Source of the DNA: a virus
Lineage: Duplodnaviria; Heunggongvirae; Uroviricota; Caudoviricetes
Reading direction: 5' to 3' (one strand)
IMG/VR virus record: IMGVR_UViG_2778261535_000010
Length of the DNA stretch: 18,578 nucleotides
In this document: positions 1-18,578 of the stretch, piece by piece
Layout of the letters: the number at the start of each line of letters is the position of its first letter
Numbering within the stretch: the first letter of the stretch is position 1
Translations under genes and position numbers: made by a program
The notes under the pieces: model-generated
The model's input: the letters and a program-made list of their open reading frames with translations, nothing else
What the model was told of the DNA's origin: nothing
Databases searched by the model: none

Positions 1-444
1 CTCATTCAGCAAATGCTGGATCTGCTTAAAAGCGGTAAAGACGCCGCAACGGGTGATGCTGACACGGTTGATACCCCGGAACAGGCCGCTGATGTGGTGG
101 CAGATGTTGCCGCCCAGATCGCTGATGCTGCCGACGAGGTGGCTGAGCTGGCGCAGGACGTTATCGAAAACCCGGAAGACGAAGTCAAAGCGGAAGAATT
201 CAGCGCCGCCAAAGCCAACCTGGCAAAAGTCATGAAGTCATTCAATGTGACGCCAACGAAGCGCCCGCGCGCCAGCCGTCGCCGTGACTTTTCCGCCCGT
301 CGCCAGCCAGCTGACAACCAGATGGACAACCTTACCACGCAGCTGACTACCGTCCTGACCAAGTTGTCAGCGATGGAAAACGGCAATACGCGCCGCCCTG
401 GCAGTGCGCCAGGCGGAAGCAAAGAACCGTTTGAGTTTGTTTAA
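1..444 (+). CDS. capsid scaffolding protein (gpO-like), 5' partial
   Basis: The reading frame is open from base 1 (LIQQMLDLL...), so the N-terminus is outside the window. Ala/Asp/Glu-rich, directly upstream of the major capsid gene as in P2 (O then N). Confidence 0.7.
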   Translation, partial: LIQQMLDLLKSGKDAATGDADTVDTPEQAADVVADVAAQIADAADEVAELAQDVIENPEDEVKAEEFSAAKANLAKVMKSFNVTPTKRPRASRRRDFSARRQPADNQMDNLTTQLTTVLTKLSAMENGNTRRPGSAPGGSKEPFEFV

Positions 445-472
445 CAGCCATTCTTTTCAGGAATAAAAGATT

Positions 473-1495
473 ATGCAATTAACCCCAAAAGCAGAGCAGA
501 TGCTGCGTAAGTTTGCCGCAGGCCTGGCGAAAGCTAACGGCCAGGTGGACACGTCGCGCTACTTCTCGCTGACAAATCCGAAAGAAACCCAGCTGCGCAA
601 TGCCCTGTTGCAACAGTCTGAGTTCCTGCGCCTGCTGCCTAACGTGCTGGATGTGGACCAGATCACCGGCCAGGTGGTCAGTACCGGTAAACCGGGTATT
701 TATACCGGGCGCAAAAAGGACGGTCGTTTCTCCCGCCCCCTGGGTGTTACCGGGAATGAATACAAGCTGGTAGAAACGGATTCCGGTTCGTATCTGCCTT
801 ATTCCCTGCTGGTTGTCTGGGCGAACGCGGGCAGCGAAGAAGAGTTCTTCCAGCGTATTCAGGCATTCAGCAACGAATCATTCGCACTGGATATGCTGCG
901 CGTGGCGTTTAACGGTACGAGTGCTGCAGACGACACCGACCCGGAAACCAACCCGAGCGGCGAAGACGTTAACATCGGCTGGCACCAAATCGTTAAGGCC
1001 CGTTCGTCTGAGCAGATTATTTCTGATGCCGTCACTATCGGCGCGTCGGGTGCTGACTTTATTGGTCTGGATGCGGCTGTCACTGACCTGGTGCACACCT
1101 GCATTTATGAGCCATTCCGCAATGACCCGCGCCTGGTTGTGCTGGCTTCCGCTGACCTTATCGGCAACGACGCCACCACGATGATGAATAAGATTGATCG
1201 CCCGACTGAGAAGGTCGCCGCGCAGCTTATTGGCCGTCAGATTGCTGGCCGTACCGTGTACACCCCGCCGTTTATGCCGGAGGGTCGCCTTATCGTCACC
1301 ACGCTGGACAACCTGCATATCTATACCCAGCAGGGCACACGTAAGCGTAAAGCGGAATGGAACGACGACCGCAAGCGCTTCGAGAATAACTATCTGCGCA
1401 TGGAAGGTTACGGCGTCGAGCATGACGAGCTGTATGCGGCATTCGACAAAATCACCCTTGCGACCGGCGAAGTTGCACCGGGAGGGGGCGCGTAA
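473..1495 (+). CDS. major capsid protein (P2 gpN family)
   Basis: 340 aa; AGGAA Shine-Dalgarno 10 nt upstream. Motifs recalled from P2 gpN are present in the same order (AFNGT, DVNIGW, PPFMPEGRLIVTTLDNLHIY versus P2 FNGV, DVAVGW, PYFPADAMLITKLENLSIY). Confidence 0.85.
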   Translation: MQLTPKAEQMLRKFAAGLAKANGQVDTSRYFSLTNPKETQLRNALLQQSEFLRLLPNVLDVDQITGQVVSTGKPGIYTGRKKDGRFSRPLGVTGNEYKLVETDSGSYLPYSLLVVWANAGSEEEFFQRIQAFSNESFALDMLRVAFNGTSAADDTDPETNPSGEDVNIGWHQIVKARSSEQIISDAVTIGASGADFIGLDAAVTDLVHTCIYEPFRNDPRLVVLASADLIGNDATTMMNKIDRPTEKVAAQLIGRQIAGRTVYTPPFMPEGRLIVTTLDNLHIYTQQGTRKRKAEWNDDRKRFENNYLRMEGYGVEHDELYAAFDKITLATGEVAPGGGA

Positions 1496-1497
1496 AA

Positions 1498-2199
1498 ATG
1501 GCCATGACCCCGTGTCAGCGACACCGAGCACGCGTGAAAGCCGCAAAGGCGCTGGATAAGTGCGAAGCCCTGACGGCATCGCCGGTCAGCTTTCACATTC
1601 AAATGCTGGAGCTGGAAAGGGATGTTGAACGGCTTCGCAGTCTGACGCGTGCAGAACGTATGGACATGAAGCGCGACGTTCTTTTGCCGCGCTGGATGCC
1701 GACCGTCGAGGCATATCTCGCCGGTGATGCCCGCTTTGCCAATCCGGCCCTGGTTTACTGCGTGATCTGGTTGTTCGATACGGGGGAAATGGGCAAGGCG
1801 CTGGACTGGGCTGACGTGGCTATCAGTGAGAGCCAGGCCACGCCGGAGAACTTCAAAAGCAACCTGCCTGCCTTTGTGGCCGACACGGTGCTGGAGTGGG
1901 CGATCATGCAGGCGGAAGCCGGTCACAGCATCGAACCCTATTTCAGCCGCACGTTTGAAAACATCCGCGAAAAGTGGCGTTTGCACGAAGACATTAACGC
2001 GAAGTGGTTCAAGTTTGCCGGCCTTTACCTGCTGCGCGACGAGAAGGGGCAGCCGCGAGCCACTGCCGTGGATGATGTGAACACGCTGGAGCAGGCCGAC
2101 GCCCTTTTGGCCCAGGCGGCGGCGTACAACAAAAACGCCGGAGTTAAGACCATGCGCGAAAAAATCCGCGCCCGGATTAACGGCCTGAACCAGCTTTAA
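1498..2199 (+). CDS. terminase endonuclease (small) subunit, gpM-like
   Basis: 233 aa; starts 2 nt after the capsid stop with a GGGAGGGGG RBS; position O-N-M matches P2 synteny. Confidence 0.7.
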   Translation: MAMTPCQRHRARVKAAKALDKCEALTASPVSFHIQMLELERDVERLRSLTRAERMDMKRDVLLPRWMPTVEAYLAGDARFANPALVYCVIWLFDTGEMGKALDWADVAISESQATPENFKSNLPAFVADTVLEWAIMQAEAGHSIEPYFSRTFENIREKWRLHEDINAKWFKFAGLYLLRDEKGQPRATAVDDVNTLEQADALLAQAAAYNKNAGVKTMREKIRARINGLNQL

Positions 2200-2301
2200 A
2201 GACTCCCGCTAGCCGGGACGGGCGCGGGGGAGGCATCAACCATGCGGTTGTTGGCCGTGGAACCCGTTAGCCCGTTTCTATTGCAAAACCGAGGTACGCC
2301 A

Positions 2302-2775
2302 ATGAGTGGCCCAAGTTTCAGTATCAGCGGCAAGCCAGTGATGGTGACGCCAACAGCGATCACCAACGGCGTGACGTTCTGGCCCGATCTCGATCTGGCC
2401 GAGTTTCAGAAGGTGCGCACGCTGCCCGCTGATCTGCCGCCAGAAACCGCAGGCGTGGCCCTGCTGGCTGCTATTGCGGAGGTAAACGACGCGCTGGCCG
2501 ACGTGGTGACGTACTGGAACGCGAAAGCCTGCGAGCGGGCCGCAGATGTACCGGGTGCAAAGATGGGCGACGAAACCCAGTTAACAGCCCAGTACAAAAA
2601 AGCGGTCTACGCCCGCGCAAAGGCCGATTTACTGGGGGAGTTCGCCACCATCGGGCGGCGTGAATCGCATCCGGGACAGGAAAGCCAGGACACCCGCGCC
2701 AGTCTGTTGGCCGAGGCGGCCAACGTGATGCGAAACATGCTGCGACAACCTCGCGTTGGGGTGCATCTGATATGA
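2302..2775 (+). CDS. head completion/stabilization protein (gpL-like)
   Basis: ATG at 2302 preceded by GAGG at 2291-2294. The ORF track extends to 2242 but that upstream Met has no RBS. Position after gpM matches P2. Confidence 0.6.
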   Translation: MSGPSFSISGKPVMVTPTAITNGVTFWPDLDLAEFQKVRTLPADLPPETAGVALLAAIAEVNDALADVVTYWNAKACERAADVPGAKMGDETQLTAQYKKAVYARAKADLLGEFATIGRRESHPGQESQDTRASLLAEAANVMRNMLRQPRVGVHLI

Positions 2776-3248
2776 GCCAGCTTGAAAGCCTGACGACATT
2801 TATTACGGAAAATCTGCCGCCTGATGCCATGCAGATGTTTTCCAGTGTGATGGAAGATTGCGGGCTGACACGCAACGCCAAAGCGATGGGAAACAACCAG
2901 CGCCGGATCGGGGTGCTGACTTACACCGGTCGTTTGTCATGGGATGATTTCCCCTACCGCAAGTATTCGCCGGGGCTGATTTATGCGCTGGTGCTGGCCT
3001 GGGTGGATGAGTTCGCCAACGAGCTGCGCGACGAGCTGAGGCTGGATGATCCAAAAGTGGACCCGGAGTTCGACGACGAAGGGGCATGCATTCTGGATGT
3101 GGTCATCCCGCTGGTTGATCCGCTGGTTTTGCGTGAAGCGGAAAACGGCCCGATCCCCTACAAAGGCAAGCGCTGGGAAATCGTGGACCCCGAAATCTGG
3201 GAGGCGTCGCAACTGGAATTTATTGTCCAGCGTGGTGACGCGTCGTGA
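2772..3248 (+). CDS. tail completion protein (P2 gpR-like)
   Basis: 158 aa; start overlaps the gpL stop (ATGA). The motif TYTGRLSWDDF...LIYALVLAWVDE resembles the P2 gpR pattern (TDFTG...PVLAWL) as I recall it; size is close to P2 gpR (155 aa). Confidence 0.5.
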   Translation: MSQLESLTTFITENLPPDAMQMFSSVMEDCGLTRNAKAMGNNQRRIGVLTYTGRLSWDDFPYRKYSPGLIYALVLAWVDEFANELRDELRLDDPKVDPEFDDEGACILDVVIPLVDPLVLREAENGPIPYKGKRWEIVDPEIWEASQLEFIVQRGDAS

Positions 3249-3940
3249 TCCGGGGGGAGCTGAACCAACAACAGCTAAAGCAGATGCGGGAAACGCTGGC
3301 AAAAGCTGACCTTCCCCCGCGTAAGCGCCAGCGCCTTTTATGGCGTATTGCAAAGCTGGGCATTGTCGCAGCGGCAAAACGTCACCAGCGCCAGCAGGCG
3401 GCCCCGGGCGGTACGCCGTGGGAGCCGCGCAAGCGTGGCAAAGGGAAGATGTTAAAAGGGCTGCCCAAGCTGTTGGCCGTGCGCGAAATGCCAGAGATTC
3501 AGGGGGTAAGAATTTACCTCAAGGGCGGGAACTACCGGAACGGGACGAAGCCGATCGCGGCGGGCCTGGTCGGTGCGGTCCAGCAGGACGGCGCACGGAT
3601 CCAGATGAAAGCCAGTAACGCCCCGCGCAAGCCGCAGGCTGACCAGCCAGCGCTACCGCGACAGGCCAAGCGTCTGCGGGCACTGGGCTACAAAACCCGC
3701 AAGGGCAAGCGCTGGGTTAAGCCGTCCAGCAGGCAAATCATGGAAACCATGAGCATGGCCCAGGCGGGATTACTGATTCGAAAACTGAAAGGCACACCAT
3801 CAAAACGCACATGGACTATTGATATTCCTGGTCGCGTTTTTCTGGGGGTGAGCAACGACGAATTTAACCAAATTATTGCGCGGCAAATGCAGGCAATCGG
3901 CTTCGGCTGGGACGTCAACGCGCAGCAAATCAGGGGGTAA
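3245..3940 (+). CDS. virion morphogenesis / tail completion protein (gpS-like)
   Basis: 231 aa; GTG start overlapping the previous stop (GTGA). Lys/Arg-rich central region. The nearest ATG alternative is at 3284. Confidence 0.45.
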   Translation: MIRGELNQQQLKQMRETLAKADLPPRKRQRLLWRIAKLGIVAAAKRHQRQQAAPGGTPWEPRKRGKGKMLKGLPKLLAVREMPEIQGVRIYLKGGNYRNGTKPIAAGLVGAVQQDGARIQMKASNAPRKPQADQPALPRQAKRLRALGYKTRKGKRWVKPSSRQIMETMSMAQAGLLIRKLKGTPSKRTWTIDIPGRVFLGVSNDEFNQIIARQMQAIGFGWDVNAQQIRG

Positions 3941-3942
3941 AA

Positions 3943-5085
3943 ATGACCTGGCCTACAGTCAACGTCAGTCAGAAAAACCGCTTCAACGGCACAACGAACG
4001 ACGTCGAGCGCGTCATCCTCTTTGTGGGTTACGGCGACACTAACATCGGGAAAACCCAGTCGCTTAATACCGGCAGCGATCTGGTTAAAGCTCTGGGCGA
4101 CAAAGACAGCCCGTTAAAAAATATGGTGGCCGCAGCAGCCAATAACGCCGGTCAGAACTGGTTTGCTTACGTGCATGTGCTGGCAGAGCCAGACAAGGGA
4201 GCCGAGGGCTACAAACCAGACGAAGACTGGATGAACGCGGTCAAACAGGCCCAGAGCGTGGCATCCGTGGAAGGGGTTGTCCTGGCATTTGATACCGCCG
4301 ACGCAGCCACCATTAACCGCGCAACGGAAATGCGCGTCACCTTACAGGCCAGTTTTGGGCGTTTTATCTGGTTTGCCCTTGCTGTGGGCGGGCCGGAAAA
4401 GGACGAAGCGTGGAGCGACTATGTGACGCGCCTGGCTGAACTCCAGGACGGTATTGCATCGCCTGGAGTGCAACTGGTCCCGCGTCTGTGGGGTAACGAA
4501 CCCGGCGTCCTGGTCGGTCGCCTGTGTAACCGTTCGGTGACGGTGGCAGACAGCCCCGCCCGCGTCGCAACCGGCGCAGTCACCGCGCTGGGGAGCGACG
4601 GCCTGCCGGTCGACGGGACGGGGGCCGAAATTGATCTGGCCGTGTTGCAGTCCTTGCAGGCGAACCGCTACAGCGTGCCGATGTGGTATCACGATTATGA
4701 CGGCATCTACTGGGCTGACGGTCGCACCCTGGACGTTGAAGGCGGTGATTATCAGGTGATTGAAAACGTGCGCGTGGTTGATAAAGCCTCCCGCCGCGTC
4801 CGTCTGCGTGCAATCCCAAAAATTGCCGATCGTTCACTGAACAGCACACCGGGCAGCATCGCCGCGCATGAAACCTATTTCGGCAAGCCGCTGCGCGAAA
4901 TGGCGATTTCAACCCAGATCAATGGCGTCGAATTTCCGGGCGAAGTGAAGCCACCAAAGGACGGCGACATCACCATCACCTGGACCAGTAGCGAAGCGGT
5001 GCAGATTTACCTTGTGGTTCGACCGTATGAGAGCGCGAAAGAAATCAGCGTCAGCATCGAACTGGACACCTCACTGGAGAGCTAA
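3943..5085 (+). CDS. tail sheath protein (putative)
   Basis: 380 aa, in the size range of contractile sheath proteins, directly followed by a 151-aa tube-sized gene, in a prophage that also has TMP and baseplate genes. AGGGGG RBS. Confidence 0.5.
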   Translation: MTWPTVNVSQKNRFNGTTNDVERVILFVGYGDTNIGKTQSLNTGSDLVKALGDKDSPLKNMVAAAANNAGQNWFAYVHVLAEPDKGAEGYKPDEDWMNAVKQAQSVASVEGVVLAFDTADAATINRATEMRVTLQASFGRFIWFALAVGGPEKDEAWSDYVTRLAELQDGIASPGVQLVPRLWGNEPGVLVGRLCNRSVTVADSPARVATGAVTALGSDGLPVDGTGAEIDLAVLQSLQANRYSVPMWYHDYDGIYWADGRTLDVEGGDYQVIENVRVVDKASRRVRLRAIPKIADRSLNSTPGSIAAHETYFGKPLREMAISTQINGVEFPGEVKPPKDGDITITWTSSEAVQIYLVVRPYESAKEISVSIELDTSLES

Positions 5086-5088
5086 TCA

Positions 5089-5544
5089 ATGACTGAACGT
5101 ATCAGCGGTGGATCGTTCGATGTGAACTACGACAGCATCATGATTCACGTCGAAAACGCCACCGTCACCATTACGGATAACAGCGCCGTTGCGCAGTCGC
5201 GTGGCATCCCGAACGGCCACACGAAAGGGGCAGTTTCGGCGGATGTGGAAGTCGAAGTCGACTCCCAGAACTTTAAAAAGTTTACCGCCGTGGCCCGTGC
5301 CGCAGGTTCCTGGCGATCCATTCCGGCAAAGGACTTTTTGTTCTACGCCAACGCCGGGGACGACGAAGAAAAAATCGAGGTGTTTGGCTGCGTTCCGACG
5401 CTGTCCGACATCGTCAACATCAACCCCAACGAGGCCAGCAAAACCACGAAGAAAATTAAATTCATGGTGACAAGCCCGGACTTTGTCGCGATTGACGGCG
5501 TGCCGTACCTGTCAGCCCGCGACACTCGCGATTTGAAAGGCTGA
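5089..5544 (+). CDS. tail tube protein (putative)
   Basis: 151 aa; starts 4 nt after the sheath stop. Size and position are typical for a tube protein. Confidence 0.5.
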   Translation: MTERISGGSFDVNYDSIMIHVENATVTITDNSAVAQSRGIPNGHTKGAVSADVEVEVDSQNFKKFTAVARAAGSWRSIPAKDFLFYANAGDDEEKIEVFGCVPTLSDIVNINPNEASKTTKKIKFMVTSPDFVAIDGVPYLSARDTRDLKG

Positions 5545-5548
5545 CACG

Positions 5549-5860
5549 ATGATGAACGGAGAAACGTCACTGCTTGAAAAGCTGTTGCTTATCGGGGCCG
5601 TGATTGGCCTGGGGCAACTGATGGTCAGCAATGAGCGAATCACAACCCGCCTGCTGGTCGGGCGGATGATTCTGGGATCTGCGGTCGCACCGCTGGCCGC
5701 AATCCCGCTGCTGAAATTCCCCGATATGCCGGAACTGGTCGTCATTGGGCTGGCCTGCGCCCTGGGCATTCTGGGAAGCGCGTTTATTGAGGCCGGGTTA
5801 AAGCGCTGCCTGGATATGTATATCAAGCGATGGGGGAGCAAGCGCAATGAAACTGAGTGA
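5549..5860 (+). CDS. holin (class I-like, three predicted TM segments)
   Basis: 103 aa; tandem Met-Met start. Three hydrophobic stretches (LLEKLLLIGAVIGLGQLMV, LLVGRMILGSAVAPLAAIPLL, LVVIGLACALGILGSAFIEAGL) and a charged C-terminus (KRCLDMYIKRWGSKRNETE). Lies immediately upstream of the endolysin. Confidence 0.6.
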   Translation: MMNGETSLLEKLLLIGAVIGLGQLMVSNERITTRLLVGRMILGSAVAPLAAIPLLKFPDMPELVVIGLACALGILGSAFIEAGLKRCLDMYIKRWGSKRNETE

Positions 5861-6185
5861 AAAACAGCAACTTTTCACGGTGATGATCGCCAACCTGATT
5901 CATTTTGCCGAAGAAAAGGGTTATCGCCTGACGTTTGGCGAAGCGTACCGCACGCCGGAACAGGCCGCGCTTAACGCAAAAAAAGGGAGCGGCATTACTA
6001 ACAGCCTGCATACCCAGCGCCTGGCGGTGGATTTTAACCTGTTTATTAACGGCGATTACCAGACCGACAGCGCCGCATATCGCCCACTGGGCGAATACTG
6101 GGAATCTATCGGCGGATCGTGGGGTGGCCGTTTCAGTAAGCCGGACGGGAACCATTTCAGTCTTGAGCATAACGGGGTTCGCTGA
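5847..6185 (+). CDS. endolysin, L-alanyl-D-glutamate peptidase (peptidase M15 family)
   Basis: 112 aa; GGGGGAG RBS. Contains SLHTQRLAVDF (His-x6-Asp) and a C-terminal DGNHFSLEH His, the zinc-ligand pattern of T5-type M15 endolysins. Start overlaps the holin 3' end. Confidence 0.75.
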   Translation: MKLSEKQQLFTVMIANLIHFAEEKGYRLTFGEAYRTPEQAALNAKKGSGITNSLHTQRLAVDFNLFINGDYQTDSAAYRPLGEYWESIGGSWGGRFSKPDGNHFSLEHNGVR

Positions 6186-6568
6186 TGCGCAATTTGCTGG
6201 GTCTTTTGCTGATTCTGGTCGCTGCAATGTCAGCGGGCTGGCAGGCGCATGACTGGCACGACGCAAAGCTGCAACTCGCTGCCAGTGAAGCGGCAGAACA
6301 AACACGCCAGATTGTCGTTGAAGTGACGCAACAGTCTGGCGAAGCGCTGGAAGCAAAACTCGCGGGGCTAAAAGCCAATGAAAGGCACACGGAACGGGTT
6401 ATTCGCACAGAAATCATTAAGCCGGTTTTTAGCAACGTTTGCGCTTCTGATGATTACGTCCGGTTGTTCAACGAAAGTGCAGATCAAGCCGAACGAGAAT
6501 TATCAGGAAAACCAGCTGACACTTTGCCCGGTCACGCTGCCACGTCTGGCCGGACCGACCGGAAATGA
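6185..6568 (+). CDS. i-spanin (Rz-like)
   Basis: 127 aa; ATG overlaps the endolysin stop (TGATG). N-terminal TM segment LLGLLLILVAAM followed by a charged, probably coiled-coil, periplasmic region. Confidence 0.65.
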   Translation: MRNLLGLLLILVAAMSAGWQAHDWHDAKLQLAASEAAEQTRQIVVEVTQQSGEALEAKLAGLKANERHTERVIRTEIIKPVFSNVCASDDYVRLFNESADQAERELSGKPADTLPGHAATSGRTDRK

Positions 6569-6674
6569 CTTTGACGCGGCGCTGACAGCCTACCGGCAGA
6601 TGTATACCGACTGCGCCGCCCGACATAACGCCCTGGTGGGCATCATTCGACAACGTAAGGAATTAGCACAATGA
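6378..6674 (+). CDS. o-spanin (Rz1-like lipoprotein), +1 frame overlapping Rz
   Basis: Starts inside Rz in another frame and extends past the Rz stop. Signal peptide with a lipobox-like FALLMITSGC. The true start codon is uncertain. Confidence 0.55.
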   Translation: MKGTRNGLFAQKSLSRFLATFALLMITSGCSTKVQIKPNENYQENQLTLCPVTLPRLAGPTGNDFDAALTAYRQMYTDCAARHNALVGIIRQRKELAQ

Positions 6675-6940
6675 GTAAACCGAAAAAAATCGCCATGACC
6701 GTGGCGGGCGTAAATCTGAGCTTTGAGCCGAATAAAACCGCGTTTAACAACCTGCTTAACGAAATGACCATGACCAATAAGGTTGCCCCTATGGTGACGT
6801 ATCTGGGCCGCATTGTTGATGCCGAGTGTAAAGAGTCGCTCAACAAGCTGATGGAAGATTATCCGGGTTGCGAAATGCAGATCGTCGAGAAGGTTAACGA
6901 GATTTACTCCCCCAAACTTGAGATCGAAGTAAAAAACTGA
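6671..6940 (+). CDS. tail assembly chaperone (gpE-like), zero-frame product
   Basis: 89 aa; lies directly upstream of the tape measure gene; ends in the slippery heptamer A_AAA_AAC followed by TGA. Confidence 0.65.
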   Translation: MSKPKKIAMTVAGVNLSFEPNKTAFNNLLNEMTMTNKVAPMVTYLGRIVDAECKESLNKLMEDYPGCEMQIVEKVNEIYSPKLEIEVKN

Positions 6941-7128
6941 CGGCGCGGGTGGCGGCCATTCGCAAGAATGCGCTTGAGCAATACCTTGCCCTGCGCCGCT
7001 ACTACCTCCCGCACGAAGCCGACGACGAAGAAAGCATCGCCCGCGCCCTGTGGCTGGACGAGTATTTTGCCCAGACCCGCGCCAGCAAGACGGCGGAAGG
7101 GATAGCCATCGCATTTAACGGAAACTGA
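6671..7128 (+). CDS. tail assembly chaperone, -1 frameshift fusion product (E+E'-like)
   Basis: Slippery A_AAA_AAC at 6931-6937 in the zero frame. The -1 frame is open from 6937 to the TGA at 7126-7128 (63 extra codons, LTARVAAIRKNALEQYLALRR...IAFNGN) and has no start codon of its own. It ends 1 nt before the tape measure ATG. Confidence 0.6.
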
Positions 7129-7129
7129 T

Positions 7130-9244
7130 ATGAGCCACCTGGATTTTACCCTGAGCCTGATCGATAAGCTGACGCGGCCATTAAAAACGGCCCAGTCTTC
7201 GCTGTCTGGCTTTGCTGAAAAATCGCAGGCATCTTTTACAAAAATCGGGATCGGTGCGGCGGCTGTCTGGGGCGTGGCGCAGTCCATCGCGGGCGTGGTG
7301 GGTCCGGCATATGAGATGAACGCCGCACTTGCAGAAGTGGGTTCCAAAGGCGTGGCAGAGGACGCGCTGAAGCGTCTGTCCGGCGAAGCTATGCGATTCA
7401 GTATGCGCTACGGCAAAGGGGCCGTTGATGTGGTCCGGTCAAGCTACGCGATGAAAGGTGCAATGGCGGGCCTGTCCGATCTGGACCTGCCCCGCGTCAC
7501 CATCGCGGCCAATACCCTTGCGGCAGGCGTCAAGGCCAGCGGCGAAGAGGCAGGCGAATACATCGGCGCGATGGCGTCACGTTTCAACGCGGAGTTGTCC
7601 AGTCTGGGCCATGTGCGTTTTGCCGAAGAGCTGGCAGGGAAAACCGCGTACATGGTGCAAAACTTCGGCGTGAAAATGCAGACCATGCAGGAGCTTATCG
7701 AGGGGACGAAAAGTGCCGGTGCTGACTTTGGCGTCAGCCTGGATGAACAGTTCGCCGTCCTGGGTACGCTTTCGCGCACGCTGGGTACTGAGGCCAGCGG
7801 GATCTACGAGCAGTTTTTACGCAGCGCCCCGGCTGCCGCTGAAAAGCTGGGTATGAGCTTTGTCGATGCCACCGGAAAAATGCTGCCGATGGGCGACATT
7901 CTGCAAAAACTCCAGAGTAAATACGGGCAGAGCATTGAAGGGAACGTCAAGGCACAACAGGCGCTGGACGCCGCGTTCGGTGGCGGTGCTGACGTTATCA
8001 AAAAGCTGTACGGCCAGCAGGATAAATTAAATCGCAGTATCACCGAGCTGGGCCGAAACGACGGGATGAAACGCGCCCAGGAAATGGCCGCACGAATGGC
8101 CGAGCCGTGGGAGCGTATCAAAGCGACATTCTTTGCCATTCGCGTGGCGATTGGTAACAGGCTGATCCCTATTCTGTCACCGCTGATGAACCGTATTGCC
8201 GACGTGGGGACAAAATTTGCCCGCTGGCTGGATATGTTCCCGAATATTGCCCGCTGGCTGGGTTACATCACCCTGGGCGTGCTGTCCTTCGGGCTGGCCG
8301 GGGCGGCGGTCAATATCGTGATGGGGGTCTTTGGCTTCACCATGATGGGGCTGGCCGCAATCGCAAAAGTGCTGGGCGGTGCATGGAAACTCCTGTTATG
8401 GACGCTCAACCTGTTGCGTCCGTCCCTGCTGACGACGCGCATCGGTCTGGCCGCATTATGGATCCAGTCAAAATTGCTGGCGTTGTGGACGGGCGTCTGT
8501 CGCATCGCGCTTGCTGCATGGAATATCGCGTTAAAGGCCGGGGCCATTGCCATGCGGGTTTACGGTGCGGCGACCATGTTTGCCGGGGCTGCAATGCAAT
8601 TCCTGATGAGTCCGATCACCCTGATTATTGCCGGACTGGCGCTTCTGGCTGTGGGGGTCTGGTATGTCGTCACCCACTGGGAAGAACTGGCGGCAGCGAT
8701 CATGGATACGGCGGCTTTTGCCTGGGTGATGTCAGTCGCTGAACAGGTGGGACAGGTGTTTGCGCAGGTCTGGCAATCCATTACTGACGGCTGGGCCGTG
8801 GTGGTTGATTTCTTTGCCGGTCTTTCCCCGCTCGCCACCTTTGAAGGGTTCGCACAGACCATCGGCGGGGTATTCAGCAAACTTTTCGACGTCCTCAAAA
8901 ATACCTTTGCATCTACCTATAACTGGATTGTTGAGAAGTTAAACAAGATCCCCGGCGTCAACATCGACCTGAAAACCGTTTCGCCACCGGCAGCGGCTGC
9001 CGTTCCGGCAAACGCGGTCGTTCCTGACAGTGCTGCAGGTTCGTCGAAGCTGAACAGCCCGTCCGTGCTGACGGGGAACCGAATTAATGCAGACATCCCA
9101 CGCGGCGGCCTGATGAGTCAGGTTAAAACCGACAGCAAAACCGCTGTGGATAACCGTAAATCGTGGGGCGACACCTACATCAACGCCCCCAATGGAATCA
9201 CCCCGGCCCAGCTGGCTGAATGGCAGGAGCTTAACGCAGGATGA
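7130..9244 (+). CDS. tail tape measure protein
   Basis: 704 aa; follows the frameshifted chaperone; Ala/Gly-rich with a long central hydrophobic, helix-rich block (NIARWLGYITLGVLSFGLAGAAVNIVMGVFGF...). Confidence 0.85.
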   Translation: MSHLDFTLSLIDKLTRPLKTAQSSLSGFAEKSQASFTKIGIGAAAVWGVAQSIAGVVGPAYEMNAALAEVGSKGVAEDALKRLSGEAMRFSMRYGKGAVDVVRSSYAMKGAMAGLSDLDLPRVTIAANTLAAGVKASGEEAGEYIGAMASRFNAELSSLGHVRFAEELAGKTAYMVQNFGVKMQTMQELIEGTKSAGADFGVSLDEQFAVLGTLSRTLGTEASGIYEQFLRSAPAAAEKLGMSFVDATGKMLPMGDILQKLQSKYGQSIEGNVKAQQALDAAFGGGADVIKKLYGQQDKLNRSITELGRNDGMKRAQEMAARMAEPWERIKATFFAIRVAIGNRLIPILSPLMNRIADVGTKFARWLDMFPNIARWLGYITLGVLSFGLAGAAVNIVMGVFGFTMMGLAAIAKVLGGAWKLLLWTLNLLRPSLLTTRIGLAALWIQSKLLALWTGVCRIALAAWNIALKAGAIAMRVYGAATMFAGAAMQFLMSPITLIIAGLALLAVGVWYVVTHWEELAAAIMDTAAFAWVMSVAEQVGQVFAQVWQSITDGWAVVVDFFAGLSPLATFEGFAQTIGGVFSKLFDVLKNTFASTYNWIVEKLNKIPGVNIDLKTVSPPAAAAVPANAVVPDSAAGSSKLNSPSVLTGNRINADIPRGGLMSQVKTDSKTAVDNRKSWGDTYINAPNGITPAQLAEWQELNAG

Positions 9245-9576
9245 GTACCGAACCGTTATACATCGACCTTTTGATCACTGACGGCGATTTCACGCTGGAC
9301 AGCGGCAACGAGCCGCGCCGTTGCGATAACCGCGACAGCATCACCCAGGACATTATTCACAGCATTCTGGAAAGCGGTATCACCACCCGCCTGATCGGTG
9401 AGCGCAGCCCGACAATGCGCGGTGACGTGCTGACGCAACTGTCCTTACTGGTGGAAAGCGACGAACGTCTGGTCCCCGGCACCATATTGATCACCGAAGA
9501 AACCCTTTCGCGGTTGTATGTCACGGCGGAAACCTACGATTTCGGCCCTGTCGGTACAGAGGTTAACTATGACTGA
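9241..9576 (+). CDS. baseplate protein, possibly gp25/gpW-like wedge
   Basis: 111 aa; ATGA overlap with the TMP stop. Weak gp25-like pattern (DSITQDIIHSILESGITTRLIGER). Sits immediately before the baseplate J gene. Confidence 0.4.
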   Translation: MSTEPLYIDLLITDGDFTLDSGNEPRRCDNRDSITQDIIHSILESGITTRLIGERSPTMRGDVLTQLSLLVESDERLVPGTILITEETLSRLYVTAETYDFGPVGTEVNYD

Positions 9577-10753
9577 GAAACCCGACATTGATTTTGAAAA
9601 AGTGCTGAATGACAGCGGGATGCCCGCGACAGAGGCCGAAATTACGGCGGCATTTAAAGCCACCGTGCAGGCGGAAGGGTTCGTCACAAATACGTCGAGA
9701 ATGTCACCTTTCTGGCGGCTGATTTCGAAGATTGTCACCACGCCGGTGTTATGGCTGCGGGCGGCGCTGATCGATGTGGTTCTGCGCAATATGTTTGTCG
9801 CGACGGCCACCGGTCCAATGTTGCGCCTGCTGGCCTGGGCGGTCCATATCGTGCCTAAACCCGCCAGCGCTGCCGCTGGCGTGCTGCGGTTCTACAAGCT
9901 GAACGCGGCGGATGTGGTCGTCGTGCCAGCCGGAACACTGGTGCAAACCGAGCGTATTAACGGCGTGGTTTACGTGCTGGCCGTGAATGAAGACGTGACG
10001 CTGCCTGCCGGGGTTGAAAGCGGGCTGGTTCCCGTCACGGCGACCGGCACCGGTAGCGGCTATAACCTTGCGCCCGGCTATTACCGGATCTTACCTGTTG
10101 CGGTGGCCGGGATTGCCAGCGCGGTAAACGAGGACGAATGGCTGATTACGCCAGGGGCTAACGAGGAAAGCGACGACGAGCTGCGCGACCGGACCCGCAA
10201 CCAGTTTAATCTGGTAGGTAATTACCACTCTGACGCTATTTACCGCAGCATGATTGCCAGCGTGCTGGGCCTGAGCGTTGATCGCATTTACTTTTTGCAC
10301 GATGCCCCGCGTGGGCCGGGTACGGCAAATGCTTACCTGTTGCTGGACAGTGGCGAAATATCACAGCCCTATATTGATGCGGTTAACGACTATGTGAATA
10401 CCCAGGGCCACCACGGACACGGTGATGATCTGCAGTGTTATGCCATGCCGGAAACCAGCCACACCCTGGCGGTGACGGTCTACGTCAAAAGCGTGGAAAA
10501 CATGGAAGCGGAAGACCTGAACGCGTTAAAAACCGGTATTACTGACCTGATTCGTTGCGCGTTTCGCGAGAACGCCAATTACGACGTTAAAAAGACGCAG
10601 CCCTATTCGCGCTATTCCTTTTCGAATCTGGGCCGCGAGATCCACAAGGCTTTTCCGGTTGTCGATTCACTGCATTTTTCACTGACGGATATTGTCAGCG
10701 AACTGTCGGTCCCGCGCCTGTCAGGGTTAACGGTGGAGGTTGAAAATGACTGA
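9569..10753 (+). CDS. baseplate J-like protein (gpJ/gp47/gp6 family)
   Basis: ATG at 9569 with GAGG 7 nt upstream (the track ORF begins at 9518 without an RBS). About 394 aa. Position between the wedge and gpI-like genes matches P2 W-J-I order. Confidence 0.7.
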   Translation: MTEKPDIDFEKVLNDSGMPATEAEITAAFKATVQAEGFVTNTSRMSPFWRLISKIVTTPVLWLRAALIDVVLRNMFVATATGPMLRLLAWAVHIVPKPASAAAGVLRFYKLNAADVVVVPAGTLVQTERINGVVYVLAVNEDVTLPAGVESGLVPVTATGTGSGYNLAPGYYRILPVAVAGIASAVNEDEWLITPGANEESDDELRDRTRNQFNLVGNYHSDAIYRSMIASVLGLSVDRIYFLHDAPRGPGTANAYLLLDSGEISQPYIDAVNDYVNTQGHHGHGDDLQCYAMPETSHTLAVTVYVKSVENMEAEDLNALKTGITDLIRCAFRENANYDVKKTQPYSRYSFSNLGREIHKAFPVVDSLHFSLTDIVSELSVPRLSGLTVEVEND

Positions 10754-11339
10754 GTTTTCAACCTTGCTTGCCGGTCTGAAATTGCCGTCGTGGCTGAACA
10801 AAGGCGACCCCGCCAGGCTGTTGCGTGGCTGCGTGAAATTCTGGTCGCAGGTGTACGGGTGGATTACCTGGCCGTTAAAGCAGTTTGACCCACTGGTCTG
10901 CCCCGAACCGCTGTTAAACCTGATTGCCTGGGAACGCGACATCGTTCGGTTTAAGGGGGAGCCGCTCGACATTTTCCGCAAACGGGTGAGTTACGCATTT
11001 ATCAATGCGCAGCAGGCCGGAGAGGTGGCGGGCTTTATTGCCATTTTTGAGCGACTGGGGATTGGTTACGTTGAATTACTGGAGCGGCAGGACGGACTCG
11101 ACTGGGATGTGATTGTCGTTCGGGTGACAAACAGTCAGATTGCGGAAAATGGCGATCTCCTGCTGGAAATTATCCGTAAATATGGGCGTACATGCCGCCG
11201 TTACCAATTTGAAGTGATCACAGCCCTGCCACTGAATATCAATATCGGCTGGTATCAGGGGGAATATATTTGCTGGCCTGCCACCCTGAGTGATGTGAAT
11301 AACCAGCCCCAAATAACATACAGCGCAAGTTTGAAGTAG
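10746..11339 (+). CDS. tail protein I-like (baseplate, gpI family)
   Basis: ATG at 10746 with GGAGGT RBS; overlaps the J-like stop by 8 nt. About 197 aa, immediately upstream of the tail fiber. Confidence 0.55.
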   Translation: MTEFSTLLAGLKLPSWLNKGDPARLLRGCVKFWSQVYGWITWPLKQFDPLVCPEPLLNLIAWERDIVRFKGEPLDIFRKRVSYAFINAQQAGEVAGFIAIFERLGIGYVELLERQDGLDWDVIVVRVTNSQIAENGDLLLEIIRKYGRTCRRYQFEVITALPLNINIGWYQGEYICWPATLSDVNNQPQITYSASLK

Positions 11340-11350
11340 AGGAAAAACCT

Positions 11351-13036
11351 ATGTCACAGGCTGTTATTACAAAAGCATTTACAGAGTGGAAAGCCCAGCA
11401 GGCTATTAATAATCAGCCCGTCACGCTGGATGAATTTATTTTTGCGTATATTCCGGGGTTGGATGCTGATAAGCCGATTGATAATACCGAGACAGCACCC
11501 GCAGTGGATAAAATTGTTTATCGTCAGGTGGTGAGTAAATCCGGTGTTGTGAATGAAAACTCTGTCGTTTATTCCGTCACTATGGGGGCGGATGTGGGTG
11601 ATTTTGATTTCAACTGGATCGGTCTGGCAAATAAAGCCACCGGTACACTGGCGATGATTATTCATGCCCCGACCCAGCGTAAAATCAAAAATGCGAACGG
11701 CCAGCAGGGAAACGTTCTGGTCCGTTCCATGCTGATGGAATACAGCGGAGCCAGGGAAGCAACGGAAATTACCACCCCGGCAGAGACATGGCAGATTGAT
11801 TTTACTGCCCGGCTGGCGGCAATGGATGAACGCCAGCGCCGCGAAAATATCGATCTGTATGGCGCAGCGGCTTTTTTTGATTCGGGCTATCTGGTAGCCA
11901 AAACCGGCAATCAATTTTTTGTCACAAAGGGGGCGGGATACGTCGCCGGGTTACGTGCTGAATTGCCCGCAAACATGAATATCACTGCATCCGCGAAGCC
12001 AACAAAGGTCTGGCTTGATGTCAGCTGGACCGGGACGTTAACGAGCGAATGGGCAGTGCAGAGCAAAATCACCGTTGCCGCAGATCTTGCCGATTATGTA
12101 CTGGGCGGTGTGCAGCATTATGTCTTTGCGGTGGCGAGTATTGATGCTACCGGAAATGTCATGGACCTGCGCCCGAAAGGCACGCTGAACCACCAGGCGG
12201 CCAGTGATGCGCTGAAAAAGCATGAGCAGTCGCGAAATCACCCTGATGCCTCAATCAGCGAAAAAGGGTTTGTGCAGTTAAGCAATGCCACGAACAGCGA
12301 TTCCGAGACACTGGCCGCCACGCCAAAGGCAGTAAAAGCGGTGAATGAGAATGCGAATAAGCGCGTTCCTTCCGAACGCAAAGTGAATGGTAAGCCACTG
12401 ACGGAAGATATTGAGATTACGTCGATAACGGGTAATGCAGGGACTGCCACGAAGCTGGCTACAGCCCGCACTATAGGGGGAGTGGGGTTTGATGGTTCGG
12501 CTAACATTAATCTGCCGGGTGTAAACACTCAGGGAAACCAGAACACTACGGGTAATGCAGGGACTGCCACAAAGCTGGCTACAGCTCGCACTATAGGGGG
12601 AGTGGAGTTTGATGGTTCGGCAAACATTAATCTGCCGGGGGTAAACACTCAGGGAAACCAGAACACCACAGGTAACGCTGCAACAGCCACAAAGTTGCAT
12701 ACAGCTCGCACAATTAATGGCGTTGTTTTTGACGGTACGAAAGATATTGCTATTTCAGCAAGTGCGATTGGTTCCTACACAAAAGCGGAATCTGATGCAC
12801 GATTTCAGATAATTGTTCCTGTTTCTGGTGCGGTGGGTACTTATGCCTTCGCCCGAATTGAATCAGGTAATACCACTATTAATTTTGGTTCCACTCTGCC
12901 CGGTTCAGTACTTCGTGCAACATGTGGAGATGGCACTCTGGCCGGTAATGCTCTTGCAGGTACATGGCGATGTTGTGGAGCAACTTGGGGATCTTCCTGG
13001 TACAGTCGAAATACTGTATGGATTCGCATTGTATAA
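11351..13036 (+). CDS. tail fiber protein
   Basis: 561 aa. Contains SETLAATPKAVKAVNE and tandem KLATARTIGGVxFDGSANINL repeats typical of phage tail fibers. Followed by a tail fiber assembly gene. Confidence 0.85.
   Translation: MSQAVITKAFTEWKAQQAINNQPVTLDEFIFAYIPGLDADKPIDNTETAPAVDKIVYRQVVSKSGVVNENSVVYSVTMGADVGDFDFNWIGLANKATGTLAMIIHAPTQRKIKNANGQQGNVLVRSMLMEYSGAREATEITTPAETWQIDFTARLAAMDERQRRENIDLYGAAAFFDSGYLVAKTGNQFFVTKGAGYVAGLRAELPANMNITASAKPTKVWLDVSWTGTLTSEWAVQSKITVAADLADYVLGGVQHYVFAVASIDATGNVMDLRPKGTLNHQAASDALKKHEQSRNHPDASISEKGFVQLSNATNSDSETLAATPKAVKAVNENANKRVPSERKVNGKPLTEDIEITSITGNAGTATKLATARTIGGVGFDGSANINLPGVNTQGNQNTTGNAGTATKLATARTIGGVEFDGSANINLPGVNTQGNQNTTGNAATATKLHTARTINGVVFDGTKDIAISASAIGSYTKAESDARFQIIVPVSGAVGTYAFARIESGNTTINFGSTLPGSVLRATCGDGTLAGNALAGTWRCCGATWGSSWYSRNTVWIRIV
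12428..12750 (+). repeat. in-frame 120-bp tandem repeat inside the tail fiber gene (two near-identical copies plus a diverged third)
   Basis: Copy 1 (12428-12547) and copy 2 (12548-12667) differ at about 5 positions. From 12668 the homology continues but is diverged (GNAATATKLHTARTINGVVFDG). Confidence 0.9.
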
Positions 13037-13049
13037 TTTGGAGGTGCTT

Positions 13050-13448
13050 ATGTTTGAGAATGCAACGATTGATAACCCTCGAACCACAAATATCAATATT
13101 TATATTGATGTGGATATTCACCTGAATGATCAATCAATTACTTTTACTTCGATGCCTGACGACTCCGAAATATATAGTGTTGAGATTTATAAACGCGCTT
13201 TAAATGGCGAGTTTGGAAAAATTATAACTATTGAAAATGATGTTTTTTCGGCAAACAAACTACAAAAAGACATGTTGCAATCAAGGGCGGCTGAATCAAT
13301 TACTGTTCTTGAATATGCGGTTGAATTGAAAATGGCAACGGAAAAGGAAATGCAACTACTCAATGAATGGAAAAAATATGTAGTTTTATTAAGCCGCGTT
13401 AATTTAACAAACCCTAAATGGCCGGAGGTTCCGGGCGATGTGGCGTGA
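13050..13448 (+). CDS. tail fiber assembly protein (Tfa/gpG-like chaperone)
   Basis: 133 aa; GGAGG RBS with ATG at 13050. C-terminal NPKWPEVP motif typical of Tfa proteins. Markedly AT-rich compared with neighbouring genes. Confidence 0.7.
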   Translation: MFENATIDNPRTTNINIYIDVDIHLNDQSITFTSMPDDSEIYSVEIYKRALNGEFGKIITIENDVFSANKLQKDMLQSRAAESITVLEYAVELKMATEKEMQLLNEWKKYVVLLSRVNLTNPKWPEVPGDVA

Positions 13449-14160
13449 ATCGGTTGTAAAGATTGCTGATGATATGGGGGCGCTGGCCTGTTCCATTGTC
13501 CCCGCGCATCCCTGGGTTTACGGTCTGGGACAGAACACGGATTCAGGCGGTTATCTTAGCCCGGCCAATGCGATGGGATATCTTGCTAAAAAGCTGTTAT
13601 CCGGTGTCGGTAGCGGTGACGTCATCGTCATGATGGTGGCGGAGAATACCCACGACGCTTTTATGCAGGGACTGAATAAACTGTCCACCGTATTTCCGGC
13701 CCCGGTATTTACGCAGGTAAGCCGCATGGCCGCAGCCGCCGCAGAACTCAGCACGGTAAAAATGCAGTTGCCGGTTAAAGCCGACGTATTGCCAGCCAGT
13801 GCGCCGTTATCTGTCTCAACCAACCGGCTGGCGCTGAATGCCCAGCGGGTTGCCGCCGCTCAGCTGGCCGCCTCAGTCAGTACCACCACAACAGATCTAA
13901 AAAATCAGGTTACGGGCTTTATTCAGGAACGGGCCGGTTTGCTGGCCTCACTCAGCCAGGGACTGGACGATCTGAAAGCCGCCAGTGCGAATATTTTTTC
14001 ATTCAGTTACAGCGGGAGTTATGCCGTTGCAGCCGCTGAATTGCTGAAAGGCATCCCGCAAACAACGGCAGTGCATACCGCCGCGATGATGTTTATCGGG
14101 GATTCGTTATCTGACTTAGAGAAGATGCTACATGAGCCAGACCGCATTACTCGCGCTTGA
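13438..14160 (+). CDS. hypothetical phage protein (unassigned, Ala-rich)
   Basis: 240 aa; GGAGG RBS 9 nt upstream of ATG 13438; overlaps the Tfa stop. Phage-like G+C. No motif I can assign. Confidence 0.4.
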   Translation: MWRESVVKIADDMGALACSIVPAHPWVYGLGQNTDSGGYLSPANAMGYLAKKLLSGVGSGDVIVMMVAENTHDAFMQGLNKLSTVFPAPVFTQVSRMAAAAAELSTVKMQLPVKADVLPASAPLSVSTNRLALNAQRVAAAQLAASVSTTTTDLKNQVTGFIQERAGLLASLSQGLDDLKAASANIFSFSYSGSYAVAAAELLKGIPQTTAVHTAAMMFIGDSLSDLEKMLHEPDRITRA

Positions 14161-14674
14161 TGGTGAAGGGATCGCCATGCAAAACATGCTGGTTTCACCT
14201 TCCATGCAGTTTCAGGAGAAGGACCAGTCGGGCCAGACATCGAGCACGGCCAATGCTGAACAGGGTATCAAGGCCAAAGAGCTGCGCGTGTCGGGTCTGG
14301 TGACATTCGACGACGAAGCCGTTTTACAGCGGCTTTTCCAGCTGGCATCCGCAACCGAAGCCAGCGGCGCACTGAAAAAGTACCGCGTCGCAAATGCGAC
14401 GGCAACGGCTATCAACCTTCGTGAAGCCACGTTCACCGGCCAGATTGATGCCGTACCGCAGGAGGATCGCCTTGCCTGGCAGGTAAGTTTTACCCTGCGT
14501 GAAAAAGGCAGCGTCCCGGAAAAACGACAGGCCCGCAAAGGTAATGCGACGGCCAGCACCAAGCAAACGGGGTCAAAGGGCGCGGGTTCGGCTGCCGGTG
14601 CTGACGAGCCAGCCGACAAAATGAGCTGGTTTGAAGAAAAGGTCTTAAAGCCGGTCAACGATGCGCTGGGGTAA
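14132..14674 (+). CDS. hypothetical phage tail protein (possibly gpU-like tube initiator)
   Basis: 180 aa; alternative start at 14177 has a better RBS (GAAGGG). Assignment rests only on size and its position just upstream of the hub/spike gene. Confidence 0.35.
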   Translation: MSQTALLALDGEGIAMQNMLVSPSMQFQEKDQSGQTSSTANAEQGIKAKELRVSGLVTFDDEAVLQRLFQLASATEASGALKKYRVANATATAINLREATFTGQIDAVPQEDRLAWQVSFTLREKGSVPEKRQARKGNATASTKQTGSKGAGSAAGADEPADKMSWFEEKVLKPVNDALG

Positions 14675-14681
14675 TTAAACG

Positions 14682-16406
14682 ATGAAACCAATTAAACGCC
14701 TGTACCTTTCCTCTGATCCGGTCCATCTGATTGACTGCAATATCGTGCTGGAGCTGAACGCGTGCGGTCGGGGGTTTATTACGGCGGGGACCGAGACAGA
14801 TTACACCGGTAAAATAGTGCGTATCGATGTTGGTTATGATGGTCTGGTCCTGCGCTGGTTTACCGGGTATGTCGAGCGGTCACAGCCTGCTGATAATGGA
14901 ACATGCCGGTTGTTCGTGCGTGAGCTGGTAGGCATCTTTGATAAATTGTGGCCGTGTTCTTTCCAGCATCCAACGCTGCGCCAGATTACTGACTGGATAA
15001 GTGAGCAAAGCGGGCTGGCCGTCACAACGCCGGTCGGCGCTGCTTATGCAGATAAACCGATCCCCCACTTTACGCACAGCGGCACGGGCTATCAGCTTCT
15101 TGCCATTCTGGGCCGCGCATTTTCAGTGACGGATTATCTCTGGTATCAGCTGCCGGACGGGGATGTCTTCGTCGGCGCTGCGGATCACAGTCTTTTTGCG
15201 GGTAAACCAGTGGAGATCCCGCACGAATTTAGTCAGGCATCGGCAGGCGGTAATTCAATGGTTGTGCCGATGATTCAGAGCCTGCGCCCCGGCGTTGACG
15301 TCAACGGCCATCGGCTAAACCAGGTCCGGCTAAATAACGACGATATGGCAATCACCTGGCAGCCACGCAGCAAAGCCAACGGCCAGCCATTGCAAAAATC
15401 ACCGATTCAGCGGCAGATTGAAAACGCATTCCCGGAGCTGGCAAGCGGCCTGCATCTTCCAAAGTTCGCCAGAGTGGAAGCACCAAGCGAGGATGTATCA
15501 GGGGGGAATATTGCCGATCCATTCCGCCCGCGCTATGCCGTGGATCTCCAGCTGCTTGACGAAGACGGCAAGCCAGCCGCAAATACGCCGGTTTATTCTG
15601 CCGTTCCGCTACCTGTACCAATGGCGGGGAGCGAGTCGGGAATGTTCCAGTTTCCGCCCCCTGGCACGCTGGTTGAAGTCGGGTTCACGGAGGGGCGGCA
15701 GGATAAGCCCTTTGTGCGCCAGATTATGGCGGAGGGGCATAACCTGCCAGCGGTTAAACCCGGCGAGCAATTGCAGCAACAGCGCGATGGTGTATCGCAG
15801 CGCGTGACGGTTGCCGGAGACTGGGAACGCCAGACGGACCAGACAATTCGCGAAAACTCCATGACTCGCGAAGTCACCACCGACGAAGAGATCCGCAAAG
15901 TGGTTGTCCGTGAAACTACGGTCCAGGCAACAGATAAAACAACCGTGCTGGGCACGGCCACACTTCTGGCCGGGGCGGTGGTCCATATCAGCGAGGGTGA
16001 TTACAGTATTGGCACATCCGGCAACCTGACAGTAACCTGCAGCAAGGACAATTCCGTCAGTGTTGGCCGGAACGTGAAACGGGACGTCGCGGGCAATGTT
16101 ACAGACGACGTGAAAGGGAATGTCACGTCAAACGTCAGCGGCGCACTGACTGAAAAAATCAGCGGCATCCGCCGAAGTGTGGCCCAGGCGCAACAGTTGA
16201 TTGCCCCGGTGGTAAAACTGGGAAGCGAAGAGATTAACGTCCTGACACTACTCACTGACACCCTGGACGTGGTGAGGGTGCTGGCAGAGACTGCCGCATC
16301 ACATACTCACCCCAATACGGGGACCAGCGGGCAGGCTGCGCAGTTCACCGCAACGGCCACTAAAACCGGTACATTGAAAAGCAAATACGGCCCCCTGATA
16401 GCCTGA
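14682..16406 (+). CDS. baseplate hub/central spike protein (VgrG-like architecture; gpV-like C-terminus, possibly fused to a gpD-like N-terminus)
   Basis: 574 aa. The C-terminal region has octapeptide V-x-G repeats (DVAGNVTD / DVKGNVTS / NVSGALTE / KISGIRRS) visible as 24-nt periodicity around 16057-16170, and an H-x-H motif (SHTHP, about 16301-16309) like spike apex iron sites. It is the last gene before att, as gpD is in P2. Confidence 0.55.
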   Translation: MKPIKRLYLSSDPVHLIDCNIVLELNACGRGFITAGTETDYTGKIVRIDVGYDGLVLRWFTGYVERSQPADNGTCRLFVRELVGIFDKLWPCSFQHPTLRQITDWISEQSGLAVTTPVGAAYADKPIPHFTHSGTGYQLLAILGRAFSVTDYLWYQLPDGDVFVGAADHSLFAGKPVEIPHEFSQASAGGNSMVVPMIQSLRPGVDVNGHRLNQVRLNNDDMAITWQPRSKANGQPLQKSPIQRQIENAFPELASGLHLPKFARVEAPSEDVSGGNIADPFRPRYAVDLQLLDEDGKPAANTPVYSAVPLPVPMAGSESGMFQFPPPGTLVEVGFTEGRQDKPFVRQIMAEGHNLPAVKPGEQLQQQRDGVSQRVTVAGDWERQTDQTIRENSMTREVTTDEEIRKVVVRETTVQATDKTTVLGTATLLAGAVVHISEGDYSIGTSGNLTVTCSKDNSVSVGRNVKRDVAGNVTDDVKGNVTSNVSGALTEKISGIRRSVAQAQQLIAPVVKLGSEEINVLTLLTDTLDVVRVLAETAASHTHPNTGTSGQAAQFTATATKTGTLKSKYGPLIA

Positions 16407-16477
16407 CAAAAAGCGGCATAACCGCACACATCACCAGACACCACAGAACGCGCCACAGCAGGCGCAAATATTAAAGG

Positions 16478-16515
16478 TCGCCAACGTGCGGCCTTTCGTT
16501 CGTTCGTTCAACAGC
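16478..16515 (+). terminator. putative intrinsic terminator of the late operon
   Basis: GGUCGC/GCGGCC stem (one G-U pair) with a 6-nt loop, followed by the U-rich UUUCGUUCGUUCGUU, about 70 nt after the hub/spike stop. Confidence 0.35.
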
Positions 16516-16952
16516 GGCCCACAGCGTAAGCGACAGCAGGCAGACGGAAGCGGATCCAGGACGGAAACGGCGCTACACCGCACCCGCCTGCGCAGTTTGG
16601 ATCATAAAAATTTTGCAAAAGAAATTTTGCGCAAAGCACCCCGCCAGCCTGCGCCGCTGATGGGATTTTGCATCCTGCGGGCGTTTGCACGCTGCGCAAA
16701 GATTTGCAGCACTTTGCAAAAGTCACCGCGCAGTCAGTCGCTAACTGACTGGATAACATGATGTTTTTAAAAGGATCGTTTTGGTTTTCGTGACGATCAA
16801 AATGATTCGGTGGCATCCGGTAGTTTTCGGACGCGGATATCGTGAAGCCTTGCGCGGCGCGGGCTGGCGGCAGGTTTGCTTTGATTTGGGTTTTGCAAAA
16901 TGATGCACGAAGATTTGATAAAAGAATCTACAGCGAAGGGGGGGGAAGTATT

Positions 16953-16984
16953 AAAAAACCCCGTTTTGTGGACGGGGTTTGTTT
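16953..16984. terminator. bidirectional hairpin terminator
   Basis: CCCCGT (16959-16964) and ACGGGG (16972-16977) form a 6-bp stem with a 7-nt loop, flanked by AAAAAA on the 5' side and TTTGTTT on the 3' side. On the minus strand it is followed by six U. Confidence 0.45.
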
Positions 16985-17005
16985 GATGTGGTCAATGTGT
17001 GGACG
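16967..17005 (+). promoter_or_regulatory. candidate arm-type integrase binding sites (three direct repeats)
   Basis: TGTGGACG at 16967-16974, TGTGGTCA at 16987-16994 and TGTGGACG at 16998-17005, within 80 bp of the att core. They resemble the P2 Int arm-site consensus (TGTGGACA) as I recall it. Confidence 0.45.
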
Positions 17006-17045
17006 TTGTAAGAAATAAATCCATTTATTTCAGTAGATTACAGGC

Positions 17046-17072
17046 AAAAAATAAGCCCGTGTAAGGGAGATT
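17046..17072. other. P2-type attachment site core (prophage-host junction, attR or attL)
   Basis: AAAAAATAAGCCCGTGTAAGGGAGATT matches the 27-bp P2 att core from memory. It coincides with the 3' terminator half of cyaR. Phage-type sequence lies to the left and host genes to the right. Confidence 0.65.
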
Positions 17073-17132
17073 ACACAGGCTAAGGAGGTGGTTCCTGGTA
17101 CAGCTAGCATTTTATGGGTTATGTTTTTCAGC
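17046..17132 (-). ncRNA. cyaR: CyaR (RyeE) Hfq-dependent small RNA
   Basis: The reverse complement reads GCTGAAAAACATAACCCATAAAATGCTAGCTGTACCAGGAACCACCTCCTTAGCCTGTGTAATCTCCCTTACACGGGCTTATTTTTT, matching the E. coli CyaR sequence as I recall it, including the terminator hairpin and U tail. It lies downstream of yegQ as in E. coli. Confidence 0.85.
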
Positions 17133-17139
17133 GAAACGG

Positions 17140-17182
17140 ATGATAACCTTAATAAATGCAGCTGTATGTGATCGGTTTCTAA
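17140..17182 (-). promoter_or_regulatory. cyaR promoter with class II-type CRP site
   Basis: On the minus strand, a TATCAT -10 hexamer (17140-17145) sits about 7 nt upstream of the CyaR 5' end. A CRP-like site TTAGAaaccgaTCACA (17167-17182) is centred near -42. cyaR is known to be CRP-activated. Confidence 0.5.
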
Positions 17183-17216
17183 GAATTTTCCATCCGGGAA
17201 AAATAATCGAAATTAA

Positions 17217-18578
17217 TCACTTACCGTGGGGGTTACGCGTGGTTTCCCCGGAGAAATTACGCATCAGCAGCGCGTAATTTAGCTCAAGATCCTGCGGCAC
17301 CGGGATCCACACAGTATAACCATCGCCTGGTGCGACCGGCATAGCTTCACCTTTGGCGTTTTCCATATGCTCAAGGGTAAAGTTAATGTTGCCTTGCGGC
17401 GTCATCAGCTCAAGGCTGTCGCCAACGGAGAATTTATTTTTCACCGCTACCGCCGCGAGGTCGCCCTTGCGCTCACCGGTAAACTCACCAACAAACTGCT
17501 GGCGGTCAGAAACTGAATAACCGTATTCGTAGTTCTGATAATCGTCGTGAGTATGACGACGCAGGAAACCTTCGGTATAGCCACGATGCGCCAGACCTTC
17601 CAGAGTTTCCAGCAGGCTGGTATCGAATGGTTTGCCCGCAGCGGCATCATCGATAGCTTTACGATAAACCTGTGCGGTGCGTGCGCAATAGTAGAAAGAT
17701 TTGGTACGGCCTTCGATTTTCAGCGAATGCACGCCCATTTTGGTCAGGCGTTCTACATGGGCGATGGCGCGCAGATCTTTCGAGTTCATGATGTAAGTGC
17801 CGTGCTCATCTTCAAACGCGGTCATATACTCGCCCGGACGCTGGGCTTCTTCGATCATAAACACTTTGTCAGTTGGTGCGCCGATACCCAGCGTCGGCTC
17901 AACATTTTGCACCGGAATCGGCTCGTACTTGTGTACGATGTTGCCAACGTCATCTTCTTTCCCTTCCTGGACGTTGTACTCCCAGCGGCAGGCGTTGGTG
18001 CAGGTGCCCTGATTCGGATCGCGCTTGTTGATGTAGCCAGAGAGCAGGCAGCGACCAGAGTAGGCCATACACAGCGCGCCGTGAACGAAGATCTCTACCT
18101 CCATATCCGGCACCTGATTGCGGATCTCTTCAATCTCTTCCAGCGACAGCTCGCGAGAGAGGATCACGCGGGTCAGGCCCATTTGCTGCCAGAATTTCAC
18201 CGTCGCCCAGTTCACGGCGTTAGCCTGTACCGAGAGATGGATCGGCATTTCAGGGAAGTGCTCACGCACCAGCATAATCAGCCCTGGATCGGACATAATC
18301 AGCGCATCCGGCCCCATTTCCACCACCGGTTTCAGGTCACGGATAAAGGTTTTCAGCTTGGCGTTGTGCGGTGCAATGTTGACCACGACATAAAACTTTT
18401 TCCCCAGCGCATGGGCTTCATTAATGCCGAGCTGAAGATTTTCGTGGTTGAATTCGTTGTTGCGCACACGCAGGGAGTAACGCGGCTGGCCCGCATAAAC
18501 AGCATCTGCGCCATAAGCGAAAGCGTAACGCATATTTTTCAGCGTTCCCGCCGGGGAAAGGAGTTCCGGTTTAAACAT
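17217..18578 (-). CDS. yegQ: peptidase U32 family protein YegQ (tRNA hydroxylation protein TrhP)
   Basis: Complete 453-aa ORF; the window ends exactly at its start codon. MFKPELLSPAGTLKNMRYAFAYGADAVYAGQPRYSLRV... matches E. coli YegQ as I recall it. Has the conserved neighbourhood with cyaR. Confidence 0.85.
   Translation of the reverse strand: MFKPELLSPAGTLKNMRYAFAYGADAVYAGQPRYSLRVRNNEFNHENLQLGINEAHALGKKFYVVVNIAPHNAKLKTFIRDLKPVVEMGPDALIMSDPGLIMLVREHFPEMPIHLSVQANAVNWATVKFWQQMGLTRVILSRELSLEEIEEIRNQVPDMEVEIFVHGALCMAYSGRCLLSGYINKRDPNQGTCTNACRWEYNVQEGKEDDVGNIVHKYEPIPVQNVEPTLGIGAPTDKVFMIEEAQRPGEYMTAFEDEHGTYIMNSKDLRAIAHVERLTKMGVHSLKIEGRTKSFYYCARTAQVYRKAIDDAAAGKPFDTSLLETLEGLAHRGYTEGFLRRHTHDDYQNYEYGYSVSDRQQFVGEFTGERKGDLAAVAVKNKFSVGDSLELMTPQGNINFTLEHMENAKGEAMPVAPGDGYTVWIPVPQDLELNYALLMRNFSGETTRNPHGK

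What the first reader, a model, noticed from the sequence alone, without database searches (positions are those of the whole stretch)
2772..16406. Hybrid gene order: P2-type head module joined to a rearranged tail module
Head genes follow P2 order (O, N, M, L). The tail genes do not: R/S-like, sheath, tube, lysis, E/E', TMP, W-like, J, I, fiber, Tfa, two unknowns, hub/spike. P2 has lysis, R, S, V, W, J, I, H, G, FI, FII, E, T, U, D. The W-J-I-H-G block and the terminal hub position are conserved but sheath/tube/chaperone/TMP are transposed upstream and no separate V spike or ogr gene is visible. This suggests a distinct mosaic lineage.
Basis: partly seen in the sequence, partly recalled or inferred. 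Interest (0 to 1): 0.45.

Follow-up and report, generated by a model that had tools for sequence, protein, structure and literature searches.

The report
Known HP1-type P2-family prophage late genes
The gene order is real, but it is the standard layout of the long-known HP1-like branch of the P2 phage family, and this prophage is about 96% identical to the described Salmonella phage SI7, so the finding is ordinary.

Summary
Window 2772-16406 encodes, all on the + strand: gpR-like, gpS-like, sheath, tube, holin/endolysin/Rz/Rz1, tail chaperone E/E', tape measure, W-like, J, I, fibre, Tfa, two small proteins and a 574-aa hub. P2-family O, N, M and L genes precede them.

The interpretation as a new mosaic lineage does not hold. 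The window is 96.4% identical over 85% of its length to Salmonella phage SI7 (Peduoviridae, genus Irrigatiovirus). SI7 has the same order, as do 18 complete E. coli genomes that carry the prophage beside yegQ/trhP. Haemophilus phage HP1 (orf17-35) and Vibrio phage K139 are collinear gene for gene, and Pfam names two of the families after HP1 (Phage_HP1_Orf24, HP1_ORF34). A 2023 paper already splits Peduoviridae into HP1 and P2 groups by tail proteins and lists Irrigatiovirus in the HP1 group.

The head genes are also closer to K139/HP1 than to P2, so no recent junction exists at L/R. The "missing" V spike is fused to the hub, which has a VgrG-like fold. The "missing" ogr sits upstream of the portal gene in relatives, outside the window. 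The only real mosaic patch is a roughly 1-kb fibre-tip/Tfa cassette.

The parts
13..444 (+). C-terminal part of the gpO-like capsid scaffold/protease gene; the true start lies upstream of the window
   Evidence: PHROG 73 head scaffolding, E 5e-5; 97.9% identical to SI7 gp03; annotated as 'GPO family capsid scaffolding protein' in the E. coli relative
473..1495 (+). gpN-like major capsid protein
   Evidence: Pfam Phage_cap_P2, E 8.7e-85; 43% identity to K139, 33% to HP1, 26% to P2
1498..2199 (+). gpM-like small terminase subunit
   Evidence: Pfam Phage_term_smal, E 3.5e-34; PHROG 74
2242..2775 (+). gpL-like head completion / head-tail adaptor protein; relatives annotate a start equivalent to 2302
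   Evidence: Pfam Phage_GPL, E 1.1e-34; PHROG 71; start position
2772..3248 (+). gpR-like tail terminator; overlaps L by 4 bases
   Evidence: Pfam P2_Phage_GpR, E 2.9e-18; PHROG 65; collinear with HP1 orf21 and K139 orf21
3245..3940 (+). gpS-like tail completion protein, with an extension relative to P2 S
   Evidence: Pfam Phage_tail_S, E 1.7e-5; hhalign to P2 S gives 93.6% probability; homologue of HP1 orf22
3943..5085 (+). Contractile tail sheath of the HP1 type (DUF2586)
   Evidence: Pfam DUF2586, E 3.6e-132. PHROG 907 'tail sheath', E 1.2e-160. 53% identical to HP1 orf23. In the AF2 model (mean pLDDT 55.7) the confident residues 22-245 match entries for sheath-containing assemblies; sheath is named explicitly for 8bky_A, 9qgp_4A and 3hxl; best E 2e-7. 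The ACA1 homologue was detected in virions by mass spectrometry and linked to P2 FI by HHpred.
5089..5544 (+). Tail tube protein of the HP1 type
   Evidence: Pfam Phage_HP1_Orf24, E 2.9e-51; 52% identical to HP1 orf24 and 51% to K139 orf25 'putative tail tube'. The depositors' HHpred links the ACA1 homologue to P2 FII. My own PDB sequence search and hhalign to P2 FII found nothing.
5549..6674 (+). Lysis cassette: holin 5549-5860, M15 endolysin 5847-6185, Rz 6185-6568, overlapping Rz1 6378-6674
   Evidence: Pfam Phage_holin_3_2 and Peptidase_M15_4; PHROGs 175, 1768, 1152, 2425 and 456; lipobox-like LLMITSGC in Rz1. The cassette sits where it does in HP1 and K139, but tblastn finds no matches there; only the holin matches P2 Y, at 38%.
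6671..7128 (+). Tail assembly chaperone: E (6671-6940) and the predicted -1 frameshift product E+E' running to 7128; slippery A AAA AAC at 6931-6937
   Evidence: Pfam Phage_TAC_10, E 7.9e-30, and DUF6890, E 1.9e-22. The heptamer lies immediately before the E stop codon and the -1 frame is open to 7128. The E' ORF is conserved in HP1 (unannotated, 21502-21669) and in K139.
7130..9244 (+). Tape measure protein
   Evidence: PHROG 28, E 7e-85; Pfam PhageMin_Tail; 31% identical to HP1 orf27 over 720 aligned columns
9241..9576 (+). DUF2590 protein, in the position of gpW/gp25 (sheath initiator)
   Evidence: Pfam DUF2590, E 1.3e-41; 63% identical to HP1 orf28. The gpW role comes from the depositors' HHpred on the ACA1 homologue. 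Not detectable with my small profiles.
9569..10753 (+). gpJ-like baseplate wedge protein; the ORF is open from 9518
   Evidence: Pfam Baseplate_J, E 1.5e-28; PHROG 6; start position
10746..11339 (+). gpI-like baseplate protein
   Evidence: PHROG 1228, E 2e-85; weak Pfam Tail_P2_I match, below the cut-off; 53% identical to HP1 orf30
11351..13036 (+). Tail fibre: conserved N-terminal part, and a C-terminal part exchanged from about 12364
   Evidence: Pfam Phage_tail_fib and Phage_fiber_2; the match to SI7 and to the E. coli relative stops at 12363/12411
13050..13448 (+). Tail fibre assembly chaperone (Tfa), part of the exchanged cassette
   Evidence: Pfam Caudo_TAP, E 4.1e-17; gene call; best hit among the fetched phage genomes is P2 G at 33%, not the SI7 Tfa
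13438..14160 (+). HP1 orf33-like protein; its role in the virion is unknown
   Evidence: PHROG 1677, E 8.6e-77; 28% identical to HP1 orf33; the ACA1 homologue was found in virions by mass spectrometry
14132..14674 (+). HP1 orf34-like baseplate protein, possibly the counterpart of gpU
   Evidence: Pfam HP1_ORF34, E 6.1e-53. Equivalence to gpU is marked uncertain in PMC10612066 Table S1 and is not supported by hhalign here.
14682..16406 (+). Fused baseplate hub and central spike: a gpD-like N-terminal part plus a gpV/gp5-like OB domain and beta-helix, as in VgrG
   Evidence: PHROG 2258. Sub-threshold Pfam matches to Phage_base_V (310-345) and Gp5_C (471-494). The AF2 model (mean pLDDT 63.7; about 85 for roughly the first 240 residues) matches full-length VgrG, PVC8 and AFP8 spikes at E 1e-15 to 1e-11, and Mu gp44, the pyocin R2 hub and T4 gp27 over its N-terminal half. 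The fusion is stated for HP1 in PMC10612066.
16407..16970 (+). Right end of the prophage, holding small ORFs that match no family
   Evidence: The SI7 match ends at 16902; the match to the prophage in the E. coli relative ends at 16963; prophage-free E. coli genomes match from 16974 or 17046 onward. The att core was not located.
17217..18578 (-). Host gene yegQ/trhP (peptidase U32 family); not part of the phage
   Evidence: Present in 5,424 of 5,426 E. coli genomes; Pfam Peptidase_U32, E 9e-89

Best explanation
The region is the late (virion and lysis) gene cluster of a temperate prophage of the HP1-like group of the family Peduoviridae. It belongs to, or sits right beside, the genus Irrigatiovirus (Salmonella phages SI7, SW5 and SW3), and is integrated next to yegQ/trhP in an Escherichia-type chromosome.

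Shown:
- The parts list matches P2 in kind: neck proteins R and S, sheath, tube, a frameshifted chaperone, tape measure, W/J/I baseplate wedge, fibre plus chaperone, and hub plus spike.
- Relative to P2, three things differ. The W-J-I-H-G block lies between the tape measure and the hub genes. The lysis cassette lies after the tube gene. The spike (V) is fused to the C-terminus of the hub (D).
- The fibre tip and its chaperone have been swapped relative to SI7.

Inferred:
- The genes are read as one or a few long late transcripts, driven by an Ogr/Delta-type zinc-finger activator whose gene lies beside the portal gene, outside the window.
- A -1 ribosomal slip at A AAA AAC makes the longer chaperone E+E'.
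- Head and tail have co-evolved since the origin of the HP1 group. The 'hybrid' look reflects an old split, or an ancient module replacement, between HP1-type and P2-type tails.
For: - Megablast: 96.4% identity over 85% of the window to SI7 (Peduoviridae; Irrigatiovirus), plus SW5 and SW3. Eighteen complete E. coli genomes carry the prophage beside yegQ.
- The SI7, HP1 and K139 records show the identical gene order.
- tblastn is collinear with HP1 and K139 for the three head ORFs N, M and L (the cut O fragment gives no hit) and for all non-lysis tail ORFs except Tfa, at 24-63% identity.
- Two Pfam families hit here are named after HP1: Phage_HP1_Orf24 and HP1_ORF34.
- The sheath gene occurs in 76 phage records, all from genera of the HP1 group. 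The nearest capsids broadly belong to the same phages: SI7 98/98%, ESSI2 54/61%, K139 43/42%.
- Literature: Table 2 of PMC10612066 lists Irrigatiovirus in the 'HP1 group'. Its section 4.2 describes the much deeper divergence of the tail module. Table S1 shows the same order in phage ACA1 and notes the D-V fusion in HP1. PMC2771037 defined the 'HP1-like viruses' in 2009.
- Fold evidence for the sheath and the hub-spike.
- The slippery site and the open -1 frame.
- An Ogr_Delta gene next to the portal gene in SI7 (E 1.9e-17) and in the E. coli relative.
- No compositional break at the L/R junction.
- No sigma-70-like promoter on the + strand: 3 found against 11 expected, all on the - strand.
Against: - Only part of the prophage is in the window. 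Portal, terminase, ogr, integrase and the replication genes are not seen, so full-genome membership and intactness are untested.
- The fibre-tip/Tfa cassette (12364-13418) is not shared with SI7 or with any complete E. coli genome. Window coverage by SI7 is therefore 85%, and the prophage may count as a separate species.
- Both AF2 models are of low confidence in their C-terminal parts.
- The tube, W-like and orf34 roles rest on HP1-family membership, position and published HHpred. My own PDB sequence searches and small-profile hhalign runs found nothing.
- Head identities favour K139 and tail identities favour HP1, so some module shuffling or rate difference within the HP1 group is possible.
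Confidence: 0.93

Rival explanations
1. Recent mosaic: a P2-type head module recombined with a foreign, rearranged tail module at the L/R boundary, creating a new lineage.
For: The tail proteins are undetectable against P2 by tblastn and by small-profile hhalign, while N, M, L and S are detectable. PMC10612066 argues that at deep time one subgroup acquired an older paralogue of the tail module.
Against: - The same L-R-S-sheath junction and the same full order occur in HP1, K139, ACA1 and SI7.
- The head proteins are themselves nearer to HP1-group phages than to P2.
- Capsid and sheath neighbour rankings broadly agree.
- L and R overlap by 4 bases and GC content is flat across the junction.
- Any exchange would therefore predate the whole HP1 group, and it has already been published.
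Confidence: 0.04
2. The sheath and tube assignments are wrong. DUF2586 and HP1_Orf24 would be other virion or non-structural proteins, as in some GenBank records that call the DUF2586 gene 'topoisomerase'. The apparent rearrangement would then be an annotation artefact.
For: NCBI labels the protein only 'DUF2586', and two GenBank phage records call it topoisomerase. There is no PDB relative by sequence and no hhalign signal to P2 FI or FII. The AF2 model is poor after residue 245.
Against: - The twelve best Foldseek PDB hits of the model are entries for contractile tails or injection systems. Sheath is named explicitly for the S. coelicolor contracted sheath (8bky_A) and the PVC sheath (9qgp_4A) among those twelve, and for DSY3957 (3hxl) lower in the list. 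Best E 2e-7.
- PHROG 907 is annotated 'tail sheath'.
- The ACA1 homologue is the second most abundant structural protein by spectrum count and matches P2 and T4 sheaths by HHpred.
- No other candidate sheath or tube gene exists in a genome that otherwise encodes a full contractile-tail baseplate.
Confidence: 0.02
3. A defective prophage remnant or a tailocin-type particle, rather than a functional phage late region.
For: Only the late region is visible in the window, and the integrase, replication and portal genes cannot be checked.
Against: - All ORFs are intact and 93-100% identical in protein to the isolated phage SI7, apart from the swapped fibre tip, the Tfa and a small unannotated ORF at the prophage end.
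- Head genes are present, which a tailocin would lack.
- The E. coli relatives carry the complete genome, including portal, terminase, replication and cox genes.
Confidence: 0.05

Closest known systems
Salmonella phage SI7 (NC_049460; Peduoviridae, genus Irrigatiovirus), with SW5 and SW3
   Same: 96.4% nucleotide identity over window positions 1-12363 and 13415-16902. The gene order is identical. Proteins are 93-100% identical, apart from the swapped fibre tip and Tfa and a small unannotated ORF at the prophage end (81%).
   Different: The fibre C-terminal part and Tfa (12364-13414) are replaced by an unrelated, shorter, low-GC cassette. This copy is a prophage next to an Escherichia-type yegQ.
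Haemophilus phage HP1 (Hpunavirus) and Vibrio phage K139 (Longwoodvirus), the founders of the 'HP1-like' group
   Same: The gene order matches gene for gene from N to the terminal hub (HP1 orf18-35). The sheath (DUF2586), tube (HP1_Orf24), DUF2590, orf33, orf34 and fused D-V hub families are shared, as is the lysis cassette's position after the tube gene.
   Different: Protein identity is only 24-63%. The lysis genes are not homologous, and the fibre tip and Tfa are unrelated. The hosts differ. HP1 has its cos site next to attP (PMC2771037).
Enterobacteria phage P2 (Peduovirus)
   Same: The O-N-M-L head gene order and families are shared, as are the R and S neck proteins, the W-J-I-H-G block order, the E/E' -1 frameshift chaperone and the hub at the end of the late region. 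The holin is 38% identical, and the P2-type fibre repeat and Tfa are shared.
   Different: In P2 the order is lysis-R-S / V-W-J-I-H-G / FI-FII-E-T-U-D-ogr. Here it is R-S-FI-FII-lysis-E-T-W-J-I-H-G-orf33-orf34-(D+V). Sheath, tube, tape measure, W, U, D and V are not detectably similar in sequence. V is fused to D, and ogr lies beside the portal gene in relatives.
VgrG-type hub-spike fusions (type VI secretion VgrG, PVC8, AFP8)
   Same: The fold of the 574-aa terminal protein is a gp27/gpD-like hub followed by an OB domain and a beta-helix in a single chain.
   Different: There is no significant sequence similarity (TIGR01646 scores 16.7 bits against a cut-off of 121.8). This is a phage tail component, not a secretion-system component.

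Membership tests
Genus Irrigatiovirus (Peduoviridae) | High nucleotide similarity to the exemplar SI7. From my own knowledge, the ICTV genus level is roughly 70% or more over the genome. | tested here: met
   96.4% identity over 85% of the 18.6-kb window. Only the late region and the host flank are visible, so the rest of the genome is untested.
Genus Irrigatiovirus (Peduoviridae) | Same species as SI7. From my own knowledge, this needs about 95% identity over the full length. | tested here: inconclusive
   Identity times coverage in the window is about 82%, because of the fibre/Tfa cassette and the host flank. The full genome is not available.
HP1-like group of Peduoviridae | HP1-type tail proteins: DUF2586 sheath, HP1_Orf24 tube, DUF2590, orf33, HP1_ORF34 | tested here: met
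   Pfam E-values from 3.6e-132 to 1.3e-41; tblastn identity of 28-63% to HP1
HP1-like group of Peduoviridae | Late-gene order O N M L R S sheath tube lysis chaperone TMP W J I H G orf33 orf34 hub | tested here: met
   Collinear with HP1 orf17-35, K139 orf17-39, SI7 gp03-24 and ACA1 gp27-49
HP1-like group of Peduoviridae | Divergent portal and large terminase genes upstream of O, with an Ogr-like activator beside the portal gene | not testable with these tools
   These lie outside the window. They are present in SI7 (gp02, gp38 and gp39; Ogr_Delta E 1.9e-17) and in the E. coli relative.
P2 subgroup (Peduovirus-type tail) | Tail gene order V W J I H G / FI FII E T U D ogr | tested here: not met
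   The order differs.
P2 subgroup (Peduovirus-type tail) | P2-type sheath FI, tube FII, gpU and gpD protein families | tested here: not met
   No Pfam, NCBIfam or tblastn match; hhalign probability of 0.6% or less
P2-family head module | Phage_cap_P2 capsid, P2-type small terminase, GPL head completion and GPO scaffold, in the order O N M L | tested here: met
   O is only partly inside the window (PHROG 73, E 5e-5).
Contractile tail sheath proteins | Sheath fold | tested here: met
   Foldseek best hits are entries for phage, eCIS, AFP, PVC and diffocin assemblies; sheath is named explicitly for 8bky_A, 9qgp_4A and 3hxl. E from 2e-7 to 3e-4, probability 1.0. The model has mean pLDDT 55.7, with only residues 22-245 confident.
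VgrG-like fused hub-spike | gp27-like hub domains followed by a gp5-like OB domain and a beta-helix in one chain | tested here: met
   Foldseek matches full-length VgrG, PVC8 and AFP8 at E 1e-15 to 1e-11. The model's N-terminal part is confident; the beta-helix region is of low confidence, as the protein was modelled as a monomer. Weak Phage_base_V and Gp5_C hits.
Programmed -1 frameshift tail chaperone (P2 E/E', lambda G/GT type) | Slippery heptamer at the end of the upstream ORF, and a conserved -1 frame extension just before the tape measure gene | tested here: met
   A AAA AAC at 6931-6937, directly before the stop codon. The -1 ORF is open to 7128 and matches DUF6890. It is conserved in HP1 and K139. 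Frameshifting itself was not tested experimentally.

The most novel reading that the evidence does not exclude
The prophage is a new species-level member of Irrigatiovirus in an Escherichia host. Its roughly 1-kb fibre-tip/Tfa cassette (12364-13418, GC about 43%) is absent from 5,426 complete E. coli genomes and from the SI7 group, and may confer a receptor specificity not yet seen in this genus.
Probability: 0.5. Interest if true: 0.15.

Novelty: already known. Interest (0 to 1): 0.08.

Why it matters
It matters little beyond correct annotation. The arrangement has been on record since the HP1 genome, which Lavigne et al. 2009 cite as Esposito et al. 1996. It was formalised as the 'HP1-like viruses' in 2009, and as the HP1 group of Peduoviridae, including Irrigatiovirus, in 2023.

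Two practical points follow:
- Standard pipelines still label the sheath 'DUF2586', or even 'topoisomerase', and label the hub-spike 'hypothetical'. HP1-type prophages in enterobacteria therefore look odd to a reader who knows only P2.
- A phmmer search with the sheath and small-profile searches with the tube, DUF2590, orf33 and orf34 proteins found no relative of solved structure. The hub-spike gave only marginal beta-helix hits (E 0.015 or weaker). An HP1-group tail structure would therefore fill a gap.

Tried and rejected
- Sequence searches of the PDB found nothing meaningful. I used phmmer for the sheath and 3-sequence profiles for the tube, DUF2590, orf33 and orf34.
- hhalign of HP1-group profiles (3-17 sequences, Neff about 1.4-1.8 where reported) against single P2 proteins gave no signal for sheath, tube, W, TAC, U, D or V. 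It gave signal only for S (93.6%), R (36%), J (24.5%) and I (6.7%). Homology of the core tail proteins to P2 therefore rests on fold matches and on published HHpred, not on my own sequence comparisons.
- NCBIfam gave nothing above its cut-offs for the tail proteins.
- The K139 genome paper (PMC135448) is not held in the library.
- A longest-common-substring search for the att core between the window's right end and SI7 attP was inconclusive. The prophage end is given only as a range.
- No tRNA gene is present at the integration site.
- The idea of a compositional junction at L/R was rejected, because GC is 0.59-0.60 on both sides. The only GC dip (0.43-0.47, from 12.5 to 14 kb) belongs to the fibre-tip/Tfa cassette.
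- In one search the 'SI7' database inadvertently contained all four phage genomes. The Tfa hit reported there is to P2 G, not to SI7. This was corrected.

Full report
**What is in the window**

All long ORFs from 13 to 16406 lie on the + strand and abut or overlap by a few bases.

- Head genes: the C-terminal part of O (13-444), N (473-1495, Phage_cap_P2, E 8.7e-85), M (1498-2199) and L (2242-2775).
- Neck: a gpR-like tail terminator (2772-3248, P2_Phage_GpR, E 2.9e-18) and a gpS-like protein (3245-3940).
- Sheath and tube: a DUF2586 protein that PHROGs calls tail sheath (3943-5085, E 1.2e-160) and a Phage_HP1_Orf24 protein (5089-5544).
- Lysis: holin, M15 endolysin, Rz and an overlapping Rz1 (5549-6674).
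- Chaperone and tape measure: a Phage_TAC_10 chaperone (6671-6940) with a -1 frame ORF (DUF6890, to 7128), then the tape measure (7130-9244).
- Baseplate: DUF2590 (9241-9576), Baseplate_J (9569-10753) and an I-like protein (10746-11339).
- Fibre: a tail-collar fibre (11351-13036) and a Caudo_TAP chaperone (13050-13448).
- End of the cluster: a PHROG 1677 protein (13438-14160), an HP1_ORF34 'baseplate complex' protein (14132-14674) and a 574-aa 'baseplate protein' (14682-16406).

The remainder, 17217-18578 on the - strand, is the host gene yegQ/trhP.

**What it is**

Megablast of the whole window finds Salmonella phage SI7 at 96.4% identity over 85% of the query, along with SW5 and SW3. The SI7 RefSeq record is classified Peduoviridae; Irrigatiovirus; Irrigatiovirus SI7, and it lists exactly the same gene order, gp03 to gp24. 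These phages were isolated in British Columbia and formed an unclassified cluster with no close relative in 2019 (PMC6783827).

Eighteen complete E. coli genomes carry the same prophage next to yegQ (95.5% identity). In one of them the rest of the genome is visible: cox, replication endonuclease, an ogr/Delta-like zinc-finger gene, portal and large terminase.

Prophage-free E. coli chromosomes match the window only from 16974 or 17046 onward, and the SI7 match ends at 16902. The prophage therefore ends at about 16.9-17.05 kb.

**The order is the HP1 order**

The records for Haemophilus phage HP1 and Vibrio phage K139 show the same order, gene for gene:

O, N, M, L, orf21 (tail terminator), orf22, sheath, tube, holin, lysin, Rz, chaperone, tape measure, DUF2590, J-like, I-like, fibre, Tfa, two small ORFs and a terminal 'baseplate protein'.

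tblastn of the window's proteins against these genomes gives collinear hits for N, M and L (the cut O fragment gives no hit) and for every non-lysis tail ORF except Tfa:

| Protein | HP1 | K139 |
|---|---|---|
| N (capsid) | 33% | 43% |
| Sheath | 53% | 42% |
| Tube | 52% | 51% |
| DUF2590 | 63% | 43% |
| J-like | 49% | 42% |
| Hub | 41% | 35% |

Against P2, only N (26%), M, L, S, the holin, a fibre repeat and Tfa are found.

Compared with P2, three things differ:
- The W-J-I-H-G block sits between T and the hub genes. Equivalently, FI-FII-E-T has moved upstream.
- The lysis cassette follows the tube gene instead of following L.
- R and S follow L directly.

**The literature already describes this**

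Lavigne et al. 2009 split the P2 phages into 'P2-like' and 'HP1-like' viruses. [quoted passage not shown]

A 2023 study divides all Peduoviridae genera into an HP1 group and a P2 subgroup by tail-protein similarity, and lists Irrigatiovirus in the HP1 group (Table 2). It used SW5 in its time trees. [quoted passage not shown] Its Table S1 gives the same gene order for phage ACA1, as does the ACA1 GenBank record.

**Is there a recent hybrid junction? No.**

- The head proteins are nearer to HP1-group phages than to P2.
- The sheath occurs in 76 phage records, all from HP1-group hosts and genera. The capsid family occurs in 508 records.
- The closest capsids broadly belong to the same phages as the closest sheaths:

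| Phage | Capsid | Sheath |
|---|---|---|
| SI7 | 98% | 98% |
| ESSI2-type | 54% | 61% |
| K139 | 43% | 42% |

- L and R overlap by 4 bases, and GC stays at 0.59-0.60 across the junction.

The deep asymmetry is nevertheless real. With small profiles, hhalign recovers P2 S (93.6%), R (36%), J (24.5%) and I (6.7%), but nothing for sheath, tube, W, chaperone, U, D or V.

**Checks of the critical assignments**

Sheath:
- An AlphaFold2 model built from 17 homologues has mean pLDDT 55.7, with residues 22-245 confident.
- Its twelve best Foldseek PDB matches are entries for contractile tails or injection systems: phage 812, phage Milano, the Streptomyces CIS (including the contracted sheath shell 8bky_A), AFP, the PVC sheath (9qgp_4A) and diffocin. 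The sheath protein DSY3957 (3hxl) appears lower in the list. The best E-value is 2e-7.
- The ACA1 homologue is abundant in virions by mass spectrometry and aligns with the P2 and T4 sheaths by HHpred.

Tube:
- The support is Pfam Phage_HP1_Orf24, the gene's position and size, the K139 annotation and the ACA1 depositors' HHpred.
- My own searches added nothing.

Hub:
- The AF2 model has mean pLDDT 63.7, about 85 for roughly the first 240 residues.
- It matches full-length VgrG, PVC8 and AFP8 spikes at E 1e-15 to 1e-11. Its N-terminal half matches Mu gp44, the pyocin R2 hub and T4 gp27.
- There are weak Phage_base_V and Gp5_C hits at 310-345 and 471-494.
- The protein is therefore a fusion of the P2 D and V equivalents, as stated for HP1 in PMC10612066 Table S1, footnote d. 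This explains why no separate V gene is visible.

ogr:
- SI7 gp38 is an Ogr_Delta zinc finger (E 1.9e-17) beside the portal gene, and the E. coli relative is the same.
- The gene exists in the lineage but lies outside the window.

**How it works (inferred)**

- This is a late operon set encoding neck, contractile tail, lysis and baseplate functions.
- No sigma-70-like promoter is found on the + strand: 3 sites in the window against 11 expected, all on the - strand. That fits activator-dependent late promoters.
- The chaperone pair is made by a -1 slip at A AAA AAC (6931-6937), which sits immediately before the E stop codon (6938-6940). The -1 frame is open for 65 codons to 7128 and is conserved in HP1 and K139.

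**The one real mosaic patch**

Window 12364-13414, covering the fibre C-terminal part and Tfa, is not shared with SI7 or with the E. coli O45 prophage. GC falls to 0.43-0.47 in this part of the window, from about 12.5 to 14 kb. There is no megablast match in 5,426 complete E. coli genomes and only partial matches of 68-78% in phages. The exact fibre protein is on six contigs in the large assembly collection. This is the usual host-range cassette exchange.

**Verdict**

The interpretation as a novel hybrid lineage is not: the arrangement is that of the known HP1-like group and of the described genus Irrigatiovirus. Interest is low.

Noticed in passing
window 12364-13418: The fibre C-terminal part and the Tfa chaperone form a low-GC (about 0.43) cassette, replaced relative to SI7 and to the E. 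coli relatives. It has no near match in 5,426 complete E. coli genomes and only 68-78% partial matches in phages (Hafnia phage yong2; P1-type fibre repeats). The exact fibre protein occurs on just 6 contigs.
   Followed up: partly
window 6931-6937: A classic -1 slippery heptamer, A AAA AAC, lies directly before the stop codon of the chaperone gene. The -1 frame extension (DUF6890) is conserved in HP1, where it is unannotated (L002 21502-21669), and in K139.
   Followed up: yes
window 3943-5085; GenBank MK972712 and OM095401: The DUF2586 sheath gene is labelled 'topoisomerase IA' or 'topoisomerase' in two GenBank phage records, and only 'DUF2586 domain-containing protein' in RefSeq bacterial genomes. 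These are misleading or uninformative annotations of a tail sheath.
   Followed up: partly
window 17217-18578 (-): The host gene yegQ/trhP matches PHROG 2895 (E = 0). The likely cause is that the record 'Phage TP' (AY639599, 'putative protease') includes host flank, so a bacterial housekeeping gene sits in a phage-protein family.
   Followed up: no
L005 31451-32416 (E. coli O45:H2 FWSEC0003), equivalent to window position ~16960: Related E. coli prophages carry an AbiH abortive-infection gene between the hub gene and yegQ. It is absent here, and a 9-base overlap (16955-16963) marks the insertion point.
   Followed up: no
window 16407-16970: The prophage right end holds small ORFs with no family match (for example 16486-16761, 91 aa) and a strong hairpin at 16956-16980. 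The att core could not be located, and there is no tRNA gene at the site.
   Followed up: partly
window 5549-6674: The lysis cassette occupies the same slot as in HP1 and K139 but with non-homologous genes. The endolysin is a small M15 peptidase of 112 aa rather than a lysozyme, and the holin resembles P2 Y (38%). Rz1 overlaps the end of Rz and has a lipobox-like LLMITSGC.
   Followed up: partly
window 473-5544 compared with L002 and L004: Head proteins are closer to K139 than to HP1 (N 43% against 33%), whereas sheath, DUF2590, J, I and hub are closer to HP1 (for example sheath 53% against 42%). This hints at module shuffling or unequal rates within the HP1 group.
   Followed up: no

What the first reader, a model, noticed from the sequence alone, without database searches (positions are those of the whole stretch)
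5549..6674. Complete lysis cassette sits between the tube and chaperone genes, splitting the tail module
Holin, M15 endolysin and overlapping Rz/Rz1 spanins form a tight block with overlapping start and stop codons (holin/endolysin overlap, TGATG, ATGA). They lie between the putative sheath/tube genes and the chaperone/TMP genes. In P2 the lysis genes sit between head and tail modules, so this placement is atypical. Rz1 starts inside Rz in another frame and runs 106 nt past the Rz stop (overlapped rather than embedded architecture).
Basis: partly seen in the sequence, partly recalled or inferred. Interest (0 to 1): 0.45.

Follow-up and report, generated by a model that had tools for sequence, protein, structure and literature searches.

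The report
HP1-type prophage lysis cassette, ordinary
The holin, endolysin and two spanin genes really do sit between the tail-tube and tail-chaperone genes, but this is the normal, long-published gene order of the HP1-like branch of P2-family phages, and the prophage is 98% identical to a sequenced Salmonella phage.

Summary
The cassette is holin (5549-5860), M15 peptidase endolysin (5847-6185), i-spanin Rz (6185-6568) and overlapped o-spanin Rz1 (6378-6674). The junctions are as described, and Rz1 runs 106 nt past the Rz stop.

The flanking 380-aa and 151-aa proteins are a tail sheath and a tail tube by predicted fold. The genes downstream are a tail assembly chaperone with a -1 frameshift partner, then the tape measure protein.

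The placement is not atypical for this lineage. The window is 98% identical to Salmonella phage SI7 (Peduoviridae, Irrigatiovirus). Annotated phages of 10 Peduoviridae genera, including HP1, carry their lysis genes in the same slot. So do 88 of 89 loci surveyed, and the single exception keeps a remnant of Rz1. A 2020 paper on the HP1 lysis genes states this position explicitly.

What varies across the lineage is the content of the slot, with several unrelated cassette types. This one combines a P2 gpY-like holin and a LysC-like o-spanin with an M15 peptidase.

The only increment over the public record is that Rz1 is not annotated in the SI7 RefSeq entry. Verdict: real, ordinary, already known.

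The parts
3943..5085 (+). Tail sheath protein (380 aa, DUF2586 family)
5089..5544 (+). Tail tube protein (151 aa, HP1 Orf24 / DUF2597 family)
5549..5860 (+). Holin (103 aa), P2 gpY family, three hydrophobic segments and a charged C-terminus
   Evidence: Pfam Phage_holin_3_2, 9.2e-21; phrog_175 holin, 2.6e-34. 38% identical to P2 gpY, E 1e-17. Hydropathy segments at about 8-28, 35-57 and 58-84, with K/R at 85, 86, 93, 94, 98, 99.
5847..6185 (+). Endolysin (112 aa), zinc peptidase of the M15 / LAS type, no signal or membrane segment
   Evidence: Pfam Peptidase_M15_4, 39.9 bits against cut-off 25; phrog_1768 endolysin. H55, D62, D100 and H103 are invariant in 15 homologues. A profile of these matches the Ply500 L-alanyl-D-glutamate peptidase 2vo9, E 2.7e-4, and weakly the T5 endolysin 2mxz. 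Maximum hydropathy 0.78, so no TMD.
6185..6568 (+). i-spanin (Rz-like, 127 aa), N-terminal membrane anchor
   Evidence: phrog_1152 'Rz-like spanin', 3.9e-38. Hydrophobic residues 1-21, followed by a charged periplasmic part with one Cys (C86).
6378..6674 (+). o-spanin (Rz1 / LysC-like lipoprotein, 98 aa), +1 frame of Rz, overlapped architecture (106 nt past the Rz stop)
   Evidence: phrog_2425, 7.1e-30; phrog_456 'Rz-like spanin', 1.9e-5; Pfam LysC, weak, 0.0072. Lipobox ITSG|C30. The frame, the lipobox [TLMI][ST][GA]C and two further Cys are conserved in all M15-cassette loci. Weak alignment to P2 LysC with lipobox and Cys in register. Not annotated in SI7 RefSeq.
6671..6940 (+). Tail assembly chaperone (89 aa), start overlaps the Rz1 stop (ATGA)
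   Evidence: Pfam Phage_TAC_10, 7.9e-30; annotated as chaperone in SI7.
6931..6937 (+). Slippery heptamer A AAA AAC for a -1 frameshift joining the chaperone to the downstream ORF
   Evidence: Read from the sequence. An in-frame X XXY YYZ heptamer plus a -1-frame downstream ORF is present in 87 of 89 related loci. Analogous to P2 E/E+E'.
6937..7128 (+). -1 frame extension of the chaperone (DUF6890; listed as ORF 6949-7128)
   Evidence: Pfam DUF6890, 1.9e-22. In the -1 frame relative to the chaperone.
7130..9244 (+). Tail tape measure protein (704 aa)
   Evidence: Pfam PhageMin_Tail, 2.9e-18; phrog_28, 7.2e-85.

Best explanation
The window is the late morphogenesis region of an HP1-like P2-family prophage (Peduoviridae, Irrigatiovirus, SI7-like). 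It is integrated next to the cyaR sRNA gene and yegQ/trhP in an Escherichia-type chromosome.

Coordinates 5549-6674 are its complete lysis cassette, in the standard position for this lineage, between the tail tube gene and the tail assembly chaperone gene.

Inferred mechanism:
1. The cassette has no promoter or terminator of its own and is probably co-transcribed with the head and tail genes as part of one long late operon.
2. The gpY-type holin accumulates in the inner membrane and, at its programmed time, forms holes.
3. The holes release the soluble cytoplasmic M15 zinc peptidase, probably an L-alanyl-D-glutamate endopeptidase, which cuts peptidoglycan peptide stems.
4. The Rz (inner-membrane anchored) and Rz1 (outer-membrane lipoprotein) complex then disrupts the outer membrane.

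Shown here: gene identities, conservation of the order, conservation of the catalytic residues and the lipobox, and the sheath and tube folds. Inferred: the operon structure, the bond cleaved, and lysis activity itself.
For: Identity of the prophage:
- 98.2% DNA identity over 3.3 kb to Salmonella phages SI7, SW3 and SW5.
- About 95% identity in 18 E. coli genomes at the same chromosomal site.
- CyaR at 17049-17134; the flank is about 98% identical to E. coli yegQ/trhP.

Gene identities.

Folds: tube and sheath.

Conserved order tube, lysis, chaperone, tape measure protein:
- SI7, HP1, K139, phiO18P, phi3, C5a, SMHB1, ESSI-2, vB_YenM_324 and F108.
- 88 of 89 loci, with 1.1-2.7 kb between tube and chaperone.
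- The one exception, L078, still has the 3' end of Rz1 in front of the chaperone.

Literature:
- PMC7312051 places the HP1 hol and lys genes between ORF24 (tube) and ORF25, and shows experimentally that they cause lysis.
- Spanins of HP1, K139, phiO18P and ESSI-2 are catalogued in PMC6139136.

Operon context: no sigma-70-like promoter and no plus-strand terminator lies in or beside the cassette. No gap between plus-strand genes from 13 to 16406 exceeds about 45 nt. GC content is not distinct from the neighbours.
Against: - No experiment on this cassette was found. The literature searches run here returned no paper on SI7/SW3/SW5 or the M15-cassette phages, so lysis activity is inferred by homology.
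- The lipobox has T at position -3 (TSGC), outside the strict [LVI][ASTVI][GAS]C consensus quoted in PMC6139136. Homologues carry LSGC, MSGC, ISGC or LSAC at the same place.
- The sheath model is low-confidence overall (pLDDT 55.6, residues 260-380 below 50).
- The single-operon claim rests only on the absence of consensus signals. Activator-dependent late promoters of the P2 type would not be found by the scan.
- Whether this particular prophage is inducible is unknown.
Confidence: 0.93

Rival explanations
1. The cassette is a recent, lineage-specific insertion (moron-like acquisition) that split a formerly contiguous tail module in this prophage. On this reading the placement is truly unusual.
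For: P2 keeps FI-FII-E-E'-T contiguous and has its lysis genes elsewhere. The content of the slot differs between relatives, which shows that exchange occurs there.
Against: The same position is occupied by lysis genes in 10 annotated genera infecting Haemophilus, Pasteurella, Vibrio, Aeromonas, Pseudomonas, Pseudoalteromonas, Salinivibrio, Cronobacter, Yersinia and Salmonella. It is also occupied in 88 of 89 loci. GC content matches the neighbours. Junctions are tight, with 4-nt and overlapping boundaries.
Confidence: 0.03
2. The Rz1 reading frame is a chance open frame. The phage would have only the Rz-like protein, or some other outer-membrane disruption function.
For: Rz1 is not annotated in SI7 RefSeq. 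The Pfam LysC match is below threshold at 16.7 bits against 27. The lipobox deviates at position -3.
Against: The frame is open in every M15-cassette locus down to about 53% amino-acid identity. A basic N-terminus, a hydrophobic stretch, the lipobox Cys and two further Cys are conserved, as is the motif LPRL...CAARHN. phrog_2425 matches at 7e-30. The ESSI-2 homologue is listed as an o-spanin in PMC6139136. vB_YenM_324 annotates it as O-spanin. HP1 has an analogous unannotated lipoprotein ORF in the same place.
Confidence: 0.03
3. The cassette belongs to a decaying, non-inducible prophage and no longer functions, even though the ORFs look intact.
For: The host context is a chromosome. Relatives such as L078 show deletion of the cassette. 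The left part of the prophage, with the regulatory genes, is outside the window.
Against: All 23 late ORFs in the window are intact and tightly packed. The region is 98% identical to SI7, a phage record whose listed source is irrigation water rather than a bacterial genome. The catalytic residues and the lipobox are intact.
Confidence: 0.05

Closest known systems
Salmonella phage SI7 / SW3 / SW5 (Peduoviridae, Irrigatiovirus; NC_049460, MK972712-14)
   Same: 98.2% nucleotide identity over sheath through chaperone. Identical gene order, with annotated holin, endolysin (M15 family peptidase), Rz-like spanin, chaperone and tape measure protein.
   Different: The SI7 record leaves Rz1 unannotated, with an empty stretch at 10039-10142. 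The GenBank version labels the sheath 'topoisomerase IA'. The tail fibre differs: 561 aa here against 648 aa in SI7.
Haemophilus phage HP1 lytic cassette (hol, lys, orf25), between orf24 and orf26
   Same: Same slot: sheath orf23, tube orf24, hol, lys, Rz-like orf25, chaperone orf26, tape measure orf27. The position and the lysis function are published (PMC7312051). HP1 also has an overlapped lipoprotein ORF ending just before the chaperone gene. The tube is 52% identical and the sheath 53%.
   Different: HP1 uses a pinholin plus a signal-arrest-release lysozyme. Here there is a three-segment gpY-type holin plus a soluble M15 peptidase. HP1 has an 87-nt gap before hol; here the gap is 4 nt.
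Phage P2 lysis genes Y, K, lysA, lysB, lysC
   Same: The holin is 38% identical to gpY. The spanins are overlapped, with the o-spanin in the +1 frame running past the i-spanin stop and overlapping the next gene. The o-spanin is weakly LysC-like. The cassette is embedded in a late morphogenetic operon and flanked by tail genes.
   Different: In P2 the position is between L/X and R/S, not between FII and E. The P2 endolysin K is not an M15 peptidase. There is no lysA equivalent here. The P2 sheath and tube (FI, FII) show no detectable sequence similarity to the sheath and tube here.
L-alanyl-D-glutamate peptidase endolysins (Listeria phage A500 Ply500 catalytic domain, 2vo9; phage T5 endolysin, 2mxz)
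   Same: The family profile aligns to 2vo9 at E 2.7e-4. The His, Asp and His of the zinc site are in register (H55, D62, H103) and D100 is conserved.
   Different: Only 112 aa, with no cell-wall-binding domain. Similarity to T5 is marginal (E 0.09). The bond cleaved has not been tested.
Lambda S-R-Rz-Rz1
   Same: The same four-function logic: holin, endolysin, inner-membrane spanin, outer-membrane lipoprotein spanin. This rests on established knowledge and PMC6139136.
   Different: Lambda Rz1 is fully embedded in Rz, whereas here it is overlapped. The lambda endolysin is a transglycosylase. The lambda cassette lies at the start of the late operon, ahead of the head genes, not inside the tail genes (established knowledge).

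Membership tests
Canonical holin-endolysin-spanin lysis cassette | Small membrane protein with two or more transmembrane segments and a charged C-terminus (holin) | tested here: met
   Pfam Phage_holin_3_2, 74.5 bits against cut-off 25; 38% identity to P2 gpY; three hydrophobic segments and a K/R-rich tail.
Canonical holin-endolysin-spanin lysis cassette | Muralytic enzyme encoded adjacent to the holin | tested here: met
   Peptidase_M15_4, 39.9 bits against cut-off 25. Invariant H55, D62, D100 and H103. The profile matches the Ply500 peptidase 2vo9.
Canonical holin-endolysin-spanin lysis cassette | Soluble endolysin that depends on the holin (no signal or SAR segment) | tested here: met
   Maximum 17-residue hydropathy is 0.78, with no hydrophobic segment. 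Holin dependence itself is inferred.
Canonical holin-endolysin-spanin lysis cassette | Expression causes host lysis | not testable with these tools
   Shown experimentally only for the non-homologous HP1 hol/lys pair in the same slot (PMC7312051).
Two-component spanin, overlapped architecture | i-spanin with an N-terminal transmembrane anchor and a periplasmic domain | tested here: met
   phrog_1152, 3.9e-38. Hydrophobic residues 1-21 followed by a charged remainder. Coiled-coil content was not computed.
Two-component spanin, overlapped architecture | o-spanin with a lipoprotein signal and lipobox Cys, not Asp at +2 | tested here: met
   Signal MKGTRNGLFAQKSLSRFLATFALLMITSG|C30-S. The lipobox position is conserved as [TLMI][ST][GA]C with S or T at +2 in all homologues. 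T at -3 lies outside the strict consensus quoted in PMC6139136.
Two-component spanin, overlapped architecture | o-spanin gene starts inside the i-spanin gene in another frame and ends beyond its stop | tested here: met
   Start 6378 in the +1 frame of Rz; ends 106 nt past the Rz stop. In homologues it runs 49-178 nt past.
Two-component spanin, overlapped architecture | Periplasmic cysteines available for intermolecular disulfides | tested here: met
   Rz has C86; mature Rz1 has C50 and C79, conserved in homologues. Disulfide formation was not tested.
HP1-like Peduoviridae (Hpunavirus and allied genera) | P2-family capsid, small terminase and head-completion genes, followed by tail terminator and tail completion genes | tested here: met
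   phrog_70, 74, 71 and 65; phrog_26; same order as HP1.
HP1-like Peduoviridae (Hpunavirus and allied genera) | DUF2586 sheath and HP1 Orf24-type tube rather than P2 FI/FII | tested here: met
   Pfam hits. No similarity to P2 FI or FII by hhalign.
HP1-like Peduoviridae (Hpunavirus and allied genera) | Lysis genes located between the tube and the chaperone / tape measure genes | tested here: met
P2-type (Peduovirus) late gene order | Lysis genes between L/X and R/S; FI-FII-E-E'-T contiguous | tested here: not met
   P2 order from NC_001895. Here the terminator and completion genes precede the sheath, and the cassette separates the tube from the chaperone.
M15 / LAS zinc peptidase | H-x6-D and D-x2-H zinc-binding and catalytic motifs | tested here: met
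   S53-L-H55-T-Q-R-L-A-V-D62 and D100-G-N-H103, invariant in 15 sequences and aligned to 2vo9.

The most novel reading that the evidence does not exclude
The tube-chaperone junction of HP1-like phages may be a maintained exchange slot.

What the evidence shows: across the lineage the slot holds at least five unrelated lysis cassette types:
- gpY-holin with M15 peptidase
- pinholin with SAR lysozyme
- a K139 type
- a phiO18P type
- a C5a/SMHB1 type

It also holds extra genes, namely a DksA-like zinc finger and a DNA methyltransferase. In the window and in HP1 the o-spanin gene abuts or overlaps the chaperone start.

The novel reading is that the position is selected. It would tie holin dosage and lysis timing to tail-gene expression, or couple chaperone translation to the o-spanin. 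The alternative is that the position is a frozen accident of ancestry.
Probability: 0.12. Interest if true: 0.3.

Novelty: already known. Interest (0 to 1): 0.08.

Why it matters
It matters little beyond annotation hygiene. The gene order has been in the public record since the HP1 genome and is stated in PMC7312051. The prophage is a near-copy of a sequenced phage.

Three practical points follow:
- The o-spanin Rz1 is missing from the SI7 RefSeq annotation and from the HP1 record, and its PHROG family (phrog_2425) is labelled 'unknown function'.
- The DUF2586 sheath is mislabelled 'topoisomerase' in some GenBank and RefSeq entries.
- P2 should not be used as the synteny reference for the HP1-like half of the Peduoviridae.

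Tried and rejected
Approaches that led nowhere:
- Profile searches of the sheath and tube against PDB sequences gave only chance hits or none. Fold comparison was needed.
- hhalign of the sheath and tube profiles against P2 FI and FII showed no similarity, probability below 1%. The HP1-type tail proteins therefore cannot be called FI/FII orthologues by sequence.
- The endolysin as a single sequence found nothing in the PDB. A 15-sequence profile was required.
- Rz against P2 LysB was not significant.
- A literature search for the SI7/SW3/SW5 description found nothing relevant.
- Two paper queries failed because a search term was too short.

Readings considered and rejected:
- A dual-start holin (MM at 5549-5554). 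It was not adopted because the two starts differ by no charged residue.
- An internal promoter or terminator delimiting the cassette. None was found with the sigma-70 and intrinsic-terminator scan.
- Foreign base composition. There is none.
- L078 as a counter-example to the conserved slot. It retains the Rz1 3' end and is a deletion derivative.
Full report
**What is in the window**

The plus strand from 13 to 16406 is an uninterrupted run of 23 tightly packed ORFs. PHROG and Pfam matches, and the SI7 annotation for the first item, identify them in this order:
- the end of a scaffold gene
- P2-family major capsid protein (473-1495)
- small terminase (1498-2199)
- head-tail adaptor (2242-2775)
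- tail terminator (2772-3248)
- tail completion protein (3245-3940)
- a 380-aa DUF2586 protein (3943-5085)
- a 151-aa protein of the Pfam family 'Bacteriophage HP1 Orf24' (5089-5544)
- the four ORFs of the finding
- a Phage_TAC_10 chaperone (6671-6940)
- a DUF6890 ORF (6949-7128)
- a 704-aa tape measure protein (7130-9244)
- baseplate, tail fibre and fibre-assembly genes
- two unknowns
- a large baseplate protein (14682-16406)

The minus strand carries the CyaR sRNA at 17049-17134 (Rfam, 100.7 bits) and yegQ/trhP from 17217. This flank is about 98% identical to E. coli. The window is therefore the right half of a prophage sitting next to cyaR.

**Check of the observation**

All stated coordinates and junctions are correct:
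- Holin 5549-5860 overlaps endolysin 5847-6185 by 14 nt.
- The endolysin stop and the Rz start share TGATG.
- Rz is 6185-6568.
- Rz1 (6378-6674) begins inside Rz in the +1 frame and ends 106 nt after the Rz stop.
- The Rz1 stop overlaps the chaperone start as ATGA.

Each ORF has family support.
- **Holin.** It matches Pfam Phage_holin_3_2 (74.5 bits) and phrog_175. It is 38% identical to P2 gpY (E 1e-17). It has three hydrophobic segments and a lysine/arginine-rich tail.
- **Endolysin.** It passes the Peptidase_M15_4 threshold and has no hydrophobic segment. H55, D62, D100 and H103 are invariant among 15 homologues. A profile of those homologues matches the L-alanyl-D-glutamate peptidase domain of Listeria phage endolysin Ply500 (2vo9, E 2.7e-4), with the metal ligands in register, and weakly matches the T5 endolysin.
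- **Rz.** It matches phrog_1152 (3.9e-38) and has an N-terminal membrane anchor.
- **Rz1.** It matches phrog_2425 (7e-30), a family labelled 'unknown function', and more weakly matches spanin families. In every related locus with this cassette the +1 frame stays open. It keeps a basic N-terminus, a hydrophobic stretch, a lipobox cysteine ([TLMI][ST][GA]C followed by S or T) and two further cysteines. It always runs 49-178 nt beyond the Rz stop. That pattern is strong evidence for a real o-spanin gene.

Sequence searches against solved structures were uninformative. Profiles did not align to P2 FI or FII. I therefore predicted both structures from alignments of database homologues.

The downstream pair is a genuine chaperone. 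An in-frame A AAA AAC heptamer at 6931-6937 joins it to the DUF6890 ORF in the -1 frame. The same arrangement occurs in 87 of 89 related loci and mirrors P2 E/E+E'. The module split is real.

**Is the placement unusual?**

It is not unusual for this lineage.
- The region is 98.2% identical to Salmonella phages SI7, SW3 and SW5 (Peduoviridae, Irrigatiovirus), where the same genes are annotated in the same order.
- About 95%-identical copies sit at the same chromosomal site in 18 complete E. coli genomes.
- HP1 has orf23 (sheath), orf24 (tube), hol, lys, orf25 (Rz-like), orf26, orf27 (tape measure protein).
- K139, phiO18P, phi3, C5a, SMHB1, ESSI-2, vB_YenM_324 and F108 all carry lysis genes between the tube and the chaperone or tape measure gene. 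With SI7 and HP1 these make ten genera with hosts from Haemophilus to Pseudoalteromonas.

I then fetched 80 further loci from IMG/VR with a tube profile and mapped sheath, tube, chaperone, tape measure protein and reference lysis proteins by tblastn.
- Of the 89 loci holding both tube and chaperone, 88 have 1.1-2.7 kb between them, in nearly all with recognisable relatives of the reference slot genes (lysis genes, and in some only a DksA-like zinc finger and C5a/SMHB1-type genes of unassigned role).
- 36 of them, the window included, carry this same holin, M15, Rz, Rz1 cassette with an almost fixed spacing of about 1130 nt.
- The single exception, L078, has 315 nt between tube and chaperone. 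That stretch still encodes the last residues of Rz1 (DCAARRHALA...), so it is a deletion derivative.

The literature agrees. PMC7312051 states that HP1 hol and lys lie between ORF24, the tail tube gene, and ORF25. It shows experimentally that they are a pinholin and a signal-arrest-release endolysin. PMC6139136 catalogues the spanins of HP1/HP2, K139, phiO18P and ESSI-2. It also notes that overlapped o-spanin genes are usually left unannotated.

**Comparison with P2**

P2 has L-X-Y-K-lysA-lysB-lysC-R-S in its O operon and FI-FII-E-E'-T-U-D in a separate F operon.

Three qualifications apply:
- In P2 the cassette also has a tail gene on each side (X before it, R and S after it).
- P2 lysB/lysC are overlapped in the same way, with lysC running 145 nt past the lysB stop and into R.
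- The holin here is a gpY homologue and the o-spanin is weakly LysC-like, with lipobox and cysteines aligned.

The cassette is thus a P2-type holin and spanin set combined with a different endolysin, in the HP1-type location.

**How it most likely works**

No sigma-70-like promoter and no plus-strand terminator lies in or next to the cassette. Intergenic gaps along the whole late region are at most about 45 nt. The base composition matches the neighbours.

From this I infer that the cassette is co-transcribed with the structural genes. Lysis timing would then be set by the holin, not by separate transcription.

The remaining steps follow the established holin, endolysin and spanin pathway:
1. 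The holin forms holes in the inner membrane.
2. The soluble zinc peptidase escapes and cuts peptidoglycan peptide stems.
3. The Rz/Rz1 complex disrupts the outer membrane.

All of these steps are inferred by homology. None was tested for this cassette.

**What varies**

The slot is conserved but its content is not. Besides the M15 cassette, the survey found:
- HP1/F108-type pinholin and lysozyme cassettes
- K139-type cassettes
- phiO18P-type cassettes
- C5a/SMHB1-type cassettes

These are often preceded by a DksA-like zinc-finger gene. In phiO18P, L028 and L020 a DNA methyltransferase gene or fragment lies between holin and endolysin. This mosaicism is typical of lysis cassettes. It is the only feature here with some residual interest.

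**Limits**

- The 80 IMG/VR loci are the best-scoring of at least 575 relatives. They include near-duplicates, so the counts are not phylogenetically independent.
- Cassette types were assigned by tblastn to RefSeq-labelled proteins.
- The sheath model is weak.
- No experiment bears on this particular cassette.

**Verdict**

The arrangement is the known norm of HP1-like Peduoviridae, and the prophage is a near-copy of a sequenced phage. Novelty: already known. Interest: low.

Noticed in passing
window 17049-17134 (minus strand): The CyaR/RyeE sRNA gene (Rfam RF00112, 100.7 bits) lies immediately beyond the prophage end and next to yegQ/trhP. A terminator-like hairpin sits at 17081-17054. The prophage attachment site is probably at or near the cyaR 3' end.
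   Followed up: partly
window 6931-7128: An in-frame A AAA AAC slippery heptamer lies at the end of the chaperone ORF, with the DUF6890 ORF in the -1 frame. This is a programmed frameshift like P2 E/E+E'. The same pattern is present in 87 of 89 related loci but is not annotated in SI7.
   Followed up: yes
L078 6460-6767 (IMGVR_UViG_3300048856_000141): This is the only related locus without lysis genes between tube and chaperone. Its 315-nt spacer still encodes the C-terminal residues of Rz1, so the cassette was deleted. The locus also has an unusual region upstream of its tail terminator gene, which was not examined further. It may be a decaying prophage.
   Followed up: partly
L002 10917-11183 (HP1, record 20916-21182): An unannotated 88-aa lipoprotein ORF (MQKIKIGLMAACLTMLLAC...) starts inside orf25 and ends 3 nt before orf26. 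It is the HP1 o-spanin in overlapped architecture and is absent from the RefSeq feature table.
   Followed up: partly
MK972712.1 (SI7 GenBank) and NC_070917.1 (vB_YenM_324), sheath gene: The DUF2586 tail sheath is labelled 'topoisomerase IA' or 'topoisomerase' in these records. This is an annotation error, given the sheath fold found here.
   Followed up: partly
window 12428-12711: A 120-nt unit is repeated 2.4 times at 90% identity inside the tail fibre gene (11351-13036), giving repeated GNAGTATKLATARTIGGV.FDGSANINLPGVNTQGNQNTT segments. The fibre is 561 aa here against 648 aa in SI7, so this is the variable part of the prophage.
   Followed up: no
window 16611-16900: Three exact copies of the palindromic TTTTGCAAA(A) lie at 16611, 16712 and 16891. 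They are the only exact copies in the window, and all fall in the non-coding stretch between the last tail gene and cyaR. They may be protein-binding sites at the cos or att end. The count allowing one mismatch is not significant window-wide.
   Followed up: no
L003-L007 and many IMG/VR loci, just downstream of the tube gene: Most Vibrio, Aeromonas, Pseudomonas and Pseudoalteromonas relatives carry a roughly 69-aa DksA/TraR-like C4 zinc-finger gene between the tube and the holin. The enterobacterial M15-cassette group, including this window, lacks it. Its role is unknown; it might be a late activator like Ogr.
   Followed up: no

What the first reader, a model, noticed from the sequence alone, without database searches (positions are those of the whole stretch)
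6929..7128. Programmed -1 ribosomal frameshift in the tail assembly chaperone at A_AAA_AAC
The chaperone zero frame ends GTA AAA AAC TGA, so the classic X_XXY_YYZ heptamer A_AAA_AAC (6931-6937) sits directly against the stop codon. The -1 frame is open for 63 more codons to 7128, lacks any start codon of its own, and ends 1 nt before the tape measure ATG. This is the arrangement of P2 E/E+E' and lambda G/GT.
Basis: seen in the sequence. Interest (0 to 1): 0.5.

Follow-up and report, generated by a model that had tools for sequence, protein, structure and literature searches.

The report
Tail chaperone -1 frameshift site
An HP1-like (P2-family) prophage almost certainly makes a longer version of its tail assembly chaperone by a ribosome slipping back one base at A_AAA_AAC; this is a well-known phage trick, but public records of this phage group do not annotate it.

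Summary
The chaperone gene (6671-6940, Pfam Phage_TAC_10) ends GTA AAA AAC TGA. The -1 frame runs 63 codons to 7128, and the tape measure ATG is at 7130.

- 154 of 155 related loci keep the exact heptamer directly before the stop codon. This holds down to 33% chaperone identity.
- All 140 distinct sequences use NNA AAA AAC, although Lys and Asn codons elsewhere in these genes vary freely.
- The -1 extension is always 60-64 codons and ends at the tape measure start. It shows coding periodicity and matches Pfam DUF6890.
- Amino-acid conservation begins at the first codons after the shift site, and no start codon is conserved.

A marine Vibrio branch uses A_AAA_AAA plus a stop instead. No conserved downstream RNA structure was found.

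Corrections:
- There is one GTG in the -1 frame, at 6949.
- The canonical slip predicts the junction ...VKN-LTARV, not VKK-L.
- P2 places its T_TTT_TTG six codons before the stop and shows no sequence similarity to this family.

None of the 17 GenBank or RefSeq records of this group that I inspected joins the two ORFs. The case is an ordinary new member of a known kind. Its one unusual point is that a heptamer inefficient in E. coli always abuts a stop codon.

The parts
6671..6940 (+). Zero-frame tail assembly chaperone gene (89 aa plus TGA). It is the short, abundant 'G-like' product.
   Evidence: Full-length match to Pfam PF10963 Phage_TAC_10 (E 4.9e-29) and to phrog_1214. AF2 model has pLDDT 88.9. 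RefSeq relatives are annotated 'putative tail assembly chaperone'.
6931..6937 (+). Slippery heptamer A_AAA_AAC in X_XXY_YYZ phase.
   Evidence: Present in 154 of 155 related loci. All 140 distinct DNA sequences have NNA AAA AAC, although other conserved Asn columns split between AAT and AAC and Lys uses AAG in 9-22% of cases.
6938..6940 (+). Zero-frame stop codon TGA, flush against the heptamer.
   Evidence: The position is invariant in every locus that has the heptamer, while the codon itself varies (TAA, TGA, TAG). The same holds in the A_AAA_AAA branch.
6937..7128 (+). -1 frame extension: 63 codons plus TGA. It is the 'T-like' domain, Pfam DUF6890.
   Evidence: PF21830 E 1.5e-21 and phrog_7050 E 3.1e-24. 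Open for 60-64 codons in all intact relatives. Codon-position entropy is 0.76/0.55/1.49, the same pattern as the chaperone. Arg4, Ala7, Ile8, Asn11 and Gln15 are conserved with synonymous codon variation.
6671..7128 (+). Span that encodes the predicted 152-aa frameshift fusion (chaperone + DUF6890), with junction ...EIEVKN|LTARV...
   Evidence: Inferred. tblastn of the fusion finds 67 phage records, and every listed one matches in two pieces, as expected when the two halves lie in different reading frames. The frame change itself was checked directly in 13 of these phages.
7130..9244 (+). Tail tape measure protein gene (704 aa), the presumed client of the chaperone.
   Evidence: PF10145 and phrog_28. 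Its start lies within a few bases of the -1 stop in most relatives: a 4-base overlap to a 6-base gap, with outliers from -17 to +34.
6946..6976 (+). Candidate weak hairpin 8 nt 3' of the heptamer (6946-6952 pairing with 6970-6976; 6 pairs here, 3 of them G-U).
   Evidence: 69.8% of cells paired against 64.6% in shuffles and 19-50% in slid controls. RNAalifold finds no consensus structure. Inconclusive.
5089..5544 (+). Tail tube protein gene, the presumed binding partner of the extension. This is by analogy with lambda gpT-gpV and was not tested.
   Evidence: PF10772 Phage_HP1_Orf24 and phrog_1182. The partner role is inference only.

Best explanation
This is the programmed -1 ribosomal frameshift site of the tail assembly chaperone of an HP1-like Peduoviridae prophage. 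The closest sequenced phage is Salmonella phage SI7, at 98% identity.

Most ribosomes terminate at TGA 6938-6940 and release the 89-aa chaperone (Phage_TAC_10). A minority slip back one base on A_AAA_AAC: the Lys and Asn tRNAs re-pair from AAA-AAC to AAA-AAA. These ribosomes then read CTG ACG GCG ... in the -1 frame for 63 more codons. The product is a 152-aa fusion whose C-terminal module is the family Pfam calls DUF6890.

By analogy with lambda gpG/gpGT and P2 E/E+E', the short form would coat the tape measure protein. The rare long form would use its extra domain to recruit the tail tube protein, which fixes the ratio of the two products.

Shown here:
- the sequence anatomy;
- selection on the heptamer at the nucleotide level;
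- protein-coding selection on the -1 frame starting at the shift site;
- the absence of a conserved start codon.

Inferred:
- that slippage happens on the ribosome;
- its efficiency;
- the assembly role of the two products.

The stop codon is always flush against the heptamer and no downstream RNA structure is conserved. Slow decoding of the stop is therefore the most likely modulator of the shift, but this is not tested.
For: - Pfam and PHROG matches for both halves, and gene order sheath, tube, lysis cassette, chaperone, extension, tape measure.
- 154 of 155 relatives from genomes and viral contigs keep AAAAAAC immediately 5' of the stop.
- 140 of 140 distinct sequences use NNA AAA AAC. The rare codons GTA, ATA and CTA are used there, while synonymous choice is free elsewhere.
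- The -1 ORF is 60-64 codons in all intact loci, whereas the +1 frame is open for only 1-40 codons. In most loci the -1 ORF ends between a 4-base overlap and a 6-base gap relative to the tape measure start.
- Third-position variability shows that the -1 frame is the coding frame.
- Conserved residues start at codons 1-4 after the shift. No start codon is conserved: GTG at codon 5 occurs in 17 of 140 sequences, and TTG at codon 19 in 41 of 140.
- Database DUF6890 proteins have arbitrary N-termini, with lengths of 45-63 aa.
- HP1, K139 and Yersinia phage 324 have the same site. Marine Vibrio, Salinivibrio and Pseudoalteromonas phages have A_AAA_AAA plus a stop at the same position.
- There is no promoter or terminator between the genes.
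- A_AAA_AAC is a proven -1 site in IS1 with no established stimulator (PMC4066793).
Against: - No protein-level evidence was available to me for this clade.
- In E. coli reporter assays A_AAA_AAC is one of the poorest heptamers: 0.16% without a stimulator, 0.19% with the IS911 stimulators and 0.74% with the IS3 pseudoknot (PMC4066793 supplement).
- No conserved stimulatory structure was found, and there is no Rfam element.
- In an E. coli HIV-1 slippery-site reporter, replacing the codon 3' of the slippery sequence with a stop lowered frameshifting rather than raising it (Horsfield 1995, as summarised in PMC4373837).
- The locus searches used peptide patterns that include the terminal KN. This biases towards loci that keep those residues, but it does not constrain codon choice. 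The pattern-free tblastn of phage records gives the same picture.
Confidence: 0.88

Rival explanations
1. Transcriptional slippage. RNA polymerase adds one extra A in the A6 run, giving a minority mRNA in which chaperone and extension are in frame. The product would have the junction ...VKK-LTARV.
For: A homopolymeric A run lies exactly at the junction. A sister branch has A7. One added A gives the same -1 frame.
Against: - From my own knowledge, productive slippage by bacterial RNA polymerase normally needs runs of about 8-9 or more identical bases.
- The run is held at exactly six A followed by C in 140 of 140 sequences and never lengthens within that branch. Selection for polymerase slippage would not be expected to give this.
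- The strict X_XXY_YYZ phase and the flush stop codon are features of a ribosomal site.
Confidence: 0.06
2. The -1 ORF is an independent small gene (DUF6890), as RefSeq and GenBank annotate it. It would be started at its own start codon (GTG 6949 here) or by re-initiation after termination at 6938-6940.
For: Gene callers annotate stand-alone ORFs of 45-63 aa. A GTG is present at 6949.
Against: - No start codon is conserved: codon 5 is GTG in only 17 of 140 sequences, and is otherwise GTT, GTC or GTA.
- Invariant Arg4 and conserved Leu1 and Thr2 lie upstream of every candidate start, and they show synonymous variation typical of translated sequence.
- The annotated N-termini differ between near-identical relatives.
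- This model gives no reason for the heptamer to be invariant at synonymous sites.
Confidence: 0.04
3. Coincidence. The open -1 frame and the heptamer are accidents of a spacer between two genes, and no extended product is made.
For: In-frame heptamers are common by chance, at 16 in 5343 codons. The heptamer is weak in E. coli assays.
Against: This cannot explain conservation across Enterobacterales, Aeromonas, Pasteurellaceae and Vibrio. It also fails to explain the coding periodicity or the Pfam-level conservation of the extension.
Confidence: 0.02

Closest known systems
Phage lambda G/GT and the conserved tail-assembly-chaperone frameshift of long-tailed dsDNA phages (Levin 1993; Xu, Hendrix & Duda 2004; cited through PMC5009743)
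   Same: - Two overlapping ORFs lie just upstream of the tape measure gene.
[quoted passage not shown]
- The second ORF has no start of its own.
- The shift is expected to be low level, setting a fixed ratio of the two products.
   Different: - Lambda uses G_GGA_AAG, a heptamer that is efficient in E. coli. This family uses A_AAA_AAC, which is inefficient in E. coli assays.
- Here the heptamer always abuts the stop codon.
- The Pfam families differ.
- The phage has a contractile tail, and a lysis cassette sits between the tube gene and the chaperone gene.
Phage P2 E / E+E' (Christie 2002; annotated in NC_001895)
   Same: - Same virus family (Peduoviridae) and same position before the tape measure gene T.
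- Similar sizes: 91 and 142 aa in P2, 89 and 152 aa here.
- Same two-module architecture: a TAC domain plus a conserved C-terminal Pfam module of about 40 aa that lies in the -1-frame part.
   Different: - P2 shifts at T_TTT_TTG, six codons before the E stop.
- P2 has Phage_TAC_7 + Phage_P2_GpE; this family has Phage_TAC_10 + DUF6890.
- hhalign finds no similarity (probability 0.2).
- The P2 frameshift is annotated in the record. In the HP1-like group it is not.
IS1 insA/insAB' frameshift at A_AAA_AAC
   Same: The heptamer is identical. It is a proven -1 site with reduced synonymous variability and no established stimulator (PMC4066793). Its efficiency is low but biologically sufficient.
   Different: The gene products are unrelated (a transposase). 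I could not check whether the stop is flush against the heptamer in IS1.
[quoted passage not shown]
   Same: The codon immediately after the slippery heptamer is the zero-frame stop.
   Different: Those sites are eukaryotic and have strong downstream structures. No such structure is conserved here.

Membership tests
G/GT-type tail assembly chaperone -1 frameshift | Two overlapping ORFs located between the major tail/tube gene and the tape measure gene. | tested here: met
   Tube gene 5089-5544, chaperone 6671-6940, -1 ORF to 7128, tape measure gene 7130-9244. A four-gene lysis cassette (5549-6674) sits between the tube and chaperone genes, as in HP1.
G/GT-type tail assembly chaperone -1 frameshift | The upstream ORF belongs to a tail assembly chaperone family. 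| tested here: met
   PF10963 Phage_TAC_10, residues 7-89 against profile positions 1-82 of 82, E 4.9e-29.
G/GT-type tail assembly chaperone -1 frameshift | A slippery sequence in the correct phase within the overlap, conserved in relatives. | tested here: met
   A_AAA_AAC is present in 154 of 155 loci and in 140 of 140 distinct sequences at synonymous sites. The variant A_AAA_AAA occurs in a sister branch.
G/GT-type tail assembly chaperone -1 frameshift | The downstream frame is protein-coding, conserved, and has no initiation signal of its own. | tested here: met
G/GT-type tail assembly chaperone -1 frameshift | The fusion protein is detected, and both products are required for tail assembly. 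| not testable with these tools
   This needs mass spectrometry, western blotting and genetics. I found no paper on this clade.
P2 E/E+E' homologs (Phage_TAC_7 + Phage_P2_GpE) | Sequence or profile similarity to P2 E and E'. | tested here: not met
   The Pfam families differ. hhalign probability is 0.2.
P2 E/E+E' homologs (Phage_TAC_7 + Phage_P2_GpE) | Shift at T_TTT_TTG a few codons before the E stop. | tested here: not met
   Here the heptamer is A_AAA_AAC, flush against the stop.
Pfam DUF6890 (PF21830) | Match above the gathering score. | tested here: met
   76.3 bits against a cut-off of 23.6, residues 108-151 of the fusion.
Structure-stimulated bacterial -1 PRF (dnaX or IS3 type) | A conserved downstream hairpin or pseudoknot, or an upstream Shine-Dalgarno-like element. 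| tested here: inconclusive
   RNAalifold gives no consensus. The candidate hairpin is only slightly above controls. Third positions downstream vary freely. There is no Rfam hit. The fold of the window itself has z about -2.
Programmed transcriptional slippage | A homopolymer run long enough for RNA polymerase realignment (about 8-9 or more, from my own knowledge). | tested here: not met
   The run is exactly A6 in this branch and A7 in the Vibrio branch.

The most novel reading that the evidence does not exclude
The HP1-like chaperone site may be a distinct, termination-coupled class of bacterial -1 frameshift signal. In this reading, a heptamer that is intrinsically poor in E. coli (A_AAA_AAC, or A_AAA_AAA in the sister branch) is made productive, and tunable by release-factor activity, because the zero-frame stop codon always sits in the A site right after it. 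No RNA structure would be involved. In 112 of 140 sequences the base after the stop is C (derived). From my own knowledge, that is the weakest termination context in E. coli.
Probability: 0.3. Interest if true: 0.5.

Novelty: new member of a known kind. Interest (0 to 1): 0.3.

Why it matters
Mainly for annotation.
- None of the 17 GenBank or RefSeq records of the HP1-like Peduoviridae that I inspected joins the two ORFs, including HP1, K139, SI7, ESSI-2-like phages and phiO18P. They either leave a gap of about 190 nt or call a stand-alone 'DUF6890' or hypothetical protein.
- DUF6890 can be renamed as the frameshift-encoded C-terminal ('T-like') domain of the Phage_TAC_10 chaperone.

A secondary point concerns mechanism. 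The heptamer is invariant yet weak in E. coli, it always lies against a stop codon, and it has no conserved RNA stimulator. This makes it a clean natural system for asking how termination and -1 slippage compete in bacteria.

Tried and rejected
- Downstream stimulatory structure. Folds of the window have z about -2. The MFE stem 6941-6949 / 6989-6998 is not kept in relatives. RNAalifold on 43 diverse sequences gives nothing. A hairpin 8 nt downstream is well formed in the ESSI-2-like subclade but only marginal family-wide.
- Upstream Shine-Dalgarno-like element. Nothing convincing. The only oddity is that codon -4 (Glu) is GAA in 117 of 118 cases.
- Homology to P2 E+E'. None by Pfam or hhalign.
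- PDB sequence search with the family profile. It returned only a spurious designer-PPR match.
- Fold search of the chaperone model. One real neighbour was found: 3fgx, an uncharacterised Geobacillus protein, TM 0.74.
- Natural in-frame fusions of Phage_TAC_10 and DUF6890. None were found in two protein searches. These searches are limited by the word index, so fusions may still exist.
- Structure prediction of the fusion.
- Literature on an HP1-group frameshift. Nothing was found in the searchable library. Christie 2002 and Xu 2004 are not held, so I could not check whether HP1 was already listed there.
- Rfam scan of 6600-7300. No hit.

Full report
**1. The observation**

Reading the window directly:
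- The + strand ORF 6671-6940 encodes 89 aa and ends ...GAA GTA AAA AAC TGA.
- The heptamer A_AAA_AAC lies at 6931-6937 in X_XXY_YYZ phase, and the zero-frame stop is at 6938-6940.
- From base 6937 the -1 frame reads LTARVAAIRKNALEQYLALRRYYLPHEADDEESIARALWLDEYFAQTRASKTAEGIAIAFNGN. That is 63 codons, with the stop at 7126-7128.
- The next gene starts at ATG 7130.
- Upstream, the -1 frame is closed by TGA at 6919, so nothing can enter it from further 5'.
- The only potential start codon in the -1 ORF is GTG 6949. There is no ATG and no TTG.

In-frame heptamers of this form are not rare by chance: there are 16 in the 5343 codons of the window's + strand genes. Significance therefore has to come from comparison with relatives.

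**2. What the genes are**

- The zero-frame product is a full-length Pfam Phage_TAC_10 (E 4.9e-29).
- The -1 extension is a full-length Pfam DUF6890 (E 1.5e-21) and phrog_7050.
- The next gene is the tape measure protein (PF10145, phrog_28).
- Upstream lie the sheath (DUF2586, phrog_907), the tube (Phage_HP1_Orf24), and a holin / M15 endolysin / Rz / Rz1 cassette.
- Further upstream are a P2-family capsid protein, small terminase, head completion protein and tail completion proteins R and S.
- The region is 98.3% identical to Salmonella phage SI7 (Peduoviridae, Irrigatiovirus) and 95% identical to prophages in 18 complete E. coli genomes.

This is an HP1-like member of the P2 family. The tail modules of that group are known to be very distant from P2's own (PMC10612066).

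**3. Comparative test**

I collected 154 related loci from species-representative genomes and IMG/VR contigs, with chaperone identity from 100% down to 33%.

- Heptamer and stop. AAAAAAC sits immediately before the zero-frame stop in 153 loci, while the stop itself varies between TAA, TGA and TAG.
- Exceptions. L074 has an indel inside the chaperone gene but keeps the heptamer and extension. L131, a metagenomic contig, has AAAAATC. L154 keeps the heptamer but is cut off by the end of its contig.
- Extension. In every intact locus the -1 frame is open for 60-64 codons. In most it ends between a 4-base overlap and a 6-base gap relative to the tape measure start, with outliers from -17 to +34. 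The +1 frame is open for only 1-40 codons.
- Synonymous sites. Among 140 distinct DNA sequences the last three codons are always NNA AAA AAC (GTA 98, ATA 27, CTA 13, TTA 2). In the same genes GTA is 16% of Val codons, ATA 7% of Ile and CTA 3% of Leu. Other conserved Asn columns use AAT and AAC roughly equally, and conserved Lys columns use AAG in 9-22% of cases. The heptamer is therefore selected as nucleotides, not only as the residues Lys-Asn.

The locus search patterns included the terminal KN, which biases towards loci that keep those residues. They do not constrain codon choice. The pattern-free tblastn of 50,697 phage records gave 67 hits, and every listed hit matched in two pieces, as expected when the halves lie in different frames. 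All 13 phages I inspected directly show the heptamer-plus-stop arrangement.

**4. The -1 frame is translated, and entered from upstream**

- Mean column entropy at codon positions 1/2/3 is 0.76/0.55/1.49 in the extension. In the chaperone it is 0.78/0.57/1.42.
- Conservation starts at the shift site. Leu1 is invariant. Arg4 is invariant while using CGG, CGA, CGC and CGT. Val5 and Ala7 each use all four codons. Ile8, Asn11, Gln15, Leu19, Arg20 and Pro25 are nearly invariant or invariant.
- No start codon is conserved. Codon 5 is GTG in 17 of 140 sequences, codon 19 is TTG in 41 of 140, and codon 21 is ATG in 4 of 140.
- Stand-alone 'DUF6890' proteins in the databases have lengths of 45, 47, 51, 56, 57, 59 or 63 aa for near-identical sequences. 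This is what arbitrary start calls would give.
- No promoter-like or terminator-like site separates the genes on the + strand.

Independent initiation is thus very unlikely.

**5. Extent of the signal**

- HP1, K139 and Yersinia phage 324 carry A_AAA_AAC plus a stop and a 60-63 codon extension.
- A more distant marine branch carries A_AAA_AAA plus TAG or TAA at the same position, with a 62-63 codon extension. This branch includes Vibrio cyclitrophicus phages, PV94, vB_ValM-yong1, L9-1, Salinivibrio SMHB1 and Pseudoalteromonas PY3.

The position of the site and its contact with the stop codon are older than the exact heptamer.

**6. Stimulators**

- The window's 3' region folds with z about -2, but that fold is not shared by relatives.
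- RNAalifold on 43 sequences that differ by more than 15% finds no consensus.
- One hairpin 8 nt 3' of the heptamer (window 6946-6952 with 6970-6976) is well formed in the ESSI-2-like subclade (CGAGTCC...GGACTCG). Family-wide it reaches 69.8% paired cells, against 64.6% in shuffles and 19-50% in slid registers, with a few double changes. In the window itself it is six pairs, three of them G-U. I call this inconclusive.
- Third positions downstream vary freely.
- No Rfam family matches.

In E. coli reporters A_AAA_AAC gives 0.16% without a stimulator, 0.19% with the IS911 stimulators and 0.74% with the IS3 pseudoknot. A_AAA_AAG gives 0.29%, 4.3% and 39% in the same three constructs (PMC4066793 supplement). 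The same paper notes that IS1 uses A_AAA_AAC productively with no established stimulator.

There are two possibilities. The shift may be very inefficient here, which a chaperone needed in about one copy per many could tolerate; lambda's ratio is about 30:1 (PMC5009743). Alternatively, the flush stop codon contributes. The literature is divided on that. 'Shifty stops' are a classical idea (Weiss 1987, cited). In an E. coli HIV-1 slippery-site reporter, however, a stop at this position lowered shifting and made it sensitive to RF2 (Horsfield 1995, as summarised in PMC4373837).

**7. Product**

A tandem slip after Asn-tRNA has decoded AAC gives ...LEIEVKN-LTARV... (152 aa). The junction peptide therefore discriminates between the mechanisms.

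**8. Comparison with known systems**

The architecture is that of lambda G/GT and P2 E/E+E'. The P2 record annotates the join. P2's site is T_TTT_TTG, six codons before the E stop, and its halves are Phage_TAC_7 and Phage_P2_GpE. A profile of this family shows no similarity to P2 E+E'. The AF2 model of the chaperone (pLDDT 88.9, two strands and four helices) has one real PDB neighbour, the uncharacterised 3fgx (TM 0.74).

So it works like P2 E/E+E' but is not a detectable sequence homolog of it.

None of the 17 records of this group that I inspected carries a joined CDS. I found no paper on the site. I could not read Xu 2004 or Christie 2002, so prior mention of HP1 there cannot be excluded.

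**9. Verdict**

It is a new, or at least unannotated, member of a well-known kind. A specialist would not be surprised by it. The modest point of interest is that a heptamer weak in E. coli is invariant and always touches the stop codon, with no conserved RNA structure.

Noticed in passing
window 5549-6674: A complete lysis cassette sits between the tail tube gene and the chaperone gene, as in HP1 and K139. It comprises a holin (5549-5860), an M15 endolysin (5847-6185), the i-spanin Rz (6185-6568) and an overlapping o-spanin (ORF 6378-6674) with the lipobox-like sequence LLMITSGC. The o-spanin stop overlaps the chaperone start (ATGA at 6671-6674).
   Followed up: partly
L158, L160-L165 (Pseudoalteromonas, Vibrio and Salinivibrio phages): The sister branch uses A_AAA_AAA followed directly by TAG or TAA, instead of A_AAA_AAC. 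The chaperone then ends in KK, and the -1 frame starts with Ile (ATA).
   Followed up: partly
L003, L020, L028, L043, L128, L138 and others (ESSI-2-like subclade), columns 16-46 of alignment A2: A well-formed 7-9 bp hairpin (CGAGTCC N15-17 GGACTCG) starts 8 nt after the heptamer in this subclade only. It may be a lineage-specific stimulator.
   Followed up: partly
window 6926-6928 (codon -4 relative to the stop): The Glu codon just before the heptamer codons is GAA in 117 of 118 sequences that have Glu there. The Glu two codons further upstream uses GAG in 34 of 130 sequences. This may extend the nucleotide-level signal.
   Followed up: no
window 6941 (base after the stop): The base following the stop codon is C in 112 of 140 distinct relatives, because -1 codon 2 is ACN or GCN. 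From my own knowledge, a C after the stop is the weakest termination context in E. coli. The A_AAA_AAA branch has A there instead.
   Followed up: no
L074 (Enterobacter sp. EA-1) and L131 (IMG/VR metagenomic contig): L074 has a frame-breaking indel inside the chaperone gene but keeps the heptamer and extension. L131 is the only locus with a mutated heptamer (AAAAATC). Each could be a decaying prophage or a sequencing error.
   Followed up: partly
window 17217-18578 (- strand): This is a Peptidase_U32 gene (453 aa), which looks like a host gene. The prophage end should therefore lie between about 16.4 and 17.2 kb.
   Followed up: no
window 3403-3409: An in-frame C_CCG_GGC heptamer lies in the gene 3245-3940 and is followed by a 69-codon open -1 frame. 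It is probably chance, since it is one of 16 in-frame heptamers in the window.
   Followed up: no
window 10740-11339, 13438-14160 and 14682-16406: Three sizeable + strand ORFs in the baseplate and tail-fibre region have no Pfam match at E up to 0.001.
   Followed up: no
P0063-P0084 (database DUF6890 proteins): Stand-alone DUF6890 entries have inconsistent N-termini, with lengths from 45 to 63 aa, for near-identical sequences. The Pfam family appears to be built from truncated calls of a frameshift-encoded domain.
   Followed up: partly

What the first reader, a model, noticed from the sequence alone, without database searches (positions are those of the whole stretch)
12428..12750. Near-perfect 120-bp tandem repeats in the tail fiber gene
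Two 120-bp units differing at about 5 positions, plus a diverged third, encode a 40-aa KLATARTIGGVxFDGSANINL-type fiber repeat. Such near-identical in-frame repeats are prone to copy-number change by replication slippage or recombination, which would change fiber length, and they can collapse in short-read assemblies.
Basis: seen in the sequence. Interest (0 to 1): 0.45.

Follow-up and report, generated by a model that had tools for sequence, protein, structure and literature searches.

The report
Ordinary tandem repeat in tail-fibre shaft
A prophage tail-fibre gene holds two almost identical 120-base copies, plus a shortened third, of a very common 40-residue fibre-shaft building block; the count changes over evolutionary time in related phages but is fixed in every known carrier of this gene, so it is ordinary.

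Summary
Window 12428-12667 holds two in-frame 120-bp units that differ at 6 positions (5 synonymous, 1 Gly/Glu). A third unit (12668-12787) keeps only the first ~29 residues of the motif. They lie in the 561-aa tail-fibre gene (11351-13036) of an HP1/P2-like E. coli prophage.

Each unit encodes a 40-residue repeat, consensus xGNAxTATKLxTARTIGGVxFDGSANINLPGVNxxGNQNT. It occurs in more than 5,000 protein clusters, including P1/P7 S, SSU5 and cyanophage fibres, usually as chains of 2-4 at 40-aa spacing. It has no Pfam or NCBIfam model. Its only sequence match in the PDB is the trimer-forming C-terminal spike of phage L Dec.

Copy number does change in evolution. Enterobacter sister fibres differ by exactly one unit, and the extra unit looks like an unequal-crossover hybrid.

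This allele shows no active variation:
- All 28 contigs carrying it encode 561 aa.
- No shorter or longer variant appears among 5.8 billion proteins.
- The two units are old (dS about 0.17, dN/dS about 0.07).
- Their longest shared exact run is 26 nt, and no 27-mer is repeated, so assembly collapse is not expected.

Verdict: a normal, stable shaft-module duplication of low interest.

The parts
11351..13036 (+). Tail-fibre gene, 561 aa, of an HP1/P2-like prophage
   Evidence: ORF and translation. Pfam Phage_tail_fib E=2.9e-31 and Phage_fiber_2 E=1.8e-20. PHROG tail-fibre families. The exact protein is present in E. coli assemblies.
11357..11821 (+). N-terminal tail-collar / baseplate-attachment domain (aa 3-157)
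   Evidence: PF12571 match over aa 3-157. This part is conserved at 88-90% nt identity in E. coli and Salmonella relatives.
12251..12370 (+). Single Phage_fiber_2 repeat (aa 301-340, ...SETLAATPKAVKAV...)
   Evidence: PF03406 match. It aligns to Mu fibre S, PDB 5YVQ/8JU3. By its conserved Ser/Thr-Pro before a central helix (my reading, not a computed alignment) it corresponds to the T4 gp34/gp12 alpha-beta fibrous repeat described in PMC5537660.
12363..12411 (+). Mosaic junction: similarity to related prophage fibres ends here, just upstream of the array
   Evidence: megablast matches stop at gene positions 1013-1061. Protein identity to the E. coli O45:H2 fibre falls from ~80-100% to ~5% between aa 341 and 361. 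GC is 45.5% in the tip against 55% for the window.
12377..12418 (+). Degenerate half-motif RKVNGKPLTEDIEI (aa 343-356) preceding the array
   Evidence: It resembles the RTI.GV.FDG..DI.I part of the unit. Its last 18 nt, 12401-12418, repeat at 12737-12754 with 83% identity (family D7).
12428..12547 (+). Repeat unit 1 (aa 360-399), complete 40-aa unit
12548..12667 (+). Repeat unit 2 (aa 400-439), complete; 114/120 nt identical to unit 1
   Evidence: dS 0.173, dN 0.0115.
12668..12754 (+). Repeat unit 3 (aa 440-468), truncated and diverged; it lacks the LPGVNxxGNQNT linker
   Evidence: The same kind of terminal unit closes the arrays in the Enterobacter and Cronobacter fibres.
12755..12805 (+). 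Neck motif SASAIGSYTKAESDARF (aa 469-485) between shaft and tip
   Evidence: Conserved in the Enterobacter, Cronobacter and P0093 fibres. A weak, non-significant alignment places it opposite Mu S' residues 410-434.
12806..13033 (+). C-terminal tip domain (aa 486-561, ...GTWRCCGATW...WIRIV), presumed receptor-binding part
   Evidence: Homologous tips in Cronobacter P0058 and P0093 and in Hafnia phage yong2. No Pfam match. The receptor-binding function is inferred from position only.
13050..13448 (+). Tail-fibre assembly chaperone (132 aa)
   Evidence: Caudo_TAP match. Gene call in the identical contig L079. PHROG tail-fibre assembly families.

Best explanation
The array is an in-frame tandem duplication of one structural module of the tail-fibre shaft.

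What it is:
- Each 120-bp unit encodes one copy of a very widespread 40-residue repeat.
- By analogy with the related C-terminal spike of phage L Dec, this repeat folds only in the trimer, as an intertwined beta structure (inferred).
- Two complete units and a truncated closing unit sit between the conserved baseplate-proximal part of the fibre and the neck plus receptor-binding tip. Together they set the length of the distal shaft.

How it arose and behaves:
- The extra unit arose by unequal homologous recombination or slipped mispairing between neighbouring units. This happened either in this lineage or in the donor of the distal cassette (inferred from the pattern; the same kind of event is visible in Enterobacter sister fibres).
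- Both units have since been kept under purifying selection.
- Unit number changes on evolutionary time scales across the family. In this prophage lineage it is fixed; the array is not a fast-switching locus.
For: Shown:
- The repeat is real and in frame.
- The gene is a tail fibre. It follows Baseplate_J and a weak, below-cutoff gpI-like gene, and is followed by its chaperone.
- The repeat family is large: 5,065 representative proteins at E<=1e-3 and 499 at E<=1e-30 out of 1.84 billion.
- Spacing between motifs is 40 aa (225 times) or 37 aa (72 times). Uninterrupted chains run from 1 to 10 units, with 3 the commonest, as here.
- The motif is present in the P1/P7 S, SSU5, 9g, Goslar and cyanophage P-TIM68 fibres.
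- Within a genome, complete units are 87-95% identical in DNA. Between genera they are 63-76% identical. Duplication or homogenisation is therefore lineage-specific.
- Enterobacter fibres of 693 and 653 aa differ by one exact unit. The extra unit matches the downstream unit at most informative sites up to position 90 and the upstream unit at positions 96-116 (exceptions at 18 and 77, two unique sites). That is the hybrid unequal crossing-over would give.
- dS is 0.173 and dN 0.0115 between units 1 and 2. The single amino-acid difference falls at position 20, one of the more variable positions of the family profile.
- The allele is invariant in length in all carriers.
- A profile of the unit hits only Dec residues 97-131 in the PDB (E=3.3e-4). 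That segment is unfolded in monomers, forms a three-chain intertwined spike and holds the trimer together (PMC6449081 and PMC11398494).
Against: - No experimental or confident predicted structure of the unit was obtained. The AlphaFold2 monomer model had pLDDT 59.7, so 'one unit = one trimeric shaft segment' rests on analogy.
- The direction of the event (gain or loss) and its place (in situ or in a donor fibre) cannot be decided.
- Nothing here measures the effect of fibre length on adsorption.
- Look-ups of carriers are by exact protein sequence, so they cannot themselves reveal variants. The absence of variants rests on the homology search.
Confidence: 0.85

Rival explanations
1. The array is an actively variable (contingency-like) locus. 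Frequent slippage or recombination between the near-identical units changes fibre length within populations.
For: - Unit gain or loss has happened in related fibres.
- 120-bp arrays are common in fibre genes, and some are 94-99% identical.
- Duplication of a small adhesin domain can expand host range in T4 (Tetart et al. 1996, J Mol Biol 258:726, listed in the references of PMC3157838).
Against: - All 28 contigs with this allele encode 561 aa.
- The 90%-identity cluster has only two members, both 561 aa.
- The next-best protein in 5.8 billion is a different fibre, at 861 against 1233 bits.
- Gene DNA differs by 0-1 nt among carriers, while the two units differ by 6 nt in 120. The duplication is therefore far older than the lineage and has not been homogenised.
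- Exact shared runs are 23, 14, 19, 15, 17 and 26 nt. From my own knowledge, that is at or below the minimal efficient pairing length for RecA recombination.
- The unit length is a multiple of 3, so no on/off switching is possible.
Confidence: 0.06
2. The two near-identical units are an assembly artefact: either a spurious duplication, or the remnant of a longer array collapsed by short-read assembly.
For: Tandem repeats longer than the k-mer can be mis-assembled in general. Most carriers are short-read assemblies.
Against: - No 27-mer or 31-mer occurs twice in the window, so a de Bruijn graph has no ambiguity here.
- Independent pipelines (NCBI, an ENA metagenome assembly, Logan) give the same 561-aa product.
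- The six differences are 5 synonymous to 1 non-synonymous and keep the frame, as expected of real, selected sequence.
Confidence: 0.02
3. The repeat units are themselves ligand-binding elements, for example weak carbohydrate binders that add avidity, rather than passive spacers. Duplication would then change binding rather than length.
For: - The motif is unusually conserved: ~81% aa identity over 73 residues between this E. coli prophage and a Prochlorococcus phage.
- The Dec authors speculate that their C-terminal spike could bind carbohydrate (PMC6449081).
Against: - Conservation across phages of very different hosts argues for a structural constraint, not host-specific recognition.
- The variable parts of these fibres are the tips downstream.
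- The same unit occurs in a capsid decoration protein, where it acts as a trimerisation spike.
Confidence: 0.07

Closest known systems
Tail fibre proteins S of phages P1/P7 and fibres of SSU5-, 9g- and Goslar-type phages, which carry the same 40-aa repeat
   Same: They contain the same motif (A.KL.TAR.IGGV.FDGS.NI.LPGVN..GNQ.T) in tandem at 40-aa spacing, at 73-79% aa identity over 2-3 units. Related long fibres in viral contigs carry several clusters of 2-4 units.
   Different: The proximal domains, tips and phage types are different. In P7 the motif lies in the invertible C segment (Sv'). Here there are no flanking inverted repeats and no invertible segment.
Enterobacter hormaechei and Cronobacter turicensis prophage fibres (P0002 693 aa, P0008 653 aa, P0058 619 aa)
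   Same: They share the gene neighbourhood of Baseplate_J, fibre, Caudo_TAP, a 240-aa protein and HP1_ORF34. They share the N-terminal domain, and the array is closed by the same kind of truncated unit and the AYTKAE.DAR neck. The Cronobacter tip is homologous to this one.
   Different: They carry an extra ~105-aa domain between the Phage_fiber_2 repeat and the array, which is absent here. They have 3, 2 or 1 complete units against 2 here. The Enterobacter tip is unrelated.
C-terminal spike of phage L decoration protein Dec (PDB 6E3C)
   Same: It is the only solved-structure entry whose sequence matches the unit profile (residues 97-131, ANAETADKLSTARTI...GSASFDGSANVTI, E=3.3e-4). It is a trimer-only, intertwined beta structure.
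   Different: It is a single copy with a 7-residue insertion, and it sits on a capsid decoration protein, not a fibre. That part of the deposited model was homology-built at low resolution, so it gives no atomic answer.
T4 gp34/gp12 repeats (Pfam Phage_fiber_2) and the T4 gp37 domain duplications
   Same: These are tandem, in-frame structural repeats in trimeric fibres. The duplication of a small fibre domain, arising by recombination between repeated motifs, is a documented route of fibre evolution (PMC5537660; Tetart 1996, cited).
   Different: Phage_fiber_2 is a different, alpha-beta repeat. It is present here once, at aa 301-340, upstream of the array. The 40-aa unit has no Pfam model.

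Membership tests
P2/HP1/Mu-type tail-collar fibre protein | N-terminal Phage_tail_fib (PF12571) domain | tested here: met
   E=2.9e-31, aa 3-157, above the curated cut-off
P2/HP1/Mu-type tail-collar fibre protein | Position after the baseplate J/I genes, followed by a Caudo_TAP assembly chaperone | tested here: met
   Baseplate_J at 9518-10753; a Tail_P2_I-like gene at 10740-11339 (E=0.0012, 19.2 bits, just below the 20.6-bit cut-off); Caudo_TAP at 13050-13448
40-residue fibre-shaft repeat (xGNAxTATKLxTARTIGGVxFDGSANINLPGVNxxGNQNT; defined here, not curated) | Match to the unit consensus, including the invariant A7, L10, R14, I16, G18, F21, G23 and I27 | tested here: met
   Units 1 and 2 match at all invariant columns. 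Unit 3 matches up to I27.
40-residue fibre-shaft repeat (defined here, not curated) | Tandem arrangement at 40-aa (or 37-aa) period inside fibre proteins | tested here: met
   Spacing is 40, 40 here. 40 aa is the dominant spacing in homologues.
40-residue fibre-shaft repeat (defined here, not curated) | Forms a trimeric intertwined beta segment of the shaft | not testable with these tools
   Only a monomer prediction was possible, and it was of low confidence (pLDDT 59.7). The inference comes from the Dec spike.
Contingency / rapidly variable tandem-repeat locus | Copy-number polymorphism among closely related carriers | tested here: not met
   28 contigs all give 561 aa, and there is no length variant in the protein database
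Contingency / rapidly variable tandem-repeat locus | Long uninterrupted identity between units | tested here: not met
   The longest exact run is 26 nt, and there are six differences per 120 nt
Invertible tail-fibre segment (Mu G, P1/P7 C, Min type) | Inverted repeats flanking alternative 3' fibre exons on opposite strands, plus an invertase | tested here: not met
   No convincing inverted repeats around the fibre 3' end. All the downstream gene calls are on the + strand.
Diversity-generating retroelement (template/variable repeat pair) | Two ~100-150-bp repeats that differ only at positions that are adenine in the template copy, with a reverse transcriptase nearby | tested here: not met
   The differences are G/A, C/T, G/A, T/A, T/G and T/C, so they are not adenine-specific in either unit. 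The units are adjacent and in frame. No reverse-transcriptase domain appeared among the window proteins scanned.

The most novel reading that the evidence does not exclude
The 40-residue unit may be an uncurated and structurally unsolved major building block of phage fibres.
- It is found in more than 5,000 protein clusters at 50% identity, from enteric prophages to marine cyanophages, with ~81% identity across that span.
- It has no Pfam or NCBIfam model.
- No experimentally resolved structure contains it. The only PDB sequence match is the unresolved Dec spike.

If so, this short fibre would be a convenient minimal system: two and a half units directly joined to a small tip, with a cognate chaperone. 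It could be used to solve the fold and to test how unit number sets fibre reach.
Probability: 0.5. Interest if true: 0.3.

Novelty: new member of a known kind. Interest (0 to 1): 0.15.

Why it matters
It matters little for biology at large. In-frame tandem repeats in fibre shafts, and their gain and loss by recombination, are an established theme of tail-fibre evolution.

The case is still useful in three practical ways:
- It shows that a 95%-identical 120-bp repeat need not be unstable or mis-assembled.
- It documents a clean one-unit polymorphism, with a hybrid unit, in Enterobacter.
- It flags a very abundant fibre repeat that curated domain libraries and the PDB do not yet cover. That gap affects the annotation and modelling of receptor-binding proteins used in phage and tailocin engineering.

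Tried and rejected
- **Searches with the whole fibre.** megablast of the whole fibre gene against phage and complete E. coli genomes matched only the proximal 60%. None of the 5,426 complete E. coli genomes carries this distal module. A sensitive blastn of the distal part found only 75-78%-identical repeat DNA in other fibres, mostly on phage-plasmids.
- **PDB sequence searches.** The whole protein hit only Mu fibre S, through the Phage_fiber_2 region. The distal 206 aa gave nothing meaningful. The unit profile hit only Dec.
- **Domain libraries.** Pfam at E<=10 on the repeat gave only chance sub-threshold hits, DUF6160 and Myco_arth_vir_N. NCBIfam gave nothing.
- **Structure prediction.** An AlphaFold2 monomer model of aa 340-561 had pLDDT 59.7 and pTM 0.27. 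That is too poor for a fold search, so none was run.
- **Viral contigs.** A scan of IMG/VR with the tip region found many fibres through the repeat motif but none with this tip.
- **Alternative mechanisms.** An invertible segment was rejected. A DGR template/variable repeat pair and a phase-variable contingency locus were also rejected; see the membership tests.
- **Minus-strand ORFs.** ORFs overlapping the array on the minus strand (12238-12528, 12278-12700) were treated as by-products of the repeat and not pursued.
- **Literature.** The RBPseg atlas paper and the Prochlorococcus phage paper gave only general statements about fibre repeats.

Full report
**1. The observation**

Tandem Repeats Finder reports a single strong array in the window: 12428-12711, period 120, 2.4 copies, 90% matches, no indels, score 463. 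An independent repeat finder gives 12428-12547 and 12548-12667 at 95% identity.

Five are synonymous and one changes Gly to Glu. The units start in frame 0 of the enclosing gene.

The third unit (12668-12787) differs at 52-55 of 120 positions and resembles the others only over its first ~80-87 nt. Translation gives TGNAGTATKLATARTIGGV(G/E)FDGSANINLPGVNTQGNQNT twice, then TGNAATATKLHTARTINGVVFDGTKDIAI.

**2. The gene and its setting**

The array lies in ORF 11351-13036 (561 aa). Pfam finds the N-terminal tail-collar fibre domain (aa 3-157, E=2.9e-31) and one Phage_fiber_2 repeat (aa 301-340, E=1.8e-20). PHROGs places the protein in tail-fibre families.

Gene order around it:
- Upstream: P2-family capsid, small terminase, gpL, gpR, HP1 Orf24, tape measure, DUF2590, Baseplate_J and a gpI-like gene.
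- Downstream: a Caudo_TAP chaperone (13050-13448), a 240-aa protein, an HP1_ORF34 baseplate protein and a 574-aa baseplate/spike-like protein.

This is therefore the late region of an HP1/P2-like prophage. It ends next to the CyaR sRNA gene (17049-17134, minus strand) and a peptidase U32 gene.

The exact protein, and a variant with one substitution, are recorded from E. coli.

**3. Anatomy of the fibre**

From N to C terminus:
- The attachment domain.
- A proximal shaft.
- One Phage_fiber_2 unit. By its Ser/Thr-Pro signature I equate this with the alpha-beta fibrous repeat solved in T4 gp34/gp12 (PMC5537660). It aligns to Mu fibre S in the PDB.
- A degenerate half-motif, RKVNGKPLTEDIEI (aa 343-356).
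- Two complete 40-aa units (aa 360-439).
- One truncated unit (aa 440-468).
- A conserved neck, SASAIGSYTKAESDARF.
- A 76-aa tip with a WRCCGATW motif.

Similarity to related E. coli and Salmonella prophage fibres stops at gene positions 1013-1061, just upstream of the array. Protein identity to the E. coli O45:H2 fibre collapses between aa 341 and 361. The tip is 45.5% GC against 55% for the window. The repeats therefore belong to a distal cassette (repeats, neck, tip and chaperone) that is exchanged as a block among these prophages.

**4. The repeat family**

A 120-residue query covering the three units finds 5,065 representative proteins (50%-identity clusters) at E<=1e-3, 2,384 at E<=1e-10 and 499 at E<=1e-30, out of 1.84 billion.

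Features of the family:
- In the best 138 of the newly returned representatives the motif is spaced 40 aa (225 times) or 37 aa (72 times). Uninterrupted chains contain 1-10 units, with 3 the commonest. Earlier samples agree.
- Hits include phage P1/P7 S, SSU5, 9g, Goslar and Aeromonas, Shewanella and Acinetobacter phages. Cyanophage P-TIM68 is ~81% identical over 73 aa.
- About a quarter of 80 viral-contig fibre loci have period-120 DNA arrays of 1.8-3.9 copies at 72-94% identity.
- The consensus is xGNAxTATKLxTARTIGGVSFDGSANINLPGVNTxGNQNT.
- No Pfam model and no NCBIfam model covers it.

In the PDB, a profile of the unit matches only residues 97-131 of the phage L decoration protein Dec (E=3.3e-4). 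That segment is unfolded in the monomer, forms a three-chain intertwined spike in the trimer and provides essentially all trimer contacts. Its atomic structure is not experimentally established (PMC6449081 and PMC11398494).

My monomer AlphaFold2 model of aa 340-561 was poor (pLDDT 59.7), as expected for an obligate trimer. I did not use it for fold searches.

**5. Does unit number vary?**

Across the family, yes.
- Enterobacter hormaechei fibres P0002 (693 aa) and P0008 (653 aa) sit in the same gene neighbourhood. Outside one exact 40-aa indel they differ at 17 of 1,497 and 6 of 465 nt.
- In the longer allele, the extra unit agrees with the downstream unit at most informative sites up to position 90. 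It agrees with the upstream unit at positions 96-116. There are two exceptions (positions 18 and 77) and two unique sites. This is the hybrid expected from unequal crossing-over, or equally from the reverse deletion.
- Cronobacter turicensis carries a tip homologous to this one behind only one complete unit.
- Homologous long fibres in viral contigs carry clusters of 2 or 3 and of 3 or 4 units.
- Complete units within one genome are 87-95% identical in DNA, but only 63-76% identical between genera. Duplication or homogenisation is therefore lineage-specific.

In this allele, no.
- The exact 561-aa proteins occur on 6 + 22 contigs from NCBI, ENA and Logan assemblies.
- Their 90%-identity cluster has just two members, both 561 aa.
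- The gene is identical in L079 and differs by one nucleotide, outside the array, in L083.
- In the search of 5.8 billion proteins the next hit after the self-cluster (1233 bits) is a different Enterobacter fibre (861 bits). No 521- or 601-aa version exists there.
- Between the two units dS is 0.173 and dN is 0.0115. The duplication is therefore far older than the spread of this prophage, both copies are under purifying selection, and they have not been homogenised.
- The single amino-acid difference falls at position 20, one of the more variable positions of the unit profile.

**6. Recombination and assembly**

The six differences cut the units into exact runs of 23, 14, 19, 15, 17 and 26 nt. 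From my own knowledge, that is around or below the minimal efficient processing segment for RecA-dependent recombination in E. coli. This fits the observed stability.

No 27-mer or 31-mer is repeated anywhere in the window. k-mer assemblers therefore face no ambiguity, and the concern about collapse does not apply. Independent assemblies agree.

**7. Alternatives examined**

- Invertible fibre segment: excluded. There are no flanking inverted repeats, and all the downstream gene calls are on one strand.
- DGR template/variable pair: excluded. The differences are not adenine-specific and the units are adjacent and in frame.
- Frame-shifting contingency repeat: excluded, because the period is a multiple of three.
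- A ligand-binding role for the units: cannot be excluded. It is made unlikely by the extreme conservation across phages of unrelated hosts and by the use of the same motif as a trimerisation spike on a capsid protein.

**8. Verdict**

The finding is a correct description of an ordinary feature: a duplicated shaft module in a mosaic tail fibre.

There is no sign of ongoing variation or of assembly problems at this locus.

The one mildly noteworthy point is that this very abundant 40-aa fibre repeat appears to have neither a curated domain model nor a solved structure.

Noticed in passing
window 17049-17134 (- strand): A full-length CyaR/RyeE sRNA gene (Rfam RF00112, 100.7 bits) lies between the end of the prophage late region and the peptidase U32 gene (17217-18578, - strand). 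The prophage therefore sits next to cyaR, which from memory is a known insertion region for P2-like elements in E. coli. The attachment site itself was not mapped.
   Followed up: partly
window 12363-12411 and 12668-13036: The fibre is mosaic. Similarity to E. coli and Salmonella relatives ends just before the repeat array, and the tip has 45.5% GC against 55% for the window. This suggests a distal cassette (repeats, tip and chaperone) acquired by recombination at the conserved motif.
   Followed up: partly
L083 1780-3894, compared with window 7130-9244: In one metagenome contig carrying the same fibre allele, the tape-measure gene is called as two ORFs (518 + 180 aa) instead of the single 704-aa ORF of the window. 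It may be a frameshift or nonsense change, meaning a decaying prophage in some carriers, or an assembly error.
   Followed up: no
alignment A2, between fibre aa 357 and 360: The Enterobacter and Cronobacter fibres carry an extra ~105-aa domain (QDIFNGQAVGIGDAADL...WIKQYDAGNKP) between the Phage_fiber_2 repeat and the 40-aa array. It is absent from this fibre, which makes this one an unusually compact version.
   Followed up: no
window 12806-13033: The small tip domain has a cysteine-containing motif, GTWRCCGATW...WIRIV. It is shared with a 744-aa metagenomic fibre (P0093) and, as WRCMG, with Cronobacter. It has no Pfam match, and its receptor is unknown.
   Followed up: no
window 103-154: A 21-bp tandem repeat (2.5 copies, 75% matches; GATGCTGCCGCCCAGATCGCT) lies inside the first ORF (13-444, no Pfam match), just upstream of the P2-type capsid gene.
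   Followed up: no
window 16495-16509: A perfect TTCG microsatellite (3.8 copies) lies in the non-coding stretch between the 574-aa baseplate/spike-like gene and the prophage end.
   Followed up: no
window 12813-13448: The mechanical 211-aa ORF with a TTG start overlaps the 3' end of the fibre gene. It is only an upstream extension of the chaperone reading frame. The gene called in identical contigs starts at 13050 (132 aa).
   Followed up: yes
L147 3001-3413 and L117 844-1562: Other viral-contig fibre genes contain much more perfect arrays: 123-bp period, 3.4 copies, 99% identical; and 222-bp period, 3.2 copies, 95% identical. These would be better candidates for recent or ongoing copy-number change than the window's array.
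   Followed up: no

What the first reader, a model, noticed from the sequence alone, without database searches (positions are those of the whole stretch)
12700..13448. Sharp drop in G+C across the fiber C-terminus and Tfa gene suggests an exchanged host-range cassette
Hand counts on single 60-nt lines give about 27% G+C inside the Tfa gene (13081-13140) versus about 63% in a typical upstream phage line (9781-9840). The low-GC block starts in the distal fiber coding region and ends at the Tfa stop, where the next gene returns to high G+C. This is the signature of a receptor-binding domain plus chaperone module acquired by recombination from a lower-GC phage.
Basis: seen in the sequence. Interest (0 to 1): 0.5.

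Follow-up and report, generated by a model that had tools for sequence, protein, structure and literature searches.

The report
Swapped tail-fibre tip and chaperone cassette
An E. coli prophage of the P2 family (SI7-like) has had its tail-fibre tip and matching assembly chaperone replaced by an AT-rich version from another, still unidentified phage, which is an ordinary, textbook way for phages to change host recognition.

Summary
The drop lies mainly at third codon positions: GC3 is 0.25 in the fibre tip and 0.33 in tfa, against 0.65 ± 0.06 (Fisher p = 4e-30). The GC3 change-point in the fibre ORF falls at nt 12698.

The window is the late region of an SI7-like (Irrigatiovirus, Peduoviridae) prophage of E. 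coli, integrated beside cyaR/yegQ. It matches phage SI7 without gaps at 96.7 % up to 12363 and at 95.3 % from 13415. The 1051 nt in between are unrelated.

The replaced block is therefore larger than the low-GC block, and it is composite. It holds a 40-aa-repeat shaft (12364-~12698, GC3 0.47) and a low-GC tip plus tfa unit. It ends 34 nt before the tfa stop, in the conserved WPEVPGDVA end that overlaps the next gene's ATG.

At least three cassette alleles sit on this backbone. More than 100 fibre homologues share only the N-terminal part.

No close donor was found. The nearest relatives are in Hafnia phages (tip 70-74 % aa, Tfa ≤48 %). This is a new allele of a well-known phenomenon, of low to moderate interest.

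The parts
11351..13036 (+). Tail fibre gene (561 aa), P2 gpH type. It combines an N-terminal baseplate-attachment domain, a shaft, 40-aa repeats and a distal tip.
   Evidence: ORF. Pfam PF12571 covers aa 3-157 (2.9e-31) and PF03406 covers aa 301-340 (1.8e-20). It follows the baseplate J and gpI-like genes.
11351..12363 (+). Backbone-derived N-terminal part of the fibre (aa 1-338).
   Evidence: Collinear and ungapped with SI7, about 90 % nt identity. Closest proteins are 93 % identical, from a JGI record (P0234) and Citrobacter. GC3 is 0.536.
12251..12411 (+). Left recombination junction zone, lying in and just after the conserved Phage_fiber_2 motif (…LAATPKAVKAVNENANKR…).
   Evidence: SI7 homology ends at 12363 and E. 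coli GN06156 homology ends at 12411. In 66 of 120 fibre homologues the N-terminal similarity ends at aa 340-359.
12364..13414 (+). Block with no homology to the SI7 backbone (1051 nt, G+C 0.432). SI7 has 1487 unrelated nt (G+C 0.512) in its place.
   Evidence: Pairwise blastn and ungapped comparison.
12364..12698 (+). Repeat-shaft sub-block (aa 339-449), which includes a 120-nt tandem repeat at 12428-12711. Composition is intermediate (GC3 0.47).
   Evidence: TRF reports period 120 and 2.4 copies. Copies 12428-12547 and 12548-12667 are 95 % identical. Nearest proteins are Enterobacter hormaechei fibres at 74-80 %. DNA is 75-78 % identical to E. coli tail-fibre genes, mostly on 90-120 kb plasmids.
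12698..13036 (+). Low-GC3 distal tip of the fibre (aa 450-561), the presumed receptor-binding domain. It ends …GTWRCCGATWGSSWYSRNTVWIRIV.
   Evidence: GC3 is 0.252, with the change-point after codon 449. Identity is 68.5-70 % aa to Hafnia phage yong2 and 74 % (aa 475-560) to P0291 on contig L034. There is no PDB match and no PHROG family reaches beyond aa ~502.
13040..13046 (+). Shine-Dalgarno sequence GGAGGTG for tfa.
   Evidence: Read directly from the sequence.
13050..13448 (+). tfa, the tail fibre assembly chaperone (132 aa). It has a fibre-specific N-terminal domain (aa 1-60) and a conserved helical C-terminal domain (aa 61-128).
   Evidence: Pfam PF02413 scores 63 bits against a cut-off of 22.1, covering aa 61-128 only. 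Mu TfaU 5YVQ_B residues 107-174 match at E = 2e-10. AF2 gives a helical hairpin at 66-115 with pLDDT above 90 and low confidence for the N-domain. G+C is 0.359 and GC3 is 0.326.
13415..13448 (+). Right junction. The last 11 codons of tfa (WPEVPGDVA*) are backbone-type and overlap the start codon of the next gene.
   Evidence: SI7 homology resumes at 13415 and GN06156 and Cronobacter L035 homology resumes at 13419.
13438..14160 (+). Downstream backbone gene (240 aa, phrog_1677, function unknown). It overlaps tfa by 11 nt, and G+C returns to 0.55.
   Evidence: It is 95.3 % identical to SI7.

Best explanation
The window holds the late (tail) region of an SI7-like, P2-family temperate phage. It is integrated in E. 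coli next to the cyaR sRNA gene and yegQ/trhP. Its host-recognition module has been replaced by recombination.

Shown:
- The backbone is collinear and 95-97 % identical to phage SI7 on both sides of a sharply bounded 1051-nt block (12364-13414).
- That block encodes the distal two-fifths of the tail fibre and all but the last 11 codons of the Tfa chaperone.
- The block is composite. It has a 40-aa-repeat shaft of intermediate composition. It also has a strongly AT-shifted unit (~12698-13414, GC3 0.25-0.33), made of the fibre tip plus tfa. The nearest relatives of that unit are in Hafnia phages.
- The junctions coincide with sequence motifs conserved across otherwise unrelated fibres and Tfa proteins. 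These are the Phage_fiber_2 motif, the 40-aa repeat motif, and the C-terminal WPxxP end of Tfa overlapping the next gene's ATG.

Inferred:
- Homologous or relaxed-homology recombination at these short conserved motifs, probably in at least two steps, imported a tip and its cognate chaperone together. The variable N-terminal domain of Tfa must fit the tip it helps to trimerise (the Mu Tfa model).
- The unit last resided in a phage lineage of lower G+C, probably of Hafniaceae, Yersiniaceae or other lower-GC Enterobacterales, and has not been ameliorated.
- The functional result is a changed receptor specificity.

The recombinant is viable. The same prophage (5 differences in 13.9 kb) sits in two E. 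coli backgrounds whose flanking yegQ differs by about 2 %.
For: Composition:
- z = -5.8 and Fisher p = 3.8e-30 for GC3. The change-point is at nt 12698.

Breakpoints:
- Ungapped identity to SI7 is 96.7 % over 1-12363 and 95.3 % over 13415-16902, with nothing in between.

Alternative alleles on the same backbone:
- SI7 has a 648-aa fibre and a 191-aa Tfa.
- Nineteen complete E. coli genomes at the same yegQ site have a 654-aa fibre and a 195-aa Tfa.
- SI7 and GN06156 share tfa but differ in the distal fibre.
- In 120 fibre homologues the N-terminal similarity ends in clusters at aa 340-359 (66), 370-379 (22) and 460-489 (26).
- The three fibre segments have different nearest relatives: a JGI record and Citrobacter at 93 %, Enterobacter at 74-80 %, and the Hafnia-type contig L034 at 74 %.

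Relatives of the tip/tfa unit:
- Hafnia phage yong2 matches 12671-13117 at 68 % nt, running from the tip into the first 68 nt of tfa. Identity is about 70 % aa for the tip and 41 % for Tfa.
- The next Tfa relatives are from Hafnia, Ewingella, Pantoea, Yersinia and Serratia.
- The Tfa relative P0002 lies on a 40 % G+C contig with tfa GC3 of 0.26.

Control showing the AT shift is not required by function:
- The Cronobacter prophage L035 has a homologous tip (50 % aa) and a Tfa with GC3 of 0.61 against 0.68 for its backbone.

Tfa modularity:
- Pfam and PDB similarity is restricted to aa 60-128. This matches the published model of a variable fibre-binding N-domain and a conserved C-terminal helical domain (PMC9608196, citing North et al. 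2019).

Viability:
- L003 differs from the window at 5 prophage positions and 35 host-flank positions.
- The Tfa is found on at least 25 contigs, all in this context.
Against: - No donor was found. Nothing above 50 % identity to this Tfa exists outside its own cluster among 1.84 billion representative proteins.
- No close copy exists in GTDB species genomes, IMG/VR, JGI metagenomes, GenBank phages, PLSDB plasmids or 5,426 complete E. coli genomes. The low G+C of the source and the direction of transfer are therefore inferred.
- tfa genes of related phages are also AT-shifted relative to their backbones. GC3 is 0.44 in SI7, 0.40 in GN06156 and 0.34 in yong2. Part of the dip may be a property of the circulating module pool rather than of one recent event.
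- Receptor specificity and chaperone function were not tested.
Confidence: 0.8

Rival explanations
1. The AT-richness is an intrinsic or selected property of fibre-tip/Tfa modules. Possible causes are expression tuning, H-NS binding, or a shared AT-rich module pool. On this view it says nothing about a lower-GC donor. The exchange is real, but the composition is not a transfer signature.
For: tfa is AT-shifted in every close comparator: SI7 GC3 0.44 against 0.65, GN06156 0.40 against 0.63, and yong2 tip and tfa 0.34 against 0.58. Many distant tip loci show a mild shift.
Against: The Cronobacter homologue L035 shows almost no shift, with GC3 0.61 against 0.68. The shift here is about twice as large as in SI7 or GN06156. 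It is concentrated at synonymous sites, while tip GC2 is high at 0.61. GC3 of homologous modules roughly tracks the context they sit in.
Confidence: 0.15
2. The direction is reversed. The window's cassette is the older state of this phage lineage, and SI7 and the other alleles are the recombinants.
For: Every allele differs and none can be polarised from three sequences. SI7's own cassette is also below backbone G+C, at 0.512 against 0.563.
Against: The window allele deviates most from backbone composition. It occurs in a single near-clonal prophage lineage. More than 100 homologues with the same N-terminus carry other C-termini. It is absent from all 5,426 complete E. coli genomes.
Confidence: 0.05
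3. An assembly chimera or sequencing artefact joined two unrelated phages.
For: None specific. A related metagenomic contig (L034) does look possibly chimeric downstream of tfa.
Against: The sequence is identical in an NCBI isolate assembly (L004, 100 %) and nearly identical (40 differences in 15.5 kb, none in the cassette) in an ENA metagenome assembly (L003). At least 25 contigs in all carry this Tfa in the same gene context. Reading frames are intact across both junctions, and the junctions lie in conserved motifs.
Confidence: 0.01

Closest known systems
P2 gpH/gpG (and Mu S/U, P1 S/U, lambda Stf/Tfa) tail-fibre plus Tfa modules. Their horizontal exchange between unrelated phages was described by Haggård-Ljungquist et al. 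1992 and Sandmeier 1994 (own knowledge; the phenomenon is also summarised in PMC8986868).
   Same: The gene order is the same: baseplate J, gpI, fibre, tfa. The fibre has a conserved N-terminus and a variable C-terminus. The Tfa lies directly downstream. Exchange occurs at conserved fibre motifs, and the tip and chaperone move together.
   Different: There is no invertible segment or invertase. The backbone is Irrigatiovirus (HP1/ESSI-2-like tail genes follow tfa) rather than P2 itself. This tip/Tfa allele has no close relative in any collection searched.
Salmonella phage SI7 / SW3 / SW5 (Irrigatiovirus, Peduoviridae; MK972712-14)
   Same: Identity is 95-97 % nt, collinear, over 1-12363 and 13415-16902. 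The gene content of the late region is the same.
   Different: SI7 has a 648-aa fibre with an unrelated distal part and a 191-aa Tfa. Its cassette has G+C of 0.51 instead of 0.43.
Hafnia phage yong2 (MZ516527) fibre tip and Tfa, and the related metagenomic contig L034
   Same: The tip is 68-74 % aa identical, including the GTWRCCG…WIRI(A/V) end. The Tfa is 131-132 aa with the same MF(E/D)NAxIxNPRT start. Both units are AT-shifted relative to their flanks.
   Different: The Tfa is only about 41 % identical. The yong2 backbone is otherwise unrelated at the DNA level. yong2 lacks the upstream 40-aa repeats.
Phage Mu Tfa (TfaMu, PDB 5YVQ), the two-domain chaperone model
   Same: The C-terminal domain aligns (aa 60-128 against 107-174, E = 2e-10) and is predicted to be a helical hairpin.
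   Different: The N-terminal domain has no detectable sequence similarity. Its structure could not be modelled with confidence here.

Membership tests
Tail fibre assembly protein (Tfa; Pfam PF02413 Caudo_TAP; Mu U / P2 G / lambda Tfa) | Match to the family profile above the curated threshold | tested here: met
   PF02413 scores 63.0 bits against a cut-off of 22.1, E = 4.1e-17, covering aa 61-128. PHROG tail fibre assembly families also match.
Tail fibre assembly protein (Tfa; Pfam PF02413 Caudo_TAP; Mu U / P2 G / lambda Tfa) | Conserved C-terminal helical domain like that of TfaMu | tested here: met
   5YVQ_B residues 107-174 match at E = 2e-10. AF2 predicts helices at 66-92 and 98-115 with pLDDT of 90-96.
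Tail fibre assembly protein (Tfa; Pfam PF02413 Caudo_TAP; Mu U / P2 G / lambda Tfa) | Gene immediately downstream of, and co-oriented with, the tail fibre gene | tested here: met
   The fibre stop is at 13036, the RBS at 13040-13046 and the tfa ATG at 13050.
Tail fibre assembly protein (Tfa; Pfam PF02413 Caudo_TAP; Mu U / P2 G / lambda Tfa) | Variable N-terminal domain that binds and co-varies with the fibre tip | tested here: inconclusive
   The N-domain has no Pfam or PDB match. yong2 DNA homology runs from the tip into the first 68 nt of tfa, which is consistent with co-inheritance. The AF2 model of the N-domain has low confidence. Binding was not tested.
Tail fibre assembly protein (Tfa; Pfam PF02413 Caudo_TAP; Mu U / P2 G / lambda Tfa) | Required for trimerisation and folding of the fibre | not testable with these tools
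   Needs co-expression or genetic experiments.
P2 gpH-type tail fibre | N-terminal tail-collar fibre domain plus the Phage_fiber_2 repeat, encoded after baseplate J and gpI | tested here: met
   PF12571 at 2.9e-31 and PF03406 at 1.8e-20. Upstream lie Baseplate_J (1.5e-28) and a marginal Tail_P2_I match (19.2 bits against a cut-off of 20.6).
P2 gpH-type tail fibre | C-terminal domain binds the host receptor | not testable with these tools
   Inferred from position only. There is no solved homologue, and a Foldseek search with a low-confidence model gave nothing.
Horizontally exchanged host-range (fibre-tip + chaperone) cassette | Sharp homology breakpoints inside an otherwise collinear, near-identical backbone | tested here: met
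   Breaks lie at 12363/12364 and 13414/13415 against SI7, and at 12411 and 13419 against E. coli GN06156.
Horizontally exchanged host-range (fibre-tip + chaperone) cassette | Alternative alleles at the same position in sister phages | tested here: met
   There are at least 3 alleles on this backbone. More than 100 homologues carry other C-termini.
Horizontally exchanged host-range (fibre-tip + chaperone) cassette | Composition or codon usage atypical for the backbone | tested here: met
   GC3 is 0.276 against 0.655, p = 3.8e-30.
Horizontally exchanged host-range (fibre-tip + chaperone) cassette | An identifiable donor lineage with a closely similar cassette | tested here: not met
   The best matches are 74 % aa for the tip and no more than 48 % aa for the Tfa. 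No close copy exists in any collection searched.
Horizontally exchanged host-range (fibre-tip + chaperone) cassette | Changed host range or receptor | not testable with these tools
   Needs adsorption and host-range assays.
Invertible host-range segment (Mu G / P1 C with Gin/Cin invertase) | Flanking inverted repeats, an inverted alternative S'/U' gene pair, and an adjacent invertase | tested here: not met
   Only chance-level inverted repeats were found (17-20 nt, 75-82 % complementary). No inverted fibre or tfa ORFs and no invertase appear in the ORF map.

The most novel reading that the evidence does not exclude
The tip/Tfa pair may be a so far unsampled receptor-binding specificity. It would have crossed into an E. 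coli phage from phages of a lower-GC Enterobacterales lineage (Hafniaceae, Yersiniaceae, Morganellaceae or similar) that is absent from public data. Its un-ameliorated GC3 of 0.25-0.33, together with recent spread of the prophage between E. coli lineages, would make it a natural example of inter-family host-range transfer caught early.
Probability: 0.3. Interest if true: 0.4.

Novelty: new member of a known kind. Interest (0 to 1): 0.25.

Why it matters
This is a clean, well-delimited natural example of how P2-family phages retarget themselves. The junctions map to the nucleotide in conserved fibre and Tfa motifs. Three alleles sit on one backbone at one chromosomal site. The tip and its chaperone travel together. 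This is useful as a template for engineering receptor-binding swaps in SI7-like phages or tailocins. The rare tip could be worth receptor identification. It does not change current understanding of phage mosaicism.

Tried and rejected
Donor search:
- Searches with the cassette DNA, the Tfa or the tip all failed to find a close copy. The collections were GenBank phages, complete E. coli genomes and PLSDB plasmids. They also included GTDB species genomes, IMG/VR and JGI metagenomes. The 5.8-billion protein index and an exhaustive HMMER scan of 1.84 billion representatives gave the same result. Only distant relatives turned up.

Structure of the tip:
- A monomer AF2 model had mean pLDDT of 64. 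Foldseek against the PDB gave no hit with E below 0.3. This is uninformative, as expected for an obligate trimer modelled from a shallow alignment.

Tfa N-domain:
- The AF2 model had pLDDT below 50 over this domain, so no fold search was attempted.

Alternative mechanisms:
- An invertible segment is rejected. There are no credible inverted repeats, no invertase and no alternative inverted genes.
- A diversity-generating retroelement is rejected. There is no template/variable repeat pair beyond the in-frame 120-nt tandem repeat, and no reverse transcriptase ORF.
- Internal promoters or terminators created by the AT-rich DNA were not found. The count was 0 against 3.1 and 1.3 expected.

Amino-acid composition as the cause of the dip is rejected. 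The drop is at third positions, and tip GC2 is high at 0.61.

Long minus-strand ORFs across the fibre repeats (for example 12278-12700) are treated as artefacts of the repeats.
Full report
OBSERVATION

Positions 13081-13140 have 26.7 % G+C and positions 9781-9840 have 63.3 %. In a 300-nt sliding profile the lowest value in the whole window, 0.34, is at 13051-13350.

tfa (13050-13445) has G+C of 0.359. All 396-nt windows of the phage backbone average 0.563 ± 0.035 with a minimum of 0.439, so z = -5.8.

The shift is mostly at synonymous sites:
- GC3 is 0.252 in the last 111 codons of the fibre and 0.326 in tfa.
- Nineteen backbone genes give 0.646 ± 0.056.
- Pooled counts are 64/232 against 3052/4660, Fisher p = 3.8e-30.
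- The tip's GC2 is high (0.61), so amino-acid composition does not explain the drop.

A maximum-likelihood change-point for GC3 along the fibre ORF falls after codon 449, at nt 12698. G+C is back to 0.52-0.58 from 13441. Milder troughs exist at 11100-11700 (fibre N-terminus, shared with SI7) and at 16800-17250 (the att/cyaR intergenic DNA).

WHAT THE REGION IS

Megablast shows that positions 1-16902 are the late region of an SI7-like phage (Salmonella phages SI7/SW3/SW5; Irrigatiovirus, Peduoviridae). The remainder is E. coli chromosome. It carries the CyaR sRNA gene at 17049-17134(-) and yegQ/trhP at 17217-18578(-).

The window is 100 % identical to an E. coli assembly (GCA_020296055.1; L004).

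The gene order is:
- tape measure (7130-9244)
- DUF2590
- baseplate J
- a gpI-like gene
- tail fibre (11351-13036, 561 aa; PF12571 plus PF03406)
- tfa (13050-13448, 132 aa; PF02413 at 63 bits)
- three further baseplate/spike genes

BREAKPOINTS

Against SI7 the window aligns without gaps at 96.7 % over 1-12363 and at 95.3 % over 13415-16902. The 1051 nt between these stretches (G+C 0.432) have no counterpart. SI7 has 1487 unrelated nt there (G+C 0.512).

The left break lies in the conserved Phage_fiber_2 motif (…LAATPKAVKA…). The right break lies at the start of TGGCCGGAGGTTCCGGGCGATGTGGCGTGA, which encodes WPEVPGDVA*. These are the last codons of tfa, and they overlap the ATG (13438) of the next gene.

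The exchanged DNA is therefore larger than the low-GC block on the left. On the right it stops 34 nt short of the tfa stop.

A FAMILY OF ALLELES

Nineteen of 5,426 complete E. coli genomes carry the same backbone at the same yegQ site. They have a 654-aa fibre and a 195-aa Tfa. Their homology to the window breaks at 12411 and resumes at 13419. SI7 and these E. coli prophages share tfa but differ in the distal fibre, so exchange also happens between the tip and the chaperone.

Among the 120 best fibre homologues (E. coli, Citrobacter, Salmonella, Enterobacter; 461-776 aa), the N-terminal similarity ends in clusters at aa 340-359 (66), 370-379 (22) and 460-489 (26). The C-terminal Pfam content varies.

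The three parts of this fibre have different nearest relatives:

| Fibre segment | Nearest relative | Identity (aa) |
|---|---|---|
| aa 1-338 | JGI record P0234 and Citrobacter | 93 % |
| aa 339-450 (40-aa repeats; 120-nt tandem repeat at 12428-12711) | Enterobacter hormaechei | 74-80 % |
| aa 451-561 | P0291, on a Hafnia-type contig | 74 % |

WHERE THE LOW-GC UNIT COMES FROM

The only DNA match in GenBank phages is Hafnia phage yong2. It matches 12671-13117 at 68 %, spanning the tip and the first 68 nt of tfa. Protein identity is about 70 % for the tip and 41 % for Tfa.

An exhaustive HMMER scan of 1.84 billion representative proteins found nothing above 50 % identity outside the Tfa's own cluster. 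The next hits (41-48 %) are from Hafnia, Ewingella, Pantoea, Yersinia and Serratia.

No close copy was found in any of these:
- GTDB species genomes
- IMG/VR
- JGI metagenomes
- PLSDB plasmids
- complete E. coli genomes

The relatives do sit in lower-GC DNA than the 56 % backbone. The yong2 locus is 47.7 %, with tip and tfa GC3 of 0.34. The P0002 contig is 40 %, with tfa GC3 of 0.26.

Two controls frame the inference:
- tfa is AT-shifted in SI7 (GC3 0.44) and GN06156 (0.40) too, so some offset is general.
- A Cronobacter ESSI-2-like prophage with a homologous tip (50 % aa) shows almost no shift, 0.61 against 0.68, so low GC is not functionally required.

The donor's low G+C is therefore likely but not demonstrated.

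MECHANISM

Pfam and PDB similarity of the Tfa is confined to aa 60-128 (Mu TfaU 5YVQ_B, E = 2e-10). AF2 predicts a confident helical hairpin there. The N-terminal 60 residues are unique.

This fits the published two-domain model: a variable N-domain binds the fibre tip and a conserved C-domain drives trimerisation (PMC9608196, citing North et al. 2019). A new tip therefore needs its own Tfa N-domain, which explains why they move as one unit. The conserved Tfa C-terminus and the conserved fibre motifs offer short homologies for recombination.

The likely history is inferred. A repeat shaft was joined at the Phage_fiber_2 motif. The low-GC tip/tfa unit was joined within the third repeat copy on the left and within the WPxxP end of tfa on the right. 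This preserved translational coupling to the next gene.

The recombinant is functional. An ENA metagenome contig (L003) carries the same prophage with 5 differences in 13.9 kb. Its host flank shows 35 differences in 1.6 kb, which implies recent lysogenisation of distinct E. coli lineages. All of the at least 25 contigs carrying this Tfa show the same context.

ALTERNATIVES EXCLUDED

- An invertible G/C-type segment: no credible inverted repeats, no invertase.
- A DGR: no reverse transcriptase and no template repeat.
- An assembly artefact: independent assemblies agree.
- An amino-acid composition effect: the drop is at GC3.

COMPARISON AND NOVELTY

Exchange of fibre C-termini together with Tfa genes among P2, Mu, P1, lambda and relatives has been known since the early 1990s. 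It is routinely reported for Peduoviridae (for example PMC8986868). This case is a new allele with unusually clear boundaries and an unusually strong composition contrast, and its source is unsampled. It does not reveal a new mechanism.

Interest is 0.25. Novelty is 'new member of a known kind'.

Noticed in passing
window 17049-17134 (-), and 16955-16985: A complete CyaR/RyeE sRNA gene (Rfam, 100.7 bits) lies between the prophage end and yegQ/trhP. Host homology starts at about 16955-16963, next to a hairpin (AAAAACCCCGTTTTGTGGACGGGGTTT). The phage therefore integrates just beyond cyaR. The G+C trough at 16800-17250 is this att/intergenic region.
   Followed up: partly
window 16611-16620, 16713-21, 16891-16900: TTTGCAAAA occurs at three sites, two of them as the palindrome TTTTGCAAAA, within 350 nt of the prophage right end. 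Zero of 200 shuffles reach this count. These may be integrase arm-type or regulator binding sites.
   Followed up: partly
L005/L006 8752-9717 (-), corresponding to window ~16407-16955: Nineteen complete E. coli genomes with the same prophage family at the same site carry an AbiH-family abortive-infection gene between the last tail gene and cyaR. The window and SI7 lack it. This is a second variable (moron) slot at the prophage end.
   Followed up: partly
L003 versus window 3050-18578: The ENA metagenome copy differs at 5 positions in 13.9 kb of prophage, and its tape-measure gene is called as two ORFs. It differs at 35 positions in 1.6 kb of host yegQ flank. This indicates the same phage in two E. 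coli lineages.
   Followed up: yes
L034 12776-14864: A metagenomic contig carries an SI7-like late module (71.6 % nt to the window) and a yong2-type tip and tfa. Directly after tfa it continues into a second, P2-type sheath/tube/TAC_7 set. It is either a natural hybrid at the cassette or an assembly chimera through the shared module.
   Followed up: partly
window 12428-12711: A 120-nt (40-aa) in-frame tandem repeat is present in 2.4 copies, and the first two copies are 95 % identical. This suggests recent internal duplication that lengthened the fibre shaft. The long minus-strand ORFs here (for example 12278-12700) are artefacts of the repeat.
   Followed up: partly
window 11400-12363: The backbone-derived N-terminal part of the fibre is clearly more diverged from SI7 (83-96 % per 150 nt, about 90 % overall) than the rest of the late region (about 97 %). 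It also has lower GC3 (0.54). The fibre N-terminus may itself be exchanged among Irrigatiovirus-like phages.
   Followed up: no
L002 4778-5323 (-), L032 1174-1668 (-): In Hafnia phage yong2 and in the contig of the closest Tfa relative, a hexapeptide-repeat acetyltransferase gene lies on the opposite strand directly after tfa. It may be an O-antigen-modifying moron. The window has no such gene.
   Followed up: no

What the first reader, a model, noticed from the sequence alone, without database searches (positions are those of the whole stretch)
13438..14674. Two unassigned, translationally coupled ORFs between the Tfa gene and the hub/spike gene
ORFs of 240 aa (Ala-rich, no motif I can place) and 180 aa sit between the fiber module and the hub/spike gene. 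The region downstream of fiber/Tfa genes is a recognised accessory-gene hotspot in P2-like phages (the P2 Z/fun position), but their phage-like G+C and tight coupling to flanking structural genes argue for structural roles; the 180-aa protein could be a gpU-like tube initiator. I cannot tell from sequence alone whether these are core tail proteins or cargo; no clear defence or anti-defence signature is visible.
Basis: inference. Interest (0 to 1): 0.5.

Follow-up and report, generated by a model that had tools for sequence, protein, structure and literature searches.

The report
Two ordinary HP1-type phage tail genes
The two ORFs are inherited late tail genes of an HP1-type (P2-related) prophage: the 180-aa protein is the tail-tube initiator next to the hub, and the 240-aa protein is a conserved, poorly understood minor virion protein, so neither is accessory cargo.

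Summary
ORFs of 240 aa (13438-14160) and 180 aa (14132-14674) sit between the tail-fibre assembly (Tfa) gene and the hub/spike gene, and they overlap their neighbours.

They are not unassigned cargo. The window is the late operon of an HP1-subgroup Peduoviridae prophage integrated next to yegQ. It is 95.6% identical in DNA to Salmonella phage SI7. The pair corresponds to HP1 orf33 and orf34, in the same order as in HP1, K139, phiO18P and YenM324.

**ORF-B (180 aa)**
- It is a full-length member of Pfam PF25759, "HP1 ORF34 baseplate complex protein" (E=6e-53).
- It was found in all 12 HP1-subgroup phages examined.
- It is the functional analogue of P2 gpU, although it shows no detectable sequence similarity to gpU.

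**ORF-A (240 aa)**
- It belongs to phrog_1677 (function unknown), has no Pfam family and has no convincing fold match.
- It is under purifying selection.
- It abuts ORF-B in 75/75 SI7-like and 9/9 K139-like viral contigs, but it is absent from 76/76 PV94-like contigs.
- Its homologue in phage ACA1 was detected in virions by published mass spectrometry.
- It is most likely a lineage-specific minor baseplate protein.

The real cargo slot lies downstream of the hub gene. A related E. coli prophage carries an AbiH gene there.

Interest is low.

The parts
13050..13448 (+). Tail-fibre assembly protein (Tfa). It is part of a swapped, low-G+C fibre-tip/Tfa cassette. Its last 11 nt overlap the ORF-A start.
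   Evidence: Pfam Caudo_TAP E=4e-17. G+C is 0.358. Homology to E. coli relatives starts only at about 13419. Identity to the SI7 Tfa is only 48% over half its length, while neighbouring genes are 95-100% identical.
13438..14160 (+). ORF-A, 240 aa. Homologue of HP1 orf33 / K139 orf37 (phrog_1677). A conserved late-operon protein, probably a minor virion (baseplate) protein. Biochemical role unknown.
14132..14674 (+). ORF-B, 180 aa. Homologue of HP1 orf34 (Pfam PF25759). Tail-tube-fold protein encoded next to the hub. Assigned as the tube initiator (functional analogue of P2 gpU and the pyocin ripcord), with a flexible linker (about 128-162) and a conserved C-terminal helix (166-179).
14682..16406 (+). 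Hub plus spike fusion protein, 574 aa. Homologue of HP1 orf35, equivalent to P2 gpD fused to gpV. Last gene of the late operon.
   Evidence: phrog_2258 E=3e-273; weak Phage_base_V, Gp5_C and VgrG hits at residues 310-497. The literature states that HP1 fuses the gpD and gpV homologues (PMC10612066 Table S1, footnote d).
16407..17216 (.). Prophage end and cargo slot between the hub gene and host yegQ/trhP. It holds no recognisable cargo gene in this window.
   Evidence: E. coli GN06156 has the same prophage at yegQ with an AbiH-family gene in this slot. Phage phi3 carries HicAB there. The window has only small ORFs with no Pfam or PADLOC hit.

Best explanation
Both ORFs are vertically inherited late-operon tail genes of an HP1-subgroup Peduoviridae prophage. 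They are the counterparts of HP1 orf33 and orf34.

**ORF-B**
ORF-B is the tube initiator. It is a tail-tube-fold protein that (inferred) forms the ring on top of the trimeric hub/spike protein encoded immediately downstream, and that ring nucleates tube polymerisation. Its conserved C-terminal helix sits on a flexible linker. By analogy with the P2 gpU C-terminal helix and the pyocin ripcord, this helix probably reaches out to the wedge (J/I) complex.

**ORF-A**
ORF-A is a lineage-specific, low-copy virion protein of the same tail module. It most likely sits in or on the baseplate. It would dock through its conserved N-terminal strand and through a conserved segment (about 103-130) that is predicted to be disordered on its own. 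Its exact role is not established. The candidates are stabilising or 'glue' contacts, or a role in mounting the Tfa-dependent fibres.

**Shown and inferred**
Shown: homology, synteny, purifying selection, the fold of ORF-B, and published virion detection of an ORF-A homologue. Inferred: stoichiometry, position in the baseplate and the contacts.
For: **Identity of the element**
- 95.6% DNA identity to Salmonella phage SI7, with the same gene order.
- The inventory is HP1-type throughout: P2-family capsid, gpL, gpR, gpS, DUF2586 sheath, HP1 Orf24 tube, lysis genes, tail assembly chaperone (TAC), tape measure protein (TMP), DUF2590, J, I, fibre, Tfa.

**ORF-B**
- PF25759 E=6e-53, full length. 45% identity to HP1 orf34.
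- The gene abuts the hub gene, and a separate major tube gene sits next to the sheath gene.
- Found in 12/12 HP1-subgroup phages.
- The architecture of tube core, disordered linker and invariant C-terminal helix parallels the gpU helix that contacts the triplex in the P2 cryo-EM preprint (10.64898/2026.09.14.750843).
- Hardies and co-workers independently proposed 'gpU?' for HP1 orf34 from HHpred and synteny (PMC10612066).

**ORF-A**
- Homologous to HP1 orf33.
- Same position in SI7, YenM324, HP1, K139, ValB1MD-2, phiO18P, phi3 and ACA1.
- Present in 75/75 and 9/9 viral contigs and adjacent to ORF-B in 39/40 species genomes.
- dN/dS 0.13.
- Its divergence tracks the module but runs faster, at a rate like the TMP.
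- ACA1 gp46 gave 2 spectra in virion MS, similar to gpW (1), gpJ (2) and gpV (2).
- YenM324 gp33 is annotated 'structural protein'.
- No promoter or terminator of its own, G+C like the rest of the phage, and no PADLOC hit.
- The low-pLDDT segment 103-128 contains invariant or near-invariant residues L104, M109, Q110, P112, L118, P123-V126 and T128. This is typical of a segment that folds on a partner.
Against: **ORF-B**
- No sequence similarity to P2 gpU or Pfam PF06995.
- It was not detected in ACA1 virion MS.

**ORF-A**
- The MS support is only 2 spectra in one distant phage (16% identity to HP1 orf33).
- The AF2 model is moderate (pLDDT 72, pTM 0.63). It matched nothing convincing in the PDB or BFVD, not even family members.
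- ORF-A is absent from a whole lineage: PV94, yong1, C5a, SMHB1 and 76/76 PV94-like contigs. This lineage also lacks a LysM gpX gene and still includes isolated phages. ORF-A therefore cannot be an indispensable part of the HP1-type baseplate.
- In one metagenomic phage the ORF-A domain is fused to another domain and encoded elsewhere in the late region.
Confidence: 0.8

Rival explanations
1. ORF-A is not a virion component but a morphogenetic factor, that is, an assembly chaperone. It would work either on the Tfa-dependent tail fibres or on the hub/tube-initiator complex, and would be present in particles only as a trace contaminant.
For: - ORF-A co-varies with a Caudo_TAP-type Tfa gene at lineage level. 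Tfa is found in 67/70 SI7-like and 7/9 K139-like loci, and neither gene is found in 75-76 PV94-like loci.
- It lies between Tfa and the hub genes.
- It evolves fast.
- The MS signal in ACA1 is only 2 spectra at 6% coverage.
- The PV94-like lineage builds tails without it.
Against: - The Tfa correlation rests on very few independent evolutionary events. SMHB1 has a weak Tfa-like gene and no ORF-A.
- ORF-A is not exchanged with the fibre-tip/Tfa cassette. The recombination junction lies just upstream of it, at about 13419.
- Its spectral count in ACA1 equals that of accepted baseplate proteins.
Confidence: 0.22
2. ORF-A, or both ORFs, is accessory cargo (a moron) occupying the hotspot downstream of the fibre/Tfa genes. 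Examples would be superinfection exclusion, defence or anti-defence functions.
For: - Function is unknown and ORF-A has no Pfam family.
- The position superficially resembles P2 Z/fun.
- ORF-A is absent from one lineage of related phages.
- One genome has a foreign gene (a lysozyme) inserted at the A/B junction, so insertions are tolerated there.
Against: - Same strand as the late operon, overlapping reading frames, and no promoter or terminator of its own.
- G+C and GC3 like the neighbours.
- Strict synteny from Haemophilus to Vibrio to Enterobacterales, with co-divergence.
- Presence in 84/84 contigs within its lineages.
- Purifying selection like the baseplate genes.
- No PADLOC hit.
- Detected in virions.
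- The family's variable cargo sits after the hub gene instead.
Confidence: 0.04
3. ORF-B is something other than a tube initiator. Options are a DNA-binding or DNA-repair protein, as some GenBank records label its homologues ('adenine glycosylase', 'nucleoid DNA-binding protein'), or a second tail tube or Hcp-like subunit.
For: - Annotations in YenM324, PV94, SMHB1, phi3 and ValB1MD-2.
Against: - No glycosylase or DNA-binding Pfam or NCBIfam hit.
- The only significant family is PF25759, baseplate complex protein.
- The fold is the tail-tube fold, with initiators and ripcords on top.
- The phage already has a dedicated tube protein next to the sheath gene.
- Constant adjacency to the hub gene in 12/12 phages.
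Confidence: 0.05

Closest known systems
Haemophilus phage HP1 orf33-orf34-orf35 (also K139 orf37-39, phiO18P gp44-46, Salmonella phage SI7 gp22-24)
   Same: Same three genes in the same order at the end of the late operon, after the fibre and Tfa genes. ORF-A is 28% identical to HP1 orf33 and ORF-B is 45% identical to HP1 orf34. Against SI7 the identities are 95% and 100%.
   Different: Nothing essential. The fibre tip and Tfa upstream are a different cassette. K139- and phiO18P-type orf33 homologues carry an insertion of about 50 aa after the conserved N-terminus.
P2 gpU (tube initiator) and the R2 pyocin ripcord PA0626
   Same: - Gene immediately upstream of the hub gene.
- Tube core followed by a C-terminal element that in P2 and the pyocin contacts the wedge/triplex.
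   Different: - No detectable sequence similarity to gpU or PF06995.
- It belongs to a separate Pfam family (PF25759).
- It is not preceded by the tape-measure gene as in P2.
- It is much shorter than PA0626 (285 aa) and lacks its long helical ripcord domain.
P2 gpX 'glue' protein (LysM; T4 gp53 class)
   Same: gpX is the only P2 baseplate component with no counterpart in the HP1-type module. ORF-A is the only HP1-type late protein with no P2 counterpart. A functional substitution is therefore conceivable.
   Different: - No sequence similarity.
- No LysM domain in ORF-A or in its long-form relatives.
- ORF-A is 240 aa against 67 aa for gpX.
- The PV94-like lineage has neither ORF-A nor an annotated gpX. 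This weakens the substitution idea.
P2 Z/fun accessory locus
   Same: It lies downstream of the fibre assembly gene.
   Different: Z/fun is on the opposite strand, between two operons, with terminators and its own promoter. The ORFs here are co-directional, overlapping and inside one operon. In this phage family the variable slot is after the hub gene.

Membership tests
Pfam PF25759 (HP1_ORF34, baseplate complex protein), for ORF-B | Score above the curated gathering threshold over the full length of the profile | tested here: met
   179.6 bits against a cutoff of 27, E=6.1e-53. Residues 7-180 align to profile positions 3-176 of 180. All 120 listed homologues carry PF25759.
Contractile-tail tube initiator (P2 gpU / T4 gp48-gp54 / pyocin ripcord class), for ORF-B | Tail-tube (Hcp-like) fold | tested here: met
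   [not shown]
Contractile-tail tube initiator, for ORF-B | Distinct from the major tube protein and encoded next to the hub gene | tested here: met
   The major tube gene (PF10772) is at 5089-5544, beside the sheath gene. ORF-B ends 7 nt before the hub/spike gene. The same adjacency holds in 12/12 phages.
Contractile-tail tube initiator, for ORF-B | Forms the ring between the hub trimer and the first tube ring in the virion | not testable with these tools
   No solved structure of any HP1-type tail protein was detectable by sequence. ORF-B's ACA1 homologue was not detected by MS.
Pfam PF06995 (Phage_P2_GpU), for ORF-B | Sequence match to the GpU family | tested here: not met
   No PF06995 hit at E up to 1. 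hhalign of the ORF-B profile against P2 gpU gave probability 0.2. The literature reports only an 'uncertain' 15% HHpred match.
HP1 orf33 family (phrog_1677), for ORF-A | Significant profile match and homology to HP1 orf33 | tested here: met
   phrog_1677 E=8.6e-77. BLASTP E=2e-23 and hhalign probability 99.3 to HP1 orf33.
HP1 orf33 family, for ORF-A | Position between Tfa/fibre and the orf34 homologue in an HP1-type late operon | tested here: met
   The exceptions are L185 (fusion encoded elsewhere) and L223 (lysozyme inserted between A and B).
Virion structural (baseplate) protein, for ORF-A | Physically present in purified virions | not testable with these tools
   Only indirect evidence. 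ACA1 gp46 gave 2 spectra (PMC10612066 Table S2). YenM324 gp33 carries a 'structural protein' annotation of unknown basis.
LysM 'glue' protein (P2 gpX / T4 gp53), for ORF-A | LysM domain | tested here: not met
   No LysM or other Pfam hit in ORF-A or in 10 distant or long-form relatives. hhalign against gpX gave probability 0.5.
Moron / defence cargo, for both ORFs | Own regulatory signals, atypical composition, patchy distribution among close relatives, match to defence families | tested here: not met

The most novel reading that the evidence does not exclude
ORF-A (the HP1 orf33 family) is a previously unrecognised class of contractile-tail baseplate protein with a fold not yet seen in solved tails. 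It would be specific to the HP1-type lineages that use Tfa-dependent fibres. It would either take over the inter-wedge 'glue' role that the LysM protein gpX plays in P2, or tether and mount the fibres. A further possibility is that it recruits a tail-associated muramidase, given two independent cases where a lysozyme-like gene directly follows an ORF-A-family gene.
Probability: 0.3. Interest if true: 0.4.

Novelty: already known. Interest (0 to 1): 0.18.

Why it matters
It matters little beyond correct annotation.

**Annotation value**
- Both genes are 95-100% identical to genes of sequenced Salmonella phages, and both belong to catalogued families.
- ORF-B homologues are widely mislabelled ('adenine glycosylase', 'DNA-binding protein', 'tail-collar fiber protein'). 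They should be called tube initiator or baseplate complex protein.
- People looking for defence or anti-defence cargo in HP1-type prophages should look after the hub gene, not between Tfa and the hub.

**The one open point**
HP1 orf33 is the single late protein of this tail type with no P2 counterpart, no Pfam family and no recognisable fold. No HP1-type baseplate structure exists. A cryo-EM structure of SI7, HP1 or K139 would settle what it does.

Tried and rejected
1. **N-terminal truncation of ORF-A by the Tfa cassette swap.** The PHROG alignment starts at profile position 57, which suggested a truncation. Rejected. Enterobacterales homologues are all about 240 aa. The long forms keep the same 'MxW' N-terminus and carry an internal insertion of about 50 aa.

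2. **LysM in the long-form N-terminal extension**, which would link ORF-A to gpX. No Pfam hit in 10 representatives.

3. **ORF-A hidden as a C-terminal domain of the long fibres of PV94 and C5a, or as SMHB1 gp46.** hhalign and HMM searches were negative.

4. **A small gpX-like substitute in phages that lack ORF-A.** PV94 and yong1 gp48 (65 aa) are not LysM. No gpX-like gene is annotated in PV94 or HP1.

7. **Searches that could not be run or found nothing.** BFVD gave nothing. The K139 genome paper and any YenM324 paper are not held.
Full report
**1. Observation**

The ORF listing gives + strand ORFs at 13438-14160 (240 aa, ATG) and 14132-14674 (180 aa, ATG), exactly as reported.

Reading the sequence:
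- The ORF-A ATG (13438) lies 11 nt inside the end of the upstream gene, whose stop is TGA 13446-13448.
- A GGAGG sits at 13424-13428.
- ORF-B starts 29 nt before the ORF-A stop.
- The next gene starts at 14682, 7 nt after the ORF-B stop.

A consensus scan of 11000-17300 finds no + strand promoter-like site. The only + strand terminator-like site in the pair is a weak 5-bp stem inside ORF-B.

ORF-A is 15.8% Ala. G+C is 0.545 for ORF-A and 0.573 for ORF-B, against 0.555 for the prophage part of the window. The Tfa gene just upstream is 0.358. 'Translational coupling' remains an inference from the overlaps.

**2. What the element is**

The window is the late region of an HP1-type member of the Peduoviridae. 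The Pfam and PHROG assignments, in gene order, are:
- P2-family capsid and small terminase
- gpL, gpR and gpS
- sheath (DUF2586) and tube (HP1 Orf24)
- holin, M15 endolysin and spanins
- tail assembly chaperone (TAC) and tape measure protein (TMP)
- DUF2590 (the gpW-like sheath initiator)
- baseplate J and I
- tail-collar fibre and Tfa
- the two ORFs
- a 574-aa baseplate protein with weak gpV/gp5 spike signatures

The ORF pair is 95.6% identical in DNA to Salmonella phages SI7, SW3 and SW5 (genus Irrigatiovirus), where the genes are gp22 and gp23.

The window ends in host yegQ/trhP, which is about 97% identical to E. coli. Nineteen of 5426 complete E. coli genomes carry the same prophage end.

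**3. The pair is HP1 orf33 and orf34**

In HP1 the last genes of the late operon are orf31 (fibre), orf32 (Tfa), orf33 (258 aa), orf34 (187 aa) and orf35 (533 aa).
- ORF-A matches orf33: 28% identity, E=2e-23, hhalign probability 99.3.
- ORF-B matches orf34: 45% identity, E=4e-37.

The same trio in the same order occurs in Yersinia phage YenM324, K139 (orf37-39), phiO18P (gp44-46) and ValB1MD-2. It also occurs in phi3, where the orf33 homologue is unannotated, and in ACA1.

**4. ORF-B**

Family and distribution:
- It is a full-length member of Pfam PF25759, 'Bacteriophage HP1 ORF34 baseplate complex protein' (E=6e-53).
- NCBI and UniRef already name many homologues 'baseplate complex protein'.
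- An HMM finds a homologue directly upstream of the hub gene in all 12 HP1-subgroup phages examined.

Structure:
- The AlphaFold model, built from 59 sequences, has a core at pLDDT above 90. It also has a disordered, low-complexity stretch (128-162) and a C-terminal helix (166-179).
- The C-terminal helix residues W166, F167, E168, V171, L172 and P174 are invariant in the alignment.
- Major tube proteins score only slightly lower. The 'initiator' call therefore rests on context: the phage has its own tube gene beside the sheath gene, and ORF-B is glued to the hub gene.

Comparison with P2:
- A 2026 cryo-EM preprint on P2 (10.64898/2026.09.14.750843) shows six gpU on three gpD. A gpU C-terminal helix touches the J/I triplex. 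ORF-B has the same layout.
- There is no sequence similarity to gpU or PF06995. ORF-B works like gpU but is not a member of that Pfam family.
- Hardies and colleagues reached the same tentative assignment ('gpU?') for HP1 orf34 (PMC10612066).

**5. ORF-A**

Sequence searches:
- The only family hit is phrog_1677, function unknown (E=9e-77). There are no Pfam, NCBIfam, PADLOC or PDB sequence matches, even with a 97-sequence profile.
- An exhaustive profile search of 1.84 billion representatives finds only 225 clusters. These fall into two length classes (about 240 and about 290 aa) that share the N-terminal 'MxW' motif.

Structure:
- The AlphaFold model is moderate (pLDDT 72, pTM 0.63). It has an alpha/beta part formed by residues 1-85 and 183-228, and a long helical hairpin.
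- The low-confidence segment (103-128) nevertheless holds many invariant residues.

Evolution:
- ORF-A is under purifying selection. dN/dS is 0.13, against 0.08-0.10 for ORF-B, J and the hub, although dS is saturated.
- It co-diverges with the module but faster, at a rate like the tape measure. Against YenM324 it is 45% identical while the baseplate proteins are 59-64%. Against HP1 it is 27% while they are 41-63%.

**6. Core or variable?**

Within its lineages ORF-A is fixed:
- 75/75 SI7-like viral contigs have it abutting ORF-B.
- 9/9 K139-like viral contigs have it abutting ORF-B.
- 39/40 full-length cases in representative Enterobacterales genomes have it adjacent to ORF-B.

It is absent from PV94, yong1, C5a and SMHB1, and from 76/76 PV94-like contigs. 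There ORF-B follows the fibre gene. hhalign finds no hidden ORF-A domain in three of them, PV94, C5a and SMHB1.

Those phages also lack a Caudo_TAP Tfa (0/75, against 67/70 and 7/9 in the other lineages). This correlation reflects very few independent events. SMHB1 has a weak Tfa-like gene without ORF-A.

All the fibres checked share the same N-terminal baseplate-binding domain, PF12571. Neither lineage has an annotated LysM gpX. This weakens the idea that ORF-A simply replaces gpX.

**7. Direct evidence for a virion role**

The only experimental data I found are in PMC10612066 Table S2. ACA1 gp46, annotated 'HP1 orf33', was detected in purified virions with 2 spectra at 6% coverage. This is in the range of gpW (1), gpJ (2) and gpV (2). 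YenM324 gp33 is annotated 'structural protein' on an unknown basis.

Three features fit a peripheral structural protein:
- the conserved but intrinsically unstructured segment;
- the variable N-terminal insertions;
- a 527-aa protein in a metagenomic HP1-like phage that carries the ORF-A domain at its C-terminus.

None of this proves it.

**8. Not cargo**

Several lines of evidence exclude a moron or defence reading:
- operon-internal position and overlapping frames;
- composition like the rest of the phage;
- strict synteny across Haemophilus, Vibrio, Aeromonas, Pseudomonas and Enterobacterales phages;
- purifying selection;
- no PADLOC hits.

The family's variable slot is after the hub gene. 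It holds AbiH in E. coli GN06156 at the same yegQ site, HicAB in phi3, and small ORFs in SI7. It is essentially empty in this window.

**9. Verdict**

These are ordinary, already catalogued tail genes. ORF-B is the tube initiator (a gpU analogue, in PF25759). ORF-A is the HP1 orf33-family minor virion protein, whose precise role is unknown and which is lineage-specific rather than universal.

The hotspot alternative is not supported.

The residual interest is that orf33 is the one uncharacterised piece of a tail type for which no structure exists.

Noticed in passing
window 16407-17216; L186 3508-5393: The real variable cargo slot of this prophage family is downstream of the hub/spike gene, at the junction with host yegQ/trhP. 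E. coli GN06156 has the same prophage with an AbiH-family abortive-infection gene there. Phage phi3 has HicAB and SI7 has two small ORFs. In the window the slot has only small ORFs without any family hit.
   Followed up: partly
window ~12500-13420: The fibre C-terminus and Tfa form a low-G+C cassette (0.36-0.48) that is swapped relative to SI7 and to the E. coli relatives. The recombination junction is at about 13419, 19 nt before the ORF-A start. ORF-A therefore belongs to the conserved backbone and not to the host-range cassette.
   Followed up: partly
L223 4712-5203 (Citrobacter sp. FP75): A 163-aa phage lysozyme gene (PF00959, E=3e-8) is inserted between the ORF-A and ORF-B homologues. In metagenomic phage L185 an ORF-A-domain fusion protein is also directly followed by an endolysin-like gene. 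That makes two independent adjacencies of ORF-A-family genes to muramidase-like genes. This is unexplained.
   Followed up: partly
L185 8001-9584 (JGI 3300074354): A 527-aa protein (P0453) carries the ORF-A-family domain at residues 306-526, behind an unrelated Ala/Gly/Thr-rich N-terminal domain of about 305 aa. It is encoded between the tube gene and the lysis genes. In that phage ORF-B follows the fibre gene directly.
   Followed up: partly
L002, L085, L086, L088, L089, L091 (GenBank/RefSeq records): ORF-B homologues are annotated inconsistently and probably wrongly. Labels include 'adenine glycosylase' (YenM324, PV94, SMHB1), 'nucleoid DNA-binding protein' (phi3), 'DNA-binding protein' (ValB1MD-2) and 'tail-collar fiber protein' (yong1). 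The orf33 homologue of phi3 (L086, about 2581-3495) is not annotated at all.
   Followed up: yes
L085, L087, L088, L089, L090: The hub and spike are one fused gene in the window, SI7, HP1, K139 and phiO18P. They are split into two genes in PV94, yong1, C5a, SMHB1 and ACA1. PV94 and yong1 add a conserved 65-aa gene (phrog_5576) after the spike gene.
   Followed up: no
L229, L232, L233: Some Enterobacterales genomes hold only fragments of the ORF-A gene (profile positions 14-98, 1-46 and 163-232) without an adjacent ORF-B. These are presumably decayed prophage remnants.
   Followed up: no

What the first reader, a model, noticed from the sequence alone, without database searches (positions are those of the whole stretch)
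14682..16406. 574-aa protein next to att combines a long N-terminal region with a gp5/gpV-like beta-helical spike and H-x-H apex motif
The C-terminal 120 residues show octapeptide V-x-G periodicity and a single SHTHP motif, both hallmarks of central spike needles whose trimer coordinates iron through H-x-H. The roughly 450-aa region ahead of it is far longer than a typical spike N-domain, and its position (last gene before att) is where P2 encodes gpD. A gpD+gpV fusion would be a VgrG-like single-chain hub-spike, unusual for a P2-like phage where these are separate genes. Notably, no separate hub gene is evident elsewhere in the tail cluster.
Basis: inference. Interest (0 to 1): 0.6.

Follow-up and report, generated by a model that had tools for sequence, protein, structure and literature searches.

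The report
Fused baseplate hub-spike of HP1-like prophage
This 574-residue gene encodes, as one chain, the central hub and the membrane-piercing spike of a contractile phage tail; the fusion is real, but it is the normal arrangement in the HP1 branch of P2-like phages and has already been noted for phage HP1.

Summary
The ORF (14682-16406, 574 aa) is real. It is the ortholog of Haemophilus phage HP1 orf35 (41% identity) and matches phrog_2258 full length. The window is a Salmonella prophage about 96% identical to phage SI7.

The predicted structure has five parts:
- Residues 229-240 are a linker.
- Residues 241-385 are an OB-fold spike head.
- Residues 386-515 are a beta-helix, with ten clean 8-residue repeats at 417-496.
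- The C-terminus is helix, H-T-H (541-543, conserved in 52 of 53 homologs), helix.

Neither upstream ORF looks like a hub.

Three points need correction:
- The hub is about 230 aa, not 450.
- The periodic segment is not the last 120 residues.
- The fusion is not unusual. It is shared by HP1, K139/Kappa, phiO18P, F108 and ESSI-2, and a 2023 paper already says gpD and gpV are fused in HP1.

Related phages (Pseudomonas phi3, Pseudoalteromonas proACA1-A) carry the same two modules as overlapping separate genes. Split forms are more diverse than fused ones (66 spike-only and 11 hub-only versus 14 fused representatives).

Verdict: a new member of a known kind, of low to moderate interest.

The parts
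14682..15365 (+). Hub domain (residues 1-228), with a gp27 / P2 gpD / Mu gp44 core fold
15366..15401 (+). Linker (residues 229-240, QPRSKANGQPLQ-type) joining hub and spike. It is absent where the two modules are separate genes.
   Evidence: In alignment A1 the split versions end just after the conserved W226 and restart at residue ~241. Stand-alone spikes start at query residues 239-246.
15402..15836 (+). Spike head (residues 241-385): two short helices followed by an OB-fold domain
15837..16226 (+). Beta-helix needle (residues 386-515). The clean octapeptide repeats are residues 417-496 (nt 15930-16169).
   Evidence: There are ten in-register 8-mers and the lag-8 periodicity is significant. 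Pfam Gp5_C matches 471-494 and Gp5_trimer_C matches 451-497. The family profile hits the T4 gp5 beta-helix with E 8e-4. The length of this segment varies among homologs in ~8-residue steps.
16239..16301 (+). Predicted alpha-helix 520-540, between the beta-helix and the apex; presumed to form a trimeric coiled coil
   Evidence: DSSP on the AF2 model assigns helix 520-540, with pLDDT 85-89. The coiled-coil reading is inference.
16302..16310 (+). H-T-H apex motif (H541, H543); presumed to bind metal in the trimer
   Evidence: It is the only HxH in the protein and is conserved in 52 of 53 homologs. The Pfam GpV Apex motif PF18946 is hit weakly in 3 of 53 members and in Kappa kp45. The sequence context resembles the P2 gpV C-terminus. 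Metal binding was not tested.
16335..16400 (+). C-terminal helix 552-573, following the apex motif. P2 gpV has no such segment: it ends 12 residues after its last apex histidine (H199).
   Evidence: AF2 helix 552-573, pLDDT about 86-89. The C-terminal consensus LKxKLxPII is conserved.
14132..14674 (+). Neighbouring gene: HP1 orf34 homolog (180 aa), a baseplate protein of unresolved role. It sits where P2 has gpU.
   Evidence: Pfam PF25759 HP1_ORF34, E 6e-53. No PDB sequence match. hhalign against the gpU family is negative, prob 0.75%, as is hhalign against the hub. The literature calls the gpU homology 'uncertain'.
13438..14160 (+). Neighbouring gene: HP1 orf33 homolog (240 aa). It is not a hub.

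Best explanation
The gene encodes the central hub-spike of the contractile tail of an HP1-like (Peduoviridae) prophage, made as one polypeptide.

Proposed assembly and action:
- Three copies assemble on the tail axis.
- The N-terminal 228 residues form the gp27/gpD/Mu gp44-type hub ring. This ring adapts the three-fold spike to the six-fold tube and baseplate wedges.
- A 12-residue linker leads into an OB-fold head.
- The head is followed by a three-stranded beta-helix needle built from 8-residue repeats.
- The needle is followed by a short helical segment.
- A conserved H-T-H sits at the tip. In the trimer it would supply six histidines to clamp a metal ion, as in P2 gpV and phi92 gp138.
- On sheath contraction the needle is driven through the outer membrane. 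Because hub and spike are covalently joined, they must leave the tube end as one unit, as VgrG does.

Origin: the fused gene is a derived state of a two-gene arrangement, a ~230-aa hub gene overlapping a ~320-aa spike gene, which persists in related phages.

What is shown: the ORF, family membership, the fold assignments from a predicted monomer, the repeat periodicity, motif conservation, and the split/fused distribution.

What is inferred: trimer geometry, metal binding, the coiled coil, the fate after penetration, and the direction of evolution.
For: - Full-length match to phrog_2258 'baseplate protein', E 3e-273. The spike-only family phrog_4011 matches residues 240-571.
- Homologs occur in 75 phage records, including HP1 orf35 at 41% identity and SI7 at 97%.
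- The gene lies at the end of a complete tail module of sheath, tube, tape measure, DUF2590, J-like and I-like proteins, fibre and fibre chaperone.
- AF2 model: mean pLDDT 81.8, hub region above 90.
- The family profile hits the T4 gp5 beta-helix and VgrG1 residues 414-582 in the PDB.
- Octad periodicity is significant and the HxH is conserved in 52 of 53 homologs.
- Split orthologs exist in phi3 and proACA1-A, with the same boundary and overlapping reading frames.
- Among the best 150 representatives, 14 are fused, 66 spike-only and 11 hub-only. 14 of 15 fused sequences fall in one clade nested among split forms.
Against: - The structural evidence is a predicted monomer (pTM 0.51). Relative domain placement is unreliable, and the beta-helix gets no DSSP strands without its partner chains.
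- Sequence-level links to the named families are weak. No Pfam Phage_GPD hit appears in any of 53 members. BLASTP against P2 gpD and gpV finds nothing. hhalign against a small gpD profile gives only E 8e-4, probability 24%. Phage_base_V and Gp5_C hits for this protein are below Pfam's cut-offs.
- The hub is about 130-160 residues shorter than gpD or Mu gp44, so it may lack a domain those hubs use.
- The apex context (helix, HxH, helix) differs from gpV, so metal binding is by analogy only.
- The NJ tree has no support values, and one fused sequence (P0378) falls outside the main clade.
Confidence: 0.85

Rival explanations
1. The protein is translated as a fusion but is cut at or near the 229-240 linker during assembly. 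The mature virion would then carry a separate hub and spike, as in P2 or T4, where gp5 is itself cleaved.
For: The linker is a short, variable segment that is present only in fused versions. Its pLDDT drops to about 78 around residues 230-260. Split versions show that the two modules can function as separate chains.
Against: No protease site or maturation evidence was found. There is no internal Met or obvious start codon at the boundary. Nothing here tests processing.
Confidence: 0.08
2. The long ORF is an artefact. On this reading a sequencing or assembly frameshift merged two real genes (hub and spike) that are separate, as in phi3 and proACA1-A.
For: Close relatives do have two overlapping genes in different frames at exactly this boundary.
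Against: The fused ORF recurs independently. One 90%-identity cluster holds 594 member sequences on 400 contigs. It is also found in phages SI7, SW3, ESSI-2, HP1, HP2, Kappa, phiO18P and F108, and in 14 distinct 50%-identity clusters. The fused forms also carry an extra in-frame linker rather than a simple 1-nt slip.
Confidence: 0.02
3. The N-terminal region is only an adaptor on a spike, and the true hub is one of the two upstream ORFs (13438-14160 or 14132-14674).
For: ORF33 (240 aa) has about the size of a short hub. ORF34 carries the Pfam label 'baseplate complex protein'.
Confidence: 0.03
4. The gene belongs to a type VI secretion system or tailocin (a true VgrG) rather than to a phage.
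For: One homolog carries an automatic UniRef name, 'Actin cross-linking toxin VgrG1'. The domain order is the same as in VgrG.
Against: The window also encodes a major head protein, small terminase, head-tail adaptor, holin, endolysin and spanins. It is 95-96% identical over ~12.7 kb to the isolated phage SI7. No T6SS genes are present.
Confidence: 0.01

Closest known systems
Haemophilus phage HP1 orf35 (UniProt P51739) and its family phrog_2258 (also HP2, Vibrio K139/Kappa kp45, Aeromonas phiO18P gp46, Pasteurella F108, Cronobacter ESSI-2, Salmonella SI7)
   Same: These are orthologs, at 41% identity to HP1 and 97% to SI7. They share the length class, the position as last large gene of the tail module, the hub-linker-OB-beta-helix-HxH order, and the conserved HxH.
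   Different: This protein has a longer beta-helix, about 130 versus 92 residues in HP1, which amounts to roughly five extra octads.
Split hub and spike gene pairs of HP1-subgroup phages: Pseudoalteromonas ACA1/proACA1-A gp48 ('P2 gpD-like') plus gp49 ('cell puncturing device'), and Pseudomonas phi3
   Same: The same two modules occur with the same boundary, at 30-39% identity, and in the same genomic position.
   Different: They are two genes overlapping by 16-28 nt in different frames, with the spike ATG overlapping the hub's conserved Trp codon. They have no linker.
P2 gpD (hub) plus gpV (spike with Fe-binding HxH apex)
   Different: In P2 these are separate genes in different operons. gpD is 387 aa against a 228-aa hub module here. 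gpV ends just after its apex motif, whereas here a helix precedes the motif and a 31-residue helical tail follows it. There is no BLASTP similarity. Only a weak profile signal links the hub to gpD.
Mu gp44 (hub) plus gp45 (spike); pyocin R2 hub plus PA0616 spike
   Different: They are separate polypeptides. About 217 of ~325 hub residues align, so the Mu-type hub has roughly 100 extra residues.
VgrG (T6SS), Afp8, Pvc8 and AlgoCIS spike-hub proteins
   Different: Their hub part is larger, at about 370-400 aa. VgrG ends bluntly and is sharpened by a separate PAAR protein (established knowledge), whereas this protein carries its own HxH tip. The gene context here is a phage, not a secretion system or eCIS.
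T4 gp27-gp5-gp5.4
   Same: The hub fold class is the same, and the family profile matches the gp5 octapeptide beta-helix (E 8e-4). Pfam Gp5_C also matches.
   Different: T4 uses three separate proteins. gp5 carries a lysozyme domain, and its tip is the PAAR-like gp5.4 (PMC12407873).

Membership tests
HP1 orf35 family (phrog_2258) | Full-length sequence match to the family profile | tested here: met
   E 2.9e-273, protein residues 1-574 on profile positions 1-544 of 544. tblastn gives 41% identity over 100% of the length to HP1 orf35.
HP1 orf35 family (phrog_2258) | Position as the last large gene of an HP1-type tail module, after the orf33 and orf34 homologs | tested here: met
   The window order is fibre, chaperone, orf33-like, orf34-like (PF25759), then this ORF. 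HP1, phiO18P and Kappa have the same order.
gp27 / P2 gpD / Mu gp44 baseplate hub | Hub core fold | tested here: met
   [not shown]
gp27 / P2 gpD / Mu gp44 baseplate hub | Sequence membership in Pfam Phage_GPD (PF05954) | tested here: not met
   None of 53 family members hits it at E <= 0.1, whereas P2 gpD hits it at 6e-27. hhalign against a 6-sequence gpD profile gives only E 8e-4, prob 24%.
gp27 / P2 gpD / Mu gp44 baseplate hub | Trimer forming a pseudo-hexameric ring under the tube | not testable with these tools
   Only monomer prediction was available.
gp5 / gpV / Mu gp45-type central spike | N-terminal OB-fold domain (Pfam Phage_base_V) | tested here: inconclusive
   [not shown]
gp5 / gpV / Mu gp45-type central spike | Repetitive beta-helix with 8-residue periodicity | tested here: met
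   Ten octads at residues 417-496. The periodicity is reached by no more than 11 of 20000 shuffles. The family profile hits the T4 gp5 helix, E 8e-4.
gpV / gp138-type iron-loaded apex | Conserved H-x-H near the C-terminal tip | tested here: met
   HTH at 541-543, conserved in 52 of 53 homologs. There are weak Pfam Apex PF18946 hits in 3 of 53 members.
gpV / gp138-type iron-loaded apex | Octahedral Fe coordination by six His in the trimer | not testable with these tools
   This needs metal analysis or an experimental structure.
gpV / gp138-type iron-loaded apex | Apex follows the beta-structure directly and ends the chain | tested here: not met
   Here a predicted helix (520-540) precedes the motif and 31 further residues, including helix 552-573, follow it. 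gpV ends 12 residues after its last apex histidine, H199 (14 after the HTH).
T6SS VgrG | Hub, OB fold and beta-helix in one chain | tested here: met
   [not shown]
T6SS VgrG | Encoded with T6SS genes; blunt end capped by PAAR | tested here: not met
   The context is a complete phage morphogenesis and lysis module, and the protein has its own HxH tip. It works like a VgrG but is not a member of that family.

The most novel reading that the evidence does not exclude
HP1-type spikes may end in an apex architecture not yet seen experimentally. In it, the conserved HxH would sit at the turn between a trimeric coiled-coil helix and a returning C-terminal helix, giving a metal-clamped helical-bundle tip instead of the gpV/gp138 beta-apex.

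In addition, the natural fused and split variants of the same short (~230 aa) hub and spike form a ready-made test of whether covalent hub-spike linkage changes what is delivered into the periplasm.
Probability: 0.25. Interest if true: 0.4.

Novelty: new member of a known kind. Interest (0 to 1): 0.25.

Why it matters
The result gives a function to a protein that most records label 'hypothetical', including in phage SI7 and in hundreds of Salmonella, Citrobacter and Enterobacter prophages. It also completes the baseplate inventory of HP1-like phages: the hub and spike are one gene.

The family contains both fused and split versions with an identical domain boundary. It is therefore a clean natural system for asking why T6SS and eCIS fuse hub and spike while most phages do not.

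It does not change current understanding of contractile tails. The fusion had already been noticed for HP1.

Tried and rejected
- BLASTP of the protein against P2 gpD and gpV, and of the ORF34-like protein against gpU, found no significant alignment.
- phmmer of the single sequence against the PDB gave only marginal gp5/VgrG beta-helix hits, E >= 0.015. The family profile improved this to 8e-4.
- No Pfam Phage_GPD hit was found in the family.
- hhalign of the hub profile against single-sequence gpD was not significant. Against a 6-sequence gpD profile it was weak, E 8e-4.
- I tested the ORF34 family as gpU-like. hhalign probability was 0.75%, so the literature's tentative gpU label is not supported by my small profiles.
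- PDB sequence and profile searches for ORF33 and ORF34 found nothing.
- I considered a programmed frameshift in the split phages. The junctions look like ordinary overlapping genes with their own ATG, so I did not pursue it.
- I checked odd long representatives. P0357, P0363 and P0391 are chimeras with tail-fibre or GPA segments, probably assembly or gene-calling artefacts or decayed prophages.
- No tRNA gene lies at the prophage end.

Full report
**What the window is.** The + strand carries a complete late module of a P2-like prophage. In order it encodes:
- scaffold (partial), major head protein, small terminase, head-tail adaptor, tail terminator and tail completion protein;
- sheath and tube;
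- holin, endolysin and spanins;
- tape measure protein;
- a DUF2590 protein, a J-like wedge protein and an I-like protein;
- tail fibre and fibre chaperone;
- two small ORFs and then the 574-aa ORF.

The DNA is 95-96% identical to Salmonella phage SI7 (Irrigatiovirus, Peduoviridae) over window 3118-12363 and 13415-16902. Homology stops at 16902. Beyond it lie a CyaR sRNA gene (17049-17134, - strand) and a host U32 peptidase gene (17217-18578, - strand). The ORF is therefore the last sizeable phage gene before the right prophage end, although about 500 nt of phage DNA follow it.

**Check of the observation.** The ORF (14682-16406, ATG start, 574 aa) is as described.
- Residues 417-496 form ten in-register octapeptides with G at position 7 and V/I/L at positions 1 and 5. 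The lag-8 autocorrelation of Gly is 0.44, reached by 5 of 20000 shuffles. For V/I/L it is 0.34, reached by 11 of 20000 shuffles.
- There is one HxH, at residues 541-543. Both histidines are kept in 52 of 53 diverse homologs.
- Its context, SHTHPNTGTSG, resembles the C-terminus of P2 gpV, LHTHKHPGDSGGTTG.
The periodic part is not the last 120 residues, and the region ahead of it is not one 450-aa domain.

**Family.** The protein matches phrog_2258 ('baseplate protein') end to end, E 3e-273. Residues 240-571 alone match a second, shorter family, phrog_4011.
- tblastn finds homologs in 75 phage genomes.
- Full-length single-ORF homologs occur in SI7 and SW3 (97%), Yersinia vB_YenM_324 and ESSI-2-like phages (63-65%), HP1 orf35 and HP2 (41-42%), Aeromonas phiO18P, Pasteurella F108 and Vibrio Kappa/K139 (36-40%).
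- All of these belong to the HP1 subgroup of Peduoviridae.

**The same thing occurs as two genes.** In Pseudomonas phi3 and Pseudoalteromonas proACA1-A the match falls into two pieces.
- One gene of 232-234 aa aligns to residues 1-228. In proACA1-A it is annotated 'P2 gpD-like'.
- An overlapping gene of 317-323 aa, in another frame, aligns to residues 241-574. It is annotated 'cell puncturing device' or 'Gp5 domain'.
- In both phages the spike ATG overlaps the conserved hub Trp codon.
- The fused proteins carry an extra 10-14-residue linker at this point.

An exhaustive search of 1.84 billion representatives found 685 relatives. I classified the best 150 by their coordinates:
- 14 are fused;
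- 66 are stand-alone spikes that start at query residues 239-262;
- 11 are stand-alone hubs of 226-244 aa;
- 59 are fragments or chimeras.

A crude neighbour-joining tree of spike residues 241-400 puts 14 of 15 fused sequences in one clade nested among split forms. This suggests, without proving, that the split arrangement is ancestral and that fusion happened essentially once.

**Structure.** I built an AF2 model from a 53-sequence alignment spanning 34-97% identity. Mean pLDDT is 81.8, and residues 1-230 are above 90.
- It gives longer alignments to single-chain hub-spikes: 9gtr_q 359 residues, AlgoCIS 7aef_q 293, VgrS 333, VgrG1 318, plus Afp8 and Pvc8.
- Foldseek against viral models returns 'Phage protein D', '43 kDa tail protein' and XkdQ-type proteins.

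Sequence-level support is weaker:
- The family profile hits the T4 gp5 beta-helix (E 8e-4) and VgrG1 residues 414-582 (E 0.0025).
- Pfam Phage_base_V is hit in 38 of 53 members, Gp5_trimer_C in 18, Gp5_C in 8 and the GpV Apex motif in 3. Phage_GPD is hit in none.
- hhalign of an 80-sequence hub profile against a 6-sequence gpD profile gives E 8e-4, probability 24%, collinear over hub 41-149 and gpD 65-176.

**Domain map**:
- hub, residues 1-228;
- linker, 229-240;
- helices plus OB fold, 241-385;
- beta-helix, 386-515 (octads 417-496);
- helix, 520-540;
- HTH, 541-543;
- helix, 552-573.

The beta-helix length differs among homologs in steps of about 8 residues, from 92 to 131.

**Is there another hub?**
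- The orf34 homolog (14132-14674) belongs to Pfam PF25759, 'HP1 ORF34 baseplate complex protein'. It has only ~135 conserved residues and no PDB sequence match. It shows no profile similarity to the hub or to the P2 gpU family.
- The role of orf34 stays open. Its position corresponds to gpU in the P2 order T-U-D-ogr-att, and the literature labels it 'gpU?' with stated uncertainty.

**Mechanism.** In P2 three gpD form the hub under six gpU tube initiators, with the gpV trimer beneath, and gpV carries an iron site at its apex (bioRxiv 10.64898/2026.09.14.750843). [quoted passage not shown]

By analogy, the protein here would trimerise into hub ring plus needle. It would be sharpened by a His6-metal site and would be expelled as one unit, as VgrG is. 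All of these steps are inference from fold and motif; none was tested. A difference worth noting is that the HxH lies between two predicted helices and is followed by 31 more residues, whereas in gpV it is nearly at the chain end.

**Novelty.** The fusion is real. [quoted passage not shown]

What this analysis adds:
- fold-level confirmation of both modules;
- exact domain boundaries;
- the count of split versus fused forms;
- exclusion of orf33 as a hub.

No experimental structure of an HP1-type baseplate turned up in the PDB searches.

**Verdict.** This is a new member of a known kind, with interest about 0.25.

Noticed in passing
window 17049-17134 (- strand): A CyaR/RyeE sRNA gene (Rfam RF00112, 100.7 bits) lies between the prophage end (~16902) and the U32 peptidase gene. 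The prophage is therefore integrated about 150 nt downstream of the CyaR terminator. From my own knowledge, E. coli K-12 keeps P2-like remnants at this locus.
   Followed up: partly
window 16406-16902: About 500 nt of phage DNA follow the hub-spike gene and contain no recognisable gene. The stretch holds three copies of the palindrome TTTTGCAAAA (16611, 16712, 16891) and a 17-nt inverted repeat (16641-16657 and 16854-16870). These may be Int/Cox/IHF arm sites of att.
   Followed up: partly
window 12363-13415: The tail-fibre C-terminus and the start of the fibre-assembly gene have no blastn homology to phage SI7, although both flanks are 95-96% identical. This looks like a swapped host-range cassette.
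   Followed up: no
[not shown]
   Followed up: partly
window 14132-14674: The HP1 orf34 homolog (PF25759) has a conserved ~135-aa N-terminal part with a DMSGQTSST motif, followed by a low-complexity tail. Profile comparison with the P2 gpU family was negative, so the published tentative 'gpU?' label remains unsupported.
   Followed up: partly
window 15837-16226, and homologs in alignment A3: The beta-helix length varies among homologs in ~8-residue steps (92, 100, 107, 115, 122 and 130 residues). The needle apparently grows and shrinks by whole octads, and this protein is at the long end.
   Followed up: partly
L005 3684-3699; L006 3627-3654: In the split versions the spike start codon overlaps the hub's conserved Trp codon (A-TGG), and the genes overlap by 16-28 nt. 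The fused versions instead have an in-frame 10-14-residue linker at that point.
   Followed up: yes
proteins P0357, P0363, P0391: These representatives join part of the hub-spike to a tail-fibre N-terminus or to a replication gpA segment. They are probably assembly chimeras or decayed prophages.
   Followed up: partly

What the first reader, a model, noticed from the sequence alone, without database searches (positions are those of the whole stretch)
16590..16905. Non-coding att-proximal arm carries an array of TTTGC(A/G)...CAAAG motifs
The 640 bp between the last phage gene and the att core has no credible ORF but contains at least eight TTTGC-containing motifs, several forming near-palindromes (TTTTGCAAAAG at 16611-16621 and 16713-16723, TTTTGCGCAAAG at 16625-16636, TTTGCACGCTGCGCAAAG at 16684-16701, TTTTGCAAAATG at 16891-16902). 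This density looks like a cluster of protein binding sites (excisionase, IHF or a phage regulator) or an unannotated RNA element. P2 has only a short gap plus ogr at this position, so this arm is not P2-standard.
Basis: seen in the sequence. Interest (0 to 1): 0.55.

Follow-up and report, generated by a model that had tools for sequence, protein, structure and literature searches.

The report
Phage DNA-packaging (cos) site, not att arm
The TTTGC motif cluster is real and conserved, but it most likely belongs to the site where this P2-like prophage cuts and packages its DNA (an HP1-style cos site next to the attachment site), so it is a useful annotation, not a new kind of element.

Summary
Observation confirmed. 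There are 10 strand hits of TTTGC(A/G) in 109 bp (16612-16720), against a maximum of 5-6 in simulations, and this is the only such cluster in the whole related phage genome.

No ORF is conserved, no RNA covariation is seen, and the motif is absent from the C/cox switch, the late promoters and attP. The array sits 40-330 bp to the right of the most conserved block of the arm, GACGGAAACGGCG|CTACACCGCACCCGC|CTGC (16560-16591).

Five genome records assembled from virion DNA break exactly in that block:
- ESSI-2 carries the 15-mer at both ends.
- SW5 starts there.
- SI7 and SW3 lack 7 nt there.
- ev239 has a sequencing adapter fused there.

About 60 prophage copies are intact at this position. The layout matches the annotated cos of Haemophilus phage HP1 almost base for base: ACGGAAA repeats left of the cut, short T-rich words at about +40, +50, +130 and +140, and an inverted ACGNAA at about +215.

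In more than 100 distant relatives the cut-site core is unchanged, but each TTTGCA word is replaced in place by TTTCAG. This looks like a packaging-specificity swap of the lambda/21 cosB kind. The reader protein (probably terminase small subunit gpM) and the exact overhang remain inferred.

The parts
16475..16494 (+). Hairpin AGGTCGC-CAACGT-GCGGCCT after the last late gene (stop at 16406). Probably the terminator of the tail operon.
   Evidence: Read from the sequence. The stem is kept with a compensatory change in relatives (GGTCGC/GCGGCC versus GGCCGA/TCGGCC). It is not called by the simple terminator scan. Inferred.
16543..16566 (+). Two direct GACGGAA repeats (16543-16549 and 16560-16566) just left of the cut. 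Possibly a cosQ-like or terminase-recognition word.
   Evidence: Conserved in TTTGC-class relatives. Both copies change to GACGTAA in the L051 group. HP1 has three ACGGAAA repeats left of its annotated cohesive end, the nearest 7 nt away.
16573..16587 (.). Predicted cohesive-end segment (cosN core) CTACACCGCACCCGC, inside the most conserved block 16567-16591.
   Evidence: The ESSI-2 record has this 15-mer at both ends. SW5 starts at 16580 and ends at 16581. SI7 and SW3 lack 16573-16579. ev239 has a Nextera adapter fused at the base equivalent to 16580. The core is intact in about 60 prophage copies, and the flanking core is nearly invariant in the distinct segments recovered by a pattern scan.
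16596..16603 (.). Conserved TTTGGATC, containing a Dam site (GATC).
   Evidence: Identical in almost all sequences of both array classes. Function not tested.
16612..16635 (.). Sites S1 (TTTGCAAA, 16612-16619) and S2 (TTTGCGCAAA, 16626-16635).
   Evidence: 99% and 95% column identity in 15 diverged relatives. Replaced in place by TTTTCAGTTT and TTcTaCAAA in the other class. HP1 has TTTCA at +38 and +49; here the words start at +40 and +54.
16642..16664 (.). Conserved CCGCCAGCC...CTGGG element between the two groups of sites.
   Evidence: Kept in both array classes and in Yersinia phage YenM_324. Function unknown.
16684..16720 (.). Sites S4 (TTTGCAC, 16684-16690), S4' (GCGCAAA, 16694-16700), S5 (TTTGCA, 16703-16708) and S6 (TTTGCAAA, 16713-16720).
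   Evidence: 91-98% column identity. Replaced in place by CTGAAAA, TTGAAAA, ATTTCAG and TTTTCAG in the other class. HP1 has TTTCA at +129, +139 and +149; here the words start at +112, +131 and +141.
16741..16800 (.). Conserved CTAAC..TG..TAAC, the A/T-rich TGATGTTTTTAAAAGGATC, an inverted ACGNAA word (TTTTCGT at 16785-16791; TTTCCGT in most relatives) and two GATC sites.
   Evidence: The inverted word is TTACGT in the L051 group, matching that group's left repeats. HP1 has TTCCGT at +221; here it starts at +213.
16845..16863 (.). Conserved GAAGCCTTGCG..GC..GGG. In many relatives this is a CTTGCGGCGCAAG palindrome, so it may be a further TTGC/GCAA site. It is degenerate in the window.
16892..16899 (.). 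Site S7 (TTTGCAAA, followed by GCAC/GCGC). This is the last conserved element. Homology to Salmonella phage SI7 ends at 16902.
   Evidence: 100% column identity. Replaced by AAACTGAAA in the other class. Module boundary.
16967..17072 (.). attR: P2-type Int arm words TGTGGAC (16967-16973), TGTGGTC (16987-16993) and TGTGGAC (16998-17004), and the 27-bp P2-type core AAAAAATAAGCCCGTGTAAGGGAGATT (17046-17072, core sequence recalled from knowledge of P2) inside the 3' end of cyaR. This is not part of the array.
   Evidence: 83% identity to annotated P2 attP with its Int and IHF features, over 16974-17072. Sequence. CyaR lies at 17049-17134 on the minus strand.

Best explanation
The arm is the cos (cohesive-end) DNA-packaging site of an ESSI-2/Irrigatiovirus-type P2-like prophage. 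It lies between the last tail gene and attP, the same gene order as in Haemophilus phage HP1, and not next to the portal gene as in P2. Terminase cuts concatemeric phage DNA inside CTACACCGCACCCGC (16573-16587).

The TTTGC(A/G) words (S1, S2, S4/S4', S5, S6, S7, from +40 to +327 after the cut) are repeated recognition words on the side of the cut that faces attP. They are most likely bound by a phage-encoded packaging protein. The best candidate is the small terminase subunit gpM (window 1498-2199). Binding would assemble terminase in a fixed geometry and set packaging specificity, as the R sites of cosB do in lambda-like phages. The GACGGAA repeats left of the cut, and their inverted copy at about +213, are a second word system that varies independently.

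What is shown: the location of virion-record breakpoints, conservation, in-place word replacement, correspondence with HP1, and absence of coding or RNA signal.
For: 1. Record ends or assembly anomalies of five genomes assembled from virion DNA fall within 16572-16588. About 60 prophage copies are intact there.
2. Genome logic. SW5, SI7, YenM_324 and ESSI-2 have P2-type portal, large and small terminase genes but no room for a cos next to the portal gene. This arm is the largest non-coding stretch in SI7 and among the largest in SW5 and YenM_324.
3. HP1 has the same order: orf35 baseplate gene, about 190 bp, cos, attP, int. It also has the same sub-layout: ACGGAAA repeats left of the cut, T-rich words at +38/+49/+129/+139, and an inverted ACGGAA at +221. 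A published review states that HP1 and phiCTX have cos next to attP (PMC2771037).
4. The phiCTX record annotates repeats R4-R6 around its cos.
5. 141 of 146 distinct cos segments, recovered by a pattern scan for the right half of the core, were classified. They split into two nearly exclusive array classes: 28 TTTGC and 113 TTTCAG. The words are swapped at the same positions while the 7 nt left of the scanned pattern stay nearly invariant.
6. Both classes occur in phages of Escherichia (the window and E. coli prophages versus ev239). This argues for a phage-encoded reader and against a host factor.
7. The motif cluster is unique in the SI7 genome and absent from the C/cox switch, the P-O late promoter region and attP.
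8. There is no conserved ORF, no family hit, no RNA family and no covariation.
Against: No experiment shows cutting or binding here. The virion-record evidence is indirect and internally inconsistent on geometry: a 15-nt terminal repeat in ESSI-2, against breaks at 16572/16580 in four Nextera assemblies. No metagenomic contig was seen to end at the cut.

The terminase genes are about 14 kb away, unlike lambda, where cosB adjoins Nu1. The conserved footprint (about 370 bp) is larger than the 55-bp P2 cos core (PMC5694545) or the roughly 200-bp lambda cos (PMC4669245), so part of it may serve another function.

Covariation of gpM with array class could not be separated from phylogeny. No IHF consensus is present.
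Confidence: 0.62

Rival explanations
1. The cos cut site is here, but the TTTGC words are operators for a phage-encoded regulator unrelated to packaging. Such a regulator might control transcription running from the late operon into the variable cargo slot between cos and attP, or an antisense transcript.
For: The slot right of the array holds different cargo genes in relatives: AbiH in E. coli GN06156, gp26 in SI7, an O-acetyltransferase in ev239, gene 038 in YenM_324. The conserved footprint is longer than known cos sites. S7 lies 170 bp beyond the main array.
Against: No sigma-70-like promoter is found in 16300-17300. The words occur nowhere else in the SI7 genome. The array is conserved whatever lies downstream, including nothing in the window. 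HP1 has the same word positions next to its annotated cos.
Confidence: 0.15
2. The words are accessory sites of the attP arm, for Cox/excisionase, IHF or Int.
For: The array lies within 350-450 bp of the att core. P2 Cox is known (from general knowledge of P2) to bind arrays of short repeated boxes.
Against: The motif is absent from the C/cox switch region, where Cox-type proteins also act, and from SI7 attP. Homology among relatives stops at about 16905, and the sequence beyond diverges, with different repeat words in some relatives. P2 attP homology and the TGTGGAC arm sites lie at 16967-17072. No IHF consensus is present.
Confidence: 0.05
3. The array is a replication or partition element (iterons) of the phage.
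For: It has repeated short words, conserved GATC sites and A/T-rich stretches.
Against: These phages carry a P2-type A protein. From knowledge of P2, its origin lies inside the A gene. The array is tied to the virion-end site and to HP1 cos. No replication initiator gene lies nearby.
Confidence: 0.05
4. The arm encodes a small RNA or is a decayed gene.
For: SI7 and SW5 annotate a 55-aa hypothetical protein over the array. The palindromic words can be drawn as hairpins.
Against: Both long reading frames carry stops or frameshifts in relatives. There are no Pfam or PHROG hits. Rfam finds nothing in 16407-16920. The alifold covariation term is 0 and -0.31, and the paired columns are invariant.
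Confidence: 0.04

Closest known systems
cos site of Haemophilus phage HP1 (Hpunavirus, Peduoviridae)
   Same: Same place in the genome: last baseplate gene, about 170-190 bp, cos, a few hundred bp, attP, int. Same sub-layout: ACGGAAA direct repeats ending 5-7 nt before the cut, short T-rich words at about +40, +50, +130 and +140, and an inverted ACGNAA at about +215.
   Different: The HP1 overhang sequence (annotated as 9 nt, TCCTTCCCC) is unrelated to CTACACCGCACCCGC. The HP1 words are TTTCA, not TTTGCA. There is no detectable overall DNA similarity. To my knowledge the function of the HP1 repeats has not been tested either.
cos sites of P2 and phiCTX
   Same: Same virus family and the same terminase proteins (gpP, gpM family PF05944). 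The cohesive-end segment is GC-rich and is followed by TGCGC. phiCTX has annotated repeats (R4-R6) flanking cos and has cos near attP.
   Different: P2 cos adjoins the portal gene and has a 19-nt end and a 55-bp core (PMC5694545). No TTTGCA array is seen in the P2 cos flanks that I read.
lambda-type cos (cosQ-cosN-cosB), with the lambda/21/N15 packaging specificities
   Same: It has a nicking core flanked on one side by several repeated words. Related phages keep the basic cos structure and the nicking core but differ in the words, which is how lambda and 21 differ (PMC4669245).
   Different: The proteins are unrelated in sequence. No IHF consensus is present. The terminase genes are not adjacent. 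There are more words (6-7) spread over about 290 bp, plus a second word system (ACGGAA) on both sides.

Membership tests
cos site of a P2/HP1-type phage | The ends of mature virion DNA map to the site. | tested here: met
   Indirect, from public records of virion-derived genomes. ESSI-2 carries the 15-mer at both ends. SW5 starts at 16580 and ends at 16581. SI7 and SW3 lack 16573-16579. ev239 has an adapter fused at 16580. Prophage copies are intact.
cos site of a P2/HP1-type phage | Staggered nicks give complementary single-stranded ends of defined length and polarity. | tested here: inconclusive
   ESSI-2 suggests 15 nt, consistent with a 5' overhang. The Nextera assemblies suggest a 7-nt discontinuity. 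The two cannot be reconciled without raw reads or run-off sequencing.
cos site of a P2/HP1-type phage | A single non-coding site per genome, conserved among phages that share the terminase genes. | tested here: met
   The core occurs once in each of SI7, SW5, YenM_324 and ESSI-2. It was found in more than 120 viral contigs and 14 bacterial genomes. gpM, gpP and gpQ homologues are present.
cos site of a P2/HP1-type phage | Positional correspondence with a cos site whose cohesive ends are annotated in the public record. | tested here: met
   HP1 comparison.
cos site of a P2/HP1-type phage | Sufficient in cis for packaging by a helper phage. | not testable with these tools
   Needs a plasmid transduction assay.
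lambda-type cosB (small-terminase binding array) | Repeated words on one side of the nick site that differ between related phages with the same nick core. | tested here: met
   TTTGC class (28 segments) versus TTTCAG class (113 segments), replaced site for site, with CTACACCGCACCCGCC unchanged.
lambda-type cosB (small-terminase binding array) | An IHF site between the repeats. | tested here: not met
   WATCAANNNNTTR does not occur in the arm.
lambda-type cosB (small-terminase binding array) | The words are bound by the small terminase subunit. | not testable with these tools
   Covariation of gpM with array class is confounded by phylogeny.
attP arm sites (Int arm-type, Cox/Xis, IHF) | The words travel with the integrase/excisionase module and recur at the Cox-controlled early switch. 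| tested here: not met
   Conservation ends at about 16905, and the sequence beyond diverges among relatives. There is 1 hit in the C/cox gap and 0 in attP of SI7, against 13 in the cos arm.
structured non-coding RNA | Compensatory base changes, or a match to a known family. | tested here: not met
   Rfam finds only CyaR, outside the arm. Covariation terms are 0 and -0.31, and the paired columns are invariant palindromic words.
protein-coding gene or remnant | The reading frame is kept open in relatives, or a family match exists. | tested here: not met
   Stops or frameshifts occur in many homologues in both candidate frames. No Pfam or PHROG hit. No large translated database search was run.

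The most novel reading that the evidence does not exclude
HP1-type cos sites may be built from two independently exchangeable word systems around an invariant cutting core: ACG(G/T/A)AA repeats on both sides, and a 6-7-site array that has switched from TTTCAG to TTTGCA in one clade. On this reading the switch is a true packaging-specificity change that isolates co-resident ESSI-2-like and Irrigatiovirus-like phages (and any satellites) from each other's terminases. It would be a second natural system, independent of lambda/21, for studying how terminase specificity evolves.
Probability: 0.3. Interest if true: 0.5.

Novelty: new member of a known kind. Interest (0 to 1): 0.3.

Why it matters
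It places the packaging site of a widespread group of small P2-like prophages of Enterobacterales (Irrigatiovirus, Seongnamvirus/ESSI-2, Evevirus, Tresduoquattuorvirus). Public records of these phages leave the region unannotated or call it 'hypothetical protein'.

It explains assembly artefacts in published genomes: a 7-nt deletion in SI7 and SW3, adapter sequence in ev239, and the terminal repeat in ESSI-2.

It gives precise, testable words for packaging-specificity experiments.

It corrects the reading of the arm. Only about the last 100 bp (16967-17072) belong to attR. The rest is cos, and the gap between cos and attP is a cargo slot.

Tried and rejected
- Covariation of head and packaging proteins (Ogr, Q, P, O, N, M, L) with array class. 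All proteins show the same jump between the two classes (for example M is 75-100% identical within the TTTGC class and 48-61% across classes). The TTTGC class is therefore one clade, and no single protein can be picked out.
- Search for viral contigs that end at the cut. None was found, and most IMG/VR hits are integrated copies.
- Search for satellites that carry only the cos region. 11 of 116 cos loci lack a baseplate homologue upstream. Of these, 2 are chance pattern matches and the rest come from contigs of 5-45 kb, some phage-sized with extra cargo. None is a clear satellite.
- IHF consensus: none in the arm.
- Sigma-70 promoter scan: none in 16300-17300.
- Sigma-54, DnaA-box and NtrC-like readings of TTTGCA were considered by eye and dropped. 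Spacing or conservation did not fit.
- Literature. I found no description of cos for ESSI-2, SI7 or YenM_324 in the searchable library.
- The strict covariation I first suspected, between the left ACGNAA repeats and the inverted copy at +213, holds for the TTTGC clade and the L051 group but not across the TTTCAG class.

Full report
**Context.** The window is the right end of a P2-like prophage. Its late genes are on the + strand: capsid at 473-1495, small terminase gpM at 1498-2199 (PF05944), and tail genes up to a 574-aa baseplate protein at 14682-16406 (PHROG 2258). To the right lie the sRNA gene cyaR (17049-17134, minus strand, Rfam 100.7 bits) and yegQ (17217-18578, minus strand). The non-coding arm 16407-16963 is 93% identical to arms of prophages in at least 19 complete E. 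coli genomes, and up to 16902 to Salmonella phages SI7, SW3 and SW5, genus Irrigatiovirus. Positions 16974-17072 resemble annotated P2 attP with its Int and IHF features. They contain TGTGGAC-type arm words and the P2-type core sequence (recalled from knowledge of P2) inside the 3' end of cyaR. Only about the last 100 bp of the arm is therefore attR.

TTTGCR is not enriched in the window as a whole (45 hits, 43 expected), but 10 strand hits fall in 16612-16720. Simulated sequences never exceeded 5-6 hits in any 120 bp. In the complete SI7 genome this is the only such cluster. The arm holds 13 TTTGC/GCAAA hits, while every other intergenic gap holds 0-2. I aligned the arm with about 20 homologues whose baseplate proteins are 66-98% identical, from Citrobacter, Buttiauxella, Erwinia, Rahnella and Kluyvera genomes and from viral contigs. 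There are essentially no indels from 16558 to about 16850 apart from single-base differences in two sequences, and the motifs are conserved in place. Six sites (S1, S2, S4/S4', S5, S6, S7) have 91-100% column identity against 71% for the other columns. The copies at 16667 and 16876 are not conserved.

**It is neither coding nor RNA.** The two long ORFs across the array (+ 16486-16761, - 16508-16816) are interrupted by stops or frameshifts in many homologues. They have no Pfam or PHROG match. The 55-aa 'hypothetical protein' annotated there in SI7 and SW5 is therefore probably spurious. Rfam finds nothing in 16407-16920. RNAalifold on either strand only pairs the palindromic words with each other, and the covariation term is 0 or -0.31.

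**It is not an att-recombination array.** The word is absent from the C/cox switch, the P-O late promoter gap and attP of SI7. No IHF consensus occurs in the arm. Similarity among relatives stops at about 16905. The sequence beyond diverges among relatives, and some carry different repeat words there.

**What it is.** The most conserved block of the arm is GACGGAAACGGCGCTACACCGCACCCGCCTGC (16560-16591). It is present in every homologue, including those with only 61-68% baseplate identity. Genome records derived from virion DNA break exactly there:
- Cronobacter phage ESSI-2, in window orientation, starts with CTACACCGCACCCGC and ends with ...GGCA-CTACACCGCACCCGC.
- SW5 starts at the base equivalent to 16580 and ends at 16581.
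- SI7 and SW3 lack exactly CTACACC, 16573-16579.
- Phage ESSI2_ev239 has a Nextera adapter fused to the base equivalent to 16580. Its other end runs to ...CTACACCGCACC and then continues into unrelated sequence that I could not place.

SI7, SW3 and SW5 were Nextera XT/Ray assemblies of phage DNA (PMC6783827). About 60 integrated copies are intact at this point.

These phages have P2-type portal and terminase genes, but the gaps around the portal and Ogr-like genes are too small to hold a cos site. This arm is the largest non-coding stretch in SI7 and among the largest in SW5 and YenM_324. The Ogr/Delta zinc-finger gene, which in P2 lies before attP (my knowledge of P2), lies here downstream of the portal gene.

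**Comparison with HP1.** HP1 and phiCTX are reported to have cos next to attP, unlike P2 (PMC2771037). The HP1 record shows the order orf35 (baseplate), about 190 bp, cosL, attP at 251-694, int. The fine structure matches:

| Feature | HP1 | Window |
|---|---|---|
| Repeats left of the cut | ACGGAAA x3 plus ACGTAA; the nearest ends 7 nt before the cut | GACGGAA x2; the nearest ends 5-6 nt before 16573 |
| T-rich words right of the cut | TTTCA at +38, +49, +129, +139, +149 | TTTGC at +40, +54, +112, +131, +141 |
| Inverted ACGNAA | TTCCGT at +221 | TTTTCGT at +213 (TTTCCGT in most relatives) |

 The phiCTX record also annotates repeats (R4-R6) around its cos. In P2 and phiCTX the cohesive end is followed by TGCGC, as is the 15-mer here.

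**The array is a specificity element.** A scan of viral contigs for GCACCCGCCTGCNNNNTTTG gave 146 distinct cos segments; because the pattern fixes that half of the core, its own invariance is not evidence. Of these, 141 were classified and they fall into two nearly exclusive classes. Twenty-eight have at least 6 TTTGC/GCAAA hits and at most 1 TTTCAG. The other 113 have 3-7 TTTCAG/CTGAAA hits. Class consensus sequences show a site-for-site replacement: S1 TTTTGCAAAA to TTTTCAGTTT, S4 TTTGCAC to CTGAAAA, S5 TTTGCAG to ATTTCAG, S6 TTTGCAAAA to TTTTCAGTT, and S7 TTTGCAAAA to AACTGAAA. The cut-site core and the CCGCCAG..CTGG element stay the same.

Both classes occur in phages of Escherichia (for ev239). 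The left-hand ACGGAA word varies independently: ACGTAA in the L051 group, which keeps TTTGCA, and ACGAAA or ACAAAA in the other class. A constant nicking core with swapped flanking repeats is the pattern known from lambda and 21, where small terminase reads the R sites of cosB (PMC4669245).

**Mechanism proposed.** Terminase (gpP plus gpM) assembles on the array to the right of the cut, and probably on the ACGGAA words. It nicks within 16573-16587. Packaging would start with the end that carries the array (array, attP, int, early genes) and finish with the tail genes. This is analogy, not data.

**Open points.**
- The overhang geometry is unresolved: 15 nt according to ESSI-2, but a 7-nt discontinuity in four tagmentation-based assemblies.
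- The reader protein is not identified. Covariation with gpM could not be separated from phylogeny.
- Some of the roughly 370-bp conserved footprint, such as the GATC sites and the 16741-16863 elements, may serve another function.

**Verdict.** This is a real, conserved protein-site array that most likely belongs to a previously unannotated HP1-type cos site. It is a new member of a known kind of element and of modest interest.

Noticed in passing
window 17049-17134 (-): The sRNA gene cyaR (RyeE) is intact. Its 3' terminator hairpin contains the P2-type att core (17046-17072), so the prophage is integrated at the cyaR 3' end.
   Followed up: partly
L071 (SI7) 20469-20490; MK972714 (SW3) 202-249; L341 (ev239, reverse complement) first 77 nt: Public phage records carry artefacts at cos. 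SI7 and SW3 have a 7-nt deletion. In ev239, Illumina/Nextera adapter sequence is left at one end and unrelated sequence of unclear origin follows the core at the other.
   Followed up: yes
L072 9043-9369 (-), L139 7082-7402 (-), L340 20277-20597 (+): In this phage group the Ogr/Delta-type zinc-finger gene lies immediately downstream of the portal gene, not before attP as in P2. The equivalent gene would lie upstream of the window start.
   Followed up: partly
between cos and attP: L002 6592-7557; L341 27190-28293; L071 20831-21037; L139 28228-28809: The gap between cos and attP is a cargo slot: AbiH abortive-infection gene in E. coli GN06156, an O-acetyltransferase in ev239, and small unknown genes in SI7 and YenM_324. 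The window has only about 60 bp there, with a G8 run and a hairpin (16956-16980).
   Followed up: no
L284 (IMGVR_UViG_2846535271_000018): One contig keeps the cos core CTACACCGCACCCGCC and TTTGGATC but has lost the whole word array to its right. It may be a natural deletion or a defective prophage.
   Followed up: no
window 16600, 16775, 16796 (and 16553): GATC sites are conserved at fixed positions around the cut in both array classes, and these phages encode Dam-type methyltransferases (SI7 gp32). Methylation control of packaging, as at P1 pac (from general knowledge of P1), is conceivable but untested.
   Followed up: no
window 5549-6568: Holin, endolysin and spanin genes sit inside the tail gene cluster, between the tail tube and chaperone genes, by correspondence with the SI7 annotation. 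This differs from the P2 gene order.
   Followed up: no

What the first reader, a model, noticed from the sequence alone, without database searches (positions are those of the whole stretch)
16967..17005. Three direct TGTGGACG / TGTGGTCA / TGTGGACG repeats next to the att core look like arm-type integrase sites
Three 8-bp direct repeats in the same orientation, spaced 20 and 11 bp apart, lie 40-80 bp from the core. This is the layout expected for arm-type Int binding sites, and the motif matches the P2 Int arm consensus as I recall it. The first repeat is embedded in the bidirectional terminator hairpin, so arm binding and transcription termination may share the same DNA.
Basis: partly seen in the sequence, partly recalled or inferred. 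Interest (0 to 1): 0.45.

Follow-up and report, generated by a model that had tools for sequence, protein, structure and literature searches.

The report
P2-type integrase arm sites at attR
Two of the three repeats are the already-described integrase-binding sites of phage P2's attachment-site arm, sitting at the end of a P2-family prophage inserted in the cyaR small-RNA gene. The third repeat is a lineage-specific extra copy inside a terminator hairpin that the integrase evidently does not need.

Summary
TGTGGACG (16967-74), TGTGGTCA (16987-94) and TGTGGACG (16998-17005) are direct repeats 20 and 11 bp apart, 40-79 bp from a core (17046-17072) that matches the P2 attP core 27/27 and overlaps the CyaR terminator.

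Repeats 2 and 3 are the P2 P arm itself. The stretch annotated in P2's GenBank record as the Int-bound "P arm" aligns without gaps, with both octamers and their 11-bp spacing identical.

Relatives of this prophage encode an Int 87% identical to P2 Int.

Repeat 1 is different. It lies in the loop and 3' stem of a terminator hairpin and maps outside P2's Int site. It occurs in only one of about 40 hairpin lineages found upstream of 156 P arms. Near-identical Ints (N-terminal domain 64-65/65) serve phages whose P arm lacks it. One such match among that many lineages is roughly a 10-20% chance event.

Verdict: a known P2-type attR P arm, with a third octamer that is unproven and dispensable. Low novelty.

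The parts
16953..16983 (.). Terminator-like hairpin (stem CCCCGT/ACGGGG extended by A/T pairs). It has an A-run on its 5' side and TTTGTTT on its 3' side. It is not homologous to the P2 ogr terminator.
   Evidence: (I12). It shares 11/24 positions with the P2 terminator at the equivalent location.
16967..16974 (+). Repeat 1, TGTGGACG, in the hairpin loop and 3' stem. This is a lineage-specific extra copy of the arm octamer, and its function is unproven.
   Evidence: It is present only in the window lineage, always 20 bp before repeat 2, and it is absent from P2, TP, SI7 and about 40 other lineages.
16987..16994 (+). Repeat 2, TGTGGTCA. This is the first Int arm-type site of the P arm and is identical to the P2 site.
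   Evidence: together with the P2 record's annotation.
16998..17005 (+). Repeat 3, TGTGGACG. This is the second Int arm-type site of the P arm and is identical to the P2 site. Its eighth base varies G/A among relatives.
16983..17010 (+). Stretch equivalent to the P2 site annotated as Int-bound 'P arm' (P2 24293-24320). It is 23/28 identical, and all five differences lie outside the octamers.
17014..17047 (+). Stretch equivalent to the P2 annotated IHF site (P2 24324-24357), 26/34 identical. It contains the GAAATAAATCCwTTTATTTCA block that is conserved in nearly all P2-type P arms.
17046..17072 (+). att core, 27/27 identical to the P2 attP core. It overlaps the 3' terminator of cyaR. It is the only copy in the window.
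17049..17134 (-). CyaR (RyeE) sRNA gene, the host target of P2-type integration.
   Evidence: Rfam RF00112, 100.7 bits, E 2.5e-20. PMC3032704 lists cyaR as a P2-type prophage insertion site.
17217..18578 (-). Host gene yegQ, about 98% identical to E. coli yegQ. It marks the host side of the attR junction.

Best explanation
The region is the right junction (attR = P arm, core, host B') of a Peduoviridae prophage. The prophage has an Irrigatiovirus/HP1-like structural module and carries the phage P2 int/att module, and it is inserted in the terminator of the host sRNA gene cyaR. Repeats 2 and 3 (TGTGGTCA-atg-TGTGGACG) are the two arm-type sites of the P arm. In P2 these are bound by the N-terminal domain of the heterobivalent tyrosine integrase. 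IHF bends the DNA between arm and core, so that Int molecules bridge arm and core during integration and, together with Cox, during excision. Repeat 1 is an extra copy of the octamer that happens to lie in the loop and 3' stem of the adjacent terminator hairpin. It is confined to one lineage, it is not required by the cognate Int, and it is most likely fortuitous or at most a dispensable accessory site. Shown here: sequence identity and colinearity with the annotated P2 sites, the octamer pair in the partner arm, and the P2-type Int in relatives. Inferred: actual Int and IHF binding in this prophage.
For: CyaR lies at 17049-17134 on the minus strand. The core is 27/27 identical to P2, and the whole stretch from P arm to core is 77/90 identical with no indels. 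The P2 record annotates a terminator, an Int P arm, an IHF site, the core, a Cox site and an Int P' arm in this order. Both P-arm octamers are identical in the window. [quoted passage not shown] The related prophage in E. coli GN06156, at the same site, has an Int 87% identical to P2 Int. Its attL carries TGTGGACAcagTGTGGACA inside the 3' end of int. In 79 of 80 int loci the P' arm has exactly two repeats 11 bp apart. All 156 P arms sampled follow the same plan of hairpin, two octamers, AT-rich IHF block and core, spread over about 40 hairpin lineages and several core types. Only the window lineage has a third exact octamer. Contigs with the extra octamer (L034/L049, L036/L056) and without it (L047/L051, L046/L061, L044/L060) encode Ints that are 98-100% identical, and the arm-binding N-terminal 65 residues are 64-65/65 identical in four of the five. 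The free phage SI7, which shares the upstream DNA, has a 2+2 layout and a plain hairpin. The structural genes are of the P2/HP1 family.
Against: The window does not contain int or the other prophage end, so the cognate Int and the P' arm are inferred from relatives that are 92-97% identical. No binding experiment exists for this prophage. For repeat 1, the per-lineage chance of an exact same-strand TGTGGWCR within about 45 bp is only about 0.002. The octamer is unchanged in five hairpin variants whose neighbouring loop bases differ (TTT, TT, CTT, CCT). It lies 31 bp, about three helical turns, from the identical repeat 3. A real accessory role therefore cannot be dismissed.
Confidence: 0.85

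Rival explanations
1. Repeat 1 is a real fifth arm-type Int site. It would give this lineage a 3+2 arrangement in which a site overlapping the terminator hairpin tunes intasome or excisome assembly, or couples Int occupancy to transcription across the ogr-less late-operon end.
For: Repeat 1 is an exact copy of the proven P2 site TGTGGACG, in the same orientation, 20 bp from repeat 2 and 31 bp from repeat 3, so roughly on the same helical face. It is invariant in five hairpin variants from E. coli-like and Citrobacter-like hosts while the adjacent loop bases change, and the search anchor left TGTGGAC free. When an AbiH cargo gene is inserted, the hairpin stays with the arm rather than with the late operon. 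The naive per-lineage chance is about 0.002.
Against: One exact hit among about 40 independent hairpin lineages is expected by chance with probability of roughly 0.1-0.2 (53 positions x 4/65536 per lineage, one or two strands). Only three mutational events support 'invariance', which gives p of about 0.05-0.12. Background divergence of about 8% predicts fewer than one change in 7 free bases anyway. Near-identical Ints work with two-site P arms. No P or P' arm elsewhere has three sites. The 20-bp spacing differs from the invariant 11 bp.
Confidence: 0.2
2. Repeat 1 is a non-functional relic of the mosaic junction. The hairpin/arm boundary is where different structural modules are joined to the same int/att module, and a partial duplication or illegitimate recombination involving the arm left a copy of the octamer there.
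For: L041 has an arm identical to the window's from GATG through to the core but a different hairpin. Homology to SI7 ends at 16902, and homology to the AbiH-bearing relatives breaks at 16963, inside the hairpin's 5' stem, with AAAACCCCG microhomology on both sides of the cargo. Repeat 1 is identical to repeat 3, including the variable eighth base, in the window.
Against: No flanking sequence beyond the 8 bp is duplicated: tttTGTGGACGggg versus atgTGTGGACGttg. In relatives repeat 3 ends in A while repeat 1 keeps G, so the two copies are not evolving as a recent duplicate pair.
Confidence: 0.1
3. None of the repeats is an integrase site, and the cluster is a by-product of terminator and AT-rich junction sequence.
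For: No binding data exist for this particular prophage.
Against: Repeats 2 and 3 are identical to the annotated P2 Int P-arm site. The 20-mer GATGTGGTCAATGTGTGGAC is conserved exactly next to at least four different core types in Serratia, Yersinia, Pectobacterium, Citrobacter, Kosakonia, Buttiauxella and Escherichia, while the flanks vary. The partner arm carries the same motif at the same 11-bp spacing.
Confidence: 0.02

Closest known systems
Phage P2 attP P arm (NC_001895 24293-24320, Int-bound; with the IHF site at 24324-24357 and the core at 24356-24382)
   Same: The core is 27/27 identical. Both arm octamers and their 11-bp spacing are identical. The distance from arm to core is the same, with no indels. 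The IHF block is homologous (26/34). A rho-independent terminator lies immediately upstream. The integration target is the cyaR terminator.
   Different: The upstream terminator is unrelated in sequence (11/24) and contains an extra TGTGGACG. In P2 the terminator ends 4 bp before the Int site and holds no octamer. The upstream genes are not ogr/D; instead there is an HP1/Irrigatiovirus-type baseplate gene followed by 550 bp without ORFs. Here the site is seen as attR of an integrated prophage, not as attP.
Salmonella phage SI7 / SW3 (Peduoviridae, Irrigatiovirus) attP
   Same: The structural module and the upstream non-coding DNA are the same (93% over window 16400-16902). The arm motif is of the P2 type, TGTGGACGcttTGTGGACA, and the P' arm is TGTGGACAcaaTGTGGACA. 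The order is int, C, cox.
   Different: SI7 has a different core (…CACCATCCCTGTCTTCC…), so its integration site differs. Its hairpin lies about 35 bp further from the arm, with a plain loop and no third octamer.
Phage lambda attP arm sites (P1, P2 / P'1, P'2, P'3). This comparison is from my own knowledge and was not tested here.
   Same: Lambda also uses a heterobivalent tyrosine integrase whose N-terminal domain binds arm-type direct repeats, with IHF bending the DNA between arm and core. It has five arm sites, which is what a functional repeat 1 would give this lineage.
   Different: The motif is different. Lambda's three-site arm has contiguous sites about 10-11 bp apart, whereas here the putative third site is 20 bp away and inside a terminator hairpin. 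There is no evidence here that different subsets of sites are used for integration and excision.

Membership tests
P2-type att site (P arm of attP/attR) | A core identical or near-identical to the P2 27-bp core, located at the host target (the cyaR terminator) | tested here: met
   The core is 27/27 identical at 17046-17072. It overlaps CyaR at 17049-17134. cyaR is listed as a P2-type insertion site in PMC3032704.
P2-type att site (P arm of attP/attR) | Two direct arm-type repeats matching tgTGGaCa, 11 bp apart, on the arm | tested here: met
   TGTGGTCA at 16987 and TGTGGACG at 16998 are identical to the P2 annotated Int P-arm site. The consensus comes from PMC3448106.
P2-type att site (P arm of attP/attR) | An IHF site between the arm sites and the core | tested here: inconclusive
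   The stretch is 26/34 identical to P2's annotated IHF site at the same position. The best match to WATCAANNNNTTR has 2 mismatches, against 1 in P2. Binding was not tested.
P2-type att site (P arm of attP/attR) | A complementary P' arm with the same octamer pair, overlapping the 3' end of int | tested here: inconclusive
   The P' arm is not in the window. It is present in relatives: GN06156 attL, L056, which is the same contig as L036 and is the closest relative, and 79 of 80 int loci.
P2-type att site (P arm of attP/attR) | A cognate P2-type tyrosine integrase with an N-terminal arm-binding domain | tested here: inconclusive
   int lies outside the window. Relatives with the same hairpin and arm encode an Int 87% identical to P2 Int (58/65 in the N-terminal domain).
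P2-type att site (P arm of attP/attR) | Physical binding of Int to the arm repeats | not testable with these tools
   This needs EMSA or footprinting. The only evidence here is identity to the site annotated as Int-bound in the P2 record.
Three-site arm (lambda P'1-P'2-P'3 type) | Three arm-type sites at regular spacing of about one helical turn, conserved together among relatives that use the same Int | tested here: not met
   The spacing is 20 and 11 bp. The third octamer is absent in phages with 98-100% identical Int and in about 40 other lineages.
Intrinsic (rho-independent) terminator | A GC-rich stem-loop followed by a U-run, more stable than shuffled sequence | tested here: met
   The + strand folds at -17.8 kcal/mol (z -4.6) and is followed by UUUGUUU. 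The - strand folds at -12.8 kcal/mol (z -3.9) and is followed by UUUUUU. Termination itself was not tested.

The most novel reading that the evidence does not exclude
In this Irrigatiovirus-like lineage the P2-type integrase may have gained a fifth arm site inside the terminator hairpin, one that is occupied in vivo. This would give a lambda-like asymmetric 3+2 arm layout. Int bound over the terminator DNA could influence read-through between the late region and int in the free phage, or between host and prophage in the lysogen, or it could bias integration against excision.
Probability: 0.17. Interest if true: 0.35.

Novelty: already known. Interest (0 to 1): 0.12.

Why it matters
The finding mainly serves as a correct annotation. 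It fixes the prophage boundary as attR at cyaR. It identifies the recombination module as P2-type even though the structural genes are HP1/Irrigatiovirus-like. It shows that the int/att module is exchanged between Peduoviridae lineages as a unit whose left edge is the junction between the terminator and the arm. The comparative survey also documents how rigid the P2-type P arm is: the same 20-mer, the same 11-bp spacing and the same IHF block occur across many genera and several core types. Only the third octamer could add something new, and the evidence for it is weak.

Tried and rejected
1) I looked for the exact junction in 5,426 complete E. coli genomes. No place covered at least 80% of the query. 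The best matches were AbiH-bearing relatives at about 90% identity, plus three arm-only hits.

2) I tried to read the primary P2 footprinting literature. PMC206961 is not held, and the supplement of PMC3448106 (Fig. S4, arm repeats) is not held. The evidence for Int binding therefore rests on the P2 GenBank feature table and on the text of PMC3448106.

3) I tested for constraint on repeat 1 with anchors that left it free. Only five hairpin variants were found, representing three mutational events, which is too few to be significant.

4) Rfam hits at the E-value threshold over the hairpin (rimP leader 24 bits, isrJ 23 bits, PsrR1 18 bits) are all far below their gathering scores. I rejected them as matches driven by a generic terminator hairpin.

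5) I considered the near-match TGTGGATG about 53 bp upstream of the P arm in P2-type phages. It is the end of the ogr coding sequence (…MWM*) and mismatches the conserved C, so it is not an arm site.

6) I ran a covariation test on the structured-looking 16600-16910 region. The stems are nearly invariant and show no compensatory changes, so the question remains unresolved.

7) Literature searches for an explicit statement that cyaR is the P2 locI site found only the E. coli W genome table.

Full report
**Observation.** All are on the + strand, with start-to-start spacing of 20 and 11 bp. In the whole 18,578-bp window the degenerate motif TGTGGWCR occurs six times against 2.3 expected, and three of the six fall in this 39-bp stretch. 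Repeat 1 sits in a hairpin, AAAAAACCCCGT / TTTGTGG / ACGGGGTTTGTT, at 16953-16983. As RNA this hairpin is much more stable than shuffled sequence on both strands: -17.8 kcal/mol (z -4.6) on the + strand and -12.8 kcal/mol (z -3.9) on the - strand. On the - strand it is followed by six U.

**Context.** Rfam places the sRNA gene CyaR/RyeE on the minus strand at 17049-17134 (100.7 bits). The next gene is yegQ, about 98% identical to E. coli yegQ. Left of the junction are phage genes: a P2-family major capsid, a Baseplate_J protein, an HP1 ORF34-type baseplate protein, a tail-collar fibre and a tape measure. The DNA up to 16902 is 93% identical to Salmonella phages SI7 and SW3 (Peduoviridae, Irrigatiovirus). 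The sequence at 17046-17072, AAAAAATAAGCCCGTGTAAGGGAGATT, is 27/27 identical to the annotated attP core of phage P2. It is the only copy in the window. cyaR is a documented insertion site of P2-type prophages (PMC3032704). The region is therefore attR (P arm, core, host) of a P2-family prophage.

**What the repeats are.** The P2 reference record annotates the following features in order:
- a rho-independent terminator (24265-24288)
- protein_bind Int 'P arm' (24293-24320)
- an IHF site (24324-24357)
- the core (24356-24382)
- a Cox site
- the Int 'P' arm' (24470-24496), overlapping the end of int

The window aligns to this stretch without a single indel from the P arm to the end of the core, with 77/90 identical positions. 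Both octamers of the P2 P arm, TGTGGTCA-atg-TGTGGACG, are identical. Repeats 2 and 3 are therefore the P2 P-arm Int sites.

The window lacks the other prophage end, so I used relatives. E. coli GN06156 carries a related prophage at the same site, about 95% identical over window 14200-16963. Its integrase is 87% identical to P2 Int. Its attL has TGTGGACA-cag-TGTGGACA inside the 3' end of int, exactly as in P2. Among 80 viral contigs encoding this Int family, 79 have two such repeats 11 bp apart at the end of int, and none has three. One of them, L056, is the same contig as L036, the closest relative that has the window's hairpin. The complementary arm therefore does carry the octamer.

**Repeat 1.** Mapped onto P2, repeat 1 falls inside the terminator and outside the Int site, and the two terminators are unrelated (11/24). 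I collected P arms by scanning for the 20-mer GATGTGGTCAATGTGTGGAC:
- 23 true arms came from one-genome-per-species bacterial contigs, covering Serratia, Yersinia, Pectobacterium, Citrobacter, Kosakonia, Buttiauxella, Escherichia and others, with at least four core types.

All arms share one plan: a terminator hairpin, a T-run, the two octamers, a GAAATAAATCCwTTTATTTCA block and the core. The hairpins fall into about 40 sequence clusters. Only the window's cluster contains an exact extra TGTGGWCR, and it is always 20 bp before repeat 2.

Searches whose anchors left the octamer free found five variants of this hairpin: CCCCG + TTT, TT, CTT or CCT + TGTGGACGGGG. They come from E. coli-like and Citrobacter-like hosts, and the octamer is unchanged in all of them. 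That is suggestive but rests on only three mutational events. With about 8% variable positions nearby, fewer than one change would be expected in the seven free bases.

The naive chance of an exact same-strand hit within about 45-53 bp is 0.002-0.003 per lineage. That gives roughly 0.1 (one strand) to 0.2 (both strands) for at least one hit among about 40 lineages. This is my own arithmetic on the counts.

**Dispensability.** Dispensability is the stronger argument against repeat 1.
- Contigs with the extra octamer (L034/L049, L036/L056) and contigs with plain hairpins (L047/L051, L046/L061, L044/L060) encode Ints that are 98-100% identical. The arm-binding N-terminal 65 residues are identical or differ at one position in four of the five.
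- L041 has an arm identical to the window's from GATG up to the core, but a plain CCCCGCAAATGCGGGG hairpin.
- The free phage SI7 has a 2+2 layout and a plain hairpin further upstream.

The same integrase therefore recombines with two-site P arms. If repeat 1 binds Int at all, it is an accessory site.

**Mechanism.** The following is inferred from the P2 system. The Int N-terminal domain binds repeats 2 and 3. IHF bends the AT-rich block at 17014-17047. The Int core-binding and catalytic domains act at 17046-17072. With Cox bound on the P' side at attL, the attL x attR synapse excises the prophage. The hairpin most plausibly ends rightward transcription of the late region. In the circular phage it would also end leftward C-int transcription that has crossed attP. 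A terminator abutting the P arm is a general feature of the family, but overlap of an octamer with the terminator is not.

**Verdict.** It is unsupported for the third repeat, which I rate at about 0.17-0.2 probability of being a real accessory Int site. Novelty is low.

Noticed in passing
window 16407-16950: This is a 550-bp stretch between the last baseplate gene and the terminator with no convincing ORF. It contains at least six TTTGCR/TTTGCAAA motifs and long-range inverted repeats (16641-57 with 16854-70 at 94% complementarity; 16705-21 with 16891-907). It folds far better than shuffles on both strands (z -5.2 and -6.5). It is 92-95% conserved in SI7 and the UViG relatives, and it matches no Rfam family. 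It could be a structured ncRNA ending at the hairpin, or a DNA-level protein-binding array. No compensatory changes were available to decide between these.
   Followed up: partly
L005 2766-3850 (E. coli GN06156), corresponding to window ~16963: In 19 complete E. coli genomes and several UViGs, the related prophage carries a roughly 1.1-kb cargo encoding an AbiH-family abortive-infection protein on the minus strand. The cargo is inserted exactly at the 5' flank of the hairpin, with AAAACCCCG microhomology on both sides. The window lacks this cargo.
   Followed up: partly
L008 ~9900-9935 (GN06156 attL, host side): Just outside the attL core, on the yegR side, lies a decayed P-arm-like sequence, ATCGATGTGGTCAATGGAAGACGGTGACCAGG. 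It appears to be a fossil of an earlier P2-type prophage at the same site, comparable to the ogr-D' remnant listed for K-12 in PMC3032704.
   Followed up: no
window 16984-17045 compared with L041, L006, L047: The same int/att module (arm identical up to the core, Int 98-100% identical) is attached both to P2/ogr-D-type and to Irrigatiovirus/HP1-type structural modules. The mosaic boundary lies at the junction between the terminator and the arm.
   Followed up: partly
loci L009-L033 and L129-L201 (P arms from many genera): The 20-mer GATGTGGTCAATGTGTGGAC and the GAAATAAATCCwTTTATTTCA block are conserved exactly next to at least four unrelated core sequences: the cyaR type, …CACCATCCCTGTCTT…, …GTCACCnnTTACTGACATTGCGG… and others. 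Arm recognition is therefore held fixed while core specificity changes.
   Followed up: partly
window 17054-17081 compared with L016, L020, L034, L036: The CyaR terminator stem inside the core differs between E. coli-type hosts (GCCCGTGTAA…TTACACAGGC) and Citrobacter-type hosts (GCCTGCGTAA…TTACGCAGGC) by paired changes that keep the stem. Prophages in each host carry the matching core variant.
   Followed up: no
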